DNA from: Chloroflexota bacterium
Lineage (GTDB): Bacteria > Chloroflexota > UBA11872 > VXOZ01
Assembly: GCA_963663275.1 (NCBI GenBank)
Contig: OY760183.1
Coordinates: 3,072,001-3,136,000, forward strand
Direction of reading: 5' to 3'
Length of the DNA: 64,000 nt
Both the position numbers and the translations under genes were made by a program. Below are positions 1 to 64,000 of the stretch, piece by piece. How positions within the stretch are numbered: position 1 is the stretch's first letter; every line of letters starts with the position of its first letter. Below the pieces are notes generated by a model. The model saw only the letters and a list, made by a program, of their open reading frames with translations. It was not told where the DNA came from and did not search any database.

Positions 1-856
1 GCTGACAATCCACCACGCGCCGGACGTCATCACTATGGACGACCACGCCACCGCCGTGCGCCAACGACCGGAATCTTCCATCCGCGTCGCGTCCGACCTG
101 GTGAAGCAAGGCGAAGGCACGGCGTTGGTCAGCGCCGGCCATACCGGCGCGACCATGGCGGCGGCGCTGATGGGTTTCGGCCGCATTGCCGGTATCAGCC
201 GTCCGGCGCTGATTGCCCTGGTTCCCAGCCCCAAGACCAACCCCACGCTCCTGATCGACATGGGCGCGAACGCCGACTGCAAGCCGCGCCAACTCCAACA
301 ATTCGGCCTCATGGGCAGCGTTTACTCGGAGCAGGTATACGGCGTTGCCAATCCCCGCGTCGGCCTGCTCTCCATCGGCGAGGAGCCCGGCAAGGGCAAC
401 GAACTTTCCCTGGCGGCCTACGCGCTGCTAGAGGACGCGCCGCTCAACTTCGTGGGCAACGTGGAGGGCCGCCATATCCTGGACGGCTCGGTAGACGTGG
501 TGGCGTGCGACGGGTTCACCGGCAACGTGGCGCTGAAGTCGATCGAAGGCACCGCCGAGGCGGTCGGCGGGCTGCTGCGGGACGCGCTGCGAGCCAACCC
601 GCTCACCATGCTCGGCGCGCTGCTGGCAAAACCGGCCTTCGACCGCGTCCGCACGCGCATGGATTACGAGGAGTACGGCGGCGCGCCGCTGGTGGGACTG
701 AACCACGCCGTCATCATCGCCCACGGCCGCTCCAACGCCAAGGCCATCGCCAGCACCCTGCGCCTGGCCCAGCAGACCGTTGCCATGGACGTGACCGGCA
801 AGATCAACGAGCGTGTGGCGGCGCTGCTGGGCGGCAGCGAAACTTCACCCGCGTAG
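1..856 (+). CDS. plsX: Phosphate acyltransferase PlsX, 5' end truncated by the window edge
   Basis: Motifs SAGHTGA, DMGANAD, IGEEPGKGN, FVGNVEG, CDGFTGN, YGGAPLVG, HGRS; frame is open to the window start. Confidence 0.95.
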   Translation, partial: LTIHHAPDVITMDDHATAVRQRPESSIRVASDLVKQGEGTALVSAGHTGATMAAALMGFGRIAGISRPALIALVPSPKTNPTLLIDMGANADCKPRQLQQFGLMGSVYSEQVYGVANPRVGLLSIGEEPGKGNELSLAAYALLEDAPLNFVGNVEGRHILDGSVDVVACDGFTGNVALKSIEGTAEAVGGLLRDALRANPLTMLGALLAKPAFDRVRTRMDYEEYGGAPLVGLNHAVIIAHGRSNAKAIASTLRLAQQTVAMDVTGKINERVAALLGGSETSPA

Positions 857-1010
857 AGAGCAAGGCTGCTGATCGCCGGCGGCGCGTTGCACAACGCCCA
901 GCGGCCCGCGGCGCAGACGTCACTCTTGGCGTGCGCCCCGATCGGATACTGGGTTTCAAGCAGAATTCGTGCAACCGCTATCGAGCGCGCGCATCCCTGA
1001 TCGAGAAGCC

Positions 1011-1682
1011 TTATTCCCTTGGTCTCTTGACCAGACTCTTCCAGACTGTGTCTACGGTCTCCTCGATGAGTTTCCTTGACTCCGGGACTCCCATAATGTG
1101 TCTCGCCAATATCGACCCAACCATCGCTTGAATTGCGACTTCAAAATTGGCATCGGCGTGTATTTCACCGCGTTCCACACCGCGTTGCAGCACCTTCATC
1201 GCGTCGTCCCGGCGAGGCCGCATGACCCGTTCGCGAAACAGCTCGAATAACTCAGGGTTGCGCCGTTCCTCAACGAGCAGCGCGCCAAGCATGGCATACC
1301 CCGGGCCACGCGCCAACGAGGATTCGGCCAAGGCTAATAGCTCAACCATATCGTCGCGCGCGCTGCCAGTGTCCGGCGGCGGCCCCCAAGAGTCCCGCAG
1401 AGAGGCTAAAGCGGCAGCGGTCAATTCCGCTTTGGACGCATAGCGCCGGTAGATGGCGGTCTTGCCGACGCCGGCTGCGGACGCGACCCGCTCGATGGAC
1501 GCGCCGGCATAGCCTTCTGACGTGAGCACACGCAGCGTGGCTTGCAAAATGGCACGATCGACCGCGGGATCGCGCGGTCGGCCGGGCCTGGCGGACTCCT
1601 GCCCTGCCGTCGACCCCGGCGACGCATTCTCGTCCGGCGGTTCTCTCGCGTGAGGCGACGTGTTCGCGCCGGGCGCGGTCAT
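1011..1682 (-). CDS. TetR/AcrR family transcriptional regulator
   Basis: N-terminal HTH (GRPRDP...SIERVASAAGVGKTAIYRRY); overlaps the MFS stop codon by 4 bp. Confidence 0.92.
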   Translation of the reverse strand: MTAPGANTSPHAREPPDENASPGSTAGQESARPGRPRDPAVDRAILQATLRVLTSEGYAGASIERVASAAGVGKTAIYRRYASKAELTAAALASLRDSWGPPPDTGSARDDMVELLALAESSLARGPGYAMLGALLVEERRNPELFELFRERVMRPRRDDAMKVLQRGVERGEIHADANFEVAIQAMVGSILARHIMGVPESRKLIEETVDTVWKSLVKRPRE

Positions 1683-3262
1683 CGTGCCGCCTCTGCCGGG
1701 GTTTCAAGCGTGTCGACTGCGGCGCGCTCAGCGGACTCCGCGCTCTGCGCAACCGGCAGATGGCGCGCCGGCATGAAACGCACAACGAGTATCGCCCCGA
1801 TTAGAGCCGCGGTCGCTGAAACCAGCACCGCCACGTTGAGCGCGTCACTGAACGCCATGCTAGCCGCATCCATGAGGCGGCTGGCCGCCTGGGCGGGCGC
1901 CAGCGAGGCCACTCTGGCTGCGGCCCCGATGGAATCGCTGGCAGCGGCCGCGGCCTCCGGCGGCAAACCGCCTACAGAGTCTGCCATGCTGCGGCTGTAT
2001 ACGGTGTTGATGGCGGACCCAATGATGGCTACTCCAAAGGCGCCGGCCACCTGCCGCGTCACGTCATTCATGGCCGAGGCTACCCCCGCGTTCGCTTCAG
2101 GAACCGCCCCCATAACCGCATCGGTGGCCGGCGCCATGGCACTGCCCAGGCCGACGGCGAGTAGAAATACGGTAGTGCCCACGATCCAATACTCAGTATC
2201 CGGCCGCCAAAGCGCCATTGAAACGAACACTGCGGATGCCAGCAGCAGGCCCAGCGTCACGACCTTGTTGGTGCCCAGCCTTGCCACCAGGCGATGGCTA
2301 TTGCCCGCGCCAACCACAACGCCCAAGGCCAATGGTACCATTCTCACGCCGGCCTCCAGCGGTGTGTAGCCTTGGACGAATTGCAGGAATTGGGTCAGGC
2401 CGAATATCATGCCGAACATGGCGAAGAAGGCGATCGCGATCGCGCCGGCGCCTGCGGAGAAACGTGGGTTCTTGAAGAACGTAAGGTTGAGCATTGGGTG
2501 CGGGGTTCTCACTTCCCACGCGACGAAAGCGGCAGCCAGAATCGCGCCGCCCACGAAGCACGCCAGCACCACACCATCCGTCCAGCCGCGCACCGGGGCT
2601 TCGATGATGGCGAACACCAGGGCTGTTACGGCGCCTATGGACAGGGCAGCGCCGAGAATGTCTAGGCGCGCCGGGTGGGGATCGCGGCTCTCCGGAATGA
2701 TCACGAGTCCGCCGACTATGGCAAGCGCCGCGATCGGGATGTTGATGAGGAACACGGAACCCCACCAGAAGTTCTCCAGCAAGAGGCCGCCCGTAATCGG
2801 GCCGAGACCAATGCCGAGCCCGGCAACGCCGGCCCAAATGCTAATGGCCCGGCCCCGTTCCTCCCGTGGAAAGACGTTGGTAAGGATCGATAACGTGGAC
2901 GGCATGATGAGGGCGCCGCCAATACCCATCAAGGCGCGGGCAGCGATGAGTTGCGCAGTGGAGTCCGCATACGCCGCAAACAAGCTTGAAAGACCAAATA
3001 GCACAATGCCAAGTTGCAGCGCGCGCTTGCGGCCGAACCGGTCCCCCAGCGATCCCATCGTGAGCAGCAGGCCGGCAAACACGAGAATGTAGGCGTCTAC
3101 CATCCACTGCAATTCGGTTGCGCTGGCATCGAACTCCCGCTGCAGCGTGGGGATGGCAACGTTGAGGATGGTGTTATCCAGGCCGATGATGAGCAGGCTC
3201 ATGGCGAGCAGACCCAGGATCCACCACCGCTTGCGATATGCGTCCGAGTTTGCGGTATTCAC
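1679..3262 (-). CDS. DHA2 (14-TMS) MFS drug efflux transporter
   Basis: LDNTILNVAIP, GSLGDRFGRKR, WWGSVFLINIP motifs; GTG start after AAGGAGG. Confidence 0.93.
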   Translation of the reverse strand: MNTANSDAYRKRWWILGLLAMSLLIIGLDNTILNVAIPTLQREFDASATELQWMVDAYILVFAGLLLTMGSLGDRFGRKRALQLGIVLFGLSSLFAAYADSTAQLIAARALMGIGGALIMPSTLSILTNVFPREERGRAISIWAGVAGLGIGLGPITGGLLLENFWWGSVFLINIPIAALAIVGGLVIIPESRDPHPARLDILGAALSIGAVTALVFAIIEAPVRGWTDGVVLACFVGGAILAAAFVAWEVRTPHPMLNLTFFKNPRFSAGAGAIAIAFFAMFGMIFGLTQFLQFVQGYTPLEAGVRMVPLALGVVVGAGNSHRLVARLGTNKVVTLGLLLASAVFVSMALWRPDTEYWIVGTTVFLLAVGLGSAMAPATDAVMGAVPEANAGVASAMNDVTRQVAGAFGVAIIGSAINTVYSRSMADSVGGLPPEAAAAASDSIGAAARVASLAPAQAASRLMDAASMAFSDALNVAVLVSATAALIGAILVVRFMPARHLPVAQSAESAERAAVDTLETPAEAAR

Positions 3263-3285
3263 AACATACCTCCTTGTAGCATTAC

Positions 3286-3334
3286 GATACCGTCTCGTAT
3301 CTATATACTAGCCATTAGGAGGTACGGGTGTCAA
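3286..3334 (-). promoter_or_regulatory. Sigma70-type promoter and candidate TetR operator for the MFS-TetR operon
   Basis: Minus strand TTGACA (3334-3329), 18 nt, TAGTAT (3310-3305); palindrome GATAC-N6-GTATC (3286-3301) at the expected transcription start. Confidence 0.6.
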
Positions 3335-3357
3335 TTCTGCGGCAACTTCCTGGCCTT

Positions 3358-5130
3358 CTACACCCACGGAAAACTGAGCGTAGGCTGGTTGGCGTAGCGT
3401 TGCATGGTGAGCGTGACGCGCTCGCCCGCGCCGGGCGCGAGCCGCACGACGAGGTGCGGGCCGTTGACCTCAGTCGTGATGCCCCCGGCCGTGGCGCTGA
3501 TAAACTGGTGTTCGGCATACGCGCCACCCTGCACGATGATTGTCCGTTCCTCCACCGGATGGAGGTTTACGAGCGTCACGCCGACCTCGGAAGCGGTCAG
3601 GTGGTCCACCAGCGCCGCCACGTCTGCCGGCAGTCCGGCGCGGCGGCGCGCGGGATCGAAGTAGCGCAGGCGGCAATAGAGCGGCCCGCCGTCGCGTCCC
3701 GTGGGAAAGCCGCCGAGCGTTAGTCGAGTGAGCGCGTCGGTGATGGCGGGATTGAAGGCGTTCATGTCGTCGGAGAGGCGCGTATCCGGCGTGGTGGCGT
3801 CCAGCCGCACCTTCTGGCTGCGCTGCCGCACCTCGGCGTAGTCGCGCTGCAGCGCCGCCACCGGATAGTTGGGATTGTTGCCGGCCAGGAAGTCGTACCA
3901 CGGGTCGTGCGGCGCGCGCGCCAGGTCCTGCGGGTCCATGGTCAGGTAGTACATCTCATGCGCGCCCGCCGCGAACGGCGCCGGCCGGTAGTCGTACCAC
4001 CCTTCTTCACCAAGCGCGTCGCCGTACATGTGGGGATAGGTGGCCGCGCCGTCGCTGTCCTGGGCATTGGCGTTCACGGCGTCCAGCATCTCGCGCCAGA
4101 CCGCAAGATAACCCTGGTCGCCGGTGAGCATCAGCGCGTTGCCAAAGCCGTAGACGGCGCGTTGCTGCCATGCCGGCCGGTGCGCCAGCTTGCCGGTATT
4201 GTGGTCGATCACCGAGAAACCCCAGCCGTAGACGCCGCCGTACCACTTGCCGTCGCACGCGCCGCCAATCGTGCCGTCCAGCCCGATGTTGGTGGGGATG
4301 ATGCCGTTGTTCGCCTTGGTATGCGCCACCCAGCCGTCCACGTAGCGCAGGATCCAATCGCGGTACTTCGCTTCGCCGGTGAGGGCGTAGGCGGTGAGCG
4401 CGACAGTGGTGGTACTGAGGTTCAGGGGATGATCGCCCGCCACGTCGTTGTAGTCGCGGAAATGGTCGAGCATCTGGGCGAAGCTGTTTTCGCCGTGCTT
4501 GGCGTCGAAGCGCCCCGCCACCTCGATTGGGTCGCCGGCCCAATCGAGCGCGGTCGACTTGCGCAGCAGCGGCCCCCGGCTGCCGTTGAACATGCTGCGG
4601 ATGAGGTTGTGCTCCGGGTCGTAGTTCGGCGCCTGCGGGTCTTCATCCATGTAGAAGCCGGCGTAGCGGCGGATGCGCTGCTCGTAGACGCGGCTTGCCG
4701 GGTCGCTGAGCGGCTCCAGGATGAAGGGCGAAATCCATTCGCCGTGGTGCATCCAATCGAACATCACCGAGAACTCTTTGTAGTACATGCCCTCCCGCGC
4801 CATGGGCACGTACTCGCTCTTGGCCTCGGTATACTGGCGCAGATGCCCGTCCCAGCCGTGCTTGTACATTGCCAGGACGCTATCCGCTGCCCCCAGCGCG
4901 TGGAGCATGGGCCAGTTGAGCAGGTTCTCGCCCGCGTCGTCCGGGCCGTCGTTGCCGCCCCAGCGCGGGATGCAGAGCAGGTAGCCCCGCTCGTCGAAGT
5001 ACTTGGCGTAGAACGCCGCGCACGCCGCCTCCTGCGCCCGCAACAACTCCCGCTCCAACAACGCCCAATGCGGCGGGGCGAGCGGCGTCTTCAGGTATAC
5101 TAGAGGCGAACGGCCATCTACACTGCTCAT
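3358..5130 (-). CDS. Uncharacterised ~590 aa protein, possibly an alpha/alpha-barrel lyase or hydrolase
   Basis: Long ORF with coding-type GC bias, rich in W/Y/D; ATG at 5130 preceded by GGAGG; fold is inference. Confidence 0.75.
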   Translation of the reverse strand: MSSVDGRSPLVYLKTPLAPPHWALLERELLRAQEAACAAFYAKYFDERGYLLCIPRWGGNDGPDDAGENLLNWPMLHALGAADSVLAMYKHGWDGHLRQYTEAKSEYVPMAREGMYYKEFSVMFDWMHHGEWISPFILEPLSDPASRVYEQRIRRYAGFYMDEDPQAPNYDPEHNLIRSMFNGSRGPLLRKSTALDWAGDPIEVAGRFDAKHGENSFAQMLDHFRDYNDVAGDHPLNLSTTTVALTAYALTGEAKYRDWILRYVDGWVAHTKANNGIIPTNIGLDGTIGGACDGKWYGGVYGWGFSVIDHNTGKLAHRPAWQQRAVYGFGNALMLTGDQGYLAVWREMLDAVNANAQDSDGAATYPHMYGDALGEEGWYDYRPAPFAAGAHEMYYLTMDPQDLARAPHDPWYDFLAGNNPNYPVAALQRDYAEVRQRSQKVRLDATTPDTRLSDDMNAFNPAITDALTRLTLGGFPTGRDGGPLYCRLRYFDPARRRAGLPADVAALVDHLTASEVGVTLVNLHPVEERTIIVQGGAYAEHQFISATAGGITTEVNGPHLVVRLAPGAGERVTLTMQRYANQPTLSFPWV

Positions 5131-5330
5131 AGCTTCCTCCGTGTTTTGGGACTGAATTGCCATCGGAGCTTTGGTCAGTCTTGGGGCTGTTGAGCAAGAG
5201 TGTCTCACTATTCTCTCCATTTGGCAATGAAGCCTACAAGAGACCGTAGGCGCTGCGCGCCCGGCACTTGCGCGTGGCCGACGCTCAGGGACGATTTGCA
5301 GTGCGTGGACGGTAGCTAGTAGGAGTTGCA

Positions 5331-6068
5331 ATGATACGCGGAATCGTCTTCGACCTGGACGGCACGCTGCTCGATCATGACGGCACCGAATACAGGGCGT
5401 TGCGAAAACTCTATCCTACGCTGCTCGCCGATGAGGGTGAGCCGCGGCGGTGGCCTGCTTTTCCGGAGTTTGCCGCCGCGTGGCATGAAGCGGCCGAGCA
5501 AAGCTGGCGGCTTTATGTGGAAGGCGAGTTGACCCTTGCCGAGCAGCGAACCTGGCGCGTGCAGCAGGTGCTCGCGATGCGGCAAGGGTCCGGTTGCGGC
5601 GATGACCCGCTTTCGGAGGAAGACGTTGAAGGTATTCTCGATCGCTACCTTCCACTCTATGAGGAGAGTTGGTTTCTCTATCCAGATACCGTTCCCTGCC
5701 TCGAGGCGTTGTCAGCGTATCCTCTGGGCATGGTCACCAACGGCGACGGCAGGCAGCAACGGCAAAAGCTCCGGTTCACGGAGATTGAGCAGTACTTTCG
5801 TTCCGTAGTGGTCTCAGGCGACGTTGGCGTGCGGAAGCCGCAGCGAGAAATCTTCGATACGAGCGCCGGAGAGATGGGTCTCACATCCGGCGAATTGCTC
5901 TTCATTGGCGACAATCCCCACGCCGACGTGCAGGGAGCGCTCCAAGCCGGTTGGCGCGCCGTCTGGCTGAATCGCACCGGCGCCGAACAGGCAGTGCGGG
6001 CCCCTACCATCGCCTCGCTCTCAGAATTGCCGCCTCTGATCGTGGGAGGGAATCTTGACCGCGTGTAG
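5331..6068 (+). CDS. HAD-superfamily hydrolase (YjjG-like)
   Basis: FDLDGTL, VTNG, RKP, FIGDNPHADVQGA motifs. Confidence 0.9.
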   Translation: MIRGIVFDLDGTLLDHDGTEYRALRKLYPTLLADEGEPRRWPAFPEFAAAWHEAAEQSWRLYVEGELTLAEQRTWRVQQVLAMRQGSGCGDDPLSEEDVEGILDRYLPLYEESWFLYPDTVPCLEALSAYPLGMVTNGDGRQQRQKLRFTEIEQYFRSVVVSGDVGVRKPQREIFDTSAGEMGLTSGELLFIGDNPHADVQGALQAGWRAVWLNRTGAEQAVRAPTIASLSELPPLIVGGNLDRV

Positions 6069-6113
6069 AGCCGGGCTTTTCGCTGGCAATCGCTCTCAAG
6101 GACTTACGCAACT

Positions 6114-7088
6114 ATGATTCGCTGTTTTATCGGCCATAGCAAAGGCACCGTCGAGGCGGAAATCGCCAAACTCACGGTGGAGAGAGACGCGATTGCCGAC
6201 CTCAATCGGGCCGTGTTGGACGGCGACGAAATCGACCTGGAGACCTTGCGGACGCATTGCGACACCTTGCCGTTCATGGGCGGCGGCAAGCTGGTCGTCG
6301 TGCGGGGCTTGCTGAGCCGCTGCCTGAAGGAGAAGCCGCTGCGCGAGGGGTTGCTGGCGTACCTGCCGGGACTGCCGGACCACTGTACGCTCGTGCTGGC
6401 GGATAGCGCCCTGCCCCGGGGGAGAGAGACGACCGCGCTCACCAAAGCGTTGCGCAAATTGCCGGACGCAACCGTGGACATTGCCGATCAACGCAAAGGC
6501 GCGCCGCAGATTGGGTGGATCGTCGAAAACGCCCCGCGCTTTGGCTGCGGCATCACGCGCCGCGCGGCGGAACACCTGGCGGCGGTGCTGCCCGACCGCG
6601 ACACGATCGAACAAGAATTGACCAAGCTGGCGAATTACCGCAATCGCACCGGCACGATCAGCGAGGAAGACGTGCACCTGCTGGTACCCCAATCGCGGGA
6701 ATCGAATATCTTTGCCTTTGCGGACGCCGTTTCCGACGGGCGGCGCCGCCAGGCGCTCGCGCTGCTGCACGACCTGCCCAACCAGGAACCCGGCTACGTG
6801 CTCGTGATGATTGCCCGCCAGTTCCGCCTCATCCTCCAGGCGAAACACGCCCTCCGCACGGTGCAAGCGCCCAACGAGGTGGCCCGCGCCGTCGGCCTCA
6901 CCCGCGCGCCGCCCCACGCCGTCAGGCGCGTCATCGCCCAGGCGCGCCGCTTCAGCGTCGACCAACTGGCGGCCATCCACGCCCACGTCGCCCGCACCGA
7001 CTTCGCCATCAAGCGCAGCAAGATGGACCCGGCCACGGCGTTGGACCTGCTGGTCGTCGGGCTGTGTTCCATCGCCAGCCGGCGTTAG
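6114..7088 (+). CDS. holA: DNA polymerase III delta subunit
   Basis: TLPFMGGGKLVVV, QELTKLANY, NIFAFADAV, ARQFR, DFAIK; adjacent to rpsT. Confidence 0.85.
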   Translation: MIRCFIGHSKGTVEAEIAKLTVERDAIADLNRAVLDGDEIDLETLRTHCDTLPFMGGGKLVVVRGLLSRCLKEKPLREGLLAYLPGLPDHCTLVLADSALPRGRETTALTKALRKLPDATVDIADQRKGAPQIGWIVENAPRFGCGITRRAAEHLAAVLPDRDTIEQELTKLANYRNRTGTISEEDVHLLVPQSRESNIFAFADAVSDGRRRQALALLHDLPNQEPGYVLVMIARQFRLILQAKHALRTVQAPNEVARAVGLTRAPPHAVRRVIAQARRFSVDQLAAIHAHVARTDFAIKRSKMDPATALDLLVVGLCSIASRR

Positions 7089-7258
7089 AGCCTGTTTACG
7101 ATCGTTCTGTTTGCACGAGGAACGTTCGCCCTGAGCTTGTCGAAGGGTGAACGGAACCGCCGCATATTGGCGAATAGCCTTTCATACTTCGACAAGCTCA
7201 GCACGAACGGTTTGCGACGGCTTCGCAGACACCCTCTAAGCAGATCGCAAACAGGCTC
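7088..7258. mobile_element. MITE with IS5 (IS1031-group)-like ends carrying REP-like palindromes
   Basis: TIR GAGCCTGTTTACGATC vs revcomp GAGCCTGTTTGCGATC (15/16); TTA on both flanks (7085-7087, 7259-7261). Confidence 0.75.
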
Positions 7259-7411
7259 TTAGGAGAACGCGCCGCGGCGGGCGTTAACCGGCGGCGCGAA
7301 CGCCAACCCTTCGTGTGGAGAAGATTCCGCAAAAGGCAAACCCCGCGCTTCCCGTTTAGCGGTTGGCGCGAGGCGTAAAACCCCCGCAGACGGTTGGCAG
7401 CACGAGGTACT

Positions 7412-7687
7412 CTAGGCTGCTCCGCTGAACGCCTGGTTGTAACGGCGCGTGAGTTGCGACTTGTGCCTGGCGGCGTTATTGGTGTGAATAACGCCCTTGC
7501 GGGCGGCGCGGTCGTAGCGGGCGCAGGCCAACGCCACGGCATCCTGCGCCGTCTCTTGGTCGCCGTCCGCGATGGCTTCGGACGCTTTACGGCTGAAGGT
7601 CTTCAAGCTACTGCGCACCGAGCGGTTGCGCAGGCGGCGCCGCTCCTGGCGGCGGACGCGCTTGAGATTGGCTCGTCTCTTGGGCAA
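7412..7687 (-). CDS. rpsT: 30S ribosomal protein S20
   Basis: KRVRRQERRRLRNRSVRSSLKT...DRAARKGVIHTNNAARHKSQL. Confidence 0.95.
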   Translation of the reverse strand: MPKRRANLKRVRRQERRRLRNRSVRSSLKTFSRKASEAIADGDQETAQDAVALACARYDRAARKGVIHTNNAARHKSQLTRRYNQAFSGAA

Positions 7688-7795
7688 TGTCTTGCGTCTC
7701 CTCGACTCTTTCTACCAGACCATGGCGACATAGTACGCCTGTTTCGCCCATTATACCAACTTCCGCCGTGCCGCGCCCGTTGTGAACTCCCATTG

Positions 7796-8118
7796 GAGCC
7801 CCTTGCGCAACCTCGCCAGTGGGTATTGAGACTCCCTCTCCCTGGGGAGAGGGCCGGGGTGAGGAAAATCCCCATAGACTCCCTCTCACTTCGCAAGATT
7901 TGGGCATGCTTCGCCGCGCAATCTCCCCTCACCCTAACCCTCTCCCGGCGTAGACCTTTGCGTAACCCCTTCCCCATTGGGGGGAAGGTTGGGATGGGGG
8001 GTGAAATGGCTTGACACCATGCACTTTTTAGTTGTAAAAGCACTCTGGATTCCGGTTTTCACCGGAATGACAGAGTTATGCAAAGGTCTCCGGCGGGAGA
8101 GGGGACAAGGCGCGCGCC
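7796..8118 (-). repeat. Composite repeat with paired CCCTCTCCC/GGGAGAGGG hairpins, homologous to 10309-11798 and interrupted by a MITE
   Basis: Reverse complement aligns by eye with the IS481 flanks (TTGTCCCCTCTCC..GGGAGAGGGTTAGGGTGAGGGGAGATTG..TGCCCAAA..CCTCACCCCGGCCCTCTCCCCAGGGAGAGGGAG). Confidence 0.75.
7951..8090. mobile_element. MITE with GAGACCTTTGC-type ends
   Basis: Ends TAGACCTTTGCGTAAC and GTTATGCAAAGGTCTC; 5-bp duplication CGGCG (7946-7950, 8091-8095); second copy at 39395-39691. Confidence 0.8.
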
Positions 8119-8134
8119 ACGCTGCCGCACCGGC

Positions 8135-8437
8135 CTAGCCGTCGGCGTCTTCCGCACTCTCCAGTTTGTACAGTTGCGTGGACGTATCGCGGCAGGTGGC
8201 CGTGCGCAGCACCGCGTCGCGGGAAACGTTGGTAAGGCTGGCCCAGCGTCCCCAGTGCGGTTGGCCCTTGGTCGCGTTGCCTTGCTCGCGCGCCAGCTTG
8301 TGGAGCACAGCAGTCGCGCGATTGGCGACGTTCGCCAGCATCATGGCCGCCGCGGCCGGCGGCAGTTCCGCGGCCATCCCTTTGAGCAGCGCGTCTACCT
8401 CTTTCGGCACCGCGCGGGGCTTGACGTCGATCTCCAT
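8135..8437 (-). CDS. Hypothetical protein (100 aa)
   Basis: ATG preceded by GAGGAG; coding-type codon bias; no recognised motif. Confidence 0.65.
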   Translation of the reverse strand: MEIDVKPRAVPKEVDALLKGMAAELPPAAAAMMLANVANRATAVLHKLAREQGNATKGQPHWGRWASLTNVSRDAVLRTATCRDTSTQLYKLESAEDADG

Positions 8438-8704
8438 CGTACTTCTCTCCTCATTGGTTCTTGGTCGGCATATGTGGTTTGCACTCTTCCACCGTGTCCG
8501 GCGCGGCTCCAGGCGCGCGCCTGCCCTGAATCATACCAAACGGCGGCGCGGAAGCCGCAAGGCGGCCGGCGGCGCACACCACGCGGCGATGCGAGGTTTC
8601 TGCACCGTGCCGGGCGCGTGCAAACGAGACCGTGAACGAGTATAGTAGCGTGGAACGCGTATAAACACAGACGCTTGCCAAACACGGGGAGGAACCGCGC
8701 GCTT

Positions 8705-9994
8705 ATGGGCAATGAAGAGCAACCGGAGAACGCCGCGCCCGCGCCCGTAGGGCCGGTCACCCGCGCCGCGCGCATCGACGTCATCGACATCCTGCGCGGG
8801 TTCGCTCTGTTCGGCATCCTGCTGGTCAACATGGAGCTTTTCAGCTACCCGTTCCAGCAGGTACTGCTCGGGCACGGCGAACTGGCGTCGTTTGCCGACC
8901 GGCTGGCCGTCTGGGGCATCGAGCTTTTGGCCGAAACGAAGTTCTACCCCATCTTCTCGTTCCTCTTCGGCCTCGGGTTCGCGCTGCAGATCCAACGCGC
9001 CGAGCAGCGGGGCACGCGCTTCGTGCCGTTCTATCTGCGGCGTCTGTTCATCCTGCTCTTGATCGGCCTCGCCCACGCCGTCTTCATCTGGGTGGGGGAC
9101 ATTCTGGTGCTCTATTCCCTGCTCGGCGCGATTCTGCTGCTCTTCTTCCGCAGCCGCGCGCCGCGCACGCTGCTGATCTGGGCCGGAGTCATGCTGGCGG
9201 TGTCGGCAATTATCATCGGCGGGCTTTCCGGTCTGGCTCTGCTCGTACAGTCGGCGCCGGAAGGCGCGGCGCAGATGGAAAAGCAGTTTGCCGAAACGGA
9301 GGCCGAACTCCGCGTGGCCGCCGCGCAAGCCCGGGAAATTTACACTACCGGCTCATTTGGCGAAGTCACGGCGCAGCGCCTGCGCGACCTCGGCCAGGCG
9401 TATAGCCTCGCCGTCTTCCTCGGCTTCAACGCATTTGCCATGTTCCTGCTCGGTCTCTACGCCGGCCGGCGCGGCATCTTCCGGGACATCGCCGCGCACG
9501 CGCCGCTCTTCCGCAGGATTCTCTGGTGGGCGCTTCCCATCGGCTTCGGCAGCCAGGTGGTGTTCGTGGTGTTGAGCGAAGGCTCCAGCCAACTCCAGCC
9601 GACGGTGGGCAGCCTGGTTGCCGGCGTGGCGCAAACCCTGGGCGCGCCGGCGTTGGCGCTGGGCTACGTGGCGGCAATGACGCTGCTCGTCCAGCGCGAG
9701 GCCTGGCTAAACCGGCTGCGGCCATTGTCCGCGGTCGGGCGCATGGCCTTGACCAACTATCTCCTGCAATCGCTGGTTGCCACCACCATCTTCTACGGCT
9801 ACGGTTTCGGGCTATTCGGACAGGTGGGGCCGGCCGTCGGCCTGCTCATCACCATTGCCATCTTTGTAGCGCAGATACCGTTCAGCGTGTGGTGGATGAA
9901 CCGGTTTCAGTTTGGCCCGGTGGAGTGGCTCTGGCGCACCTTGACCTATATGCGCCCGCAGCCGTTTCGACTGCCGCGCACAACAGAACGCTAG
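8705..9994 (+). CDS. DUF418/YeiB-family membrane protein
   Basis: RIDVIDILRGFALFGILLVN, KFYPIFSFLFGLGF, VGRMALTNYLLQS, FGPVEWLWR. Confidence 0.9.
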   Translation: MGNEEQPENAAPAPVGPVTRAARIDVIDILRGFALFGILLVNMELFSYPFQQVLLGHGELASFADRLAVWGIELLAETKFYPIFSFLFGLGFALQIQRAEQRGTRFVPFYLRRLFILLLIGLAHAVFIWVGDILVLYSLLGAILLLFFRSRAPRTLLIWAGVMLAVSAIIIGGLSGLALLVQSAPEGAAQMEKQFAETEAELRVAAAQAREIYTTGSFGEVTAQRLRDLGQAYSLAVFLGFNAFAMFLLGLYAGRRGIFRDIAAHAPLFRRILWWALPIGFGSQVVFVVLSEGSSQLQPTVGSLVAGVAQTLGAPALALGYVAAMTLLVQREAWLNRLRPLSAVGRMALTNYLLQSLVATTIFYGYGFGLFGQVGPAVGLLITIAIFVAQIPFSVWWMNRFQFGPVEWLWRTLTYMRPQPFRLPRTTER

Positions 9995-10054
9995 CGCCGT
10001 TGCCAGGTGGGCTTGTAAGGTAACCGGCTCCGGTTAATCCCCTCTCCCCGAGGG

Positions 10055-10213
10055 CTGACAGGGGTAGGCACGTGTCATTCCGAGCGGAGCGAGGAATCTA
10101 GAACCGACGTTTTTGCAGCGAAAGCCTTAGATTCCGCGCTCTTAGCGACTCTCCGCTGCGCTCCGCTCGGAATGACACGGTGAAGTCGGATGTAGAATGC
10201 CTACCCCTGTCAG
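10055..10213 (+). mobile_element. MITE family CTGACAGGGG, copy 1
   Basis: TIR CTGACAGGGGTAGGCA / TGCCTACCCCTGTCAG; perfect 11-bp TSD CTCCCCGAGGG (10044-10054, 10214-10224). Confidence 0.88.
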
Positions 10214-10377
10214 CTCCCCGAGGGTGAGGGTGAGAGTGAAACTGTGTTGCTCCCCGAGGAGACTTTTGCGAAACCTCGCTGAGAGACGAACAGTTCCCTC
10301 TCCCTTTGGAGACTCTTGCGTAACCGGAGAGGTAGCAGACGAAGCCCAGCGCGCGTCTCTTGTCCCCTCTCCTGGGA

Positions 10378-11643
10378 TGTACAGTCCGGGGACATGGGTA
10401 ACAGTTATTCAGGGAGATAGGTTACACATTTTGTTCACTGAGGTCTACCGTTCTTATCGGATTGACAGCGAAGTAGACGTTCCAAACGCCGTCGGTTTGC
10501 GTGGGTCGCAGGGCGACGCGGGTGTGGGCGAAAGCTCGCCCCACGCGGAGGGTCTTGCCCTGGAACGAGATGCGGCCGCTGACGTCGACGGCGCGCACCT
10601 GGTCGTCGGGAGCGTAGGTGATGGGGGGCAGCGTTTCGGGAAAGGGCTGTGGACTGGGCGTGTACCGGCTGACGGGCGTGTTGAGCGTGAGGGCGTGGTG
10701 CGGGCGTTCCCGGTTGTAGAAGTGCCGCCAAGCGTCGAAGGCGCGCTGGCAGTGCTCCAGGTTGGTGAAGGTGCGACCGGCCAGGACTTCGCTTTTCAGG
10801 GAGCGGTGGAAGCGTTCCAGCTTGCCGAGGGTCTGGGGATGGTAGGGACGGCTGTGAAGCACCTTGATGCCCAGGCGCATGAGCCAGACGGTGAGCGGCG
10901 TGAAGGGATGGGCGCTGTCGTTGCCCCAGGGGGCGCCGTTGTCCATGAGCATGGCCGCAGGCAGGCCGTAGCGCCGAAAGACGCGGGTGAGGCGCTCCTG
11001 GACGGTCTGACCCCGCTCGTCGGCGCAGGCCTCCACAGCCAGGTTGTAGCGGGAATGGTCGTCGAGCACGGTGAGCGGATGGCAGCGGTCGCGAGACATG
11101 GCGAAATGCCCCTTGAAGTCCATCTGCCAGAGTTCGTTGGGCAGCGGGCGCTCAAAGCGAATGAAGGGCATGCGCTTGGCGCTCTCGGCCGGGTCGATCA
11201 ACCCGTGGCGCTTGAGAATGGCGTTGATGGTGCTCCTGGCGGGCACGTCGGCGTAGCCGCGGTTCCGCAGCATCCGGCCCAGCGCGTCCGCGCCCTTCCC
11301 CGGATGTGCCAGGCGCAAGGCGATGATGTGCCGCTCCATCTCTGGACGCGTGCGCTGTGGGCTGGTGTGCGGACGCCGCGACCGGTCCCCCAGGTTCTCC
11401 ATCCCGCCCTGCCTGTAGCGCGTGCGCCACTTGTAGCCGGTCTTGCGGCTGATGCCCATACGCTTGCACAGTGCGCTCATGCTCACCTCACCCGTCAGCA
11501 TCACGGCTATAAACTCTTCCCGCTCAGACATAGGTGTACTCACTTTCCACGACATGGTCGTCCTCCTCTAGTGACGAATTCCCATGCCTTATGGTGTAAC
11601 CTATGTCCCTGAAAATGTGTTACCTATGTCCCCGGGCTCTACA
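10378..11643 (-). mobile_element. IS481-family insertion sequence, intact
   Basis: TGT...ACA ends; 50-bp TIRs (10378-10427, 11594-11643) matching 43/50; flanks CTGGGA / GTGGGA. Confidence 0.93.
10422..11555 (-). CDS. IS481-family DDE transposase
   Basis: HTH ISRKTGYKW; DRSRRPH; WQMDFKG, MDNG, HPQTLGKLERFH (D-D-E). Confidence 0.95.
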   Translation of the reverse strand: MSWKVSTPMSEREEFIAVMLTGEVSMSALCKRMGISRKTGYKWRTRYRQGGMENLGDRSRRPHTSPQRTRPEMERHIIALRLAHPGKGADALGRMLRNRGYADVPARSTINAILKRHGLIDPAESAKRMPFIRFERPLPNELWQMDFKGHFAMSRDRCHPLTVLDDHSRYNLAVEACADERGQTVQERLTRVFRRYGLPAAMLMDNGAPWGNDSAHPFTPLTVWLMRLGIKVLHSRPYHPQTLGKLERFHRSLKSEVLAGRTFTNLEHCQRAFDAWRHFYNRERPHHALTLNTPVSRYTPSPQPFPETLPPITYAPDDQVRAVDVSGRISFQGKTLRVGRAFAHTRVALRPTQTDGVWNVYFAVNPIRTVDLSEQNV

Positions 11644-11948
11644 GTGGGAGAGGGTTAGGGTGAGGGGAGATTGTGCAGCGAGTTGTGCCCAAACCTTGCG
11701 GAGTGGGGCCGAACCGACGAGGATTCCCCCTCACCCCGGCCCTCTCCCCAGGGAGAGGGAGCTTCAATGCGCGCCGACCAGGGTTACGCAAAGGTCTCCC
11801 CAGGGAGAGGGAGCTTCAGTGCGCGCGCTGCGGATTCGGAACGCGCGGAGAGCCGCGCCGGGACGAAGAATGCCAAACGAGCGCCAATGGTTATATAATC
11901 GCCATTGGTTGATGTTGATATAATGCACGCCCCTTGGGAGGAACACCC

Positions 11949-12824
11949 GTGGTCATAGACGCCCATCATCACCTTGGACAGGAAGCCGACTACGCCGACA
12001 AGCTCATCGACACCATGGCCAAGCTCGGCGTTGACAAGACCGTCTTGCTGGCTACCGGCACCAGCGGGCCCGGCAGCAGCAACGAGGAAATCGAGAAGGC
12101 CATCAAGAAGCACGCCGACAAGCTGATCGGCTTCGGCTGGGTGGACCCGGCGCTGGATCCCAACGCGGTTGACACCGTTCAGCAACTCTACGACCAAGGC
12201 TTCCGGGGCCTGAAGTTCATCAAGACCCGCAAAGCCTACGACGACCGCTCCTACATCCCCACGTACCAGAAGGCCGCCGACCTGGAAATGCCCATTCTCT
12301 TCCACCAGGGCATCGTGGCGCGCCACGCCGACGACATCGCGAACGACGTGCACTCCGGCCGCATGATGCCCGTGCACCTCGACTACATCGCGCGCCAGGT
12401 GCCCGAACTCGTCATGATCGGCGCGCACCTGGGCAATCCGTGGTGGTACGAGGGCGGCATGGTGCTGCGCTGGAACCCCAATCTCTACATGGACATCACC
12501 GGCTCCACCCTGAAGATGCTGGCGCCCGAGGACGTGGGCAAGATTCTCTGGTGGCGGCGCGACAGCCAGTACCGCGATCCCTGGGGTCGCGACGCCTGGG
12601 AAAAAATCGTTTTCGGCACCGACGTGCCCTACTTCCTGATGGAAGACGTGATGAACGACTACCGCAACTGCATGGACGTGCTCGGCGTGCCGCCCGACAT
12701 CCAGCAGGGCGTCTGGGGCGATACGATGGAGAAAGTCCTGAGCTACGAACTCTCCGAAAAACACCGCCCGTTCGACGACCAGGGCGGCCACTACCCGCAC
12801 GCTATTCCCCAAGGGGAGAAGTAA
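11949..12824 (+). CDS. Amidohydrolase-family (Amidohydro_2) metallohydrolase
   Basis: IDAHHH, RGLKF, PILFHQG, AHLG, FGTDVP; GTG start after GGAGG. Confidence 0.88.
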   Translation: MVIDAHHHLGQEADYADKLIDTMAKLGVDKTVLLATGTSGPGSSNEEIEKAIKKHADKLIGFGWVDPALDPNAVDTVQQLYDQGFRGLKFIKTRKAYDDRSYIPTYQKAADLEMPILFHQGIVARHADDIANDVHSGRMMPVHLDYIARQVPELVMIGAHLGNPWWYEGGMVLRWNPNLYMDITGSTLKMLAPEDVGKILWWRRDSQYRDPWGRDAWEKIVFGTDVPYFLMEDVMNDYRNCMDVLGVPPDIQQGVWGDTMEKVLSYELSEKHRPFDDQGGHYPHAIPQGEK

Positions 12825-12865
12825 GCAGAGGACATTGTAGAAAGTGTTCGCAAAGCCCGAGAGAA

Positions 12866-13084
12866 CCGTTTGTGCTGAGCCTGCCGAAAGGTGAACGGTG
12901 GTTCGGTTGTGGCGCGCTGTGCTACCCGTTCATACTTCGACAAGCTCAGCACGAACGGGTAGCACAGCGCTCATTAATTCTTTACTATGCGGCCGCATTA
13001 GGGCTTGTCCCTTGCTTCCCCGTGTCGGGGCGACAACGTATACCATCGGTTCCGTACGTACTTCGACAAGCTCAGCACGAACGG
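12866..13084. repeat. Cluster of REP-like units of the CTTCGACAAGCTCAGCACGAACGG family
   Basis: One inverted and two direct copies; same family at 7122-7210, 51991, 53857, 61891. Confidence 0.8.
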
Positions 13085-13109
13085 ATTCTTGAAACGGAGG
13101 ACCCTACGC

Positions 13110-13997
13110 ATGGAGACGCGCAGACTGGGCCGGACCGACATGGACGTGCGTTGGCTGGGATTCGGCGCGGCGCGCATCGCCACCGACGCCGGTTCGCCGG
13201 CGGAAACCGCAAACATGCTCAACACGCTCCTAGACAGCGGCGTCAACTACATCGACACCGCGCTCTGCTACGGGGAGAGCGAAGAGACCCTGGGCAAGCA
13301 CATCAGCCACCGCCGGGACGAGTATTGGCTCACCACCAAGTGCGGACACGTTGACGGCGACGTGACCGCGCCGGAGTGGACGGCGGAGGCGGTGACGCAA
13401 GGTATCGACCAGTCCCTGCGCCGCATGAAGACCGACCGTCTCGATCTGGTGCACGTTCACACCTGCGAGGTGGACGTGCTGCGCCGGGGCGACGTGGTGC
13501 GCGCCCTCCAGGACGCCCAGCGCGCCGGCAAGACCCGCTACTTCGGCTACAGCGGCGATAACGAGGCGGCGCTGGAAGCCATCGGCATGGGGGTGTTCGC
13601 GACCCTGCTGACGTCGTTCAACGTGGTCGACCAGCGCGCGCTTGACACGGTGTTTCCCAGTGCTGAAGCGGCCGGTATGGGCATCATCGCCAAGCGCCCC
13701 ATCGCCAACGCGGCCTTCAACCGGCCTGCCTCGCCGTACGACTATGCCGATGGGTACTGGCAGCGAGCGCAGCACTTCTCGGTGCCGGAGGATGCCCCGC
13801 AGGACGGCGTGGCGCTGGCGCTGCGCTTCTGCCGCTCGTTCGACTACGTCGATACGGCCATCGTCGGCATCGATACCGTGGCGCAACTGCGCGCCAATTT
13901 GCGCGACGTAAACACCGGGCCGCTGCCGCCGTCCGCCCTTGCCTCGCTGCGGGAGCAATTCCAGCAGCACGGCCGGGACTGGCCGCAGCTACTCTGA
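13110..13997 (+). CDS. Aldo/keto reductase
   Basis: LGFG, IDTALCYGESE, TTKCG, SLRRMKTDRLDLVHVH; ATG after GGAGG. Confidence 0.92.
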   Translation: METRRLGRTDMDVRWLGFGAARIATDAGSPAETANMLNTLLDSGVNYIDTALCYGESEETLGKHISHRRDEYWLTTKCGHVDGDVTAPEWTAEAVTQGIDQSLRRMKTDRLDLVHVHTCEVDVLRRGDVVRALQDAQRAGKTRYFGYSGDNEAALEAIGMGVFATLLTSFNVVDQRALDTVFPSAEAAGMGIIAKRPIANAAFNRPASPYDYADGYWQRAQHFSVPEDAPQDGVALALRFCRSFDYVDTAIVGIDTVAQLRANLRDVNTGPLPPSALASLREQFQQHGRDWPQLL

Positions 13998-15266
13998 GAC
14001 TGTGTTGCGCGGCAGGCCGAAGTACCAGAAGAAGAGCAACGCGCTGACGCCGGTGAGCATCGCGCTGCCCAGGAAGAAGGGTTGGTAGCCGTAGACGCCG
14101 ACCAGGTAGCCGCCGGCGAAACCCATCGTGCCCCAGCCGATCCCCGCCACCATGTTGGCCACGCCCGCGGCGGTCTCCCGCCAGCGCGCCGGCACCACTT
14201 CCATCGTGTGGCGCAGGCTGCACGGGCGCTGGATGTACGTAAAGCTGACCAGTCCCGCGTAGCCGATCGCCGCCCCGGCCCAGTGCGGCAGCAAGGCGAA
14301 CGCCACCGTGCTCAACGCCATGCCCAGACTGGCCCAAACGATTACCGGCTCAAGCCCCCACCGCCGCGCGAAATAGGGCGAAAGCAGCGCCGCGAAACCG
14401 CCCACAAGCTGGCCGCAGGCGGCCAACATGCCGATCTGCGCCGTGGGCATGGCGAGAATCTCGTCCAGATAGACGTTGAAGAAGGTGCGTTGCGCGCCCT
14501 CTGAGGCAATGCGCAGCATGATGACCAGGCCCATCACGGTAATGATCAGGATTGGCATCGCCGACGAGGAAGATCTGGCGGCGCGCACCGGTGGCTCCTC
14601 TCTCTCCACGGTAACCGTAGCCGGTGTGGTACTGCAGAGCGCCACCACGCCCACGAGCAGCGCGAACGCCGCCACCAGCAGCGCCAACGCAAACGAGGCC
14701 GTATCCGTGATGGGGAACAGCCGTGCCAGCGTCCCCGGCAGGAATCCGCCCACCAAAGCGCCCACGAACGCCGCGATGGGACTCATGCCCACCCGCAGGG
14801 AATAGAGGTACATGCGCTCCCGGGGCGTTGTCGATTGGAGCATGAACGGGTTGCTGTTGACGAAGTAAGCGTCCAGCCCCATGGACGTAACCGTGTACGC
14901 CGCCGCGATCCACGCCACCTGTACGGCGCCCGAGAGGAACTGCGCGGCCGGCAGCAAGCCGGTGCCCAACGCCGCCAGCACGAATCCCACCTGCAACATG
15001 CGCCGCGTGCCAAAGCGCGCCCCCAGTGCCCCGGCGGGCAGGCTGAATACGGCGTACGCCACGAAACCCATGCCGTTGACCAGCCCGACTACCGTGGGTC
15101 CGTAGCCCAGGCGCAGCAGATAGAGATTGAGGAGCACGGCATAGATGCCGAAGAAGGCAAAGCCGAGCAGCAGCGCGCTGAGAATGAAGATGCGCACGTT
15201 GCGGTTGAAGAGCCGCAACGCCTGGAAATAGCCGGTCACCGCCACCGTGTCTTGCGCCGCCTGCAC
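13989..15266 (-). CDS. MFS transporter
   Basis: About 12 hydrophobic segments; LPAGALGARFGTRR motif A. Confidence 0.88.
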   Translation of the reverse strand: MQAAQDTVAVTGYFQALRLFNRNVRIFILSALLLGFAFFGIYAVLLNLYLLRLGYGPTVVGLVNGMGFVAYAVFSLPAGALGARFGTRRMLQVGFVLAALGTGLLPAAQFLSGAVQVAWIAAAYTVTSMGLDAYFVNSNPFMLQSTTPRERMYLYSLRVGMSPIAAFVGALVGGFLPGTLARLFPITDTASFALALLVAAFALLVGVVALCSTTPATVTVEREEPPVRAARSSSSAMPILIITVMGLVIMLRIASEGAQRTFFNVYLDEILAMPTAQIGMLAACGQLVGGFAALLSPYFARRWGLEPVIVWASLGMALSTVAFALLPHWAGAAIGYAGLVSFTYIQRPCSLRHTMEVVPARWRETAAGVANMVAGIGWGTMGFAGGYLVGVYGYQPFFLGSAMLTGVSALLFFWYFGLPRNTVSE

Positions 15267-15676
15267 GAAGCCCTCTGTTCCCTACACAACAAACGCGCGC
15301 CGCCAGAAACGGCGCGCGACTACCAACCATGTGCCGGGAATATCGTACCACGCCCGCGAATCACGCCGCTGCGGGCAAAAGCCGGCGGCCCTTTGCGCGC
15401 GTTGATGGGAAACGGCCCTCACCTGCGCTTCCCAGCCTGTTCGATGATTGTGCGACGATGCGAACTGCAACAGATAGGGCCGTATAGCTAGAGTATCCAA
15501 GCCCTGGGCCATCACTTCAGGTGTACCGGACTGTCAAATCACGGGAAGGGTGCTCAGCGGCTAGGCCGTTTCAACCTAACGGGGTCATTGCATGGCACAA
15601 CGGCTGCCGTTACAGTTAAACGGATTGGAATAACTGCCAGCAACTGTATCAACTAACTGAGCCGGGAGGGCGTAAG

Positions 15677-16339
15677 ATGTGGTCGCCAAGAAGCAAGCAA
15701 TCTCAATATCTGAAGTGCGGGAAAGAGACGTTTCGCGACCGGGCAGAGGGTGTTGGTTTTGACATTTTCAAGTTTTGGCGCTGGGCGCACTCCGACTTGC
15801 TGGGCAATGCCGCTCGCGGCGTCTTGGCCGAGTACCTGGTCGCCCGCGCGCTCAACTATACGTGTGAGCCGCGTCATGAGTGGGATGCTGTCGATGCTGA
15901 AACCAAGAGTGGACTCAAGGTTGAGGTAAAGAGTGCAGCCTACGCTCAAAGTTGGCCACGGGACAAGCCGTCAGTGATCAGCTTCAATATCGCCAAGAAG
16001 AAAGTATCGTGGAACGCAAAGACGGACAAGTATGAGAAGTACTGCCCACCCAAGCGTGTAGCGGACGTGTACGTCTTCTGTCTACTTATCGGTCAGTCCG
16101 ATTACCCTGGCCCCAAACCCGATCCTGACCCCGACCCCTTGGACCTGAGCCAGTGGGAGTTCTACGTGCTGCCTACCAAGAAGCTTCCGAATCAGAAGAC
16201 GATTAGTTTCAACCCGCTCAAAGATCTCGTGAAACGCGCGACAGGAAGAAGCGCGACACCGTATGAAGAGTTGGAAGACGTCATAGAGGAGTTGGGTAAA
16301 GGCAGCAAGGCCGCTACCGAAGACACATGCTGCTGCTAG
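15677..16339 (+). CDS. Putative PD-(D/E)XK nuclease-fold protein
   Basis: RGVLAEYLV...EWDAVD...KVEVKS pattern; lower GC than neighbours. Confidence 0.6.
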   Translation: MWSPRSKQSQYLKCGKETFRDRAEGVGFDIFKFWRWAHSDLLGNAARGVLAEYLVARALNYTCEPRHEWDAVDAETKSGLKVEVKSAAYAQSWPRDKPSVISFNIAKKKVSWNAKTDKYEKYCPPKRVADVYVFCLLIGQSDYPGPKPDPDPDPLDLSQWEFYVLPTKKLPNQKTISFNPLKDLVKRATGRSATPYEELEDVIEELGKGSKAATEDTCCC

Positions 16340-16557
16340 GCCCCGGTTGATCTCTCAAGTCCAGCTACAATCCTCGGCAGCGGACCAACAGCTTCTCGCT
16401 GAGAAACAGGGATTTCATGCAGCAGGCTGACAATGCTATTTCACTTATTGACAATAGCAGGGGAACTATAGGAATCGTCCACTCCGGGAAGAGCAATCTG
16501 CAGTCACTCACCGCCAAGGGCTTCACGCACAAACCGTGGCAACCTGCGTGAGCGTTC

Positions 16558-17250
16558 CTAGAGCCGACCGCGATTGAGTTCTGCCAAAGACAGCTTCCGG
16601 TCCGGATTGCGATAGAGCCACGTCTCGAAGTTCCGCTTGATGGCGGGCCACTCGCTGTCCAGCATGGCGAACCACGCGGTATCGCGATTGCGGCCTTTGC
16701 GAATCATGTGCTGGCGGAAAATGCCTTCAAAGCTAAAGCCAAGTCGCAGGGCCGCCGCCCGCGACTTTGCGTTCAGGGAGTCGCATTTCCACTCGACCCG
16801 CCGGTAATTGAGTCTGTCGAAGGCCTCGCACAGCATTAGATACGCAGCCTCCGTATTCGCCTGTGTCCGCTGGACATCCGGCGTATACCAGATGTTCCCG
16901 ATTTCCAGGCGGCGCATCTCCTCAGCAATGTTGATAATGCTTACCATCCCCACGCGCCGCTGGGATTCGTGGTGATGGACGGTAAAGAAAAGCTGATCGT
17001 CCGACGCTGCCTGCTCCGCAAGCCACGCTTGCATGCTCTCAATGCCGTCAAATGGACCGTACGGCAAATACGTCCAAACCTGCTCCCTGCTTCTAGAACC
17101 GTGAGTGCCCGCGTAGAGTTGCCCGACGTCTGCTTTGGGATCGACCGGCGACAGCGTGACAAACCGGCCGCAATAGTCCGCCCTGCGCGGCAATCCTACC
17201 GGGCCAACCGCCTTTACCACATTCCCAACCGGGAGAGACGAGCGTGCCAT
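16558..17250 (-). CDS. RimJ/RimL-type GNAT acetyltransferase
   Basis: WTYLPYGPF, EIGNIWY, YRRVEWKCDSLN, LGFSFEGIFRQH, GRNRDTAWF; start could be 17277. Confidence 0.9.
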   Translation of the reverse strand: MARSSLPVGNVVKAVGPVGLPRRADYCGRFVTLSPVDPKADVGQLYAGTHGSRSREQVWTYLPYGPFDGIESMQAWLAEQAASDDQLFFTVHHHESQRRVGMVSIINIAEEMRRLEIGNIWYTPDVQRTQANTEAAYLMLCEAFDRLNYRRVEWKCDSLNAKSRAAALRLGFSFEGIFRQHMIRKGRNRDTAWFAMLDSEWPAIKRNFETWLYRNPDRKLSLAELNRGRL

Positions 17251-17283
17251 AGGTGTTCCTGGAAGTTTTGGACGCAAGGAGCG

Positions 17284-17613
17284 CTATTTCCACTCGTCGT
17301 CCGTCGGCCAGATGTTGGAACTCCCCGCGCCCGCGCCGGCTCCCGGGGGACGCTCTTCCATCCAGTCCTTGACCGTGTCCCGCCACTTGATGAAGTGCGG
17401 CGCTTTCAGGTGCTCCTGAAAGGCGGCCTCGTCCACGTAGACTTCGTAGAGCCAGATACGGTTCGGGTCGGCGCTGTCCTGGACCACGTCGAACCGCAGG
17501 CAACCGGGCTCGTCGTTCACCGAGCCCTTGGCGTCCCCCAGCATCGCCTCGATGAAGGCGTCCTTATAGCCCTCCTTGATCTTGATCGGCGCGACGATGA
17601 TGTACATGCTCAT
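17284..17613 (-). CDS. ABM-domain protein (putative quinol monooxygenase / LsrG-like)
   Basis: EPGCLRFDV, LYEVYVDEAAFQEH, PHF. Confidence 0.88.
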   Translation of the reverse strand: MSMYIIVAPIKIKEGYKDAFIEAMLGDAKGSVNDEPGCLRFDVVQDSADPNRIWLYEVYVDEAAFQEHLKAPHFIKWRDTVKDWMEERPPGAGAGAGSSNIWPTDDEWK

Positions 17614-17750
17614 GCCTCCTCATGCTGTTTCGGCGTCACGTCTCTTCCGCCATTGCCTTGTCCATGATAATGCGGGCGCCATGCTTCGTACAGAGCGAGA
17701 CCCTATGCAGTTAATCCCGCCTAGGTCGACATCCTGGACTCTGCTCACCT

Positions 17751-17779
17751 TTGACAACAGCCGGCTTCCGTACTAGAGT
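17751..17779 (+). promoter_or_regulatory. Candidate sigma70 promoter for the PhyH-HEAT gene
   Basis: TTGACA, 17 nt, TAGAGT. Confidence 0.45.
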
Positions 17780-17908
17780 GATATAAATTCCAGCCTGAGT
17801 CCAGTCCCAATTGCAATACAACGAAGATACACTACAAGAGTAAAGTACCCTATCACATAGGGCTGCGCCGGCAGCGGACAGCAGCATTACAGGAGGTCAC
17901 CAACGACA

Positions 17909-19297
17909 ATGATACGGCTAACCGACGCGCAGATGCGCGACTTCATTCGCAACGGGTTTGTCGCGATTAAGACCGGGCTTTCCCGCGAAGAGAATCAAGA
18001 CATCTGGAACCAGACGGAGGCTCTCTTCGAAGAGGACGGCAACCCCGGCAACAACCTGATGGCCAGAATCCCCGCCATTCGGCAGGTACTCGACGATCCG
18101 AAAGTGGACGGCGCATTGTCCGGCGTGCTGGGCAACAACTACTTCATTCACCCGCACCGCCACTGCCATTACCGGCCGCCCCACAGCGAGGGTCAGCAAA
18201 TCCACCGGGACTCCTTCACCCGGCGACGCCACCGCACCCGCTGGCTGCTGGCCATGTACTACCCGCAGGATACCACCGTCGAAATGGGCCCGACCGGCGT
18301 GCTGCCGGGCACGCACTACTTCAACTGGCTGGTAGGCCCGATCGGCCTCAACATGCGCCTGGACACCACCGAGGGCGAGGTGCCGGTGGTGGTGGAAGCC
18401 GGGACCATCCTGATGGTCCACTACGACCTCTGGCACCGGGGCATGGGCAACACCACGGACAAGAAACGTTACATGATGAAGTTCATGTTCGCCCGCATGG
18501 AAGAGCCGCGGGAGCCGAGTTGGGACAGCAGCGACAGCGAGTGGATTGCCGAGGACGATAGCGGCCTGAACGGCGTGTGGAGCCATATGTGGCGCTGGTA
18601 CACCGGCGCGGCCAACAACGGCGCGTCGTCCGCCAATGGCAACGGCGCCGGCTCGATACCGGAACTGATTGCGAACCTCAAGGTTGACGACGAAGCCACC
18701 TGCCTGGCGTCCGCCTACCAGCTTGGCTCAATGGGCGAGGCCGCCGTGCCCGCGTTGATCGATACGCTCCAGCACGAAAATGAAGCCGTGCGCCGCAACG
18801 CCAGTTACGCTCTGAGCGACATCGGCGCCGCGGCCGTGCCCGCCCTGCTGGACGCCAGCCGGGACGACAACGTGGATACGCGCATCATGGCGGTAGAGAC
18901 GTTGGCCGACCTGGGCTTTCTCGGCGATGAGGTCATGCCGTATCTCCGCGTGGCGCTGGAGGATGAATCAATTGAGGTGCGCCGCCATACGGTGGACGCG
19001 CTGGGCATCTGCATGCAGCATTCCGACAACGGCGTGCCGGCCCTGGCCGAAGCCCTCGGCGATGAGGACGAATTCATGCGCCGGGGCGCGGCGCTTGCCC
19101 TCTGCCGCATCGGCGCGCAGGCGGAAGAAGCGACGCCCGCCCTCGCCCAGGCCCTCAACGATGAAAATCGCTACGTGCGCGGCAAGGCCGTCCACGCCCT
19201 GCGCCGCATCGGCACACCCGAGGCCCAGGACGCCCTGGTGCACTTCCTGCTAACCTCCCAATGGTGCTACTCCACCACCAAGGATAGCCTGTACTAG
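17909..19297 (+). CDS. PhyH-family Fe(II)/2-oxoglutarate dioxygenase fused to HEAT repeats
   Basis: HRD...GPTGVLPGTH...LWHRG..N...RYM; C-terminal repeats AVPAL...VRRNA..AL. Confidence 0.85.
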   Translation: MIRLTDAQMRDFIRNGFVAIKTGLSREENQDIWNQTEALFEEDGNPGNNLMARIPAIRQVLDDPKVDGALSGVLGNNYFIHPHRHCHYRPPHSEGQQIHRDSFTRRRHRTRWLLAMYYPQDTTVEMGPTGVLPGTHYFNWLVGPIGLNMRLDTTEGEVPVVVEAGTILMVHYDLWHRGMGNTTDKKRYMMKFMFARMEEPREPSWDSSDSEWIAEDDSGLNGVWSHMWRWYTGAANNGASSANGNGAGSIPELIANLKVDDEATCLASAYQLGSMGEAAVPALIDTLQHENEAVRRNASYALSDIGAAAVPALLDASRDDNVDTRIMAVETLADLGFLGDEVMPYLRVALEDESIEVRRHTVDALGICMQHSDNGVPALAEALGDEDEFMRRGAALALCRIGAQAEEATPALAQALNDENRYVRGKAVHALRRIGTPEAQDALVHFLLTSQWCYSTTKDSLY

Positions 19298-19334
19298 TAT
19301 CTAGGCACGTATCTATTTGTAGACGGGATATCCG

Positions 19335-19357
19335 GTAGCGCAGGTTTGTAACCTGCG
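19335..19357 (+). repeat. GTAG-type REP (GTAGCGCAGGTTTGTAACCTGCG)
   Basis: Same unit occurs several times in 46969-47290. Confidence 0.75.
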
Positions 19358-19412
19358 CCCATGGGTGGACAACCAGTATCACACAGATGGCGGTCATTGC
19401 CGACAGGAGGGC

Positions 19413-20576
19413 ATGATGGCGCAATACCACGACGCAGAATCAGGCATCAGCTTGGACAACGAGTTCGAGTGCGCCAGTGCGCGGGCGTTCAGCAAGCTCG
19501 GCCCCGGGCATTACCAGGTCGAGTTGCTCATCGAAAACTACAGCCCGGACTACCCGGTCGTCTGGGAGTACATGTTCTGCTTCCGGGTGCGGTCGCAGTC
19601 AGACCAAGCGCAAACGGTGACGTTTCGCGTCATGCAGGGGCGCGGCGGCATCAGCTACTTGGACGGGCCGCACTTCACAAAGCGCAATGGCAAGTGGGAC
19701 CTGGTGCCCCGCTGCCAGACGGAAATGAGCAAAGACTACGTCGAAGTCACGCTCGACGTGGCAGCAGGCGACGAGTTTCTGCTCGGCAACCATCCGTTCC
19801 CTACTCCTGCAGAGGTGGAGTCCGCGATGCACGCCACCGCGGCAGCGTTGGACGACTTTTCTGTGCGCGAATACGGACGCACACCGGAGGATCGTCCGCT
19901 TCTGGCGCTGGAGAGCCAGCCCCGCGACAAGACCGTTATCGTCTTCACCACCATGCAACCGGCCGAGCCGGGCGACGTGCCTATCCTATTCCTGGCTCAT
20001 TGGCTCAGCAGCCGATCGGCAGAGGCGGAGAGACTACTGGCAGAGTACCAGTTCTGCCTCATGCCAATGACGAACCCGGATGGGGCCGTACACGGTCATT
20101 CGGTAACCAACGCCGCCGGCGAGGTGCCGCGCTGCCACTTCGAGGACGCCAAATTGGGTAAGGACGTTCCCGCCGAGGCCGCCGTCATTTGGAAATACGT
20201 GGCGGAAAAGAAACCCACCATGTTCATCGAATTTCACATTCATTACCTCGTACACGCCCCGCACAAGCTAGTTGGCGTCCACGTAAACGAGCCCTCGGAT
20301 GAACGGGGTGTCGTTGCCCTGCCTGCGGCTACGGTCCTCTGGGGCGAAATGCTCAAACTCAACAGCCACTGGCGGGCGCGTCTCATCGAGGCCGAGAGCG
20401 AGACGTTCCGCAATGCCTTGGACGGAACGCTGGCGCGGGACTTCGGCACTCTTGCTTATGTCTATCAAATCTACGCTCCCACCGTGGAGGCCGCCTGCGC
20501 TCATGCCGTGGACGTGGTGCGCGCGACGGTGAACGGAGCGCAAGCAGCCGCCGCGCTCAATCTTCGCAACGCCTGA
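19413..20576 (+). CDS. M14 zinc-carboxypeptidase-fold protein with an atypical active site
   Basis: YGRTPEDRPL, PMTNPDG, IEFH; HxxE position reads QPAE; start after GGAGG. Confidence 0.7.
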   Translation: MMAQYHDAESGISLDNEFECASARAFSKLGPGHYQVELLIENYSPDYPVVWEYMFCFRVRSQSDQAQTVTFRVMQGRGGISYLDGPHFTKRNGKWDLVPRCQTEMSKDYVEVTLDVAAGDEFLLGNHPFPTPAEVESAMHATAAALDDFSVREYGRTPEDRPLLALESQPRDKTVIVFTTMQPAEPGDVPILFLAHWLSSRSAEAERLLAEYQFCLMPMTNPDGAVHGHSVTNAAGEVPRCHFEDAKLGKDVPAEAAVIWKYVAEKKPTMFIEFHIHYLVHAPHKLVGVHVNEPSDERGVVALPAATVLWGEMLKLNSHWRARLIEAESETFRNALDGTLARDFGTLAYVYQIYAPTVEAACAHAVDVVRATVNGAQAAAALNLRNA

Positions 20577-20833
20577 ACCCGTGTTGTGACAATTCTGGCA
20601 TTAAGGGTGAGTTTTTTGCCTTTAAGTATAGACAGGCATGTCTCCCTGATGTAGCCTACAAGCAAGCGGTGATAGGAACGGCAGAGAGCGGGGAACGCGG
20701 GGCAACACCGCATCCTGCCCTGCAAACGGAGTGTGCAGGCAAGATCCAGAAGGAGGTGCAGAAGACAACAGCATCGTTCCGTATTCCCCATTCCCGGTTA
20801 CAGCAGTGATACGACAGAGAAAGGACGAAGAGA

Positions 20834-22270
20834 ATGGTAATTCGCAATCGTCATCTCACCCGTAGGAGTGTCCTTGCCGGTCTTGCCGGGTCGCTGAGCA
20901 TCGTAGCGGCTGCCGCGTGCGCACAGGGAGTCGCGACAGAGATGCCGGCGGAAGAAGAGAAGCCTGCCGAGGAGCCCAAGCAGGCCGAAGAAGCGCCCGC
21001 GATGGAGATGGTAACGGTGCGCGCCGGTTGGATTTCCAACGATGCCGCGGTGATCGAGCCATTCTACGGCGATCTGCTCGTCGCCAGCTTCGAAGAGGCT
21101 CATCCGAACATCAAGGTGGAGTGGGAAGGCGCGCCGGCCAGAGAACACCATGCCAAACTCGCGACCCAGTTGGCGGCCAACGAAGCGCCGGACGTGTTCC
21201 ATAGCGACGGCGTCCGCTATGCGCTCTTCCGCGATTCCGGTTACATCAACGACCTCGCGCCCTTCTTGAAGCGGGACGCCGGTACGCTGCAAGGCGTAAT
21301 CGGCCCGGAATTCTTCCGCGATCCCGACGGCAGCACGTGGGGTATTTCCAGCAGCATCGGCGGCGTCGCCACGGCCTTCAACACGGCGCACTTCGATAAA
21401 TTTGGTGTCAACCGGCTGCCGGAGAACGGCATAAACTGGAATCCCACCGACGGCGGGGAGTTCCTGGAAATAGCCCAAGAACTCACCCAGCGCGGCAGCA
21501 CCGAGGCGGACCCGGTGTGGGGCTTCTTCAACAACAAGCAGATTACGGGCGACGTGCTGAGCCTGCTGGTGCAAAACGGCACGAATTTCCTCACTGACGA
21601 CTACCGCCGTTCGCGCATCCACGAGCCGGAATTCATGGAAGTGGTGGAATTTCTGCACAACCTGGAGTTCAAGTGGCAAGTATCGCCCAACCCCGACCAA
21701 GTAGCGCTGTTGCGCGAGGCCATACCTGAAGGGCAGACCTACCACGCGCCGTTTGCATTTCAGCGGACGGCGATGATGAACCTGCTCATGGGCCAGTCCG
21801 GCCGCTGGGGCGGCCCTGATCCGGAAAGCTTGCCAATTGTGGCCGTGAAGTTCCTGAACGGGCCCCAGAACGACAAGGTGCCAAGCGGGGGGCGCGTCAT
21901 GGAGCATTGGGGCAGTTCACAACAGCCCGATGAAGCCTGGGACCTCATGCGCTTCTTCCTGACCGATCACGAGGTGAATATCGCGACCTTTACTATTCTG
22001 AAGTCCGGTTTGCCGCCCAACACGAACTTCTGGGATGACGAACGCCTCTACGTGAAGGCCGGCCGCCCGCCACGCGAGATCGAGGCCTATATGGCCACGC
22101 TGCGCGAGGGCAAGGGTTACTACTGGCAGGTGAACGGCGTCTGGAGCGCCTGGATTGGGGCATACCGCTCCGGCCAGGCTGCGATATGGGCCGGCGAAGC
22201 CAAGGTAGAGGAGGCCATGCAGCAAGCCAGCAAGGAGGCCCAAGCGGCCTTAGACGAGTATTACGGGTAA
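20834..22270 (+). CDS. ABC solute-binding lipoprotein (family 1, carbohydrate type), paralog 1
   Basis: TRRSVL twin-arginine signal, AAAC lipobox, APDVF. Confidence 0.88.
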   Translation: MVIRNRHLTRRSVLAGLAGSLSIVAAAACAQGVATEMPAEEEKPAEEPKQAEEAPAMEMVTVRAGWISNDAAVIEPFYGDLLVASFEEAHPNIKVEWEGAPAREHHAKLATQLAANEAPDVFHSDGVRYALFRDSGYINDLAPFLKRDAGTLQGVIGPEFFRDPDGSTWGISSSIGGVATAFNTAHFDKFGVNRLPENGINWNPTDGGEFLEIAQELTQRGSTEADPVWGFFNNKQITGDVLSLLVQNGTNFLTDDYRRSRIHEPEFMEVVEFLHNLEFKWQVSPNPDQVALLREAIPEGQTYHAPFAFQRTAMMNLLMGQSGRWGGPDPESLPIVAVKFLNGPQNDKVPSGGRVMEHWGSSQQPDEAWDLMRFFLTDHEVNIATFTILKSGLPPNTNFWDDERLYVKAGRPPREIEAYMATLREGKGYYWQVNGVWSAWIGAYRSGQAAIWAGEAKVEEAMQQASKEAQAALDEYYG

Positions 22271-22320
22271 GGAGAATACGGTTCCGTCGCACCCATCTAA
22301 GCATAGAGACACGCGACTCC

Positions 22321-22357
22321 ATACACGCCGCTTCTCGCTATGAGAAGCGGCGTGTAT
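22321..22357. terminator. Hairpin between convergent genes, probable terminator
   Basis: Perfect 16-bp stem ATACACGCCGCTTCTC / GAGAAGCGGCGTGTAT with a 5-nt loop. Confidence 0.65.
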
Positions 22358-22431
22358 CTCTCTCCGGTCTCAGGGATCCTCATTTCAATGGAACCCAAAG
22401 ATACCCTGTCTTCGCTGCGCTGCAACGCAGG

Positions 22432-23838
22432 CTACGGTACTGCCGCCTGGGCCGCGGCCCCTGCCGCCAAGCGTACGTCCGCCCGGAAGAACAGCGCACC
22501 TGCTTGCCTCTGTTGCTCAGAGAGTTGGCCGCGCGGATCGCAGACCACTACCACGCTCTCCTTGCCCTCCGGTATGCGGAAGGGAACTTCGCAATCCGAC
22601 TCTTCCCGCCCAACAACCAAAGGCACGAGCGCGTGGCCGAGTTGCACGCCGCCGCCTTCATCGAGCGGCCCATCGAAGACCATCACCGCCGCCTCGCGCG
22701 CGTCGATTACGCCTCTATTCGCCAAAGTGACTCGCACACGACCGATCTCTCGCTCTAATGCGGAAACCTCAACGGCGGCAATTTCGAGCTCGCACTCCAC
22801 GCGGTCAACCGCCACGGCGGCGCGCGCGTCGATGAGGCCGTGTCCAAGAAACGGATTCCAGCCGGAACCGGCGGGCTGGTACGCCGTGTTGCGCATCACC
22901 ATCCGCACCTCGTCCGCGGTCAGGCCCGGCTGCCGCGACCACACCAAGGCCGCAAGAGCCGACACGTGCGGAATCGCCATGCAGCCGCCGGACCACTCCA
23001 CGTAGCCGCCGTGCGCGCCGGAAATCGTGCTCAGTGTCCCGTAGGGCGCCTGCGGATGCGCGCCCAGCGCCGCCGCCATCACGCCCTCCTCCGCCAGCGG
23101 CAGGATGCGCCGCCCGGGGTCGTTTTCCAGGTCGTAGGCGCGCCAGCCGGACGGTGCCGCCACCTCGGTCAGGTCGCCGTAGTCGCTGAAGTCCGCCATG
23201 CGGCCGCTATTGTCGGCGGAGGCCACGTTCACCACGCCCGGACAAAGCGCCGGGTACTTGGCCACGTTGTGCGCCTGGTTGCCGCCGGTGGCGTTCACGA
23301 TCAGCACGTTGTGCCGCTGCGCATACAGGCACGCCTCCAGCAGATCCTCGGCGTGCGGCGGCGTCCAGGCGCTGAAGATCGTCGGCAGGCCGTGCTTGAC
23401 GGTGTACATGTAGCCCACGTCGCTCAGGTTGATCACCCGCGCGCCGTTGTCCACCGCAAACCGGATGCCCCGCGCAATCTCCGCATCATCGTACGTATTT
23501 ACCCGCACCGGCAGGATGCGGCACTCCGGCGCGACCCCGGCGATGCCGACGCCGTTATCGGCGCGCGCGGCGATGATGCCGCTGACGTGCGTGCCGTGGT
23601 CGGTAGAATCCTTGTGCTTGCGGGGCCGCGAGGTGTCGTCCAGGCTGTCGTCATCGTCCCACAGGTCCCAACCCGGCAGGAACTGTCCCGCCAGGTCCGG
23701 ATGCCCCACGTCTATGCCCTTCTCGATGACCGCCACCACCACGTCCGGGCTGCCGCGCGTCACCTCCCACGCCGAAGGTGCATTGATGAGTTGCAGCCCC
23801 CACTGGTGGCGAAAGAGCGGATCGTTCAGAGGTACCAT
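22432..23838 (-). CDS. Subtilisin (S8)-fold protein with a Glu-His-Cys triad and a C-terminal CARDB/Ig-like domain
   Basis: VAVIEKGID, DHGTHVSGIIAA, GIAGVAP, VINLS, GGN, YPA, SGGCMAIPHVSALAAL; ATG after GGGAGG. Confidence 0.88.
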   Translation of the reverse strand: MVPLNDPLFRHQWGLQLINAPSAWEVTRGSPDVVVAVIEKGIDVGHPDLAGQFLPGWDLWDDDDSLDDTSRPRKHKDSTDHGTHVSGIIAARADNGVGIAGVAPECRILPVRVNTYDDAEIARGIRFAVDNGARVINLSDVGYMYTVKHGLPTIFSAWTPPHAEDLLEACLYAQRHNVLIVNATGGNQAHNVAKYPALCPGVVNVASADNSGRMADFSDYGDLTEVAAPSGWRAYDLENDPGRRILPLAEEGVMAAALGAHPQAPYGTLSTISGAHGGYVEWSGGCMAIPHVSALAALVWSRQPGLTADEVRMVMRNTAYQPAGSGWNPFLGHGLIDARAAVAVDRVECELEIAAVEVSALEREIGRVRVTLANRGVIDAREAAVMVFDGPLDEGGGVQLGHALVPLVVGREESDCEVPFRIPEGKESVVVVCDPRGQLSEQQRQAGALFFRADVRLAAGAAAQAAVP

Positions 23839-24164
23839 CGTCTCGTTCCTCCCGGCTCCAGGCTCCGCCCGCTTTGCGGGGCGTGCCTCTCCGCCTGTGC
23901 GATACGTATTGCATTCACTATGTAACGCCAACGGCACGATGTCAATTGATGCAAAGGGCCGCTCACTCGGTTGACTTGACTACTAAGCCTCGCATAGTAC
24001 ACTATCAGCAGAGAGGATTGCAGTATTGCAGAATGCCTCGGATTCTCGTATGAAAGGAGGTTGAGGCGCATACAACGGCAATTCTGCGTTAGTGTGGCTG
24101 GCGTACGTCTCTCACTGTACGCTTGGCCGCAAAACCAGACACATTCATCCAGTAGGGGGAAGAG

Positions 24165-25592
24165 ATGACGATTACTCGACGACGCATGTTGGCTGGTACC
24201 GGCGGGGTGCTGGGCGCAATCGCGCTGGCGGCCTGCGGCACAGCCATGCCGGCGGGCGACGGTGACGCGCCGGAGAAGATGGAAGAAGCGCCCAAGGCCG
24301 AAGAACAGAAGCCAATGGAGAAGGTCACCGTATCGGTACGGTGGATTTCCAACGACCTCACCCTGGTCGAGCCGTTCTACGAGAATCTCGTTGTGGCGCG
24401 ATTCTACGAGAACTACGACAACATCGAGCTTGATTGGGTGGGCGACACGTACCGCGACACCATGAGCCAGCTCAATACGCAGTTGGCCGCCGGTGACGCG
24501 CCGGACGTATTCCACAACGACGGCGTGTTCTTTGCACGCAACCGCGATGTTGGCTACATTCGCTCGCTGACCGAGTACACCAAGCGCGATGGCGCACAAC
24601 TCGAGGGCATTCGCGGTCCGGAGTTCTTCAGTGATGAGAAGCAGGACGTGTATGGCGTCTCCATGGGTGTTGGTTGCGCGGCCTTAGCCTACAACACCGA
24701 CATCTTCGACCGCTACGGCATCAACCGCTTGCCGCCTGAAGGCATTGATTGGAATCCGGGCGACGGCGGCACGTTGCTGGAAATTGCCTCCGACATAACT
24801 GCCAAGGGTCAGAACGAAGATCCCAGGATCTGGGGATGGTTCAATAACAAGCAGGCCACTTTCGACATTCTTGGCATGCTGCTTCAAAACGGCACAAACT
24901 TCCTTTCCGATGACTATCGCCGTTCGAGAGCGCACGAGGCAGAGTTCATTGACGTTATCCAGTTCCTGTGGGACTTGGAGTTCAAACATCGGGTCGCGCC
25001 AGATCCCGATGAACGCGCTGAGTTCAACGCTTCGATTCCTGAGGGCACGACGTATCATGGCCCGTTCGCCTGGCAGCGGTCAGCCATGATGAACCTCGGC
25101 CTTGGCCAGTCCGGTTCCTGGGGTTCGCCTGAACCGGAAAAACTGCCGATCGAAGCGGTACAGTACATCCAGGGCCCGGCAAATAACAAGGTGCCCGGTG
25201 GCGGACGCGTAGTCGAGATGTGGGGCAGCACCGAGGTGCCCGACGAGGCCTGGGAAGTGATGAAGTTCCCCTTGGTCGACCATGAGATTCAGGTGGGGGT
25301 CTTCTCGATCCTGCGCGACGGCTTGCCGGCCAACACCAACACGTGGGACGATCCGCGACTGCTTGAGAAGAGTGGTCGACCGCCGCGTGAGGTGGAAGCG
25401 TACATGGCCCCGCTTAGGGAAGGTCGTGGCCAGTATTGGCAAGTTAATGGCGTGTGGCTGGAATGGTGGCGCGCATTCCGTGGCAACATGAACCGCGCTT
25501 GGGCACTAGAGGTCACCGTCGAGGAAGCCATGCAGCAAGCAAGCAAAGAGTCGCAGGCTGTCCTGGACGAGTACTACGCCAGCCAGGACTAG
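24165..25592 (+). CDS. ABC solute-binding lipoprotein (family 1), paralog 2
   Basis: TRRRML signal, LAAC lipobox; colinear similarity to 20834-22270. Confidence 0.88.
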   Translation: MTITRRRMLAGTGGVLGAIALAACGTAMPAGDGDAPEKMEEAPKAEEQKPMEKVTVSVRWISNDLTLVEPFYENLVVARFYENYDNIELDWVGDTYRDTMSQLNTQLAAGDAPDVFHNDGVFFARNRDVGYIRSLTEYTKRDGAQLEGIRGPEFFSDEKQDVYGVSMGVGCAALAYNTDIFDRYGINRLPPEGIDWNPGDGGTLLEIASDITAKGQNEDPRIWGWFNNKQATFDILGMLLQNGTNFLSDDYRRSRAHEAEFIDVIQFLWDLEFKHRVAPDPDERAEFNASIPEGTTYHGPFAWQRSAMMNLGLGQSGSWGSPEPEKLPIEAVQYIQGPANNKVPGGGRVVEMWGSTEVPDEAWEVMKFPLVDHEIQVGVFSILRDGLPANTNTWDDPRLLEKSGRPPREVEAYMAPLREGRGQYWQVNGVWLEWWRAFRGNMNRAWALEVTVEEAMQQASKESQAVLDEYYASQD

Positions 25593-25613
25593 GCTTCTGT
25601 CACTTTGGCGTCA

Positions 25614-25645
25614 AAACGAGGAGGGTCTGCCGGCCCTCCTCGTTT
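25614..25645 (+). terminator. Rho-independent terminator
   Basis: 12-bp stem AAACGAGGAGGG / CCCTCCTCGTTT directly after the stop codon. Confidence 0.65.
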
Positions 25646-25866
25646 CCCGTTGTACTCCTGCCAGGCTTTCATCCACACGTCATTCCGAGCGCAGGGAGGA
25701 ATCCAGGGCGATGGAGCAAGACTCCCTTGCGCATCGCTCCACAGCTTGGCGGCTTGTGCAACGCCGCCTGCGCGCAACATGCCGCAGACGAGCGGCCGCT
25801 GCCGGTGTACACTTAAGCAATGACCGGTCGGAAGTGTCCGCGCTGCGTTAGGAGGTTAGCAGCACC

Positions 25867-26580
25867 GTGACGCCTCTCCTTACCGCACTCATCGCGTTCG
25901 GTGCCGGCATCGCCTCGTTTCTCTCGCCGTGCGTGTTGCCGCTGGTGCCGGCCTACATCGGCCACCTGGCCGGCACGAGTGTGTCGGAAGAGCAAGACGC
26001 CCAGGCAACCATGCGTACGGTCGCCCACGCCGCGTTCTTCGTGCTGGGCTTCTCGGCCGTCTTTGTGCTGCTATGGGCGTCAATCGGCCTTTTGGGCTAT
26101 GCCATTCAGGGATATACCTACTACCTGCGCTACGCCGGCGGGGCGATTCTCGTCGTCTTGGGTCTGCACGTTGCCGGAATATTTCGCCTGCGTTGGCTCA
26201 ATCAGGAGCGGCGCGTCTACGTTGACCGCGGCCGCCCCCGGAACTTTCTCACCTCATGGCTCGTGGGCATAACTTTCGCCGCCGGGTGGACGCCCTGTGT
26301 CGGCCCGATTCTCGCCGGCATCATCGCCCTTGCCTCAACGCGCGACACGGTCGGCCAGGGCTCGCTGCTCCTGGCCCTCTACTCCGCCGGTCTCGGCATC
26401 CCGTTCCTGCTGACGGCCATCGGCCTCTCGCGCGCCGTCCCCATTCTGCGCTGGATGAACCGCCACGCCCACACGGTCGAGGTGGCCAGCGGCGGCCTGC
26501 TCATCGTCATCGGCGTCATGATGTTCATGAACACCTTCGCCCAACTCGCCCGCTACTTCACCTGGATACCGGTGTTCTAG
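25867..26580 (+). CDS. ccdA: Cytochrome c biogenesis CcdA / DsbD transmembrane protein
   Basis: SFLSPCVLPLVPAY, WTPCVGPIL, YSAGLGIPF. Confidence 0.9.
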   Translation: MTPLLTALIAFGAGIASFLSPCVLPLVPAYIGHLAGTSVSEEQDAQATMRTVAHAAFFVLGFSAVFVLLWASIGLLGYAIQGYTYYLRYAGGAILVVLGLHVAGIFRLRWLNQERRVYVDRGRPRNFLTSWLVGITFAAGWTPCVGPILAGIIALASTRDTVGQGSLLLALYSAGLGIPFLLTAIGLSRAVPILRWMNRHAHTVEVASGGLLIVIGVMMFMNTFAQLARYFTWIPVF

Positions 26581-26657
26581 TAATCGACCATTGAGTTTGT
26601 TTTCCAGAAGGTGGTACAGGTCTTTACCAGCAATCAAGAAGTCAACAGGAGCAATGC

Positions 26658-26948
26658 ATGAGCACACGTCCAGTCTTTCACCTAAGACTTGAGAAGACTT
26701 ACTACAATCGAGGATTCTTCAACATAAAGCGCAAGTTCGATCACTACGCAGGAGACGAGGGTCCCGTGACTTTGATACTCCGTGGGGGATGCACGATTGA
26801 GGCACGAGTGAACCGGAGTGCTCAAGGGAATGAAACTGCGCGAATCATGGGCGGACGAAAACTCCGTGACTGGTTTCAGAAGATGTACTCGGAGGGCGAT
26901 ACTGTCCCAGTGCGTTTCGACACGCCACGCCGGTTCTACCTGGGATAA
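26658..26948 (+). CDS. Small hypothetical protein (96 aa), lower GC
   Basis: AGGAG RBS; globular-looking sequence. Confidence 0.6.
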   Translation: MSTRPVFHLRLEKTYYNRGFFNIKRKFDHYAGDEGPVTLILRGGCTIEARVNRSAQGNETARIMGGRKLRDWFQKMYSEGDTVPVRFDTPRRFYLG

Positions 26949-26987
26949 CCAAACGCCACAGATGCTGCGCTGTGTGGACAAGAGCAT

Positions 26988-27061
26988 GTCATTCCGAGCG
27001 CAGCGAGGAATCTAGAATGCACGCATACTAGATTCTTCGTCGCTGCGCTCCTCAGAATGAC
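26988..27061. repeat. REP-like doublet GTCATTCCGAGCG..GGAATCT / AGATTC..GAATGAC
   Basis: Same doublet lies inside the MITEs at 10055, 39512, 46613, 53558, 55855; half copy at 25679. Confidence 0.8.
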
Positions 27062-27179
27062 AGTTGTGATACCGTCAATTGACTGCCAGAGTGTCTCGCG
27101 GCGCACATTAAAAGGGACAACGCGGGGCATGAAACCCCGCGCTCTTTAACCTTCGCCTTCTTCTCCCGCGCCCATCAGG

Positions 27180-29963
27180 TCACGGCACCCGATAGACCTC
27201 CGCCGCCGGCTTCACCGGGCGCGGCATCCACAGCGGCCGCCGCAGCGCGTTGCTGCCCTCCGCCGGACGCGCTTTCTTCAGCCACTCAAGATACACTTCA
27301 TGCGACTTATTGGTATCCACGAACACGTCGCCGTACTGGTCGTCGGCCGCCGCCGTCTCCACCCGCACCTTCTGGTGCCAGCAGTGCATACCGCTCACCG
27401 GGTCCGGATGCACCGGGAACGTCAGATTCTGGTGCACGCCCGAATCTTTCCACCACACCCGGTCGGAATCCGGATCCGGGCTCTCGAACGGCCCCACGCC
27501 TTCGATCTGGCGCATGAACCACTGCCCGTCCTTCACTTGCTTCAAATCCACGTGCGCAGTAGACCAGCGTTCGCCGCCGCTCTCCTTGGAAAGCCGCCAG
27601 CGTCCCAGGTGGTGGGAGCACGCCACGATGCCCGGGCGAATGCCCTCCGTCACCCACACCCGTATCACAAAGTGCCCGATCTCCGTACAAACCCTGGCAA
27701 GGTCGCCCGTATCGAACTCCAGGCGTTCCGCGTCCTGCGGGTGCACCCACAGCGGATTGGTATGCGAAATCTCATAGAGCCACTTGGCGTTGCCCGCCCG
27801 CGTGTGGATGAGCGTCGGCAGGCGGAACGTCGGCAGCAGCACGTACTCGCCCTTGCCGTGGTCGATGTTCTCCCGGTGCACGTGGCTCTTGATGTACGTC
27901 GGCACGGCGTATTCCGACCACTTGAAGTCCCGCAGCGTTTCGGAGAAGAACTCCAGCTTGCGCGACGGCGTATGGAACCCTTCCACCGCCGTTCCGTCCA
28001 CCTCCACGCCGATCACCTCGCCGTTGCTGCTCACCTTGCCGCTTTCAGGATCGACCTCCGCGCCGTCCAACTCCTCGGCGGTCAAGGGATTCTCATGCAC
28101 CGCGTAGGTATCGCGCTTCACCTCGAACGCGCCGTACTTGCGCATGTACGCCAGCGGCGCAAGTTCCTCTTTGGCCGCCGCTTCCGGCAGACCCGGCACA
28201 CTGTTTTCGAATATCCACTGGTAGTATTCGCTGATGGTCAGCTTCTCACCGGGGCGGTAGGGCGACTCGAAGAACTCCCGCACGCCCAGGCTGCCGTCCG
28301 GGTCGATGCGCCACGAAAGCTCGATCCAGAATTCGTCCTCTTCCCACACCTCGCCGGGATTGGCCTCGTAGGTGAACTCGACAGCGTCGCCGTTCTTCTC
28401 GCGCGCCACCCGCATCACCGGCTGGCGGAACGCGATCCACGCGCCCGCCTGGGTCTCCTGGCTCATCAGGTCGTGCCGTTCCGCGCCGTTGCCCATGGGC
28501 AGCACGTAGTCCGCGAACCAGGCCGTTTCGCTCCACACCGGCGTCAGCGCGGCGTGCACGCCAATCTTTGCTTCATCGCTCAGCATCTCAATCCAGGAGG
28601 CCCCGTCGGGATTCGTCCACACCGGGTTGTAGACGCGAGTAAAGTAGGTATCCACTTTGCCGCGCCCCTCTTTGAGGAAGTGCGGCAGCAGAATGCTCAT
28701 CTCGTGGTGCGCCAGCGGATACTCGCGCGGCCACAGGAGTTCGCTCCACACCTGCTGCGGCGGCGGCTTGATGTACGGCGCGGGGGCGAATTTATTCCAA
28801 CTGTTCGGGGACGTGCCGCCGCGCGTGCCGATGCTGCCGGTCAACACGCCGAGGAACGTCAAACAGCGCGAGACCTGCCAACCGCCTTCATTGCCGGAGG
28901 CCGCGCTGCGCCACACGTGGCTGGCAAACGCCGTGCCCGCCCTGGCGATCTCCCGCGCCACCGCGACGATCTGGGCGGCTTCCACGCCGCTCTCCTGCTC
29001 GGCAAATTCCGGCGTGTACGCGGCGTAGAAATCCTTGATAGCGTCAATGAAGTTATCGAACGTGGCCTCCACGTCCGGGTGCTCGCTGCGCATGAACTGC
29101 TGCCAGTTGAGCCACTTCTCCATGAAGTCGCGGTTATAGCTTTCTTCCCGCAGGATGACGTTCGCCATAGCCAGCAAAATCGCCGGTTCCGAGCCGGGCC
29201 ACGACGAGAGCCAGTAGTCCGCCCGCGAGGCGGTGTTGGAGAGGCGCGTGTCGATAACGGCAATCTTCGCGCCGGCGAGTTTGCCCTCGACGATGCGCTG
29301 GGCATGGGGATTGAAATAGTGTCCCGTCTCCAGGTGGGCGCTGATGAGCAGCATGAAGCGGGAATTCGCGTGGTCGGGCGAGGGCCGGTCCGCTCCCTGC
29401 CAGAGGGTGTAGCCCAGCCGCGCGGCGGAGGAACAGACGTTCGTATGGCTGTTGTGGCCGTCCACGCCCCAAGCCTGGAGCACCCGGTCCATGTAGCCGT
29501 CGTGGCCGGGACGCCCCACGTGGTACATCACTTCCGTGCGGCGGTCTTCCTGCAAGGCCGTGCGAATGCGCGCCGCGAGCGTGTCGAGCACCTCATCCCA
29601 GGTGGTGCGTTCCCACTCGCCGGAGCCGCGCGGCCCGCTGCGCTTCATGGGGTAGAGGATGCGCTCCGGGTCGTGCACCTGGTTGATCGTGGCCGGGCCT
29701 TTGGCGCAGTTGCGGCCCCGGCTGCCGGGATGCGCCGGATTGCCCTCGAACTTGCGGATGCGCATGTCCTCTTTGTCGATGTACGCCAGCAGCCCGCACG
29801 CGGCCTCGCAGTTGAAGCAGACCGTCGGCACCAACATGTAGTTCTTGGAGACGCGCTTCGGCCATGCTTCCGGGTCGTACTCGGTCCAATCGTCCCACTG
29901 GTCTACCGGCGGATAGTTCGCCAGTTGGCCCGATTCCGGAAACTGTGGCTTGAAAATCGACAT
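27180..29963 (-). CDS. Mo/W-bisPGD (DMSO reductase superfamily) catalytic subunit, Psr/Ttr/Arx-like, no Tat signal
   Basis: CFNCEAAC...CAKG FS0 motif, RILYPMKR, SHTNVCS, SETAWFADYVLP, C-terminal VHPQDA binding domain. Confidence 0.9.
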   Translation of the reverse strand: MSIFKPQFPESGQLANYPPVDQWDDWTEYDPEAWPKRVSKNYMLVPTVCFNCEAACGLLAYIDKEDMRIRKFEGNPAHPGSRGRNCAKGPATINQVHDPERILYPMKRSGPRGSGEWERTTWDEVLDTLAARIRTALQEDRRTEVMYHVGRPGHDGYMDRVLQAWGVDGHNSHTNVCSSAARLGYTLWQGADRPSPDHANSRFMLLISAHLETGHYFNPHAQRIVEGKLAGAKIAVIDTRLSNTASRADYWLSSWPGSEPAILLAMANVILREESYNRDFMEKWLNWQQFMRSEHPDVEATFDNFIDAIKDFYAAYTPEFAEQESGVEAAQIVAVAREIARAGTAFASHVWRSAASGNEGGWQVSRCLTFLGVLTGSIGTRGGTSPNSWNKFAPAPYIKPPPQQVWSELLWPREYPLAHHEMSILLPHFLKEGRGKVDTYFTRVYNPVWTNPDGASWIEMLSDEAKIGVHAALTPVWSETAWFADYVLPMGNGAERHDLMSQETQAGAWIAFRQPVMRVAREKNGDAVEFTYEANPGEVWEEDEFWIELSWRIDPDGSLGVREFFESPYRPGEKLTISEYYQWIFENSVPGLPEAAAKEELAPLAYMRKYGAFEVKRDTYAVHENPLTAEELDGAEVDPESGKVSSNGEVIGVEVDGTAVEGFHTPSRKLEFFSETLRDFKWSEYAVPTYIKSHVHRENIDHGKGEYVLLPTFRLPTLIHTRAGNAKWLYEISHTNPLWVHPQDAERLEFDTGDLARVCTEIGHFVIRVWVTEGIRPGIVACSHHLGRWRLSKESGGERWSTAHVDLKQVKDGQWFMRQIEGVGPFESPDPDSDRVWWKDSGVHQNLTFPVHPDPVSGMHCWHQKVRVETAAADDQYGDVFVDTNKSHEVYLEWLKKARPAEGSNALRRPLWMPRPVKPAAEVYRVP

Positions 29964-30060
29964 CGCGCCGTAGCTCCTCTCGCTAAGCGCCCGGACCTGG
30001 TTAACGTGAAACCGCTAACGCGCACTCAATCTCTGTCAAAATAACCGTATCCATTCAAAC

Positions 30061-30262
30061 CGTAGCGCGGGGGCTCGTCCCCCGCCTCCTGGCCTGCCAA
30101 TGCGCGCCCAAATGTCACCCATCTCTATCGCGTAGCGCGGGAGCTTGTCCCCCGCCTCTTGGCCTGCCATTGCGCGCTCATCTATCCCCTATCATCACGT
30201 AGCGCGGGGGCTCGTCCCCCGCCTCTCATCTCACGTAGCGCGGGGGCTCGTCCCCCGCCTCT
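30061..30262 (+). repeat. Four tandem GTAG-type REPs (GTAGCGCGGGGGCTYGTCCCCCGC)
   Basis: Copies at 30062, 30132, 30199, 30235. Confidence 0.9.
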
Positions 30263-30274
30263 TGAACAACGCGC

Positions 30275-31864
30275 TTAACTCAACGGCTCTGCCTGTCCCG
30301 CTCGCACCCAAATATCCTCAAAGAGCAACAATCCCGCCAAGGCGCACGCCCCGGCCGCGATGGCCGCCACCGGCGCCAGCCCCAACGGTATGGCGAGCAG
30401 CAGCGCCACCGGCGCCGCGTGCCCCACACCGACCACCCCGGCCCAGAAACGCTGGGCGAACCGGCCGCGCACGATCATCCGCACGGCTGCGGCCGCGTCG
30501 CGCGTGCCGTGGGGCAGCCAGAGTTCGCCCACCACGATGATGAAGAGGTTGGCGATCAGACTCCACAGCAGCACGGTGCGCAGAAACTCCTCGGTCTGCG
30601 CCGTCGTCTCCACCACCGACCCCAGTATCGCCAGCGACGCCGCGCCCGCCAACGCCGCCTGCACCAGCAGGTGCACCGGCAACGCGGGGCTCAGCCACAG
30701 GTCGCGCGCTTTCGATTGCGCAAAGAGAAAACCGGTGTAGATCGCGGCGAGAATAGCTAAGACGCCGCCCGGCCACCAGAGTATCCGCATCAAGCCGTCC
30801 GCGCCCGTGAGCGCCGCTAGTATGCTCAAGCCGACGAATGCGCCGAAAAACAGCAAGATGAACGTGCCAAGCGCGACCCACGAGCGCCACTGCGGACGGA
30901 TGAGAATGGTGTAGAAGCGGTCGGGGCGCTTGAGGTCCCAGATCAACAAGCCCGCCGTGATCGCCAGGAATATCAGCGCCAGAATGGGGCCGCCCCACGC
31001 CAAGAGCGGGTTATCGCTCACCAGGCCCAGCGCCAAGCCCGCCGCCGGCAGCAGAAACGCGCCCGCGGCGATAGATTTCGTCCAGATGTACGCGCTCACC
31101 TTCCAGCCCCAGGGCGAGGGATGCTCCACGTCGTAGACCGTCTTGGCGGACTTGGCTACCAGGTCCTGCAGCAAGGTTTCACTGTCTATGAGGCCGGACG
31201 CGCCGTTGCCGTTGGCGCTGCCGTTCCCGTTGGCGTTGGCGTTTGCGTTGGCGTTCGGCATCTCGTTCCAGATGCCGTACTCACCGGCCGGCGTCGCCGC
31301 CGACGGGGTGAGCGTGCTCTCGTCGGCGTCGATGTAGAAGAGCTTGGGCACCGTGCCTTTCTCCGGCTTGCGCACCTGCACCGGCTCCCGCGAGATAAGC
31401 TGGGAGATATGGGCCGTCGGGTCGTCCAAGTCGCCGGAGACAATGGCCTGCGTCGGGCAGACCACCTGGCACGAAGGTTCCAATCCGACCTCTACCCGGT
31501 GCGCGCAGAAGTTGCACTTCGCGGCGGTGTGCGTATCGGGATCGATGTGCAGCGCGTCGTACGGACAGGCCTGCAAACACATCTTGCAGCCAATGCACCG
31601 CTCAGGATCGAAGTCCACGATGCCGTCCTGCGTGCGGCGGTACAACGCCGTCACCGGACACGCCGTGATACAGGGCGCGTCGTCGCAGTGGTTGCAGCGG
31701 AGCACCGTAAAGTGGCGGCGGTTATGGGGGAACTGCCCGGTCTCGACGTACTTCACCCAGGTGCGGTAGACGCCCAAAGGCACGTCATGCTCCGACTTGC
31801 ACGCCACCGTACAGGCGTGGCAGCCGATGCACTTGCGATTGTCGATGAGAAAGCCAAGTCTCAT
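30275..31864 (-). CDS. Fusion of a 4x[4Fe-4S] electron-transfer subunit and an NrfD/PsrC membrane anchor
   Basis: CIGCHACTVAC, CNHCDDAPC..CP, CIGCKMCLQACPY, KCNFC; then WGWKVSAYIW, DLKRPDRF, SWVALG and hydrophobic helices. Confidence 0.9.
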   Translation of the reverse strand: MRLGFLIDNRKCIGCHACTVACKSEHDVPLGVYRTWVKYVETGQFPHNRRHFTVLRCNHCDDAPCITACPVTALYRRTQDGIVDFDPERCIGCKMCLQACPYDALHIDPDTHTAAKCNFCAHRVEVGLEPSCQVVCPTQAIVSGDLDDPTAHISQLISREPVQVRKPEKGTVPKLFYIDADESTLTPSAATPAGEYGIWNEMPNANANANANGNGSANGNGASGLIDSETLLQDLVAKSAKTVYDVEHPSPWGWKVSAYIWTKSIAAGAFLLPAAGLALGLVSDNPLLAWGGPILALIFLAITAGLLIWDLKRPDRFYTILIRPQWRSWVALGTFILLFFGAFVGLSILAALTGADGLMRILWWPGGVLAILAAIYTGFLFAQSKARDLWLSPALPVHLLVQAALAGAASLAILGSVVETTAQTEEFLRTVLLWSLIANLFIIVVGELWLPHGTRDAAAAVRMIVRGRFAQRFWAGVVGVGHAAPVALLLAIPLGLAPVAAIAAGACALAGLLLFEDIWVRAGQAEPLS

Positions 31865-31951
31865 GGCTGCTCCTGTGCCTGCGGACCGATTTCCGTTGCC
31901 CAATTATACAATAGCGCCCGCGATGCTACCACCCTGACGCATCCACTGGGT

Positions 31952-33505
31952 TCAGTCTTCCCGCTCGCAGTAGACGCGCCCGTCCGGATAGGCTTGCTCA
32001 ATGAGCGCGCGGTGCACGTGTTCGTTGACGCACATGTTTTCAGGATAGACGATGTGCTTGCGGTGGGAGGTCTCCACCAGGCGGCCGTTGCGCAGCAACT
32101 CGGTCACCAATTCCTCCGATTCGCTGAAAGGCGTGGCCGGATCGGTGTGGTTGCCGATAACCAGTATGGGCACGCCGCCGCCGTCCAGCGGCGCGGCGAG
32201 CGGCGCAGGCGCGAACTGATCGTAGAACGGGCAGGCGCTGGGAACCGACGGATTCGCCGCCCAGATCAGAGGCAGCCGTTCCCGCACCAAGGCGTCCAGG
32301 AGCGCCGAATCCGCCAGTTTCGTCTCCCGGTCCAATTCCGGCTTCAGCGCAAAGCCGTCCAGGCAATTGACGTGTTCGGTAAAGCTGGCGGCGGTGGGGT
32401 CTTCGCCCAGTTGAATCTCGGCGAGGGCCAGCAGGATGCCCGGGTCGTCGTTTTCGTTCAGCTCGAACAGGCCTGCCCAGAGGATATGCCAGTATTCTTC
32501 GCTATACAGGGGCGTAACCACGCCGATGAAGCCGGCCGCGGTATTGCCCCCGGCCGCCTCGTTGACGAGATCCAGTTTCTCCGCCGCGCGCAGGTAGTAG
32601 CCGATCGGATCGCCGTCGTTGTAAATCGGGCACTCGGCGTCGTCGCACGCCAACAGCGCCTGCTCCAGCAGCGTCTCGAACGTGGAGATTTCCTCGATGC
32701 TCTGGTTCACGCGCTCCTCCTGGCTGGCGGCCGCGTCAACCGGATTGTCGGCGCCGTCAACCACCATGGCCCGTACCGAGTCGGGGAAGAGCGTGGCGTA
32801 CCAGACGCCCAGCGCCGAGCCGTAGGAGAAGCCCAGGTACGAGATTTGCGCCGCGCCCAGCGCCTGGCGTATTTCGTCCATGTCCCTGGCGACGTATTCG
32901 CTGTGCAGCAGGCCGCCGACCGGCCCCATGGTCTCGATGCACAGGAGGGCCGCCGCCTCGCCGGCCCGCACTTCCGCCGGCGTGTCTACGTCATCCTCGA
33001 ACGTGTTGAGCAGCGCCAGCCGTTCGCCGGGAGTGCCGCAGGCGAAATCCGGCTCCGACGCGCCCACTCCGCGCGGGTCGAACCCCACCACGTCGAAGCG
33101 CGCCAGCACCTCAGTGGAAAACTGCGACTCCGCATTCTGCACGAATTCCACGCCGCTCACGCCGGGTCCGCCGGGGTTCACCAGCAGGTAGCCGATCCGC
33201 TCGTCCTCAGAAGCCGCCCGGCGCACGGTGAGCGCTATTTTGATGCTGCCCGCGCCGGGATCCCGGTAGTCGGCGGGAACTTCCACGAACCCGCACTCCA
33301 GCCCTGCCGCGCACGGAGTCCACGCAACGGACTCGCCTGCGGTTGCCGCCCCCGCGTCGGCCGCGCCCGGCGGCTGCGCGGGAACGGCGGGATCCTCCGC
33401 AAGCGCGGCGCATCCAACCAGAGCAAACACACCCGCAAGCAACGCCAATCCGATGCGGAAGCCAACCGTGAACCGGCTCAAGACGCGACGCATCTGTTCT
33501 ACCAT
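31952..33505 (-). CDS. Secreted alpha/beta hydrolase (TAP-like tripeptidyl peptidase family)
   Basis: NPGGPG, FDPRGVG, GFSYG, DPATP; N-terminal hydrophobic signal. Confidence 0.88.
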   Translation of the reverse strand: MVEQMRRVLSRFTVGFRIGLALLAGVFALVGCAALAEDPAVPAQPPGAADAGAATAGESVAWTPCAAGLECGFVEVPADYRDPGAGSIKIALTVRRAASEDERIGYLLVNPGGPGVSGVEFVQNAESQFSTEVLARFDVVGFDPRGVGASEPDFACGTPGERLALLNTFEDDVDTPAEVRAGEAAALLCIETMGPVGGLLHSEYVARDMDEIRQALGAAQISYLGFSYGSALGVWYATLFPDSVRAMVVDGADNPVDAAASQEERVNQSIEEISTFETLLEQALLACDDAECPIYNDGDPIGYYLRAAEKLDLVNEAAGGNTAAGFIGVVTPLYSEEYWHILWAGLFELNENDDPGILLALAEIQLGEDPTAASFTEHVNCLDGFALKPELDRETKLADSALLDALVRERLPLIWAANPSVPSACPFYDQFAPAPLAAPLDGGGVPILVIGNHTDPATPFSESEELVTELLRNGRLVETSHRKHIVYPENMCVNEHVHRALIEQAYPDGRVYCERED

Positions 33506-33657
33506 CCTGCTTATGACTTCCTACTATCGCGCAACCCTGGCGCATGAAGACGGGCTTGCGCTTGTTTGGCTGAACGCCCTCAGGAATGGCCGATCAATAG
33601 GAGCGCTCGTCATCATGTTCTAATAGTCCGGCGGCGAACCCATGCGCTGAGCGGTCG

Positions 33658-34686
33658 CTACCGCCGCGCGGCAGGCGTAAGAGCCGGACCATCAAGTTCA
33701 TCACGCGGCGCGCGTTCCAGCAACTCCACCGTCGCTTGAGCCACCGTAATGCCGCCGGAGAGCACTTCATGCAGCAACTCGGTGATGGGCAACTCGACAT
33801 CAAGTTGCCGCGCCAGGCGCATGGCTGCGCGGGTGGTCGGCACGCCCTCGGCTACGTTGTCCATCGACGCCAGAATCTCATCCAGCGGCTTGCCTTGCGC
33901 CAATTGCTCGCCGACGTGCCGGTTGCGGCTCTGGCGGCTGGCGCAGGTGGCCATGAGATCGCCGAGGCCGGCCAGTCCCGCGAACGTGAGCGGCTGCGCG
34001 CCCATCGCCACGCCCAGGCGCGTCATCTCGGCCACGCCGCGCGTCAGCAGGGCCGCCTTGGCGTTGTCGCCCAGCCGCAAGCCGTCGCAGATGCCGGCCA
34101 CAATCGCCATCACGTTCTTCAACGCCCCGCCCAGTTCAACGCCACAGACGTCCGCGCTCGTGTAGATGCGAAAGCGCGGCAGCATCAACTTCTCCCGCGC
34201 CCGGCGCGTCAGGCCGGCATCGGCGCCCGCCAGCACCGCGGCGGCCGGCTGGCCTTGGGCGATTTCGCGGGCAAGGTTGGGGCCGGAGAGCGCCAGCACA
34301 CGATCCGCCGCAAGTTCCGTTGCCTGTTCCTGAATGACCGCCGACATCGTCTCGCCCGTTGCGGTATCGAGACCCTTGGTGGCCGAGACGAGGACGGAGC
34401 GATCCGTCATGCCCGGCGCGATCCAGCGCACGTTGCGGCGCATCGCTTCCGACGGCACGACGAGCAGGACGAGATCACTGCTTTCCAGCGCCTCCCGCGG
34501 CTCGCTCGTAATGCGCAGGCCGGACGGAAAAGGAAAACCGGGCAAGAATCGCGCATTCTCGCCCGCCCGGCGCAACTCCGCCGCCTCTTCTTCCGTGCGG
34601 GCAAGCCAGCGGACCGCGCGGCCCGCCTGCGCGAGTTGCACGGCCAGCGTGGTACCCCACGTCCCCGTGCCGACAATCGTAATCAC
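33658..34686 (-). CDS. gpsA: NAD(P)H-dependent glycerol-3-phosphate dehydrogenase
   Basis: GTGTWG, SGPNLAREI, GGALKNV, GLGDLMATC, SRN, EGV. Confidence 0.95.
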   Translation of the reverse strand: MITIVGTGTWGTTLAVQLAQAGRAVRWLARTEEEAAELRRAGENARFLPGFPFPSGLRITSEPREALESSDLVLLVVPSEAMRRNVRWIAPGMTDRSVLVSATKGLDTATGETMSAVIQEQATELAADRVLALSGPNLAREIAQGQPAAAVLAGADAGLTRRAREKLMLPRFRIYTSADVCGVELGGALKNVMAIVAGICDGLRLGDNAKAALLTRGVAEMTRLGVAMGAQPLTFAGLAGLGDLMATCASRQSRNRHVGEQLAQGKPLDEILASMDNVAEGVPTTRAAMRLARQLDVELPITELLHEVLSGGITVAQATVELLERAPRDELDGPALTPAARR

Positions 34687-34713
34687 GTCATCACTTCTTT
34701 GCCTGGCCGCCCG

Positions 34714-35670
<957 letters not shown>

Positions 35671-35745
35671 AGAACGAGAAACATCCTGTGCTCTGCATTT
35701 GCCGCCACGCCTACGAGAAGTCTACCCCATGATAGCAGAGGACTC

Positions 35746-36780
35746 ATGATCCGGCTTGAAGACCTCGATTACGCGCTGCCGCCGCAGGCCGTCGCGCAAC
35801 ACCCGCGCGAGCCGCGCGACGCCGCCCGCCTGCTCGTCTATCGCCGGGACAACCGAGAGATTCGGCACAGCCGGGTCGCGCGCTTGGAGGACTTCTTGCA
35901 GCCGGGCGACCTGCTGGTGGCGAACGACACCCGCGTCATTCCGGCGCGGCTCTATGGCAAACGCGAGTCCACCGGCGGCAAGGTGGAGATTCTCTTACTG
36001 CGACCATGCGAGGAACGCGAATGGGAGGCGCTGGTAAAACCTTCACAGCGTCTCAAGCCCGGCGCCCGCGTGCTTCTGGACAGTGGCAGCGGCAGCAACG
36101 CCGACGTTGTCACGGTTGGCGAGAGACTGCCCCACGGCAAGCGGCTCGTGCGTTTTCACGCTGAACCCAGCGCCGTCATCAAACGCCGCGGCACGACGCC
36201 CCTGCCGCCGTACATCCGCGAGCCGCTCGCCGACCCCAACCGCTACCAGACCACCTACGCCCGCGTGCGCGGTTCCGCCGCCGCGCCCACCGCCGGACTC
36301 CACTTCACGCCCCGGCTCATCGACTCCCTTGAATCCTACGGCGTGCGCTTCGCCTTCATCACCCTCCACGTCGGTTTGGATACCTTCCAACCCATTCGTG
36401 AAGCGGATCCGTTGCGGCACACCATCCACAGCGAGTATTTCGAAGTGCCGGCGCAGACGGCACGTCGCATCCAGGAGACCAAAGCCGGCCGCAAGCGGGT
36501 AGTGGCGGTGGGCACAACCGTGGTGCGCGCCCTAGAGAGCGCCGCCGGCTCGACGGGCGTTGTCCGGCCTTTCAGCGGCGAAACCCGGCTTTACATCTAC
36601 CCCGGCTATCGATTCCGCGTGGTGGACGGCATCATGACCAACTTCCACCTGCCCCGCTCGACCCTGCTGCTGCTCATTGCCGCCTTCACCGGCCTGGACC
36701 AACTGAAGCGGATCTACAGCGAAGCAGTCGAGGCCGACTACCGCTTCTACAGCTTCGGCGACGCCAGCCTACTGCTCTGA
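35746..36780 (+). CDS. queA: S-adenosylmethionine:tRNA ribosyltransferase-isomerase
   Basis: NDTRVIPARL, PLPPYI, YQT, AAPTAGLHFT, TNFHLPRSTL, YRFYSFGDA. Confidence 0.96.
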   Translation: MIRLEDLDYALPPQAVAQHPREPRDAARLLVYRRDNREIRHSRVARLEDFLQPGDLLVANDTRVIPARLYGKRESTGGKVEILLLRPCEEREWEALVKPSQRLKPGARVLLDSGSGSNADVVTVGERLPHGKRLVRFHAEPSAVIKRRGTTPLPPYIREPLADPNRYQTTYARVRGSAAAPTAGLHFTPRLIDSLESYGVRFAFITLHVGLDTFQPIREADPLRHTIHSEYFEVPAQTARRIQETKAGRKRVVAVGTTVVRALESAAGSTGVVRPFSGETRLYIYPGYRFRVVDGIMTNFHLPRSTLLLLIAAFTGLDQLKRIYSEAVEADYRFYSFGDASLLL

Positions 36781-36786
36781 GCGCCG

Positions 36787-38982
36787 CTAGACCAGCTTCT
36801 CCAAAGGCGCGAACGAGGCGGAGAGGCGCTTGATGCCGATCTCCGGGAAGGCGACGGTCACTTCTTCATCGAAGTCGGTGACCTTGCCGCTCACCACCGT
36901 CCCCTCGCCAAAAGCCGCGTGCCGCACCCGGTCGCCGTCGCGGTACTGCCGTTCGGACGCAGTCTGCTTGCGCGGCGGCCGGGCCGGGGCCTGCGACCCC
37001 TGCCACGCGGCCTCGGCCGGCGGCGGCGCCTGTATTGTCGGACCCGCCACAAGTTCCGGCGGCAATTCGGTAATGAAGCGGGAGGGCAGCCGCCCGATTG
37101 ACTGGCTGCTATAGCGCCGCGCCGCGTAGAGCAGATGGAGCCGCTCCTTGGCCCGGGTGAAAGCCACGTAGCAGAGCCGCCGCTCTTCCGCCATCTGTTC
37201 CGGATCGTCGAACGAGCGGATGTGCGGGAACAATTCCTCCTCCATGCCGGTCACGAACACCGCCGGAAACTCCAGCCCCTTGGCGTTGTGCGCGGTCATG
37301 AGGGTCAGGCCGCCCTCCACGTCCATGCGGTCCACGTCGGCGGCCAGCGTCGCCGCGTGCAGGAAGAGGTCCAGGCCCTGGGGCGGGTCGGCGTCGTCGT
37401 AGCGCACGGCGGCCGCGACCACCTCCGCCAGATTCTCCTCGCGCTCCTCGGCCTCATCGGCATCGTCGCCCGCGCGCACGTGCTCCAGGTAACCGCTCTC
37501 GCTGATCACCATGTTCACGAACGCGCTCAGCGGCATGCGCTTCACCTCCTGGCGAAACGCGCGCAGCATACGGCCCACGTTCTCAAGCGCGGTCCGCGCC
37601 CGGGTCGTCACCGGCAAGGGTTCCGCCAGCGTGCCCTCGGCGAGGCCCAGCAGCGCCGCGGCCGGCGGGACGCCCTGCATCTCCGACCAGAGCGTCAGCG
37701 CCGCCAGCGTCTTGGCGCCGATGCCGCGCGGCGGCACGTTCACGAAGCGCCGAAAGCTCACGCTATCGTTCAGATTGTAGATCACGCGCAGGTAGGCCAG
37801 GGTGTCCTTGACCTCCCGCCGCTGGTAGAAGGCCACGCCGCCCACCAACTGATACGGGATGCCGTAGCGCACCAGGGCGTCCTCCAACGCCCGCGACTGG
37901 GCGTTGGTGCGGTACATCACCACGCAGTCCCGCAGGCCCAGGCCCTCATCCTGCAAACGGCGCACGGCGTTCACGACCAACCGCGCTTCATCCTCTTCGT
38001 CCAGCGCCGGCATCACCACCAGCGGCGCGCCGCGCCCCAGGTTCGTCCACAGCCGCTTCTCCCGGCGGTGGGGCAGGCGGCTGATGATGCCGTTGGCGGC
38101 GTCGAGAATGGTCTGGGTGGAGCGGTAGTTCTGTTCCAGCTTGACGACGGCGGCGTCGGGATATTCGCGCTCGAAATTGAGGATGTTGCGCACGTCCGCG
38201 CCGCGCCAGCTATAGATGCCTTGGTCGTCGTCGCCCACCACGCAGATGTTGCGGTGCTTGGAAGCCAGCAAGCGCACCAACTCATACTGGGCGTGATTCG
38301 TGTCCTGGTACTCGTCCACCATCACGTAGCGGAAACGCTCCTGGTAGTGTTCCAGCACGTCGGGATGCTCGCGAAAGAGGCGCACGGTGAACATGATGAG
38401 ATCGTTGAAGTCGAGCGCGTTGGCCTTGCGCAGAATGTCCTGGTAGCGCCGGTAGACCCTGGCCGCGGCCTCTTCGAACGGGCCTTGCGCGTGCTCGGCG
38501 AACACGTGGGCCGTGATGAGTTCGTCTTTGGCGCGGGAGATGGCGTTCAAGACGGCGCGCGGGCTCAGGCTCTTCTCACCGATGCCCAGCGACTTGAGCA
38601 CGTCTTTCACCACCGTCAACTGATCGGCGTCGTCGTAGATGGTGAAGCCGTCTTCCCAACCCAGCAGCCGCAGTTCGCGGCGCAGAATGCGCGAGCAGAA
38701 GGCGTGGAACGTGCTGAGCAGCACGTTTTCGCCAATGGGCCCGGCCAGTTCACGCACCCGCTGCCGCATCTCCTCGGCGGCCTTGTTGGTAAAGGTGACT
38801 CCCAAGATCTGCCACACCGGCACGCGCTCGGCCAGCATCAGATAAGCGATGCGGTGGACGATCACACGCGTCTTACCGGAACCGGCGCCGGCCAGGATGA
38901 GCACCGGCCCGGCCGTGGTCGCGACCGCCCGCTGCTGCGGCTCATTCAGATTTGCCAAGAGGGATTCTGGGTTTATGACCAC
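36787..38982 (-). CDS. pcrA: ATP-dependent DNA helicase PcrA/UvrD
   Basis: AGAGSGKT, TFTNKAA, DEYQDTN, NYRST, KGLEF, EERRLCYVA; C-terminal Tudor-like domain; GTG start inferred. Confidence 0.93.
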   Translation of the reverse strand: MVINPESLLANLNEPQQRAVATTAGPVLILAGAGSGKTRVIVHRIAYLMLAERVPVWQILGVTFTNKAAEEMRQRVRELAGPIGENVLLSTFHAFCSRILRRELRLLGWEDGFTIYDDADQLTVVKDVLKSLGIGEKSLSPRAVLNAISRAKDELITAHVFAEHAQGPFEEAAARVYRRYQDILRKANALDFNDLIMFTVRLFREHPDVLEHYQERFRYVMVDEYQDTNHAQYELVRLLASKHRNICVVGDDDQGIYSWRGADVRNILNFEREYPDAAVVKLEQNYRSTQTILDAANGIISRLPHRREKRLWTNLGRGAPLVVMPALDEEDEARLVVNAVRRLQDEGLGLRDCVVMYRTNAQSRALEDALVRYGIPYQLVGGVAFYQRREVKDTLAYLRVIYNLNDSVSFRRFVNVPPRGIGAKTLAALTLWSEMQGVPPAAALLGLAEGTLAEPLPVTTRARTALENVGRMLRAFRQEVKRMPLSAFVNMVISESGYLEHVRAGDDADEAEEREENLAEVVAAAVRYDDADPPQGLDLFLHAATLAADVDRMDVEGGLTLMTAHNAKGLEFPAVFVTGMEEELFPHIRSFDDPEQMAEERRLCYVAFTRAKERLHLLYAARRYSSQSIGRLPSRFITELPPELVAGPTIQAPPPAEAAWQGSQAPARPPRKQTASERQYRDGDRVRHAAFGEGTVVSGKVTDFDEEVTVAFPEIGIKRLSASFAPLEKLV

Positions 38983-39141
38983 GGGAGTACACCTATGTTT
39001 GCGCCGGAGGGAAGCGCCAGTGGAGACTGAAGTAAGAGTGAGACGGAGAAACCGGCACCCAAGGAGGGGTCCTCGTATCGGGAACGACCAAGCATTGCCG
39101 GTCTTGCCGGGTGGGAAAGAAGCGGCGAGGCTGCATGGAAA

Positions 39142-39293
39142 CCTCCCTCTCCCGTGGGAGAGGGCCGGGGGCGCGGCAGGATCCGATAGTAGGCGCCGGC
39201 TGCTCTCACTGTGGAAGAGGGCCCGGAGCGTAGCAGGATCCAATAGTTCGCACCGGTTGCTCCCTCTCCCGTGGGAGAGGGCCGGGGTGAGGG
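39142..39293 (+). repeat. Three tandem REP-like CCCTCTCCC-GT-GGGAGAGGG units (period about 58 bp)
   Basis: Two clean copies and one degenerate copy with related spacers. Confidence 0.75.
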
Positions 39294-39394
39294 CAAGAAA
39301 CCCTCAGCGATCCCGCCTATCGTCATCTCAGGTCACGCAAAAGCCTCAACAGGGATTGTAGCACGTTCGGCCGTCGCGCGCACTTCATCCGAAA

Positions 39395-39691
39395 GAGACC
39401 TTTGCGAACTCTGTCATTCTGGCGAAAGCCGGAATCCAGGGCGCTGTTACGACTCAACAAAATATACAGTCAATACCTGTCACCCCCATCCCAACCTTCC
39501 CCCTCAATGGGCTGAAAGGGGTATGTAAATGTCATTCCGAGCGGAGCGAGGAATCTAGGAACGATGAAATGGCAGGGATACGCCTTAGATTCCTCACTCC
39601 GCTGCGCTCCGTTCGGAATGACACGTGATGTCGGATATAGGATACGTACCCCTATCAGCCCTCGATGGGGACGAGGTTATGCTAGAGCCTG
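39395..39691. mobile_element. GAGACCTTTGC-type MITE, degenerate second copy, interrupted by another MITE
   Basis: Aligns by eye with the reverse complement of 7951-8090 once 39512-39658 and one TSD are removed. Confidence 0.7.
39512..39658 (+). mobile_element. MITE family CTGACAGGGG, copy 2
   Basis: CTGAAAGGGGTA...TACCCCTATCAG; TSD CCCTCAATGGG / CCCTCGATGGG (10/11). Confidence 0.85.
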
Positions 39692-40041
39692 CCAAGCCAA
39701 AGAACCGCGGCCCACGCAATACCTACCGCGTTCCTATGAATTCACCTGCCGCAATCGTCGTCCGCCGCTAACCGGGCGCGCTCGCAACGCGCTTTCAGTC
39801 TGATCCCCCACTCGCGCCGCAGCCTCTTCCCTGAGCATGGGTAAAGGCTCGCGGCCTGGTTATCCGCCGAATTCCCTGGAAAACCGCACGCGCCGCGCCA
39901 AAAACCCAGTTCACCATAGCGCCAAGAGCGCATTTCTAGGCAATGCGGGCAATTTTAGTCCGTGCCGCGGTCCGCTCGGTGGCATCCAAAGCTCCTTCTT
40001 CTAATTCCCAGTATTTATCTAGGGATTTAGGCCGGAATCGC

Positions 40042-40073
40042 TTGACTCGCCATCTGGGGTTAAGCTACCTTAA
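40042..40073 (+). promoter_or_regulatory. Promoter with an overlapping DtxR/IdeR-like iron box
   Basis: TTGACT at 40042; TGGGGTTAAGCTACCTTAA (40055-40073) matches TWAGGTWAGSCTWACCTWA at 14/19; upstream of Fe uptake genes. Confidence 0.55.
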
Positions 40074-40257
40074 TATCTGACAATCGGGATAACCCCTCGC
40101 AGGGCGAACGCGCAGGCCGGCGCTCACGTCGAGCGGCGCGCGGGCGCTTTGCCACCGGGGATCCGGTTGGTTGTCAACGTATGTGTCCTGAGGCCTCGAG
40201 ACACACGACGGCTGTTGGTAATTCGCAGGTTAGCTGCACGGAAAGGAGCAGTTCACC

Positions 40258-41313
40258 GTGCCCCTAAATCGTCGTACCCTTCTCAAGACATCGCTTGCGG
40301 CGCTGCCGGTTGCCCTCGGAGCGGCATGCGGCGCCGTCAGCATACCTTCCGGTGAACAAGCGGGCGAGGCAACGGTAACCCTCGAGTCACCCTCCCTTAC
40401 GGTCTACTCCGGTCGCAACGAAAGCCTGGTCGGGCCGCTGTTGACGCAGTTCGCGGAAGACACCGGCGTCTCCATTCAGGTAAAATACGGCGGCACCGCC
40501 GAAATCGCGGCGACTATCCTCGAAGAGGGCGATAACAGCCCGGCGGACGTCTTCTACGCCCAGGACGCCGGCGCGTTGGGCGCGCTGCAAGCGGAGGAAC
40601 GACTGGCCGCGCTGTCGGACGACATCCTGGACGCCGTGGAGCCGCGCTTTCGCTCGCCCCAGGGGATGTGGGTCGGCGCTTCCGGCCGCGCCCGCGTGGT
40701 GGTGCACAATACCGATAACGTCAAGCCTGACGACCTGCCGCCGTCGATTCTGGATTTCGTGGCGCCGGAGTGGAAAGGGCGCATCGGCTGGGCGCCCACC
40801 AACGGCTCGTTCCAGGCGTTCGTGACCGCCATGCGCGTGGTGCTCGGCAACGACCGGACCCGCGACTGGCTGGAAGGCATCAAGGCCAATGAGCCTAACG
40901 TCTACCCCAAGAATACGCCCACGGTACAGGCCGCCGTGGACGGGGAAATCGACGTGGGGTTCGTCAACCACTACTATCTCTTCCGCATTCGCGCCGAGCA
41001 GGGCAACGTGCCGGCGGACAATTACTTCCCGCCCAACGGCGACCTGGGCTCGCTCGTCAACGTGGCCGGCGCCGGCATCGTCGCGGGCTCGCAGAACCAA
41101 GACGCCGCCGAGCAGTTCGTGGCCTATCTGCTCTCCCAGCAGTCCCAGGAGTACTTCGCGTCCGAGACCTACGAGTACCCGCTGGCGCGCGGCGTGGCCG
41201 CCCATCCCGACCTGCCGCCGCTCTCCGAGATCCAGACTCCCGACATCGACCTGGGCGACCTGGCCGACCTGCGGGGCACGCTGGAACTCCTGCAAGCGGC
41301 GGAATTGATCTAG
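40258..41313 (+). CDS. Fe3+ ABC transporter substrate-binding protein (FbpA/FutA-like)
   Basis: LTVYSGR, SPADVF, APTNGSFQAF, VNHYY; twin-arginine/lipoprotein signal. Confidence 0.92.
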   Translation: MPLNRRTLLKTSLAALPVALGAACGAVSIPSGEQAGEATVTLESPSLTVYSGRNESLVGPLLTQFAEDTGVSIQVKYGGTAEIAATILEEGDNSPADVFYAQDAGALGALQAEERLAALSDDILDAVEPRFRSPQGMWVGASGRARVVVHNTDNVKPDDLPPSILDFVAPEWKGRIGWAPTNGSFQAFVTAMRVVLGNDRTRDWLEGIKANEPNVYPKNTPTVQAAVDGEIDVGFVNHYYLFRIRAEQGNVPADNYFPPNGDLGSLVNVAGAGIVAGSQNQDAAEQFVAYLLSQQSQEYFASETYEYPLARGVAAHPDLPPLSEIQTPDIDLGDLADLRGTLELLQAAELI

Positions 41314-41328
41314 TAGCATAAGGAGCCT

Positions 41329-42978
41329 ATGGCGACCTCGTCCCAGACGCCGACTTCATCGGAAACAGCGTTTTCCACCGCGCTGCGCGAGACAATCCAA
41401 GGCGGCTGGCGGACTTACCGGTCCGCCGGTCCGCCTTTGCCTCTCGTGGCAACGAGCGCCGTCGTCGGAGCGGTCATCCTCCTGCCCCTCGTCTACCTGA
41501 CGCTGCGCGCCGCGGGCGCGGGGGACGAACTCTGGCCGCTGCTCTTCCGTCCGCGCACGGCCGTCATTCTGTTTAACAGCGTCGCGCTCGCCGCCGCCGC
41601 CACGCTCGGCGCGATCGTCCTCGCCGTCCCGCTGGCCTGGCTCGTTGCCCGCAGCGATCTGCCCGGACGGCGGCTCTGGACCGGCCTTCTCGTCGTGCCG
41701 CTCGCCGTGCCCAGCTACGTGGGCGGGTTCGTCCTCATCGGGGCGCTTGGCCCGCGCGGCATGTTGCAGAGTTTCCTGGAACCCCTGGGCGTCACGCGGC
41801 TGCCGGAGATCTACGGCTTTCCCGGCGCGTGGCTGGCGCTCACGCTCTTTACCTATCCCTACGTCTTTCTCGTGGTGCGCGCCGCCCTCCAAGGCATGGA
41901 CCGCACGTTGGAAGAAGCCTCGCGCAGCCTTGGACAGAGCGGGTGGTCAACCTTCTGGCGCATCACCCTGCCGCAACTCCGGCCGGCGATCGCCGCGGGC
42001 GGTCTGCTGGTTGCCCTCTACACCCTGAGCGACTTCGGCGCGGTCTCGCTCTTGCAGTTCGACACGTTCACGCGGGTAATCTACGTGCACTACCAGGGCT
42101 CGTTCGACCGCCATCTCGCCGCCGGCCTTGCCCTGGTGCTCGTCTGCATGACCCTGCTCATCCTCGTTTTCGAGCAGTGGAGCCGCGGCCGGGCCGTCTA
42201 CCATAGCGGTACCCGGGGTAGTTCGCGCCCCCAGCGCCGCGTGGCCCTGGGAAAGTGGCGGGCGCCGGCCATCGCGTTCTGCGCCGGCGTCGCGTTGCTC
42301 GCCATCGTCATGCCCGCGCTTACCGTCGGCTACTGGCTGCTGCGCAGCGTCTCGTACACCGCGCGTCTTGGCGCGCTGCCAGTCCTGGTATGGAATTCGC
42401 TCTGGGTTTCCGCCGCCGCTGGCATCGCCGCCGTGATCCTGGCCGTGCCGGTGGCGTATCTGACGATTCGCTACCCGCGCCGGTACATCAAGCCCTTCGA
42501 ATACGCGATCTATCTGGGTTACGGCCTGCCGGGGATCGTCATTGCCCTTTCGCTCGTCTTCTTTGGCGCGAACGCCGCGCCGCTCATCTACCAGACCTTC
42601 TTCATCCTGATAGCCGCCTACTTGATCCGGTTCATCCCGCAAGCGTACGGCAATGCCCGCGCCGCCATCATGCAGGTAAATCCGTCGCTGGAAGAAGCCT
42701 CCCGCAGTCTCGGCCACTCGTGGCACGCTACCCTCCGCGCCGTCACGCTGCCGTTGGTGCGCGGCGGCGCGACCGCGGGCGGCATTCTGGTATTCGTCAC
42801 TACCCTCAAGGAACTGCCCATCACCCTCTTGCTGGGGCCGATCGGCTTCAAAACGCTGGCCACCGAGGTGTGGACGTTGACCGCGGAAGGATTCTTTGCC
42901 GCGGCCGCGCCGGTTATCCTCGTGCTCCTGGGCGTCTCCCTTCTCCCCACCTTGCTTTTTGCGGGTAAGGAGCCTTAA
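41329..42978 (+). CDS. Fe3+ ABC transporter permease (FbpB-like)
   Basis: Two LEEASRSLG EAA motifs; LSDFG; KELP. Confidence 0.92.
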   Translation: MATSSQTPTSSETAFSTALRETIQGGWRTYRSAGPPLPLVATSAVVGAVILLPLVYLTLRAAGAGDELWPLLFRPRTAVILFNSVALAAAATLGAIVLAVPLAWLVARSDLPGRRLWTGLLVVPLAVPSYVGGFVLIGALGPRGMLQSFLEPLGVTRLPEIYGFPGAWLALTLFTYPYVFLVVRAALQGMDRTLEEASRSLGQSGWSTFWRITLPQLRPAIAAGGLLVALYTLSDFGAVSLLQFDTFTRVIYVHYQGSFDRHLAAGLALVLVCMTLLILVFEQWSRGRAVYHSGTRGSSRPQRRVALGKWRAPAIAFCAGVALLAIVMPALTVGYWLLRSVSYTARLGALPVLVWNSLWVSAAAGIAAVILAVPVAYLTIRYPRRYIKPFEYAIYLGYGLPGIVIALSLVFFGANAAPLIYQTFFILIAAYLIRFIPQAYGNARAAIMQVNPSLEEASRSLGHSWHATLRAVTLPLVRGGATAGGILVFVTTLKELPITLLLGPIGFKTLATEVWTLTAEGFFAAAAPVILVLLGVSLLPTLLFAGKEP

Positions 42979-42987
42979 AATAGGCGC

Positions 42988-44070
42988 ATGAGCATTAACC
43001 CTTGCGCCATTAGCTGCAACAACGTTACCAAGCGTTTCGGCGCCGTGGTGGCGGTAGACCGGGTAGACCTCACCGTCGCGCCCGGCGAATTCCTCGGCCT
43101 GCTGGGACCCAGCGGGTGCGGCAAGACGACCTTCCTCCGGCTGATCGCCGGTTTCGAAGTGCCCGATACCGGCACGATCGACGTCGGCGACGCGCGCGTC
43201 GCCGGCCCCAAGCGGTGGATTCTGCCGGAACGGCGGCGCGTGGGCATGGTCTTTCAGGACTACGCGCTCTTTCCGCACATGTCGGTGGCGGATAACGTGG
43301 CCTACGGCGTGCGCAAGTGGCCCGACAAACGCGAACGGGTCGGCCGGGCATTGCGCCTCGTCGGCCTGGAGAGCCTGCGCCAGCGGATGCCGGGCGAACT
43401 TTCCGGCGGACAGCAGCAGCGCGTCGCCCTGGCCCGCGCGCTGGCGCCGGGACCCGACGTAATCCTGCTGGACGAGCCGTTTTCCAATCTGGACGTAGCC
43501 CTGCGCGCGCGCATCCGCGCCGAGACGCGCGAAATCCTGGCGCGGGCCAATGCGACGGTCATATTCGTGACCCACGACCAGGAAGAGGCGCTCAGCCTCG
43601 CCGATCGGGTGGCCGTGATGTGGGGCGGACGCATCGCCCAGGTGGGCGCGCCGGAGGAACTCTACCGCAAGCCCACCTCCCGGGAAGTGGCCGAGTTCGT
43701 GGGCGGCGCGAACTTCCTCGATGCCCACGCCGTCAACGGCCACGTGGAGTGCGCCCTCGGCCGCTTCGCGCTGAACGGACACGACAACGGCGCGGACGCC
43801 TCGGTCTCGCGCTTCGCCCACAACGGCGAACTCGAACTTATGTTTCGACCGGAGGACATCGCCCTGAGCGCGGCCCCGGACGGGGCGTCGCAGGTGGTGG
43901 ACGCCACCTTCTACGGCCACGACAGCACGGTGACGATTCGCCTGGAAAGCGGCGAACACGTCCAGGTGCGCCTGCTGGGCGCGCCGCTGGCGCCGGGCAC
44001 CCGCGTCCACTGCCAAGTCACGGCTGAACCGCGCACCTTCACGCGCCACCCCCAGGCGGCGTCTGCGTAA
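42988..44070 (+). CDS. Fe3+ ABC transporter ATPase (FbpC-like)
   Basis: GPSGCGKT, LSGGQQQR, LLDEPFSNLD, THDQEEA. Confidence 0.92.
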   Translation: MSINPCAISCNNVTKRFGAVVAVDRVDLTVAPGEFLGLLGPSGCGKTTFLRLIAGFEVPDTGTIDVGDARVAGPKRWILPERRRVGMVFQDYALFPHMSVADNVAYGVRKWPDKRERVGRALRLVGLESLRQRMPGELSGGQQQRVALARALAPGPDVILLDEPFSNLDVALRARIRAETREILARANATVIFVTHDQEEALSLADRVAVMWGGRIAQVGAPEELYRKPTSREVAEFVGGANFLDAHAVNGHVECALGRFALNGHDNGADASVSRFAHNGELELMFRPEDIALSAAPDGASQVVDATFYGHDSTVTIRLESGEHVQVRLLGAPLAPGTRVHCQVTAEPRTFTRHPQAASA

Positions 44071-44142
44071 TTCCGCCCGGCGCGGTATAGTGTGCATGTC
44101 TGGTGTTCGCCTGAGCGTCTGTCAGGAACCCTCTACCGGCCC

Positions 44143-45300
44143 ATGCCTATCTACGACTGCGCCGCACTGCGCGAAGCGATTCCGCTTCTCAAAGACCGCA
44201 CGTACCTCAACACCGGCACGGAAGGCGTGCTGGCCGAACCGGTCCTGGCAGAGTACCAGGCGGCCATCGCCCGCCAAGAGCGCGAAGGCCACGCTGCGCT
44301 GGGGTGGCGTTACGCCGAACTGGAACGCGCCCGCGAAGCGGTCGCGCGTCTGCTGCGCGCCCAACCCGACACCGTCGCCTTCACTCGCAACGCCACCGAC
44401 GGACACAACATCGTGCTACAGGGTCTGCGCTGGCGGCCCGGCGACGAACTGCTGATTTCCGACCAGGAGCATCCCGCCTTGACCCATCCGGCCGCCTATC
44501 TTGCGGACCGGGGCGGGCCGGCGGTGCGCGTCTTCACCATCGCGGCCGATGCCCAGGCCACGCTGGAGAACGTCCGCGCGGCCCTGAGCCCGCGCACACG
44601 CCTCATCGCCTTCAGCCACGTGAGTTGCGAAAGTGGCATCCGCCTGCCGGCCGCGGAAATCTGCCAACTTGCCCACGAGCGGGGCGCGCGGGCGCTGCTG
44701 GACGGCGCGCAGTCGCTGGGCGCGGTGCCCCTCGACCTGCCGGCCATCGGGTGCGACTTCTTCGTCAGCAACGGGCACAAATGGCTCTGCGGCCCCAAGG
44801 AGACCGGCATCCTCTACGCGCGGCCCGACCGGCTCGAATCCCTTACGCTACGGGCGGTTGGGGCCGGCACGTTCGCCGACTTCAGGCGGCGCGGTGAAGA
44901 CTTCGACTTTCGTCTGCATCCGTCCGCCCGCCGTTTCGAGTTCGGCACGCGCAACCACGCCGCGCTCGTCGGCCTGCGGAGCGCAATCGCGTGGCTTGAA
45001 CGCTTGGGCTTCGCCAACGTCTACGCGCACGTGCGCGACACGGCCCGCCTCGGGCGCGAGATGCTCGCCTCGACCCCCGGCGTGGAGGCGCTCACCCCGC
45101 GATCCGCGGCGGACTCGGCGGGTCTCATTACGTTCAACCTGCCGGGCAAGGATCCGGCGGCGATCGCCCGAACTCTCTGGCGCGAAGGCATCATCACGCG
45201 CCACACCACCACGCCGCCCGGCGTCCGCGCCTCGGCCGCTTATTTCAACACCGAGCGGGACTTCGCGCGGCTGGCGGCGGCGCTGCGGGCAATCGCGTGA
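44143..45300 (+). CDS. Class V PLP enzyme (cysteine desulfurase / C-S lyase-like)
   Basis: YLN, QEH, SHV, DGAQ, NGHKWLCGP, FEFGT. Confidence 0.88.
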   Translation: MPIYDCAALREAIPLLKDRTYLNTGTEGVLAEPVLAEYQAAIARQEREGHAALGWRYAELERAREAVARLLRAQPDTVAFTRNATDGHNIVLQGLRWRPGDELLISDQEHPALTHPAAYLADRGGPAVRVFTIAADAQATLENVRAALSPRTRLIAFSHVSCESGIRLPAAEICQLAHERGARALLDGAQSLGAVPLDLPAIGCDFFVSNGHKWLCGPKETGILYARPDRLESLTLRAVGAGTFADFRRRGEDFDFRLHPSARRFEFGTRNHAALVGLRSAIAWLERLGFANVYAHVRDTARLGREMLASTPGVEALTPRSAADSAGLITFNLPGKDPAAIARTLWREGIITRHTTTPPGVRASAAYFNTERDFARLAAALRAIA

Positions 45301-45331
45301 GAGCAGCCATCGAGGGAGCCTTCTTCCGCCC

Positions 45332-46531
45332 ATGACGACCAACCGGCGCGGCGTGCGCGTTCTCGTAACCGGCGGCGGCTCCGGCGGCCACGTGACGCCC
45401 GCCCTCGCCACCATTGACGCCATCACGGCGCTTGCCGAACGCGACGGCGCGTGGACGCCCACGTTTCTCTACGCCGGCAGCCACCGGGGAATCGAACGCC
45501 AGATGGCCCAGGCCGCCGGGTTGCCCTTCAAGGCAATCGCGACCGGCAAACTCCGCCGCTCGCACCGTCTGCTCGGCCACCTCACCTGGCGCAATCTGCT
45601 CGACGCGCTGCGGCTGCCGTGGGGCGTATTACAGGCGCTCGCGCTGGTGCTGCGCTTCCGTCCCCACGTGGTGCTGAGCACGGGCGGCTTCGTCTGCGTG
45701 CCCCCGGTGCTTGCCGCCTGGCTGCTGCGCGCGCCGGTGATCACGCATGAACAGACCGTGCAGATGGGTCTGGCAAACCGCATCGCCTCCCGCTTTGCGC
45801 GCCGCATCGCCCTCACGTATGAGTCCGCGCGTGACGACCTGCCCGCGGGACTACGGCCCAGGGCTTTCGTAACCGGCAATCCGGTGCGCCCGGTCATCTT
45901 CAACGGCCAGCGCGCGGCGGCGCTCGCGCTTGCCGGTTTTGCGGGAGACGACGCGCTGCCGACCCTGTACGTGACCGGTGGCGCACAGGGTGCGCAACCC
46001 GTCAACCGCGCCGTGGCGGAGGCGTTGCCCGCGCTGCTCGCCGCCTGCCGCGTTATCCACCAGTGCGGCCGCCAGGCAACGGCTGAAATGTCCGAACTTG
46101 AACGCCTGCAAGCGTTGCGGGCATCATTGCCAGGCCCTCTGCAAGCGCGCTACCACGTGATCGATTTCGTGGCGGACGAAATCGGAGACATCTATGCGCT
46201 GGCGGACGTCGTCGTAAGCCGCTCCGGCGCGGGCACGCTGGCGGAACTCTTCGCGCTCGGCAAACCGGCGATCCTCATTCCGCTGGTGCCGACCGGCGGC
46301 GACGAACAGCGGCGCAACGCCCGGCACGCCCAGCAAGCGGGGGCGGCTACCATTATCGAGCAGGCGGACTTGACCGGGGATGTCTTATGTAAAGAAGTGC
46401 GCAAACTTCTCGCAAACCAACCGCAGCAGGATGCAATGGCGCGCGCCGCACAAGACCTCGCGCAGCCCGATGCCGCCCACCGCCTGGCGGAATGCGTCAT
46501 AGCCATAGCAACACAGGACAGGCAACGATGA
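45332..46531 (+). CDS. murG: MurG-type GT28 glycosyltransferase
   Basis: GGGSGGHVTP, GKLRR, STGGFV, HEQ, TGNPVR, GGAQGA, SRSGAGT, EQRRNA. Confidence 0.82.
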   Translation: MTTNRRGVRVLVTGGGSGGHVTPALATIDAITALAERDGAWTPTFLYAGSHRGIERQMAQAAGLPFKAIATGKLRRSHRLLGHLTWRNLLDALRLPWGVLQALALVLRFRPHVVLSTGGFVCVPPVLAAWLLRAPVITHEQTVQMGLANRIASRFARRIALTYESARDDLPAGLRPRAFVTGNPVRPVIFNGQRAAALALAGFAGDDALPTLYVTGGAQGAQPVNRAVAEALPALLAACRVIHQCGRQATAEMSELERLQALRASLPGPLQARYHVIDFVADEIGDIYALADVVVSRSGAGTLAELFALGKPAILIPLVPTGGDEQRRNARHAQQAGAATIIEQADLTGDVLCKEVRKLLANQPQQDAMARAAQDLAQPDAAHRLAECVIAIATQDRQR

Positions 46532-46612
46532 CATGCATCTTCATCGTCCCAAAAACAGCCGGCGCGGAGCCCGTCAGGCCATGAAAGCAGACCGCAGCGT
46601 GTCCGTCACTCC

Positions 46613-46868
46613 TGTAAGTGTCAGGTAATTCATTGACGGATATTGTAGTCGAATTGAGGTGACTTCAGTTCGGCTCACTGCTCGTCCACATGTCATTCCA
46701 AACGGAGCGCAGCGGAGTGTCGAACCCTGTTCGCGGAATCTACAGTGCTGAGCCAATCAGACTTCGCGTAGCATGGACTCTACATTCCTCGCTGCGCTCG
46801 GAATGACAGTAATGATCAACTCTTCCTCCTGGTGGGGGATTCTGTCAACGAATTACCCAACACTTACA
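46613..46868. mobile_element. MITE with TGT...ACA ends
   Basis: 28-bp TIR TGTAAGTGTCAGGTAATTCATTGACGGA vs TGTAAGTGTTGGGTAATTCGTTGACAGA (24/28); flanks ACTCC / ATTCC. Confidence 0.78.
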
Positions 46869-47361
46869 ATTCCCGCGCACACGGGAATCCATCCGCTCCT
46901 CATGCCCGAGACACCCGCGATCGCGGGACTCCATCCGCGTAGGGGCGGTTCGCGAACCGCCCCTACCGGTAGCGCAGGTTTGTAACCTGCGTCTGCTCTC
47001 TCCGGTAGCGTAGGTTTGTAACCTGCGCACGCTGTCGTACTTCTTACACACCGGCGCACAATAACCCATCCCCGTACGGGCCGTTCGCGAACCGCCCCTA
47101 CCGGTAGCGTAGGTTTGCAACCTGCGTCTGCTGTCGTCATACCAACGCAAACGGGAATCCGGCGGCGGGGGACAAGCCCCAATACTGTCGCATTAACGTA
47201 GCGCGGGGGCTTGTCCCCCGCCGGAATAAGAGAAATGCTAACGAAATGGATTGACCCTACGGAAGACGCAGGTTACAAACCTGCGCTACCAGAGAAACGG
47301 GCGTAGTTTTCACTCTCATTGTGTTTAATGCGACAGCATTGGGGACAAGCCCCCGCGCTAC
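46869..47361. repeat. Dense mosaic of GTAG-type REP families (BIME-like)
   Basis: GTAGGGGCGGTTCGCGAACCGCCCCTAC, GTAGCGYAGGTTTGYAACCTGCG (four copies) and GTAGCGCGGGGGCTTGTCCCCCGC units. Confidence 0.85.
47180..47341. mobile_element. MITE with IS4-family-like ends
   Basis: TIR CAATACTGTCGCATTAA vs CAATGCTGTCGCATTAA (16/17); perfect 11-bp TSD GGGACAAGCCC (47169-47179, 47342-47352). Confidence 0.85.
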
Positions 47362-47399
47362 GTTTGCTCGGGGGTGAAACGCGGGGCCGCCGCCCTTTG

Positions 47400-47948
47400 T
47401 CACTCTTCGCTCACCTTATAGATGCTGAACATCGAATCCCCATGCTGGCGGCGGCGCAGCAAGCGCAGCCTGCCCCACTGCTCGGCGGGTAGGTTCTTCT
47501 TCCAATGTCCCACCACGACGATCGTCTCTTCCTGGACTGCGCGCGAATCGGCCAGCGCCGGCAGCCAGTCGTCATGCGCGACGGTATGGTAGGGCGGATC
47601 CGCCAACACCAGGTCGTACGGCTCCCGCAAGCGCGCCAGCGCACCCGGCACGCGCGCCTGGATCACCCGCGCCCGGCCGTGCAGAGACGCCGCGCGCAGG
47701 TTTTCGCGAATTACGCGGCAGGCGGCCGGCAGCGCGTCGACGAAATCGCACCGGTCGGCGCCCCGGCTCAACGACTCGATGCCCAGCGCCCCCGTGCCCG
47801 CGAATAGCTCCAGCACGCGGCCTTCTCCCCCGCGCTCTCCCAGCGAGTTGAAGATGGCCTGCTTTACTTTGTCGAGCGTCGGCCGCACCAAGTCGGTCTT
47901 CGGCGCGCGCAAGCGTCGTCCGGCCGCCGTTCCGCTGATGATTCTCAT
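47400..47948 (-). CDS. rsmD: 16S rRNA m2G966 methyltransferase
   Basis: MRIISG..GRRL, RPTLDKVK, LFAGTGALGIE, DPPY. Confidence 0.92.
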   Translation of the reverse strand: MRIISGTAAGRRLRAPKTDLVRPTLDKVKQAIFNSLGERGGEGRVLELFAGTGALGIESLSRGADRCDFVDALPAACRVIRENLRAASLHGRARVIQARVPGALARLREPYDLVLADPPYHTVAHDDWLPALADSRAVQEETIVVVGHWKKNLPAEQWGRLRLLRRRQHGDSMFSIYKVSEE

Positions 47949-48037
47949 GCTCGTTCTTCCACTTAAGTGCCCTGCCTGGGATGGGGTTTGCTTTTCGCGC
48001 CAAGCCCGTTCACACGCATTGCCTATGCGGTCATGCT

Positions 48038-48721
48038 CTAAATCGAGATATGCGGATAGTTCTTGTAGAGCAAGTCGATCTGCACGCACAAACGGTAGAA
48101 ATAGCGGTCCGCACGGGGTTGCAGAACAAAGTCATCCGCGCGAATTCGCTGCTCCGCCAGCCACGCTTCGTTGGGGTGACAGCGCTGGTTGCAGAGCGAC
48201 TTGGCCGTAATGAAAGCACGCCTTCCCGTAAAGAGCTCAAGCGCGTTTGGAACCGGAATCTCTACCAGGGCTGAAACCTCGGCCGGGTTCGGCGTGAACG
48301 CGGTGAGCGGCAGGCTGGTCCGATGCAGGAAGACATACTGCACCTCGTAGTCGCGCACGCCGGGCTCCACGTCGCTCGCCGCCTGGCGCACCCCCAGCGG
48401 CAAGAGGTCGCGCATGGCAAGGGTAAGGCCAATCTCCTCTTCCGATTCGCGCAGCGCCTCCTCCACGGACTCACCCGCCGCCAAGTGTCCGCCCACCGTC
48501 GCGTCCAGTTTGCCCGGCGACGTATCCTTGCTCTCCGATCGCCGCTGAAAGACCACGTAGGGCGTGCCGCCGGCGTCCTGCCCCACCACCCAGCAGTGGA
48601 TTGACCGGTGCCAATCGCCGTCCCGGTGCACGTCCGCGCGGCGCTTGCGCAGCCCCAGCGGACGCCCCAGCGAATCGCACACGTCGAAGAGTTCATCCGC
48701 GTCGGTATAGGAATCGCTCAT
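48038..48721 (-). CDS. NUDIX hydrolase (IDI-like)
   Basis: VHRDGDWHRS, GGHLAAGES..ALRESEEEIGL. Confidence 0.88.
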   Translation of the reverse strand: MSDSYTDADELFDVCDSLGRPLGLRKRRADVHRDGDWHRSIHCWVVGQDAGGTPYVVFQRRSESKDTSPGKLDATVGGHLAAGESVEEALRESEEEIGLTLAMRDLLPLGVRQAASDVEPGVRDYEVQYVFLHRTSLPLTAFTPNPAEVSALVEIPVPNALELFTGRRAFITAKSLCNQRCHPNEAWLAEQRIRADDFVLQPRADRYFYRLCVQIDLLYKNYPHISI

Positions 48722-51222
48722 GAAAGCTCGCTCTCCACCTGCCAGAAGTCCTGCACCCGCTCGGCAAGTCCCGCGTGTTGCGGCGCGCTCAGCAACGGGT
48801 CGGCGGCGAACAGCGCCTTGGCTTCCTTCCGCGCCAGTTCCAGCGTCGCCAGATCGGAAAGTTTGGCCACCTTGAGCGCCGGCAGCCCCGCCTGGCGCGT
48901 GCCGAAGAACTCGCCCGGCCCGCGCAGCATCAGGTCTTTTTCCGCCAGCGCGAACCCGTCGCGCTGCTCTTCCAGAATGCGCAGGCGTTCATTTTCCTCC
49001 GCATTGGCCGAATCCGACAGCAGCAGGCAGTACGACTTATGCTCGCCGCGTCCCACCCGGCCGCGGAATTGGTGCAACTGCGCCAGGCCGAAACGCTCGG
49101 CGCTCTCGATCATCATCACCGTGGCGTTGGGCACGTCTATGCCGACCTCCACCACCGGCGTGCTCACCAGTATGTCGGTCTCGCCGGCCGCGAAGGCGCG
49201 CATGACCTTCTCCTTCTGCCGGCTCGTCAGCCGCCCGTGGAGCAAGTCCACCGTGAGTTGCGGAAAGACCTCCTCTTGCAGGCGCTTGAATTCGCCCTTG
49301 GCGGCGCGCACCTCCAGGGTTTCGGACTCTTCGATGAGCGGAAAGATGATGAACGCCTGGCGTCCTTGCGCGATCTGTTCCGCCACGAATCCATACGCCG
49401 CGCCGCGTTTCTCCACCGGTACCCAGCGGGTACTGATGGGCAAGCGCCCGCCCGGCAGTTCGCGTATGGTCGAAACGTCCAGGTCGCCGTAGAGAGTCAG
49501 CGCCAGCGAGCGCGGTATCGGCGTAGCCGTCATCACCAGCACGTGGGGATTGCGGCCCTTGCGCCGCAGCACACCCCGCTGGCGCACGCCGAAACGGTGC
49601 TGCTCGTCCACCACCGCCAGGCCCAGGTCGCCAAAGTGCACGTCGTCTTGGATGACGGCGTGGGTGCCCACCAGCAGTTGCAGCGCGCCGGCTTCCAGGT
49701 CCGCCAGAATCTGGCGGCGCTCCTTCTTGCGCGTGCTGCCGGTCAGCAAGGCGCAGCGCGCGCCGAACGGCTCCAGGAAACTCTCGAAGGTGCGAATGTG
49801 CTGTTCCGCCAGCACCTCCGTCGGCGCCATCACCACCGTTTGCAAGCCGTGCTTTGCCATGTGCAGCGCCGCCGCCGCCGCGACCACCGTCTTGCCCGAG
49901 CCCACGTCGCCCTGCAACAGGCGGTTCATCGCCGCCGGTTTGCTCACGTCGTCCAGGATTTCGCTTAGCGCCTCTTGCTGGCCGGGCGTCAGCGCGAAGG
50001 GCAGCGACTCCAGGAAGTCGCGGGTTACGGCGGGGTCAACCGCAACCGGCACGCCGGGTTGATCGAGTTGCCACTCCCGGCGGCGCAGCAACGCCCCAAG
50101 CTGGATGAAGAAGAACTCGTCGAAGGCCAGCCGCTGCACCGCCCGCAGACGCTGCCGCTCGTTATCCGGAAAGTGCAACTGGCTCAGCGCCTCTTGCGCG
50201 CCCATGAGCGTGTTGCGCCGCAGGATCTCCGCCGGCACCACCTCGGCTACCCCGTGCAGCGCCAGGTCGAGGGCGGAACGCACCCAGCGGCGCATCCACT
50301 TGGCCGAAAGCTTGGCCGTCAGCGGATAGACCGGCGCCAGGCGGCCCACGTGCAGCCCTTTCTCCGGGCTTTCGGCAAACTCATACTCCGGCGAGCGCAT
50401 CTCCAGACCGGAACGGCTGATGGAGACGGTACCCGCCACCGTGACGCGCCGCTTGTTCGCCAGGGCGGGCTGCAAGAATGGTTGGTTGAACCAGACCGCC
50501 TTGATGTAGCCCGTCTTGTCCGCCAGGGCCGCCTCGGTGATTGTCATGCGGCCCTGGGTAACGCGCCGGTTTTCCACCTGCATCACGTTGGCTTCGATCG
50601 TCACCTCTTCCCCGGGCTTGAGGTCGGCAATCGTCTTGATGCGGCTGCGGTCGATGTGCCGGTGCGGAAAGTGGTGGATGAGGTCGTCCAGCGTCGTGAG
50701 GCCGAGCTTTTCCAGCCGCTTGGCGTCCTCCGCCTTCAACATGGGGATGACGGTGAGCGGGGAATCGAGACTGGCGCGCGGCGCTTTGGCGCGCCGCTGG
50801 CGCGCGCGCGGTTTCTCCGCCGCCGGTTTCGAGGGGGCCGCGCGCGGAGGCTTGTCCGGTGTTTGCCCGGGGGTCGAACGAGAAGGCTTTGCCGGTGTTT
50901 GCGCGGGAGTCGCGCCCGGCTGCCGGTTTCTTGACTCGCGCTGCGCGGTGGCGGCAGGCGCCGCGCCGCCGCCGAGGATCTGCAGCGCGTTCTTCACGCG
51001 CCCGGCCCGCGCCGCCGGGTCGAGTTCGTGATAGCCCTTCAGCGCGCGCCCAATCTCGCTGAGGCTGCCGGCCTGTGCCGCGCCGCCGCTCTCCGCTTCC
51101 CAACTGGAGAGAAACCGCTCCAGGCCGCCAATCACCGCGCCGTCGTCATATCCCCGCCGCGCCTCTTGCCGCAGAATGCGGCGCAGGGTCTCGCTGCGGT
51201 CGCGCGGTTCGGAGCGGAGCAT
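48718..51222 (-). CDS. recG: ATP-dependent DNA helicase RecG
   Basis: QGDVGSGKT, DEQHRFG, MTATPIPR, LHQFRGRVGRG, RGPGE. Confidence 0.96.
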   Translation of the reverse strand: MLRSEPRDRSETLRRILRQEARRGYDDGAVIGGLERFLSSWEAESGGAAQAGSLSEIGRALKGYHELDPAARAGRVKNALQILGGGAAPAATAQRESRNRQPGATPAQTPAKPSRSTPGQTPDKPPRAAPSKPAAEKPRARQRRAKAPRASLDSPLTVIPMLKAEDAKRLEKLGLTTLDDLIHHFPHRHIDRSRIKTIADLKPGEEVTIEANVMQVENRRVTQGRMTITEAALADKTGYIKAVWFNQPFLQPALANKRRVTVAGTVSISRSGLEMRSPEYEFAESPEKGLHVGRLAPVYPLTAKLSAKWMRRWVRSALDLALHGVAEVVPAEILRRNTLMGAQEALSQLHFPDNERQRLRAVQRLAFDEFFFIQLGALLRRREWQLDQPGVPVAVDPAVTRDFLESLPFALTPGQQEALSEILDDVSKPAAMNRLLQGDVGSGKTVVAAAAALHMAKHGLQTVVMAPTEVLAEQHIRTFESFLEPFGARCALLTGSTRKKERRQILADLEAGALQLLVGTHAVIQDDVHFGDLGLAVVDEQHRFGVRQRGVLRRKGRNPHVLVMTATPIPRSLALTLYGDLDVSTIRELPGGRLPISTRWVPVEKRGAAYGFVAEQIAQGRQAFIIFPLIEESETLEVRAAKGEFKRLQEEVFPQLTVDLLHGRLTSRQKEKVMRAFAAGETDILVSTPVVEVGIDVPNATVMMIESAERFGLAQLHQFRGRVGRGEHKSYCLLLSDSANAEENERLRILEEQRDGFALAEKDLMLRGPGEFFGTRQAGLPALKVAKLSDLATLELARKEAKALFAADPLLSAPQHAGLAERVQDFWQVESELS

Positions 51223-51228
51223 AGCGCC

Positions 51229-53025
51229 TCATTCAAGCGTCAGCAGGTAGGGATAGTGCGGCTGGCCGCCGGCGATAACCTCGACTTCCAGCGACGGGAA
51301 CTGCTCCCGCAGCCCGTCGGCAACGGTTTCCGCCCCCTCCTCGGTCACGTCGGCGCCGTAGTAGCAGGTGAGCAGTTCGGCGGTCTCCGGCTTCATCCCC
51401 TCGATAACCGCCAACAGCGCGGCCTCCAGACTGTCGTCAGCAGCGCATACCCGGTTGTTCGCCAGCGCCAGCCACTGCCCTTGCGCCACGGCCACGCCGT
51501 CCACGGTGGCGTCGCGGGTGGCGAGGGTCACCGCGCCGTACTGCGTGCTCTCGGCCGCGTCCCGCATGGCGGCCGCGTTCTCGTCGGGGTCGCCATCCGC
51601 TTGAAACGCGAAGAGCGCCGCGATGCCCTGCGCCATCGAATACGTCGGCAGCACGTGCACGGCAGTGTCCGTCAAGCCGCGCGCCTGTTCCGCGGAGAGG
51701 ATGACGTTCTTGTCGTTGGGCAGCACGAAGACGTGTCGGGCATTGACGGCCTCGACGGCCCTATGGATCTCCTGGGTGCTGGGGTTCATGGTCGGCCCGC
51801 CGCTCACCACGGTTGCGCCCAATCCCTCGTAGACCTCTCTCAGGCCCGCGCCGTCCGCCACGGCCACCACGCGCTGCTCGCTCAGTTCGCCCAATGCGCT
51901 CTGTCCACCCGGTGCGCCTCCTTCACCCAGCGCAACCCCTTCGCCCCGCGCGCTCCCCTCGCCCAACGCAACACCTCCGCCCTGTCCACCCCGTTCGCCC
52001 TGAGCCTGTCGAAGGGCCGCCGGCGCCTCCACACCCGGCAGGTCTCCGTCCGCCGCCGCCGACTGCATCCGCTCGTGCTGGTCGTCCATGTTGAAGATTT
52101 CGATGCGGTGGAGGTGGCCCGCGCCGCGCGCCAGCGCCAGCACGTCGCCCGGATTTTCCGTGTGCACGTGCACGCGCACCAGGTCCTCGTCGCCGACCAC
52201 CACCACCGAGTCGCCGCGCGCGGCCACGGCGTCGCGCATCGCCATTACGTCCAGTTCCGCGCCGCTGACCAGGAAGCCGGTGCAATAGCCGTAGAGGGTC
52301 TCCGTGACCGCGGCGATCTCCGGCAGCAAGGCCCGTTCGCTGGTGGGCAGCGCCACTTCCTCTACCGGCTCCCCGGCCGCGTAGCGCCGCGCCCCTTCCA
52401 GCAGCAGCCACAGCCCCTGCCCGCCGGCGTCCACCACACCGGCGTCTCGCAGCACGTCCAGCAACTGCGGCGTGCGCGCCACGGAGCGCTCCGCCGCCGC
52501 GACCGCCGTTGCCAACACCGCGTCAATCGGGGCGTCCGGCGCCAGCTCCTCGCAGGCTTCCGCCGTTTCGCGCGCCACCGTGAGCATCGTGCCTTCTTGC
52601 GGCTCCTGCAACGCCGCGTAAGAGGAATCCGAGGCCGCGCGCAGCGCCCGTGTCAAACCGGCCGCGGTGATCTCCGCCGCGCCCGCGAGCGCTTCCGCCA
52701 CCCCGCGCAGGCACTGCGAAAAGATGACGCCGGAATTGCCCCGCGCGCCCATCAACGCGCCGCGATATACCGCTTGCGCCACCTCGCCGGCGTGGTCGCT
52801 GTCGGCCTGCTTGCCGGCCTGCAAGGCGGCTTCCAGCGTGAGCAGCATGTTGGTGCCGGTATCGCCGTCCGGCACCGGAAAGACGTTCAGCCGGTTGATT
52901 TCCTCTTTATTGGCCGCCAGCAGATGGTAGCCGTACTCCAATGCCCCAATCAGGCTGGCGCCGTCGCCGCTCTCTATCGCCGCCTGCGCCTCATGTCCGG
53001 TTGTCGTATCAGCCACGTCGTACAC
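51229..53025 (-). CDS. fakA: DAK2-domain fatty acid kinase subunit (FakA/YloV)
   Basis: LNVFPVPDGDTGTNM, GARGNSG, YGYCT, VHVHT, TMNPS, GGQPHY; rpmB-yloV-recG context. Confidence 0.88.
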   Translation of the reverse strand: MYDVADTTTGHEAQAAIESGDGASLIGALEYGYHLLAANKEEINRLNVFPVPDGDTGTNMLLTLEAALQAGKQADSDHAGEVAQAVYRGALMGARGNSGVIFSQCLRGVAEALAGAAEITAAGLTRALRAASDSSYAALQEPQEGTMLTVARETAEACEELAPDAPIDAVLATAVAAAERSVARTPQLLDVLRDAGVVDAGGQGLWLLLEGARRYAAGEPVEEVALPTSERALLPEIAAVTETLYGYCTGFLVSGAELDVMAMRDAVAARGDSVVVVGDEDLVRVHVHTENPGDVLALARGAGHLHRIEIFNMDDQHERMQSAAADGDLPGVEAPAALRQAQGERGGQGGGVALGEGSARGEGVALGEGGAPGGQSALGELSEQRVVAVADGAGLREVYEGLGATVVSGGPTMNPSTQEIHRAVEAVNARHVFVLPNDKNVILSAEQARGLTDTAVHVLPTYSMAQGIAALFAFQADGDPDENAAAMRDAAESTQYGAVTLATRDATVDGVAVAQGQWLALANNRVCAADDSLEAALLAVIEGMKPETAELLTCYYGADVTEEGAETVADGLREQFPSLEVEVIAGGQPHYPYLLTLE

Positions 53026-53298
53026 ACCTTTGCTTGCATCGCCGGGCCGCTCGCCGCCTGCCCGTTGCCGGGGAAACTGAGGACTCTCTCAATCACTCGT
53101 CTTGAAATCGCCGCCGGCGCTCTTCGCCCACGCCACCGCGCGTTGGCGGGAGAGCCGCAGACGCCGCTACAGCGCCCGGCATTGAGCGCGCGGCCACTTC
53201 TATGCTACCATTGGGCTTGTACTACGCTCAACATTGCGACAGATTGAACGCGCGGTCGAGAAACTCCACCGGCAAAAGATTGAACTGAGGATAGGCTC

Positions 53299-53511
53299 AT
53301 GGCGGTTTGTGAAATATGCGGCAAAGGCGCGCAGGTAGGCCACAATATCCAGCACCAGGCCTCCGGGCAATGGCGCTACCGTGCCCCAAAGACGCGCAAA
53401 GTTTGGAAAGCGAACGTCCAGAAAGTGCGCCTGCTCATCGAGGGCCGGCTCAAGAAGGTCAACATCTGCACCCGCTGCCTCCGCACCCAAGCCAAAGCCC
53501 CCGCGGTCTAG
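53299..53511 (+). CDS. rpmB: 50S ribosomal protein L28 (Cys-containing form)
   Basis: CEICGK..GHNI...ANVQ...CTRCLR. Confidence 0.92.
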   Translation: MAVCEICGKGAQVGHNIQHQASGQWRYRAPKTRKVWKANVQKVRLLIEGRLKKVNICTRCLRTQAKAPAV

Positions 53512-53557
53512 CCTCGACTGCCTGGGCCTAATCCTCTGCTGCCTCTGGCTAAGAGGG

Positions 53558-53717
53558 CTGACAGTGGTATGAATCCTAAGATCGACTTCACGTGTCATTC
53601 CGAACGGAGCGCAGCGGAGTGAGGAATCTAAAGCGCAGCCCCGCAAATCAGCATCTCTAGATTCCGCGAACCCTGTTCGACGCTGCACTCGGAATGACAC
53701 TCACATTCCCCTGTCAG
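53558..53717 (-). mobile_element. MITE family CTGACAGGGG, copy 3 (inverted)
   Basis: CTGACAGTGG...CCCCTGTCAG; perfect 11-bp TSD GGCTAAGAGGG (53547-53557, 53718-53728). Confidence 0.87.
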
Positions 53718-53842
53718 GGCTAAGAGGGCGAGTGAGAAGCTTCCAGCCGAGCGCGGATTGTGGACTTGCTCCACGGCAGGTCCAAGCAAGGCACGCGCTC
53801 CGCGAAGTAAAGCTCAAGGAAGCAGAGTACAAGAGTCCACCG

Positions 53843-53901
53843 GAAAAGTCCGTATCCGTTCGTCCCGAGCTTGTCGAAGGACGAACGGATACGGACTTTT
53901 C
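53843..53901. repeat. Perfect 23-bp-arm hairpin built around a REP-like unit
   Basis: GAAAAGTCCGTATCCGTTCGTCC, 13 nt, GGACGAACGGATACGGACTTTTC. Confidence 0.85.
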
Positions 53902-53988
53902 GCACCCGATAGGGAAACCCCTGGAGAGGCTTGCAGCGGACCAGAGGTTTCCCTCTCCCTGGGGAGAGGGTTAGGGTGAGGGGAAATC

Positions 53989-54696
53989 CTACCGCAAGGT
54001 TACGTGCACCTCATTCCGCCGGAACCAGGGGATGGTGAATGGCGGGTCGTAGGTGGCGATCTTCCAGTCGCCGTAGTGTTCCAGGCCATTCGCGTTTAGC
54101 CATGCGGCCAGTTGCGCGCGGTGGCGTTCGGCGCTGTGGTTGGTGAATCTGCCGCTAAAGCGAATGCTGGCCACCCGGCGCTGCTCCACCTGGCGCAGCC
54201 TGACCCGGTGGTTAGTCGGCAGCGGCGCCGTGTCGTAGGTATAGCCCTCCGGCAAGACGAAGGCCATCGTCCAGGACTCGATTGCTTCCCCGGCCAGTTT
54301 CCCGGCGTAGCCGCGTTCGCCAACCGGGCGCGGTTCCACCAAGACCGGAACCGTCATCGCCATTTCTTCCGACGGAGCCGCGCCGGCGGGTTCAACCAGC
54401 ACCGGCGCGGTCATGTCAATGCTCTGGCGGCTTCGATTTTCCCCGGTAATGTACCCGTAGAGCGGCTGGAATGAACTGTTCGTTGCCCGGTCGAACGACC
54501 CGGCAAGCGTAATCTCGGCCATCACGTAGCCCGCGTAATCGCGAATCTCGATGTTGCCCTCTTTCACCGCGACGTCGTAGGCGGGCTCACCGTACTCGCT
54601 GCCAAAGAACGAGCCGAAGAGCAACGACCTGAAGAGATATGCCCCCGATCCCAGCAAAACCAGGATTGCCAAAACCACGACCGTTCTCCAAATCAT
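53989..54696 (-). CDS. SOUL heme-binding family protein
   Basis: EPAYDV, IEIRDY, FQPLYGYITGEN, IDMTAPV, MAFVLP, YDPPFTIPWFRRNEV. Confidence 0.9.
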   Translation of the reverse strand: MIWRTVVVLAILVLLGSGAYLFRSLLFGSFFGSEYGEPAYDVAVKEGNIEIRDYAGYVMAEITLAGSFDRATNSSFQPLYGYITGENRSRQSIDMTAPVLVEPAGAAPSEEMAMTVPVLVEPRPVGERGYAGKLAGEAIESWTMAFVLPEGYTYDTAPLPTNHRVRLRQVEQRRVASIRFSGRFTNHSAERHRAQLAAWLNANGLEHYGDWKIATYDPPFTIPWFRRNEVHVTLR

Positions 54697-55005
54697 GCGA
54701 ATCGCCGTCTTTCCCGTGCGCCAAGCCTCTGAATCCATTATTCCACAGTTTCTCAACCGCCGCGCGGGTGTGAGGCAGCGTCGCTCCGGCGGGGGACAAG
54801 CCCCCGCGCTACGAGACTTGCTGCTCGGCTGGCGAAATTCGTACGGGCAGGGACATTCGCCCCCAATGGCAGAGTTCGCGCTATTCTGCCAAACTGGTGG
54901 AACGAGTCCGGTTTTGCGCCGGTTCCTCTTCTTCCCAGGGAGAGGGAGCGCCAGCGCCCGCCGGGCCAGTTTTGCTACCGGACGGAAAGGAGCCTTGCGG
55001 CCACC

Positions 55006-55815
55006 ATGGCGAACACGGGGCAGTCTGCGCGCGCCGCCGTGCGGCTGGATCGACTGCTGGTAGAGCGGCGCTACTTTCCCAGCCGCGAGAAGGCCGTCTT
55101 CAGCATCCGCGCGGGCGGCGTGCGGGTCGATGGCCGCGCGCTCACCAAACCGGCCGCGACGGTGAATCCCCATGCGCGCATCGAGGTTGACACGCGGAGC
55201 GCGCTGCGTATCGGCCGGGGCGAGCGCAAACTGGCGGGCGTGCTGGAGCGCTTTGGCATCGATTGCGCCGGCAAGGTAGCCCTGGACGTGGGCAGCGGCG
55301 CCGGCGGCTTCACCTGGCGCCTGCTGCAACTGGGCGCGGCGCGGGTCTACGCGGTGGACGTGGGACGCGATCAACTCCATCCCGAACTCCGGGCCGACCC
55401 CCAGGTCACCGTGTTCGAGCAGACGGACGCGCGCCAACTCACGGCGTTGCCAATAGCGCCCCATCTGGCCGTGATCGACGTTTCTTTCATTTCACTGCGG
55501 GCAGTGCTGCCGCCGGTGCGCACCGTGCTGCGCGCGGACGCCGCCATGGTGGCGCTGCTCAAGCCGCAGTTCGAGACCGCTACGGTTGCCAGCGCCGCGG
55601 ACGCCGGCCTCACGCCGGCGCCCTCGCCGCGCCGGCCGGAGACGCAAGACCGCATCCGCGCGGCCTTTCGCGACTGGTGCGCCGCAAACGCTCTCACCGT
55701 GCGGGATGAGATGGCCAGCCCGCTACCGGGCAAGCACGGAACCCGCGAAGTCTTCTTCCACCTTACCAACGCAAACTCCGGTGCGCCTGCCTCCAGTGAC
55801 CTTTCTCGCAGTTGA
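55006..55815 (+). CDS. tlyA: TlyA-family rRNA 2'-O-methyltransferase
   Basis: S4 domain RLDRLLV; DVGSGAGGFT, DVSFISL, KPQFE. Confidence 0.88.
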   Translation: MANTGQSARAAVRLDRLLVERRYFPSREKAVFSIRAGGVRVDGRALTKPAATVNPHARIEVDTRSALRIGRGERKLAGVLERFGIDCAGKVALDVGSGAGGFTWRLLQLGAARVYAVDVGRDQLHPELRADPQVTVFEQTDARQLTALPIAPHLAVIDVSFISLRAVLPPVRTVLRADAAMVALLKPQFETATVASAADAGLTPAPSPRRPETQDRIRAAFRDWCAANALTVRDEMASPLPGKHGTREVFFHLTNANSGAPASSDLSRS

Positions 55816-55854
55816 AAGCCCTCTAAGACCGCAGCCATGTTCCCTTTCCAATTG

Positions 55855-56001
55855 CCGACAGGGGTAGGCAAACGTCATTTCGAGCGGAGCGAGAAATCTA
55901 GTATTGCTGGTTTTGCAGGGTGGCGCCTTAGATTCCTCTCTCCGCTGCGCTCCGTTAGGAATGACACGAGAAGTCGGATGTAGAGTGCCTACCCCTGTCA
56001 G
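55855..56001 (+). mobile_element. MITE family CTGACAGGGG, copy 4
   Basis: CCGACAGGGGTAGGCA / TGCCTACCCCTGTCAG; TSD CTTTCCAATTG / GTTTCCGATTG (9/11). Confidence 0.82.
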
Positions 56002-56182
56002 GTTTCCGATTGGAAAAGGGCTAGGGAGAAGGCGAATGTCCTCTATCCGGCCCGTTTTCGCCGGTACGCGCAGTCCGCGCAAGCCTACCCCTCACCCCGG
56101 CCCTCTCCCCAGGGAGAGGGGGCAGAATCGCGCTTCTTACGAGAAAGGAAGCCTTGCGGCGCCGCCTAGTCCGCCGCACTGC

Positions 56183-57796
56183 CTAGTCCGCCGCGCCGCC
56201 GGGGGCGGGTTCGGGCTGCGATGTGTCGGACGCATCGGTCTCGCTTGCGCCGGAGCTTTGCATCAGGGCGCTGAACGGGTGGAGTTTGTGCAGGCAGTGG
56301 TTGCCCGTATCCGCCACGTAGACGTGGTCCCGCTCATCCACCGCAATCCCGCACGGGTCCGAAAACTGCCCCTGCTGGCCCGCCACCAGCGTGCCCCATT
56401 GAAAGAGCGGCTCACCGGCGGGCGACAACTCCTGAATGCGGTTGTTCCACGTATCGGCCACGTAGATCCTGCCCCGGCGATCGAGCGCAATGCCGTTCGG
56501 ATTGCGGAACTGGCCCGGTTCGGCGCCTTCCGCGCCCCATTGCTGCGCCGCAGCGCCGTCGGACGTGAGTTTCTGAATGCGGTGGTTCCCCGAATCGGCC
56601 ACGTAGACCCAGCCTTCGTAGTCCACCGCGATTCCCACCGGCGCGCGAAACTCTCCCGGCTCGTCGCCGTGCGCGCCCCACAGCGCCAGCAACTCGCCCT
56701 TCGGGGAAAACTTCTGCACGCGATGGTTGCCGGTATCGGCCACGTAGACGTTGCCGTCCGTGTCCACCGTAATGCCGCTGGGCGTGCGGAATTGCCCGGG
56801 TTTCGCGCCCTGCTCGCCCCATTGCGCCAGCGGCTCGCCGTCCGCGGAAAGTTTCTGAATGCGGTGATTGAGCGTGTCGGTCACGAACACCTGGCCTTCC
56901 GCGTCAACCGTTAGTGCACGCGGCGAACGAAATTGGCCCGCCTTCTGCCCCGTCGTCCCCCATTGGGCGACCGCCTCGCCGGCGGCGGAGAGTTTCTGCA
57001 CGCGGTTATTCAGCGTATCGACGGCGTACATATTGCCGTGCCCGTCCAGCGCCACGTCGTGCGGAGAACTGAACTGGCCCGGCCGCGAGCCGCCCTCCCC
57101 CCAGATTGCGATACTGCGGCGGCGCTGGCCGGCTTGCACGCGGCGGACGAGCCGCACGGCCCACACCAACGATACGACGAGAGCGATGAGCGAGAGCGGC
57201 AGCAACCACAGCGCGCCCAGCAACAACGGAAAGTCGTACAGGGCATGCAACGCCACCGGGGCCAGCCAGGCAATCAGCAGGCTCCGTCTGCGGCGCTCGC
57301 TATCGAATACCGCCTGGGCGATGAAATAGCCCATGATTGCGCCCAGTGCGGCGTGGACCGGTAGCGAGGTGAGCGCGCGCAGGAGCGCCCCCAGCGCATC
57401 ACCTTCCAACACGTAGGCGATATTCTCCAACGTCGCGAAACTCAGCGAGGCGACCACACCGTACACCACGCCATCGAACGGCTCCGCCAGCCGTTTGCGC
57501 TGGCAGGAGTAGTTGGCAAGCACGATGAACTTGAACGACTCCTGGAGTACGGCCGCGCCCAGGATTGCCTGTATCAACGACACCAGTAAGCGGCTGCCCG
57601 TGGCGCCGTACGCAACTGAGAAGATGATTGAAATGGGAAAGGTCAGGATGATAACCGGCAGGATGGCGAGGATGCCAAACCCGAGGGTTGCCCAGAGGAT
57701 GGCGCGGGGTTGGGGAAACTGGGGCCGGGTGTGCAGGACCCACATGATAACAAGCCCCGGCGCCACCGCGGCGGTAAACATCAATAGTGGTTGCAA
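56183..57796 (-). CDS. PrsW-family intramembrane protease domain fused to an NHL-repeat beta-propeller
   Basis: QESFK, DGVVYG, FATLEN, PVHA, LHALYD; six GQF..P.GIAVD..G.VYVADT.NHRIQK repeats; TTG start after GGAGG. Confidence 0.85.
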   Translation of the reverse strand: MQPLLMFTAAVAPGLVIMWVLHTRPQFPQPRAILWATLGFGILAILPVIILTFPISIIFSVAYGATGSRLLVSLIQAILGAAVLQESFKFIVLANYSCQRKRLAEPFDGVVYGVVASLSFATLENIAYVLEGDALGALLRALTSLPVHAALGAIMGYFIAQAVFDSERRRRSLLIAWLAPVALHALYDFPLLLGALWLLPLSLIALVVSLVWAVRLVRRVQAGQRRRSIAIWGEGGSRPGQFSSPHDVALDGHGNMYAVDTLNNRVQKLSAAGEAVAQWGTTGQKAGQFRSPRALTVDAEGQVFVTDTLNHRIQKLSADGEPLAQWGEQGAKPGQFRTPSGITVDTDGNVYVADTGNHRVQKFSPKGELLALWGAHGDEPGEFRAPVGIAVDYEGWVYVADSGNHRIQKLTSDGAAAQQWGAEGAEPGQFRNPNGIALDRRGRIYVADTWNNRIQELSPAGEPLFQWGTLVAGQQGQFSDPCGIAVDERDHVYVADTGNHCLHKLHPFSALMQSSGASETDASDTSQPEPAPGGAAD

Positions 57797-57834
57797 TACT
57801 GCCTCCGTAATCGTTTCGCGGCGACTGGCGGCCT

Positions 57835-60189
57835 CTAGGGCGCGAATTCCATCCACACGGGACTTGACCAGGCCCGGGGGCCCCAGGCGGGCGCAACGTT
57901 CGAGAGATGGTTGCGCCAAGGCATCGACTGTTCGACGGAGAGATAGTAGAAGTGCGCGCCCGGCGCGGCGCCCGCGTCCGTAAACGCGCCCGCGGCCTGC
58001 GCCTCCGCCGCCTCCCAGGTCTTGACTACCTCGCCGTCGCGCGTCAGCGCAACGATCGCCGGCCGCTCCGTCAACTGCGCCTGCCAGCGGATTTCCGGCG
58101 GCGTCCGGGTGCGGCCCTCACCGCCCATGAAGACGCCGGCAACCCAGAGTTGCACGGCGATGCGGGAGCCGTCGGTGGCAAAGCAGCGATGTTGCCGCAG
58201 CGCCTCCAGGATTGCCGGACGAGTCAACTCCGCGGCGTAGATGCCGGTCAGGCCGCCGCCGGTGCCCGCCGTGCGCCGGTGGCCGTCGCTGCAACCGATG
58301 AAGCCCAGCTTGCGCCCGCTCCGCAACACCGCGTGAATCTTCTCCCGATACGCCGGATCCAGCATGTGCACGCGCCAGCCGGAACAGACTTCCATATTCG
58401 TTTCCGTCGCTGAGTCCGACAAGTGCTGCCAATGCTCGTGGTGCGGATGCAGGATTGCGCCGTACTCTTCAGCGTGCGCCGCCAGCGCCGCCAGCGGTTC
58501 CCCCTCCACCTCGGTATAGCGCAGCAGGGGCAAGTCCTGATCACCGGCAATTACCGTGCGGTGGTTCGACGTCCGTGTGCCGGTTGCGCGGCTCATCTGC
58601 GACCACTCGAACGCCGGCAGCAGCACCAGGTCGTCCAGGTGGCCGAAGTGGCGGGCGAAGTGGCAGTCCAGGTCGTATTCCGACCCCGTGAGACTGAGCA
58701 GGTGCTTGTCGTTATCGGAAATCGCCATGCAGTCCAGGTGCGCCAGATCGCGCGCGTAGGCGATCAGTTCGTCAACGTACCCCTCCGCGTCGGCGGAATG
58801 GGTAGAGTGCACGTGCAAGTCCGCCCAATAGAGGGAAAGCCGCTCTTCCTCTCTCCCATCCGCCTCCGCCTGGCCGCCGGCGGGAGTGCGCGCGCTCGGC
58901 CTCGGCTCGAGGCGCTGCTCATCCACCGTTACCGGCCGCCAGCCGTGCCACGCGCCCTCAACCTGAAAGACCGGCGCGTCATCCACGCTGTACGCGGCCA
59001 GGCATACGTCCTCCACCGAAATCTCCGGCGCAACTCGCGCCGTCAGCCAGAGGTCTTTCCGCCCGGCGGCGTTGGCGACCGGCGTGTAGTAGCGCGGCCC
59101 TTCCGCGATCGCGCGGGTTTCCTGCGCCACCGGTGTGGCGCCCTTCGCGGCAGGCTCGATGAAGCGTCCGCAGAGCACGCCCGGGGTGGTGTGCGTGCTG
59201 CCGTTGGGTAGTTGCTTCCGTTCCCAGAGCAGCCGCGCGCCGCCATTGGGACGCGCGACCACCAGCGGTTTGCGCCGCCTCCCAAGATAGCCCCACACGC
59301 CCAGGCCTTGCCACTCCAACATCCCCCAGGCCAGCACGCCGAGGTCCGGCGAGCCGTCGGCAGCGCGCACGAGGTCCCAACGCCCGCCAAGCCGCCGCGC
59401 GACTCGCGCCACCGGCCACTGGTCGAGCACGTTCGTATCGCTCACGACTTCCTGCCGGCAGAGCCACGCAATCCAGGGAGCGCCGTCGGCGTCCAGCGTG
59501 AGCGAGGGCGCAAGTTGCCACGCCGCCGCCGTAACCATGTCCGTTTCCGCGGCGCGGTCGCTGACCACTTCACGCCGGACAACGGAGCCGTCGCGGCTCA
59601 CGAAGGCGGCGTGGACGCCGAAGGTCTTGCCATCGTACTCGTCCCACGCAACCCAGCAGCCGTCCGCGGCCACGGCCACCTCCGGCCGCTGTACCCAGCC
59701 GGGCGCGCCGGTCACGTCCACAGGTTCCGACCAGCCCTCGCCGTCGTTTACGGCAAGGCGAATGGCGTACGTGCCGGACGCGGCCGCCTCGCACCACACG
59801 ACCGCCATGCGTCCTTGAGCGGAATCGGCGTGGAGCGACACCACAAAACCCTGGCTGCCGAGCGGTTGCGGCGATTCCCAGCCGGACTCTGAACGCGCGG
59901 CGCCGACCGCGGCATAGGAACCCGATGAGTCTTGGGAAATCCAAACGCTTGTGGGCGCATCCTGTATTAGACCGACGTGGGGCGAGTGGTTACCGTTGCC
60001 CGAAGCAGAAACCGCTTCGAGCGGCGCCAGTTCATCGCCGTGAAGCGCCCGGGCGTAGATGCGCTCGGCATCCCGGTGGTAGCCCTGCCACACGGTCCAG
60101 GTGGTGTCGCCGCTTTGCGCCGCATGGGGCGTATGGCACTCGATGCCTTCCAACTCCGCCGACAGGACCGCGTGCAGGGTAGTCTTCAT
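57835..60189 (-). CDS. Large protein with a C-terminal PHP-like metallohydrolase domain (DUF3604-like) and a beta-rich N-terminus
   Basis: WADLHVHSTHSAD, FEWS, HPHH, GFIGCSDGH, ILEALRQHRCFATDG. Confidence 0.78.
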   Translation of the reverse strand: MKTTLHAVLSAELEGIECHTPHAAQSGDTTWTVWQGYHRDAERIYARALHGDELAPLEAVSASGNGNHSPHVGLIQDAPTSVWISQDSSGSYAAVGAARSESGWESPQPLGSQGFVVSLHADSAQGRMAVVWCEAAASGTYAIRLAVNDGEGWSEPVDVTGAPGWVQRPEVAVAADGCWVAWDEYDGKTFGVHAAFVSRDGSVVRREVVSDRAAETDMVTAAAWQLAPSLTLDADGAPWIAWLCRQEVVSDTNVLDQWPVARVARRLGGRWDLVRAADGSPDLGVLAWGMLEWQGLGVWGYLGRRRKPLVVARPNGGARLLWERKQLPNGSTHTTPGVLCGRFIEPAAKGATPVAQETRAIAEGPRYYTPVANAAGRKDLWLTARVAPEISVEDVCLAAYSVDDAPVFQVEGAWHGWRPVTVDEQRLEPRPSARTPAGGQAEADGREEERLSLYWADLHVHSTHSADAEGYVDELIAYARDLAHLDCMAISDNDKHLLSLTGSEYDLDCHFARHFGHLDDLVLLPAFEWSQMSRATGTRTSNHRTVIAGDQDLPLLRYTEVEGEPLAALAAHAEEYGAILHPHHEHWQHLSDSATETNMEVCSGWRVHMLDPAYREKIHAVLRSGRKLGFIGCSDGHRRTAGTGGGLTGIYAAELTRPAILEALRQHRCFATDGSRIAVQLWVAGVFMGGEGRTRTPPEIRWQAQLTERPAIVALTRDGEVVKTWEAAEAQAAGAFTDAGAAPGAHFYYLSVEQSMPWRNHLSNVAPAWGPRAWSSPVWMEFAP

Positions 60190-60241
60190 CAGGCTCTCTT
60201 CCGCCGTTTGTTGCTTTGGTTGCTTGGGGCCGCGTCCGCCG

Positions 60242-61780
60242 TCACGCCTGGCCGAGATCTTTCAGAATCTCGTGGGCCGCGTTATGGCCGGGCACGCCGC
60301 TGATCTCGCCGCCCGGATGCTGGCCCGCGCCGCAGAGGTAGAGTCCCGGCAGCGGCGCGCGATAGTGGGCAATCTCCGGCAGGGGGCGGTTCCACACCAG
60401 ATGTTCGCCGATGTGCTGGACGTGCCAGATACAGCCGTCGGTCAAGCCGTTCTCCCGTTCCAGGTCCAGCGGGGTGCGCAGCTTGTAGTCCCGGATCGAG
60501 CGGCGGAAGTTCGGCGCGTGCTCGGTGATCTGGTCTATCAATCCTTCCGCCACCTGCTCGCGCACGTCGTCCCACGACCCGTTCCGCAGTTTCCCCGGCG
60601 CGGCGTAGATCCAAATCGAGGCGGTGTGGTAGCCCGGCTGGGTCAGGCTGTCGTCAACCGCCGACGGAATCGAATAGCTCACCAGCGGCTTGCGCGGCGG
60701 GCGCCCGGCCTCGAGGTCGTCGTAGCAGGCGGACATCTCGGCCCGCGTGAGGCTGATTACGACCGCGCCCTTACTGGGCGTCTCCAGATCGCCGTCCCAC
60801 GCGGTCCATTGCGGCAACTCCGAAATCACCGCCAGGAACTTATAGCAACTGACGTGGGTGACGAGACCCTCGATCCGCTTACGGAAACCGCTGTCCAGAT
60901 GCGCCGCCGGTATGAGGCGCAGGAACGTGCGTTTGGGGTCGAGATTGGACGCCACCACGCGGCTGCGGACGTCGCCGCCGTTGGCAAGCCGGATGCCTAC
61001 GACCGCTCCGCCTTCTACCAGGAATTCTTCGACCTTATGGTCGGTGTGGATCGTGACGCCGGCCTCTTCCGCCGACTCCCTGAACAGTTGGCTGATCACG
61101 CCAACGCCGCCGCGCACGTAGCCGTTCGGCGGCTTGATGCCCGTCTCCTCATCCACCGCGTTCAAGGAGGCGTAGGCGAGTTGAAAGGCCAGCGGGTTGC
61201 GCCCGGCGGCGCCCGCCTCGTATCCCAGGCGGTCCTTGAGATGCCCGTCCGGCAGGAATTCGTCCTGGAGGTCGTAGATTCGGGTGGTCAGGGCCTTCTC
61301 CAGCACGTCCGCCGCCGGCGTCCCGGCGACCTTTGCCCGCACCTCGGCCAGCGAGGGCGGCGGTTGCAGCCGGTACGGCGAAATCGTCCGCTGCAACGTG
61401 TTCTTGAACTCCCCGTAGCGGCGCTGGCCGTCGCGCTCCTCCTGGGTCAGGTGGAGCGCGCGATTGCGGGGCGATTCATGGGTCTTCGGCCCAAAGTACG
61501 TCCCGTCCGGCAGCACCTGAATCCCCTGGCGGGGGATGACCTCCATCCCGCGTTCGAGCAGGCGAAAGTCGCGATAGATCTTCGGCTGGATACCGTGGAC
61601 CATGTGGGCGCAGGTGGAAAACTTGAAGCCCGGCCACAGTTCCTCCGTAATCGCCGCGCCGCCGGTGAAAGCGCGCCGTTCGAAGACGTGCACCTTAAGC
61701 CCGGCCCACGCCAGATAGGTCGCGGCCACCAGGCCGTTGTGCCCGCCGCCGACCACCGCTACGTCGATGTCGCCTGCCAC
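60242..61780 (-). CDS. Phytoene dehydrogenase-like FAD oxidoreductase (COG1233)
   Basis: GGGHNGLVAATYLA, GGAAITEE, TPLDLE, GLYLCGAGQHPGG.ISG.PGHNAA. Confidence 0.88.
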   Translation of the reverse strand: MAGDIDVAVVGGGHNGLVAATYLAWAGLKVHVFERRAFTGGAAITEELWPGFKFSTCAHMVHGIQPKIYRDFRLLERGMEVIPRQGIQVLPDGTYFGPKTHESPRNRALHLTQEERDGQRRYGEFKNTLQRTISPYRLQPPPSLAEVRAKVAGTPAADVLEKALTTRIYDLQDEFLPDGHLKDRLGYEAGAAGRNPLAFQLAYASLNAVDEETGIKPPNGYVRGGVGVISQLFRESAEEAGVTIHTDHKVEEFLVEGGAVVGIRLANGGDVRSRVVASNLDPKRTFLRLIPAAHLDSGFRKRIEGLVTHVSCYKFLAVISELPQWTAWDGDLETPSKGAVVISLTRAEMSACYDDLEAGRPPRKPLVSYSIPSAVDDSLTQPGYHTASIWIYAAPGKLRNGSWDDVREQVAEGLIDQITEHAPNFRRSIRDYKLRTPLDLERENGLTDGCIWHVQHIGEHLVWNRPLPEIAHYRAPLPGLYLCGAGQHPGGEISGVPGHNAAHEILKDLGQA

Positions 61781-61890
61781 GAGAGACTCCTCACTAATTG
61801 GATTGACCGCCCAATCGTCCGCGCGCCCGCCTTGGCTGCGGCAAACCAACGACTTAACTCGTCCCGCAATATATAGCTCTGTGCAGACTG

Positions 61891-62148
61891 CCCTTCGACA
61901 GGCTCAGGGCGAATGGGAAGCGCCTCAGGACGAACAGGAAGCCGCTCGGGACGAACGGGAAGCGGCAAGGGTTAACGAAGAACCGCTATACCCGTTCGCG
62001 CTGAGCCTGTCGAAGCGTCCGCTGAGCCCGTCGAAGCGTCCGCTAAACCTGTCGAATCGCTCAAACCGTAGGGGTGCCCCTCGTGGGTACCCCCACCGGC
62101 GTACAACGGGACTGCCCTCGCCAAGGCACCCACAAGGGGCACCCCTAC
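61891..62148. repeat. REP-like cluster with 21-bp tandem expansions and a GTAG doublet
   Basis: CCCTTCGACAGGCTCAGGGCGAA unit; three CTCAGGRCGAA..GGAAGC and three CGCTGAGCCTGTCGAAGCGTC; GTAGGGGTGCCCC / GGGGCACCCCTAC. Confidence 0.8.
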
Positions 62149-62211
62149 GGCTGAGGGCACAAAACGCCCAGCACGCGCGCGGGCCACGATTGCGTTTTAG
62201 CCCACCGCCGC

Positions 62212-63633
62212 CTAGATGCCAAGCTCCTTGCGCCACTCCTCGGCGATGATGTTCATCTGCTCTTCAGCCGTGGCCAACGCCTCCTGGATGCCCACCTCAC
62301 CGTTCCAGATCGAGCCGACCCATTTGCCCGAGAGCACTTGCTGGCGCATCTGGTCGGAGCCGGGCACGCCAAAGCCCAGCGTTGACGTGCGGTACTGCAT
62401 GTTCTCCGACATGTGGAGCACGAACGGATCGTTCTCGTGGAACTCCTCGGACAGCGTTGCCGACTTGCGTACCGGCACCCGGTCGAAGGTCTTGGTGAAG
62501 GCCAAGGTGTTCTCCGGCCGCGCCAGGAACTCAAGCAACGCGAACGACTCTTCCGCCACCTCGGTCCAACCGGAAACCATGTGAATCCACGCGCCGCCCA
62601 GGCTCACCTGCCGCGCGGCATTGGCGGGTAAGGGGAAGCCCGTGTACCCGAACTCGTAGTCCGGATCGATCGGGCGTATCTGCTGCTTGCGCTCAGCGTA
62701 GGTCATGTAGATGCTGGCGCACTTGGCGTTGATGAGCGCCGCTCCCCGGTCTCTGCCGGAAGGCCGCGCTGATTCTTGAAACTCCTTGATGGCGGCGAAC
62801 CCGTCCTGCAGGTCCCACAGCCGCTTGACGAACGTAAACGCCTCGACCCCCTCAGGCGTATTGAAAGTCATCTTGGTGCGGTCTTCGTTGGTGCGGCTGC
62901 CGCCAAGTTGCAGCAGCGGGAGCATGAAGAGCCACGTGCCGTTGGAGCCCCAGTCGGGCGGAAAACCCGCCACCGTCAGCTTGCCCGCGGCGTCCTTCTG
63001 CGTGGTCTTCTGGATGGCTTCCTCGAATTCGTCCCACGTCTGCGGCCCCACCGCCGGATCCAGACCGCCCTTGATGTAGAGGTCGATGTTCATGTAGAGC
63101 ACGCGCATGTCCGGGCCGTAGGGCATGCCGAACACCCGGCCGTCGCGCCACACCACAGGCTCCATCAGGCCTTCCCACACGTCGTCCATGTCGAGGCCCG
63201 TCAGCTTGATGTAGTCATTCAGAGCGAGAACCGTGCCCTGCAAGCCCCGGTCGATCGGCGTGCCTTCGCCGCCGGTCACCACGTCGTAGGGGATGTTGGC
63301 GGCCGCGGCGGCCGCGAACGCCTCGTTGCGATTGCCGGTGTACGGCTCCACGAGCAGATTGATATTGTCAAATTCCGCGCTGAACGCCTCCATGAGACCG
63401 GCGGACACGTGCCCTTCCTCATGGAACTTGAAGGCGGGATTGGGCACGAAGACCACGTCTACCGGCTCGGCCGCCGGCGGCGCCGCTTCCGCCTTCTGCT
63501 CGGCGGGCTTCTCTTCGGCCATCTCCGGCTGGGTCGCCACCGCGCCGCAGGCGGCAAGGGCGGCCATCACGGGAACACTGCTTGCCCCAATGAGCACTTT
63601 TCGTCGGGTTAGCGCCGTCGCTTGCTTGGACAT
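62212..63633 (-). CDS. ABC solute-binding lipoprotein (family 1)
   Basis: TRRKVL signal, LAAC lipobox, GRVFGMP, LYMN, PQTWDEF. Confidence 0.88.
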   Translation of the reverse strand: MSKQATALTRRKVLIGASSVPVMAALAACGAVATQPEMAEEKPAEQKAEAAPPAAEPVDVVFVPNPAFKFHEEGHVSAGLMEAFSAEFDNINLLVEPYTGNRNEAFAAAAAANIPYDVVTGGEGTPIDRGLQGTVLALNDYIKLTGLDMDDVWEGLMEPVVWRDGRVFGMPYGPDMRVLYMNIDLYIKGGLDPAVGPQTWDEFEEAIQKTTQKDAAGKLTVAGFPPDWGSNGTWLFMLPLLQLGGSRTNEDRTKMTFNTPEGVEAFTFVKRLWDLQDGFAAIKEFQESARPSGRDRGAALINAKCASIYMTYAERKQQIRPIDPDYEFGYTGFPLPANAARQVSLGGAWIHMVSGWTEVAEESFALLEFLARPENTLAFTKTFDRVPVRKSATLSEEFHENDPFVLHMSENMQYRTSTLGFGVPGSDQMRQQVLSGKWVGSIWNGEVGIQEALATAEEQMNIIAEEWRKELGI

Positions 63634-63870
63634 CTCACGTCTCCTCTCAAAGTTCCCACTTGCTTCACAACCAAGGTTCGTAAAGGAACACGCCTCCTTT
63701 GCGCTGCGCTACGAACCAATTGCCACAATAACGGCAGACACCGCTTGCATGAGAGTATACCACGCTCCGCATCTCTTCAAATCCGGCACTACCCAAAGAC
63801 GCCGACCCGCGCGGCTAACCCAAGCGCCCTGCCAAAAGTAGTGGACAAGCCCTAACGCTATCGCCCACCC

Positions 63871-64000
63871 GTAGCGCGGGGGCTTGTCCCCCGCCAGGGG
63901 AAATCACCCACCTGTTGTCGCACCACCGTAGCGCGGGGGCTTGCCCCTCGCCTGGGGAAAACGCCCAAACGTCGTCGCCCAACCGTAGCGCGGGGGCTTG
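63871..64000 (+). repeat. Tandem GTAG-type REP array with a 57-bp period, running off the window
   Basis: GTAGCGCGGGGGCTTG at 63871, 63928, 63985. Confidence 0.85.

Follow-up and report, generated by a model that had tools for sequence, protein, structure and literature searches.

Results

The window (the whole stretch of 64,000 nucleotides that was analysed) contains at least five types of MITE-like elements and one IS481-family IS, as a preliminary description had placed them, and re-verification of TIRs and TSDs recovered all five types with the ends and duplications given there. All elements are intergenic, TSD length is constant within each type, and most of these small transposase-less elements, together with the IS481 element, landed inside palindromic repeats. 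A strict TIR and TSD finder returned 13 candidates from the window, whereas 30 first-order Markov surrogates gave 2.07 on average, and candidates with TIRs of at least 15/16 numbered six in the window and zero in the surrogates. One genome scan yielded nine loci from Chloroflexota MAGs (L001–L009; 240 kb examined in all), none of them syntenic with the window, which added 12 Fam3 copies and four full Fam5 copies. REP-like palindromes had been ascribed to every type: inner palindromes were found in all five, but true GTAG REPs occur in Fam5 only. Inner hairpin modules are common to several types, which also nest in each other.

Fam1 (7088..7258, 171 bp; TIR GAGCCTGTTTRCGATC, 15/16) is flanked by the TSD TTA/TTA at 7085–7087 and 7259–7261, and its interior is the H3 module as an inverted pair (7123–7154 and 7178–7209). 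Folding places its TTA target in the loop of a hairpin predicted at -10.5 kcal/mol, which is unique and not a repeat. Fam4 (46613..46868, 256 bp) has a 28-bp TIR starting with TGTAAG (24/28), the TSD ACTCC/ATTCC (4/5) and a core formed by the H2 module (46687–46808); once reconstructed, its target site agrees at 27/29 positions with an intact H4 hairpin in L004. No second copy of Fam1 or Fam4 was found in the 240 kb, so the term 'family' is unproven for these two and it is anatomy alone that argues for their mobility.

The single intact Fam2 copy of the window (7951..8090, 140 bp; TIR KAGACCTTTGCRTAAC, 14/16) has the TSD CGGCG (5/5; 7946–7950 and 8091–8095) and hairpins H5 (about 7967–7990) and H4 (about 8040–8072). 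It splits the terminal hairpin of a reverse-strand repeat of about 165 bp (7787..7950) that has an H1 hairpin at both ends, and in L007 an uninterrupted H1 unit agrees with its reconstructed site at 36/37. Another copy of this repeat (7787–7954 versus 11807–11638, 78% over 170 bp) is split by the IS481 element (10378..11643, reverse strand, 1266 bp), whose TIR of about 50 bp starts with TGTA and whose TSD is CTGGGA/GTGGGA (10372–10377 and 11644–11649, 5/6). The transposase ORF (10422–11555, reverse strand) matches NF033577 with 290 bits (NCBIfam cut-off 224), and the reconstructed site agrees with an uninterrupted H1 unit at 37/40. The rest of the split repeat (11644..11826, forward strand) holds a solitary Fam2 end (11783–11798) and a 52-bp tandem duplication (11743–11826). 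Two solitary Fam2-type ends occupy 10259..10324 on the forward strand (10259–10274 and 10309–10324), the second flanked by the two arms of an H1-like hairpin. A degenerate Fam2 copy (39395..39693, forward strand; 78% over 141 bp to 7953–8090), which lacks a clear TSD and whose right end is approximate, houses a nested Fam3 copy; this case and the two split hairpins of the 165-bp repeat bear out the nesting that had been claimed.

Four Fam3 copies lie in the window. Copy A (10055..10213, forward strand) has the TIR CTGACAGGGGTAGGCA (16/16), the TSD CTCCCCGAGGG (11/11; 10044–10054 and 10214–10224) and the H2 hairpin module as its core. Copy B (39512..39658, forward strand; TSD 39501–39511 and 39659–39669, 10/11) is the one within the degenerate Fam2 copy, in its H5 hairpin; the target of copy C (55855..56001, forward strand; TSD 55844–55854 and 56002–56012, 9/11) is a near-perfect palindrome; and copy D (53558..53717, reverse strand; TSD GGCTAAGAGGG, 11/11) is oriented opposite to A–C, just downstream of rpmB. 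With the 12 copies from the loci the sample comprises 16, of which 15 were scored at 11 bp. Their TSDs, which the preliminary description had proposed to tabulate, score 11/11 in four, 10/11 in four and 9/11 in three, and in the other four of the 15 no match is in register. In L008 the TSD is 9/10. Three Fam2 copies carry a Fam3 insert in the H5 hairpin, in two orientations, and the reconstructed site of the L009b copy matches an uninterrupted H1 at 37/38. The 8 nt of left flank are 80% pyrimidine and the 8 nt of right flank 84% purine, TSD position 1 is C in 11/15 and position 11 is G in 12/15, and the TSDs are displaced from the hairpin axis, to one side or the other, by a constant distance of about 3 nt. 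Two sites (L007 9875 and L002) are without a convincing hairpin. The Fam3 target looks like a sequence motif about 3 nt off the hairpin dyad, rather than the hairpin as such.

Fam5 (47180..47341, forward strand, 162 bp; TIR CAATRCTGTCGCATTAA, 16/17; TSD GGGACAAGCCC, 11/11) carries REP1 (47198–47221) and an inverted REP3 (47267–47289), and interrupts a reverse-strand GTAG REP1 at its loop (47165..47364; halves 47165–47179 and 47342–47364). Each of the five full copies splits a REP (REP1 in three, REP2 in two), the ends adjoin the identical REP position in every copy seen, and the TSD centre is 0–0.5 nt from the dyad in three well-kept copies. The reconstructed site of the window copy matches uninterrupted REP1 at 30/30, and that of the L001 copy matches uninterrupted REP2 at 26/26. 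The TIR agrees with the end signature given for the IS4 subgroup of the IS4 family, -AATR--------WTW, and the TSD falls within the 10–13 bp expected of its direct repeats (PMC2266710, Table 1). In a related MAG, a 757-bp element bounded by these TIRs (L007 16367–17123) contains fragments of an IS4-family transposase: its ORF pieces match PF01609 (25.1 and 24.2 bits, cut-off 23) and NF033592 IS4, the motif Y-2-R-3-E-6-K is readable, and tblastn matched IS4 family transposases on nine Rhizobium plasmids. Fam5 is connected in this way to the IS4 family. The remnant is flanked by inverted REP1 halves with no direct duplication, so secondary recombination is needed as an explanation.

Neither a RAYT gene nor a matching autonomous IS for any of the five types was found in the window, as had been stated, and no RAYT was found in the scanned loci. 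The search for a transposase with matching TIRs recovered the IS4 fragments of the 757-bp element but no intact autonomous partner for any type, either in the window or among 126/168 candidate ORFs, which came from six loci (those other than L002, L006 and L008).

GTAG REPs also form a direct array of four REP1 units (30062..30258, forward strand), a cluster (46939..47137, forward strand; REP2 at 46939 and 47074, REP3 at 46969, 47005 and 47104), an inverted REP4 pair resembling a REPIN doublet (62066..62150) and a forward-strand REP1 array with a 57-bp period (63840..64000), which continues past the window end and whose spacer resembles the Fam5 left TIR. A solitary H2 hairpin module (26986..27062) has neither Fam3 nor Fam4 TIRs, and a half copy lies at 25679–25707.

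Among 25 insertion events, which may not all be independent, 14 had a stem of at least 5 bp centred no more than 2 nt from the TSD centre; the corresponding frequency was 8.7% among 5245 neighbouring positions and 8.9% among 17080 non-coding positions, the non-coding mask of the loci being crude. For stems of at least 7 bp the values were 6/25 and 1.3%. Lower DNA folding energies were obtained for the 41-nt sites (median -6.8 versus -4.8 and -4.4 kcal/mol; p = 9e-5 and 2e-5, Mann–Whitney test), and 8/25 sites folded at or below -10 against about 6%. Dyad-stem counts and folding energies agree that insertion into hairpins exceeds their share of non-coding DNA; the preliminary description had wanted hairpin enrichment checked against random intergenic positions. 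Its statement that most copies and the IS481 element sit in another palindrome also holds, with Fam5 in REP1, Fam2 and the IS481 element in H1 and Fam4 in H4, each matching uninterrupted repeats.

Discussion

The intergenic DNA of this chromosome, itself presumably Chloroflexota, probably holds, besides the one intact IS481 element, MITEs of at least five types, derived from DDE transposons, moved in trans and biased to dyad-symmetric targets. Fixed TSD lengths, the IS4-like TIR of Fam5 and the IS4 fragments in its 757-bp relative favour the earlier suggestion of DDE mobilisation. Anatomy, TSDs, site enrichment, uninterrupted paralogues of the targets and the tie of Fam5 to the IS4 family were shown; we infer the trans-mobilisation and the family assignment of Fam1–Fam4, and what the enzyme recognises may be the DNA sequence or the extruded hairpin. 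Transposases encoded by IS copies at other sites would bind in trans to the TIRs and integrate the elements by a staggered cut of enzyme-typical length (3, 5, 5, 11 and 10–11 bp for the five MITE types, 6 bp for the IS481 element), with target choice biased to G+C-rich sequence with dyad symmetry. Fam5, as an IS4-subgroup derivative, would cut GTAG REPs symmetrically around the dyad axis; Fam3 would prefer a symmetric motif (pyrimidine-rich arm, C-N9-G, purine-rich arm), so that its TSD is set about 3 nt away from the axis on one side or the other; for Fam2, Fam4 and the IS481 element the targets would be other repeated hairpins, in their loops or arms. Nested elements would arise because the MITEs themselves carry target-type palindromes and get hit in turn.

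The preliminary description went further and proposed a self-reinforcing cycle that could explain the repeat density. In its full form, MITE hairpins would be the main source of landing sites and of REP spread. We consider this full cycle unlikely. MITE hairpins are themselves hit, as the Fam3 inserts in Fam2 H5 show; Fam5 bears REP1, its own target type, and this REP1 is 24/24 identical within copies only 75% alike overall. However, Fam5 accounts for no more than 5 or 6 of the 33 REP1 copies and 5 or 6 of the 18 REP3 copies in the 240 kb; the others stand alone or form tandem arrays. H1 and H2 units, too, are mostly solitary, and no Fam5-in-Fam5 nesting was seen. The use of MITE hairpins as targets is supported; that the cycle accounts for the repeat density is not, and GTAG REPs are present in one of the five types only.

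Survivorship, in which insertion is near-random and selection lets only copies in neutral repeat DNA persist, is very improbable. Every element does lie between genes, insertions are least harmful in repeat-rich intergenic DNA, and the two Fam3 sites without a hairpin would fit; yet the enrichment also holds when the comparison is with neighbouring and non-coding positions, where insertions should be no less neutral, Fam5 abuts one REP position in every copy seen, with its TSD centred on the dyad, and the Fam3 offset is constant. Still less credible is a REP/BIME mosaic built by RAYT (HUH tyrosine transposase) and recombination, with no DDE enzyme and with TIRs and TSDs as by-products of inverted REPs and palindromic flanks: GTAG REPs are abundant and form arrays and inverted pairs, REP1 and REP3 make up an inverted doublet at the Fam5 core, 27/33 REP1 copies lie outside MITEs, the array at 63840–64000 repeats a Fam5-end-like unit and inverted REP halves flank the IS4 remnant, but perfect non-palindromic 11-bp direct repeats (Fam3 A, Fam3 D, Fam5) are impossible from palindromy, duplication length is fixed per type, Fam5 TIRs enclose IS4 transposase fragments, Fam1–Fam4 are without a GTAG REP, and the window and scanned loci yielded no RAYT.

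REP1–REP4 resemble REPIN/RAYT systems in their GTAG head, G+C-rich palindrome, arrays and inverted pairs, whereas Fam1–Fam5 have the TIRs and TSDs that REPINs lack, and the RAYT gene was not found in the window or scanned loci. GTAG REPs have been reported in Chloroflexi, with those of Thermomicrobium roseum inside small palindromes (passages in PMC3733652). Nezha, Chunjie, Correia/NEMIS and RUP are likewise short, non-coding, foldable and intergenic, with TIR and TSD; the passages describing them in PMC3184786 do not include REP-loop targeting, and the types here differ in sharing inner hairpin modules and nesting mutually.

Among the closest parallels to DDE-derived MITEs biased to dyads is ISRm22 (IS4 family, Sinorhizobium meliloti), of which 9/9 copies are reported to sit within REPs, on the axis of palindromy (Tobes and Pareja 2006, PMC1525189). 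Fam5 likewise combines IS4-family chemistry with a repeated extragenic palindrome as target, entered at its axis, and the mismatched direct repeats of some ISRm22 copies, attributed there to recombination between copies, recall the L007 remnant. However, ISRm22 is autonomous with 6-bp repeats, whereas Fam5 is 162 bp, non-coding, with 10–11 bp repeats, and itself carries two REPs, in Chloroflexota-type genomes. The ends, 10–13 bp repeats and YREK motif recall the IS4 subgroup of De Palmenaer et al. (2008, PMC2266710), some members of which are credited with 'Spectacular apparent insertion specificity' in target arms, but only a broken 757-bp relative with Fam5 TIRs represents it here, with no intact transposase gene found. 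IS1397/ISKpn1 (IS3 family) and IS621, ISPpu9 and ISPpu10 (IS110 family) also insert into REPs (cited in PMC1525189 and PMC3184786), so that unrelated transposase families converge on REP-type palindromes; these are autonomous elements of Proteobacteria, and the IS110 elements differ further in an RNA-guided mechanism with little or no TSD. REP targeting by IS elements is, as PMC1525189 documents, already known, and what the window adds is this known habit of landing in palindromes in a little-studied bacterial group.

Element Types and Related Loci

The 64-kb window has a G+C content of ~64% and carries ordinary chromosomal genes (plsX, holA, rpsT, queA, gpsA, pcrA/uvrD, murG, recG, rpmB, ABC transporters and others), with repeats crowding its intergenic spaces; a comparison with Rfam was negative. 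All five types of putative MITE that the preliminary description had named (Fam1 to Fam5), with the terminal inverted repeats (TIRs) and target-site duplications (TSDs) assigned to them, were recovered there by reading and by measurement. Fam1 lies at 7088–7258 (TIR 15/16, TTA on either side), Fam2 at 7951–8090 (TIR 14/16, CGGCG on either side), the four copies of Fam3 at 10055–10213, 39512–39658, 53558–53717 and 55855–56001 (11-bp TSDs matching at 11, 10, 11 and 9 of 11 positions), Fam4 at 46613–46868 (28-bp TIR with 24 matching, TSD 4/5) and Fam5, the CAAT type, at 47180–47341 (TIR 16/17, TSD 11/11). The MITE-like elements are 140–256 bp long, under the ~400 bp limit for MITEs, with TIRs matching at 14–16 of 16 positions in Fam1, Fam2, Fam3 and Fam5 and at 24 of 28 in Fam4. 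Their TSDs are of fixed length, as judged from one copy each for Fam1, Fam2 and Fam4, and a Pfam scan of the ORFs across the elements gave no match and no transposase gene.

Related loci were the output of one scan of genome contigs with the Fam3 end pattern, which yielded nine loci (L001 to L009; six in one Chloroflexota MAG and one each in Dehalococcoidia, Thermomicrobiales and another Chloroflexota MAG) amounting to 176 kb, or 240 kb with the window. None of the nine is syntenic with the window, and targets were compared through paralogous uninterrupted copies. The repeats in common with these MAGs suggest that the window, too, comes from Chloroflexota. Beyond the window copies, the 240 kb contained 12 more Fam3, four more full Fam5 with fragments and several degenerate Fam2, which brings the copy numbers to 16 for Fam3, five plus fragments for Fam5 and about five, mostly degenerate, for Fam2; Fam1 and Fam4 were each represented in the 240 kb by the window copy alone. 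A strict search for TIR and TSD together recovered only Fam1, the first Fam3 copy and parts of the REP cluster in the window, and copies with mutated TSDs were located by BLAST and by eye. This search returned 13 window candidates, whereas 30 first-order Markov surrogates averaged 2.07; with TIRs of at least 15/16 it returned six in the window and none in the surrogates.

When the five types were compared with autonomous insertion sequences (IS), a TIR match was obtained only for Fam5, to a broken IS4-family element, and no IS with the TIRs of Fam1, Fam2, Fam3 or Fam4 was found in the window or the scanned loci. In the IS5 family, elements of the IS1031 and IS427 subgroups end in GAG and make 2–4 bp duplications of the TNA type, which would suit Fam1. 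The TAG stop codon of holA (7085–7088) combines the final two bases of the left TTA with the base at which Fam1 starts, and the rebuilt site would keep an in-frame TAG for holA.

Several other features of the window were recorded. A stretch of lower G+C content (0.57) at 15267–17900 contains ORFs with no Pfam match alongside GNAT and ABM genes. Two paralogous solute-binding protein genes (20982–22265 and 24295–25578, 65% identity over 1.3 kb) stand on either side of a subtilase gene.

Insertion Sites Are Rich in Hairpins

Insertion into hairpins, which had been claimed for most copies from reading alone, was borne out by an enrichment test on 25 rebuilt insertion events, degraded copies included: the sites are richer in dyad symmetry than neighboring or non-coding positions. 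In 14 of the 25 events, which are perhaps not all independent, a perfect stem 5 bp or longer is centered no more than 2 nt from the TSD center, compared with 8.7% of 5245 neighboring positions and 8.9% of 17080 positions in a crude non-coding mask, heuristic for the related loci (P-value ~3e-9, binomial test). Stems of at least 7 bp occurred in six of the 25 events against 1.3%. Likewise, the median DNA folding energy of 41-nt sites was -6.8 kcal/mol, while the comparison sets gave -4.8 and -4.4 kcal/mol (P-value = 9e-5 and 2e-5, Mann–Whitney test), and eight of the 25 sites folded at or below -10 kcal/mol against about 6%.

Fam5 Splits REPs at the Loop and Is Linked to the IS4 Family

The window copy of Fam5 splits a REP1, one of the GTAG REP types, at the loop, and the rebuilt site is identical to an uninterrupted REP1 at 30/30 positions. 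Of the four remaining full copies, those in L004 and L007 interrupt REP1 and those in L001 (26/26) and L009 (28/30; the right end of this copy is degenerate) interrupt REP2. In the three well-kept copies the TSD center lies 0–0.5 nt from the dyad; the TSD matches at 11/11 and 10/10 in the best copies and is degraded in three. A REP half adjoins every Fam5-type end seen (five full copies, the broken IS4-family element in L007 and one solitary end). Fam5 thus behaves as in the "type 1 association" of Tobes and Pareja, in which all or most copies of a REP-targeting IS break the REP at one point.

The TIR of Fam5 fits the end signature -AATR--------WTW of the IS4 subgroup, and its TSD of 10–11 bp falls within the 10–13 bp of that subgroup's direct repeats (Table 1 of PMC2266710). 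The broken element with Fam5 TIRs (L007, 16367–17123, 757 bp) has a disrupted, internally deleted gene, fragments of which score 25.1 and 24.2 bits against DDE_Tnp_1 (PF01609; cut-off 23) and 42 and 30 bits against the NCBIfam IS4 model NF033592, below its cut-off of 115. The YREK motif (Y-2-R-3-E-6-K) is readable in these fragments, which match IS4 family transposases on nine Rhizobium plasmids at ~34% identity; in ISRel1, the nearest plasmid-borne IS4 relative at that identity, no TIRs were evident in an inverted-repeat scan. The remnant is flanked by two inverted 5′ halves of REP1 and not by a direct duplication, which recombination between two copies would explain, as has been proposed for ISRm22 (PMC1525189).

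The interior of Fam5 holds a REP1 beside the left TIR and an inverted REP3. The internal REP1 is identical at 24/24 positions in five places (window 47198–47221, L004 4941, L001 1458, L007 2781 and L004 19428), unlike the Fam5 copies overall, which are only ~75% identical (window against L004), suggesting that the REP is under constraint or subject to gene conversion. A REP1 array with a 57-bp period occupies 63840–64000 and is cut by the end of the window; in it, every REP1 unit precedes a small second hairpin and a spacer resembling the left TIR of Fam5 (core TGTCGC). Tandem amplification of a Fam5/REP junction may have given rise to the array.

Fam3 Enters Hairpins Slightly Off the Dyad

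Fam3 was analyzed in 16 copies, of which 15 were scored at 11 bp and the L008 copy at 10. The flanks match at 11/11 in four copies, 10/11 in four and 9/11 in three and are out of register in four (at least 9/11 in 11 of 15), and the L008 copy has a TSD of 9/10. Pyrimidines make up 80% of the 8 nt left of the TSD and purines 84% of the 8 nt on its right, with C at TSD position 1 in 11/15 and G at position 11 in 12/15. A stem of at least five pairs, one mismatch permitted, overlaps 14 of the 16 sites, and the TSD center is displaced from the dyad, to one side or the other, by a median of 3 nt. The sites at L007 9875 and in L002 show no convincing hairpin. The commonest targets are H1-type hairpins, consisting of a C/T-rich arm, a short loop and a G/A-rich arm, and the variant H5. 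IS231A prefers a symmetric target, GGG-N5-CCC.

No transposase or IS with Fam3 TIRs was found in the window or the scanned loci. Fam3 has a CT end and an 11-bp TSD, and going by this end and a duplication of about one helical turn alone, it might have its origin in the IS4 family. One Fam3 end in L009, paired by script only with an end 2 kb away as in a possible full IS, turned out to belong to a MITE of the ordinary kind whose right end is degenerate. At L008 7770–8119, two Fam3-like elements stand head to tail, and their common junction looks like a TSD.

Shared Targets and Nesting

Hairpins, H1 among them, also receive other elements. H1 ends a ~165-bp repeat, and an intact H1 unit in L007 matches both the rebuilt Fam2 site (36/37) and the rebuilt site of the IS481-family element (37/40), while the rebuilt Fam4 site agrees at 27/29 positions with an H4 hairpin that is intact in L004. 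Fam1 lacks a paralogous target, but the TTA beside it occupies the loop of a hairpin predicted at -10.5 kcal/mol just after holA. The IS481-family element (10378–11643) has TIRs of ~50 bp starting with TGTA and a 6-bp TSD (5/6), and its transposase gene at 10422–11555 on the minus strand, the only one in the window, scores 290 bits against NF033577 (cut-off 224), in line with membership of the family. The H1 hairpins beside the ends of Fam2 were not taken as parts of Fam2, since the copy at 7951 has a perfect 5-bp TSD and its outer flanks rebuild an H1 that is intact elsewhere; Fam2 does carry its own inner hairpin of H1/H5 type.

Nesting, also described earlier, was confirmed: Fam3 sits inside the H5 hairpin of three Fam2 copies (window 39395, L007 and L009), and because the window copy is oriented opposite to those in L007 and L009, at least two separate insertions must have hit this hairpin.

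A 52-bp tandem duplication (two 32-bp copies, 97% identity) spans an H1 hairpin and a solitary Fam2 end at 11743–11826. Three tandem H1 units at 39143–39298 straddle the 5′ end of a long ORF (36787–39243). The UvrD domain of this ORF begins only at residue 99, so that the N-terminus as annotated is probably a translation of repeat DNA.

The hairpin module H2, whose arms start with TGTCATTCCGAGCG, makes up the core of Fam3 and also that of Fam4. It occurs in the window at 26986–27062, 25679–25707 and 46687–46808 and many more times in L001, L003, L005 and L007, and at least 15 of its occurrences are solitary, with neither TIRs nor a visible TSD. As a search by eye found no TSD, H2 was not called a MITE. 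A low-G+C ORF of 117 aa without Pfam match (26595–26945) adjoins one solitary H2.

MITE-Borne REPs and Repeat Density

GTAG REPs are numerous in the 240 kb (33 REP1, 18 REP3 and three REP2 loci, the last with six strand-hits), as is typical of a REPtron. A REPtron also has a RAYT gene flanked by REPs, and none was found in the window or in the 126 ORFs of six of the nine loci, where RAYT/Y1 transposases were not detected. Among the 147 window ORFs, Pfam scans likewise revealed no RAYT or any transposase save IS481, in agreement with the preliminary description, and over all scans for RAYT and other transposases only the IS481 element and the IS4 fragments emerged.

Among the five types, only Fam5 carries GTAG REPs. 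Five of the 33 REP1 come after a Fam5 TIR, a sixth belongs to a Fam5 copy whose end has decayed, five or six of the 18 REP3 are in Fam5, and the remaining REP1 and REP3 copies are solitary or in tandem arrays. The self-reinforcing cycle that had been proposed, in which MITEs both disperse REP-like units and land in them, therefore stands in part: MITE-borne spread is real but minor in this sample (5–6 of 33 REP1, 5–6 of 18 REP3), and as an account of repeat density the cycle is not demonstrated, because most REP1, REP3 and H2 copies lie outside MITEs.

A broader form of the idea appears doubtful to us. GTAG REPs would hitch-hike on DDE-mobilized MITEs, an IS4-derived MITE with a REP1/REP3 doublet that is kept constant as the remainder of the element decays landing in REP loops, so that REPs would spread without RAYT and new landing pads would be seeded by every insertion; transposases of three or more unrelated types, making 11-bp, 5-bp and IS481-type 6-bp cuts, would converge on the same hairpins, and positive feedback would build the repeat-dense intergenic DNA of these Chloroflexota.

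Relation to Known Systems

REPs have been reported as targets of IS from five families (IS3, IS110, IS4, IS256 and IS5; PMC1525189, reviewed in PMC3184786), among them ISRm22 of the IS4 family, which inserts at the axis of REP palindromy (PMC1525189). GTAG REPs have been described in Chloroflexi, and those of Thermomicrobium roseum lie inside small palindromes (PMC3733652). A limited search of the literature on MITEs with REP/RAYT and on MITEs in Chloroflexi found no account of REP-loop-targeting MITEs in the phylum. The present results extend REP and hairpin targeting from autonomous IS, mostly of Proteobacteria, to non-autonomous MITEs and to genomes of Chloroflexota type, in which several transposon types share landing sites and nest in each other. 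For annotation, such repeats give rise to long spurious ORFs and mosaic intergenic regions, and masking is advisable. Fam5, which cuts on the dyad axis, and Fam3, which is offset by ~3 nt, lend themselves as a natural pair to the question of whether it is the sequence or the extruded hairpin that IS4-type transposases recognize.

Follow-up and report, generated by a model that had tools for sequence, protein, structure and literature searches.

The window, a stretch of 64,000 nucleotides, contains on its reverse strand a gene for a subtilisin-like protein, P0001, whose reading frame occupies positions 22432–23838 (stop codon included) and which, translated from ATG 23838, yields 468 aa (Table 1). 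The family PF00082 (Peptidase_S8) matches residues 32–334 with an E-value of 5.7e-44 and a score of 151 bits (cut-off 21.8), and 152 PDB sequences match P0001 at E ≤ 0.001 in HMMER, with thermitase (PDB 1tec) at the top (E 2.7e-34). The gene is monocistronic and is flanked by a convergent and a divergent gene for solute-binding proteins; a gene for a DsbD-type membrane protein lies 2 kb away, an adjacency seen only within one genus. When 136 nt at the hairpin between the convergent genes were folded, a z-score of −4.71 was obtained and 0 of 200 shuffles were equally stable. We evaluated a longer reading frame from GTG 23937 and rejected it: the extension is not hydrophobic, orthologues begin at the same Met as P0001 and have upstream open frames of varying length, the GGAGG motif stands 9 nt before the ATG, and the promoter-like site is downstream of that GTG. 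Membership in a defence system was likewise set aside, as PADLOC gives P0001 its generic "subtilase" model only (59.7 bits), the paralogue P0310 has no match, and no defence context was seen.

Table 1. Features of the P0001 gene and its product, in window coordinates.
Feature	Position	Strand	Remarks
Promoter-like TTGACA-17-CATAGT	23917..23945	(-)	10/12, consensus match only; downstream of alternative GTG 23937
GGAGG, Shine-Dalgarno-like motif	23848..23852	(-)	9 nt 5' of ATG 23838; read from sequence
CDS of Cys-type S8 homologue P0001	22432..23838	(-)	468 aa; intact in 18/18 genomic copies
GAG, Glu39, position of catalytic Asp, in VAVIEKG	23722..23724	(-)	HMMER alignment to thermitase 1tec
CAC, His81, catalytic His, in DHGTHV	23596..23598	(-)	Alignment to thermitase; invariant in A3
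Insertion 1, ~residues 140–165, right after NLS strand	23344..23421	(-)	In all Cys-type relatives; not in canonical S8
AAC, Asn187, oxyanion-hole Asn, in TGGNQ	23278..23280	(-)	Thermitase alignment; invariant in A3
Insertion 2, ~residues 232–270, between AAPxG motif and nucleophile	23029..23145	(-)	Alignment
GGC-TGC, Gly285-Cys286 for Thr-Ser of nucleophile motif, in SGGCMAIPHV	22981..22986	(-)	Alignment to thermitase
CCG, Pro290, subtilisin Pro225 equivalent	22969..22971	(-)	Pro here; Gly/Ala in many relatives
C-terminal domain, ~124 aa, without Pfam family	22435..22806	(-)	Shared with Asp-His-Cys family
Hairpin, 16-bp stem, between convergent genes; possible terminator without U-run	22321..22357	(-)	Folding

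Two of the residues that define S8 serine peptidases are absent from P0001: the Ser of G-T-S-M-A is replaced by Cys286, and the Asp of D-T/S-G by Glu39. The catalytic His of H-G-T-H and the oxyanion Asn are present. A preliminary description of this DNA had noted these subtilase landmarks, with GGCMA (TGC at 22983–22981) and VAVIE (GAG at 23724–23722) in place of the usual motifs and with the His (23598–23596), the oxyanion Asn and the Pro of MAxPH kept, and all of them stood when the codons were read and aligned to thermitase. Asn187 is named here after its counterpart, subtilisin Asn155, and in BPN' numbering P0001 has Gly in place of Thr220 and Glu in place of Asp32.

The altered residues are conserved. 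Among close homologues, Cys occupies the nucleophile position in 26 of 26 and Glu the acid position in all 24 that cover the site; here, as in the other counts below, the sequences are related to each other rather than independent. Both codons are kept in all 18 genomic copies, which come from 17 genomes, with TGC throughout for the Cys and synonymous variation for the Glu (GAG 14, GAA 4). His81, Asn187 and Cys286 are invariant in an alignment of 12 sequences at 38–84% identity (A3), where Glu39 is found in 11, and the Glu-His-Cys combination also occurs in deeper relatives at 38–46% identity. The median dN/dS is 0.081 at a dS of ~1.1 (105 pairs), with values of 0.069 for the catalytic domain and 0.098 for the C-terminal domain. 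Apparent internal stops in G083, G093 and G095 proved to be the genes' own stop codons, the proteins (463–464 aa) being shorter than the query. Contigs of sequencing run X1 agree with the window at every letter of 22517–23239 and 23242–23752, two stretches that between them take in the whole triad; relatives in runs X2–X4 span the same codons, with no change there among the differences listed, and the supporting runs come from three studies. Taken together, the uniform Cys and Glu, the 18 concordant copies, the low dN/dS and the independent contigs argue that the active site is not a product of error or decay. A sequencing or assembly error, or a recent pseudogene of an ordinary serine protease, would have to coexist with intact frames and strong purifying selection; nothing was found in its favour, and we regard it as having a negligible probability. 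The conservation down to 38% identity, the GAG/GAA variation and the median dN/dS lend strong support to the earlier proposal that the gene is under selection and not decaying.

In the first homologue set, Cys was present in 0 of 293 Ser-type nucleophile motifs. Among the homologues examined, Glu at the acid position is restricted to the P0001 clade and P0263, a deep relative that has lost the oxyanion Asn as well as the Cys register. The S8 search returned 101,634 matches at E ≤ 0.001, of which 150 were inspected, and a search of a 5.8-billion sequence collection with the A3 profile gave no new distant members among the 8000 candidates listed.

Residue 5 of P0001 aligns to residue 4 of mature thermitase in HMMER, so that neither a signal peptide nor a propeptide would fit in front. 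As judged by a crude Kyte-Doolittle test, a hydrophobic N-terminal segment is found in 0 of 28 Glu-His-Cys proteins versus 80 of 94 canonical matches, and the acid residue lies a median of 39 residues from the N-terminus, versus 151.5. The alignment offset, the absence of hydrophobic segments and the short N-termini across the Cys forms agree with the preliminary description, which saw neither a signal peptide nor a propeptide. Signal-peptide-like N-termini occur in 9 of 118 proteins of the Asp-His-Cys family described below, so a cytoplasmic location is not universal among Cys-type S8 proteins. Insertion 2 has a short form common to all Cys-type relatives and ~25 extra residues that are specific to the core Glu-His-Cys clade. 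A resemblance of the C-terminal domain to CARDB-type beta-sandwich domains was considered but not adopted: the 124-aa stretch gave no Pfam match, the sole hit being MOLO1 at E 0.3, and a profile of nine such domains retrieved from the PDB only 2kut_A ("uncharacterized protein", E 8.9e-5). All Cys forms have in common a short N-terminus that lacks a propeptide, an insertion next to the substrate strand and a domain of ~120 aa at the C-terminus. We also observed an Asp-His-Ser protein, P0132, with the architecture of the Cys-type clade.

P0001 represents one lineage within a far broader set of Cys-type S8 proteins, and its genome carries another of them; the preliminary description mentions neither point. 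The second copy, P0310, belongs to a larger, cross-phylum family with an Asp-His-Cys triad (P0310 and 120 relatives; 121 sequences examined), drawn from metagenome-assembled genomes labelled Armatimonadetes, Verrucomicrobiota, Isosphaeraceae and Anaerolineae and annotated there as "S8 family serine peptidase". In this family Asp is found in 119 of 119 sequences covering the site, His in 119 of 120, and both the Asn and Gly-Cys-Met in 121 of 121. Its members share with P0001 the Gly-Gly-Cys-Met motif, the oxyanion Asn, insertion 1, a short N-terminus and a C-terminal domain homologous to its own, but differ in having Asp instead of Glu, a G-H-H-A-F motif around the His, a Phe after the Pro225-equivalent site, and only ~30% identity to P0001. 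In the tree all Cys rows fall on one side of a single (starred) branch that separates them from the canonical S8 rows, and a topology that unites the 52 Cys rows in one clade is compatible with the data (p-AU 0.649), so that a single origin of the Cys is not rejected. We therefore propose a Cys-type S8 clade defined by a G-G/H/N-C motif, the His, the oxyanion Asn, insertion 1, the ~120-aa C-terminal domain and the lack of a propeptide, all of which are found in P0001. A metagenome scan yielded 8 true Asp-His-Cys members in 80 loci; in a genome scan with a pattern placed away from the nucleophile, 66 of 80 loci were not Cys-type (60 Thr-Ser, 3 other, 3 not covering the site).

Within this group, the position that corresponds to subtilisin Pro225 is variable. 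Residue 290 is Pro in 10, Gly in 7 and Ala in 1 of the 18 genomic copies; Gly (8) and Ala (1) occur among the 26 close homologues, and the Asp-His-Cys family has Gly 104, Ala 11, Ser 5 and Glu 1 in 121 sequences, and never Pro. In the first homologue set, Gly or Ala is found here in 13 of 35 Cys-type versus 24 of 293 Ser-type sequences. Engineered thiol-subtilisin, which dates to 1966 (references cited in PMC6642262), is a poor amidase (PMC6642262, PMC9126251), so a simple peptidase role for P0001 requires compensating changes that work. The crowding caused by S221C is eased by P225A, and otherwise only Gly is allowed at 225 in active subtiligase variants (PMC9126251). The second-shell changes in the Cys-type relatives parallel those of protein engineering.

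The neighbours of the Cys-type genes are heterogeneous, and they are not operon partners of P0001 in the window. Across nine neighbourhoods, M14 or M24 family genes are found in four, PIG-L or CE4 deacetylases in four, GFO/IDH/MocA oxidoreductases in five and ABC transporter parts in four; RiPP precursor, cyclodehydratase, other biosynthetic, propeptide or inhibitor genes were not recognised in any of the nine. A radical SAM/SPASM gene directly upstream of the Cys-type gene at L042 raised the possibility of RiPP maturation, but it scores above the cut-off of the anaerobic sulfatase maturase model (TIGR03942, 413 bits versus 349) and so is no evidence for peptide maturation. The preliminary description suggested that the product could be a cytoplasmic Cys-nucleophile ligase, acyltransferase, esterase or other non-protease enzyme; the catabolic-looking surroundings favour a hydrolase over a biosynthetic ligase.

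Based on these observations, we consider it somewhat probable that P0001 is an active enzyme with a subtilisin fold and a Cys nucleophile, a hydrolase or transferase of mostly cytoplasmic location that belongs to nutrient-catabolic loci, and that the mechanism below, including cleavage of amides in small nutrients, applies in full. In the predicted triad, Cys286 and His81 would form a thiol(ate)–imidazol(ium) pair, with Glu39 instead of the usual Asp orienting the His, and the oxyanion hole would be formed by the side chain of Asn187 and the backbone NH of Cys286. Attack of Cys286 on the substrate carbonyl would give a thioester acyl-enzyme that is presumably resolved by water. Space for the larger sulphur may be provided by Gly285 in place of Thr, together with Pro, Gly or Ala at residue 290, and the cleft would be shaped by the two insertions next to the substrate-binding strands and by the ~124-aa C-terminal domain. 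Since it has neither signal peptide nor propeptide, P0001 is expected to fold and work in the reducing cytoplasm. Its most plausible targets are amide or peptide bonds in small nutrients taken up by the cell, such as peptides, glycopeptides or amidated sugars, rather than proteins in general.

Alternatively, P0001 could be a natural transpeptidase, ligase or acyltransferase in which the thioester is resolved mainly by an amine or another nucleophile, as in subtiligase, with the insertions shielding the active site from water. The Cys nucleophile combined with Gly or Ala at the Pro225-equivalent site mirrors subtiligase, two clade-specific insertions flank active-site strands, and P0001 bears a weak, below-threshold likeness to the PatA/PatG cyanobactin maturation proteases (TIGR03895, 57 bits versus a cut-off of 421.05). 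P0001 itself keeps Pro290, however, and the lack of recognised precursor-peptide, cyclodehydratase or other biosynthetic genes, the catabolic contexts and the identity of the radical-SAM neighbour at L042 all count against such a role, which we consider unlikely. We place no more confidence in its generalization, that the Cys-type S8 proteins are nature's own subtiligases, which across phyla acquired the engineers' second-shell fixes (a small residue at 225, loss of Thr220) and use the thioester for transpeptidation, ligation, cyclisation or acyl transfer.

It is less likely still that P0001 is a non-catalytic pseudo-enzyme that, like the Csp pseudoproteases of Clostridioides difficile, uses the subtilase fold for binding or regulation, so that the Cys would take no part in catalysis. 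S8 pseudoproteases exist (PMC7200643), the canonical Asp and Ser are both altered, and in P0263 the Cys register is gone, as is the oxyanion Asn; but a binding role gives no reason for keeping His, Asn and Cys in (nearly) all members of two families with ~30% identity, and it leaves the co-adapted Gly285 and residue 290, as well as the low dN/dS of the catalytic domain, unexplained. The Cys might also serve another chemistry, as a redox or metal sensor, persulfide carrier or covalent modification site, on a scaffold that is inactive or differently active. The versatility of Cys, the total of seven in P0001 and the nearby DsbD-type gene are compatible with this, yet the Cys is accompanied by everything else that a hydrolase needs (His, acid, oxyanion Asn) and the DsbD adjacency is seen within one genus only, which makes such a function very improbable. 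Sulfatases carry the motif Cys-x-Pro-x-Arg; the nucleophile stretch of P0001 does not fit it, and the idea of Cys286 as a formylglycine target was therefore rejected.

No description of a natural Cys-nucleophile subtilase was found in the full-text literature searched, a scope outside which subscription journals, MEROPS and InterPro notes fall. Descriptions of the subtilase clan treat it as exclusively serine-type, and a 2022 survey gives D-H-S and E-D-S triads only (PMC9549277). Subtilisin is the textbook case of a Ser-to-Cys swap that cripples amidase activity, and the same swap underlies engineered peptide ligases. If the Cys-type family works as proposed, nucleophile exchange would be shown for the subtilisin fold too, six decades of engineering could be set against natural compensating mutations, biocatalysis would gain cytoplasmic scaffolds that need no propeptide, and database annotation would need correction, since the sources say "S8 family serine peptidase". 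Were the subtiligase-like alternative true, clan SB would have to be regarded as mixed, with both Ser and Cys enzymes, and the Cys-type proteins could serve directly as ligase scaffolds without a propeptide.

By sequence, the best solved relatives of P0001 are thermitase and subtilisin of S8A (PDB 1tec, 1thm, 1dbi), members of the same PF00082 fold family. The order acid, His, oxyanion Asn, nucleophile is shared with thermitase, as are the Met after the nucleophile and the A-x-P-H-V start of the following helix; P0001 differs in the changes Asp to Glu and Thr-Ser to Gly-Cys, the absence of a signal peptide and propeptide, the two insertions and the extra C-terminal domain. The intracellular subtilisin proteases (PDB 2wv7, 2x8j, 7xr8; ~2e-19) resemble P0001 in lacking a signal peptide or classical propeptide, but keep Asp-His-Ser and match it less well than thermitase does. 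They carry a regulatory N-terminal extension. Beyond the subtilisin fold, the picornain 3C-type proteases of clan PA have a serine-protease fold with a Cys-His-Glu/Asp triad, that is, Ser-to-Cys and in some cases Asp-to-Glu. They are a natural precedent for the pair of changes seen in P0001, albeit in an unrelated chymotrypsin-like fold and in viral polyprotein processing. Viral cysteine proteases are homologous to the trypsin-family serine proteases (PMC6642262). Within clan SB, the sedolisins (S53) combine a subtilisin-like fold with a Glu-Asp-Ser triad in which Glu replaces His (PMC9549277). P0001 is distinct from these, since it keeps His81, has its Glu where the Asp would be and uses Cys, not Ser, at the nucleophile position. 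The type VII secretion mycosin model (TIGR03921) scores 207.1 bits on P0001, below its cut-off of 278.75. With subtiligase (S221C/P225A subtilisin BPN'), P0001 shares the Cys at the nucleophile position; many of its relatives have Ala or Gly at the Pro225-equivalent site as active subtiligase variants do, while Pro290 is kept in P0001 itself. Unlike thiol-subtilisin and subtiligase, P0001 is natural and carries insertions and a C-terminal domain.

P0001, the protein translated directly from the minus-strand ORF, carries a Peptidase_S8 domain at residues 32–334 (Pfam, E 5.7e-44; 151 bits, cut-off 21.8), and its top match among solved structures is thermitase (E 2.7e-34). In the thermitase alignment, VAVIEKG lies opposite IAIVDTG, which places Glu39 at the position of the catalytic Asp; DHGTHV is paired with GHGTHC and TGGN with AAGN, so that His81 and the oxyanion Asn187 are retained; and SGGCMAIPHV is paired with SGTSMATPHV, with Gly285-Cys286 in place of Thr-Ser. 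The preliminary description, made from the sequence alone, had claimed these same changes in a natural thiol-subtilase, and both the alignment and a re-reading of the three triad codons bear it out. It had also noted that no signal peptide or propeptide is visible, and we agree: residue 5 of P0001 pairs with residue 4 of mature thermitase, which puts the start of P0001 at that of mature subtilases, and by a crude hydrophobicity test a signal-peptide-like N-terminus is found in none of 28 Glu-His-Cys sequences, 9 of 118 Asp-His-Cys sequences and 80 of 94 canonical sequences. A GGAGG lies 9 nt 5' of the ATG, and a promoter-like site lies downstream of an alternative GTG start. The gene is solitary, with one convergent and one divergent solute-binding-protein (SBP) gene as neighbours.

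Coordinates of the features discussed (window coordinates unless a genome or locus is named)
Feature	Location	Strand	Remark
P0001 gene	22432-23838	-	468 aa
Glu39 codon	23724-23722	-	GAG, read from sequence
His81 codon	23598-23596	-	CAC, read from sequence
Cys286 codon	22983-22981	-	TGC, read from sequence
Hairpin	22321-22357		16-bp stem between convergent SBP and S8 genes, after S8 stop codon; 136-nt fold z -4.71; no U-run after it on S8 strand
Replaced stretch, run X2	22686-22882		~195 letters swapped
Replaced stretch, run X4	22818-22882		~63 letters replaced
SBP_bac_1 genes	20834-22270; 24165-25592	+	paralogous
PhyH-HEAT fusion gene	17909-19297	+	
M14-like gene	19365-20576	+	
DsbD_TM gene	25867-26580		
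Molybdopterin oxidoreductase and NrfD-like genes	27180-31903	-	927 aa; 542 aa
P0310 gene	G000:C1:1324643-1325998; also L002:1444-2799 and L109:10644-12002	+	Asp-His-Cys
S8 genes of G045	C1:1451495-1452805; 1466593-1467981		Asp-His-Cys; Glu-His-Cys
Sulfatase maturase gene	L042:8698-9900	+	TIGR03942, 413 bits
URO-D-like genes	L115:6931-10564; L110:5007-6050		beside Asp-His-Cys S8; recurrent partner

The Cys and Glu of P0001 are neither a sequencing error nor a product of decay. The preliminary description had suggested confirming the codons in raw reads; Logan contigs of run X1 match the window exactly over all three triad codons. Relatives in three more runs, which come from two other studies and include two labelled sponge metagenome, also cover these codons, and none of the differences listed, a list from which 16 rows are missing, falls on them. 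A search of 5.8 billion proteins returned 25 close homologues at 60–90% identity, the next being at 44% or below; with the query counted, the nucleophile is Cys in 26/26, and the acid is Glu in all 24 that cover the N-terminus. Of 98 genomes in the class, 17 have a match at E ≤ 1e-60: the window's own, 14 of the 16 others in its genus, and two of five in one other genus. All 18 copies taken from matching genomes have TGC at the Cys position, and the Glu codon varies synonymously (GAG 14, GAA 4). Among 105 within-genus pairs the medians are dN 0.098, dS 1.11 and dN/dS 0.081 (catalytic domain 0.069, C-terminal domain 0.098), in keeping with the earlier proposal of selection and not decay. Where the catalytic and C-terminal domains meet, contigs of relatives in runs X2 and X4 have another segment of much the same length instead, which looks like a variable linker.

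Homologues combining Cys with Glu, for which the preliminary description had suggested searching, are also present at greater distance. An exhaustive search of 1.84 billion cluster representatives gave 101,634 matches at E ≤ 0.001, and among the best 150, which were inspected, P0122, P0123, P0124 and P0126 are full-length Glu-His-Cys proteins at 38–46% identity, P0128 is Asp-His-Cys, and P0180 is a fragment with the Cys. Among these 150, P0132 has Asp-His-Ser, yet the architecture of the clade, and this may be either the ancestral state or a reversion. P0263 is likewise a deep relative with the clade's architecture that departs from the Cys pattern: it keeps Glu and His, has Gly at the nucleophile column with Cys one residue earlier, and lacks the oxyanion Asn. 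Across a 12-sequence alignment (38–84% identity), every sequence has His81, Asn187 and Cys286, and 11 have Glu39. Among species-representative genomes, a scan turned up Glu-His-Cys in 14 loci, 13 of them under the title "Chloroflexota bacterium" and one under Candidatus Zipacnadia, a class of Armatimonadota; the other 66 loci scanned all lack Cys at the nucleophile column.

The window's genome encodes, outside the window, a second Cys-type S8 protein, P0310 (452 aa), with the motifs VAVIDLG, GHHAF, DNRG and EGGCMASAFG. It matches 155 proteins at E ≤ 1e-10, of which the 120 listed are 47–87% identical; the few with a source name are called "S8 family serine peptidase" and come from MAGs labelled Armatimonadetes, Verrucomicrobia/Verrucomicrobiota, Isosphaeraceae and Anaerolineae. 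When P0310 and these 120 are aligned, Gly-Gly-Cys-Met and the oxyanion Asn are present in 121/121, the acid is Asp in 119 (two gaps), and His is kept in 119 (one gap, one Pro). This family occurs in 13 of 401 sampled genomes of the phylum, in the same two genera as the Glu-His-Cys form. In G045, a genome of the second genus, genes of both types lie about 15 kb apart in one catabolic island.

All Cys-type sequences and P0132 share a short N-terminus (median distance to the acid 39 residues for Glu-His-Cys and 47 for Asp-His-Cys proteins), an insertion of ~23–28 residues immediately following the N-L-S strand, another, short insertion behind the A-A-P-G motif that is ~25 residues longer in the core (Glu-His-Cys) clade, and a domain of ~120–135 residues after the G-H-G motif. 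In a quick, unrooted maximum-likelihood tree of 93 catalytic domains, calculated without the triad, 220 and 225 columns, 39 canonical rows, sampled from the nearest matches only, lie on one side of a branch with SH-aLRT 100; the 26 Glu-His-Cys rows cluster together (SH-aLRT 99), as do the 24 rows of the P0310 family (SH-aLRT 100), with P0128, P0132, P0180 and P0263 placed deep and without clear order. The tree requires three changes at the nucleophile column and two at the acid column. A single clade of all 52 Cys rows, a group defined after the tree had been seen, is not rejected (p-AU 0.649), and the tree constrained to it was 12.2 log-likelihood units better; one origin of the Cys is possible.

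Nine neighbourhoods of Cys-type S8 genes were compared. The window has a PhyH-HEAT fusion, an M14-like protein and two paralogous SBPs, kept across the genus; L024 has a DegT aminotransferase, two GFO/IDH/MocA and a heparinase II/III-like protein; L025 has M24 directly upstream, Amidohydro_2, a sulfotransferase, an SBP, a CE4 deacetylase and DUF3604; L026 has an SBP, M14, Amidohydro_2, SDR, GH38-like and GFO/IDH/MocA; L042 has a PIG-L deacetylase, GFO/IDH/MocA, GH123-like and an anaerobic sulfatase maturase; at L109, the locus of P0310, an M24/creatinase-like gene immediately precedes the S8 gene, a CE4 polysaccharide deacetylase gene follows it, and there are two DUF3604; L110 has an AraC regulator, GFO/IDH/MocA, URO-D-like, DUF4962 and isochorismatase; L112 has a CE4 deacetylase; and L115 has GFO/IDH/MocA, two URO-D-like and an ABC permease. 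The M24 genes of L025 (beside Glu-His-Cys) and L109 (beside Asp-His-Cys) are 54% identical, and therefore both Cys-type subfamilies occupy related loci.

The anaerobic sulfatase maturase of L042, with a C-terminal SEC-C motif, lies directly upstream of the Glu-His-Cys gene in this Candidatus Zipacnadia (Armatimonadota) locus. In two metagenome contigs, the Asp-His-Cys gene has URO-D-like genes (uroporphyrinogen decarboxylase family) immediately next to it, on one flank or on both. The SBP_bac_1 proteins flanking the window's S8 gene are ~55–57% identical with twin-arginine/lipoprotein-like N-termini, and the SBP-S8-SBP arrangement recurs in five more genomes of the genus; the nearby ORFs that were scanned gave no recognisable ABC permease or ATPase gene. 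The M14-like gene is preceded, in the same direction, by a gene for an unusual fusion protein in which a PhyH-type domain (phytanoyl-CoA dioxygenase family) is joined to HEAT/PBS-lyase-like repeats at its C-terminus, and no obvious signal peptide was seen in the M14-like protein. A molybdopterin oxidoreductase and a fused 4Fe-4S dicluster/NrfD-like membrane protein, conserved in the genus, are encoded downstream of the DsbD_TM gene.

Since His, the acid, the oxyanion Asn and Cys are all kept in two families that are ~30% identical, a joint retention that would be hard to explain without catalysis, we read P0001 as a probable active cytoplasmic acyl-enzyme catalyst with a Cys nucleophile. Judged by gene content, the neighbourhoods look like catabolic islands for sugar and amide processing, which favours a putative hydrolase whose substrate would be a small imported amide, peptide or glycoconjugate; a putative transferase or ligase we consider unlikely. 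No NCBIfam model is passed by the Cys-type proteins (the best, mycosin, is below its cut-off), the closest solved structures are canonical or engineered subtilisins, and full-text searches of the open literature found no description of a natural Cys subtilase. The available portion of a 2022 phylogenetic subtilase survey gives D-H-S and E-D-S triads only (PMC9549277). We regard this as a putative new catalytic type in a known fold, backed by a conserved family whose census here is partial.

According to the review PMC9126251, the S221C change yields thiol-subtilisin, whose thioester intermediate favours peptide formation; the Cys crowds its surroundings, which P225A relieves, and Gly is the one other residue that active subtiligase variants tolerate at 225. 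Among the 26 close homologues the Pro225-equivalent is Gly in eight and Ala in one; it is Ala in P0122, P0124 and P0126, Gly or Ala in 115 of 121 sister-family sequences (Gly 104, Ala 11; Ser 5, Glu 1; Pro 0) and Pro in 259/293 Ser-type motifs of the first protein set, these sequences being related and not independent. Immediately ahead of the nucleophile, 33 of 36 Cys-type motif matches have Gly and three have His; one of the 36, P0102, is a chance match away from the nucleophile. In Ser-type motifs this residue is Thr in 281/293. In contrast to the engineered P225A enzyme, P0001 itself still has Pro at this position (Pro290). The same pairing of Cys with Glu is found in the picornain 3C proteases, in a different serine-protease fold.
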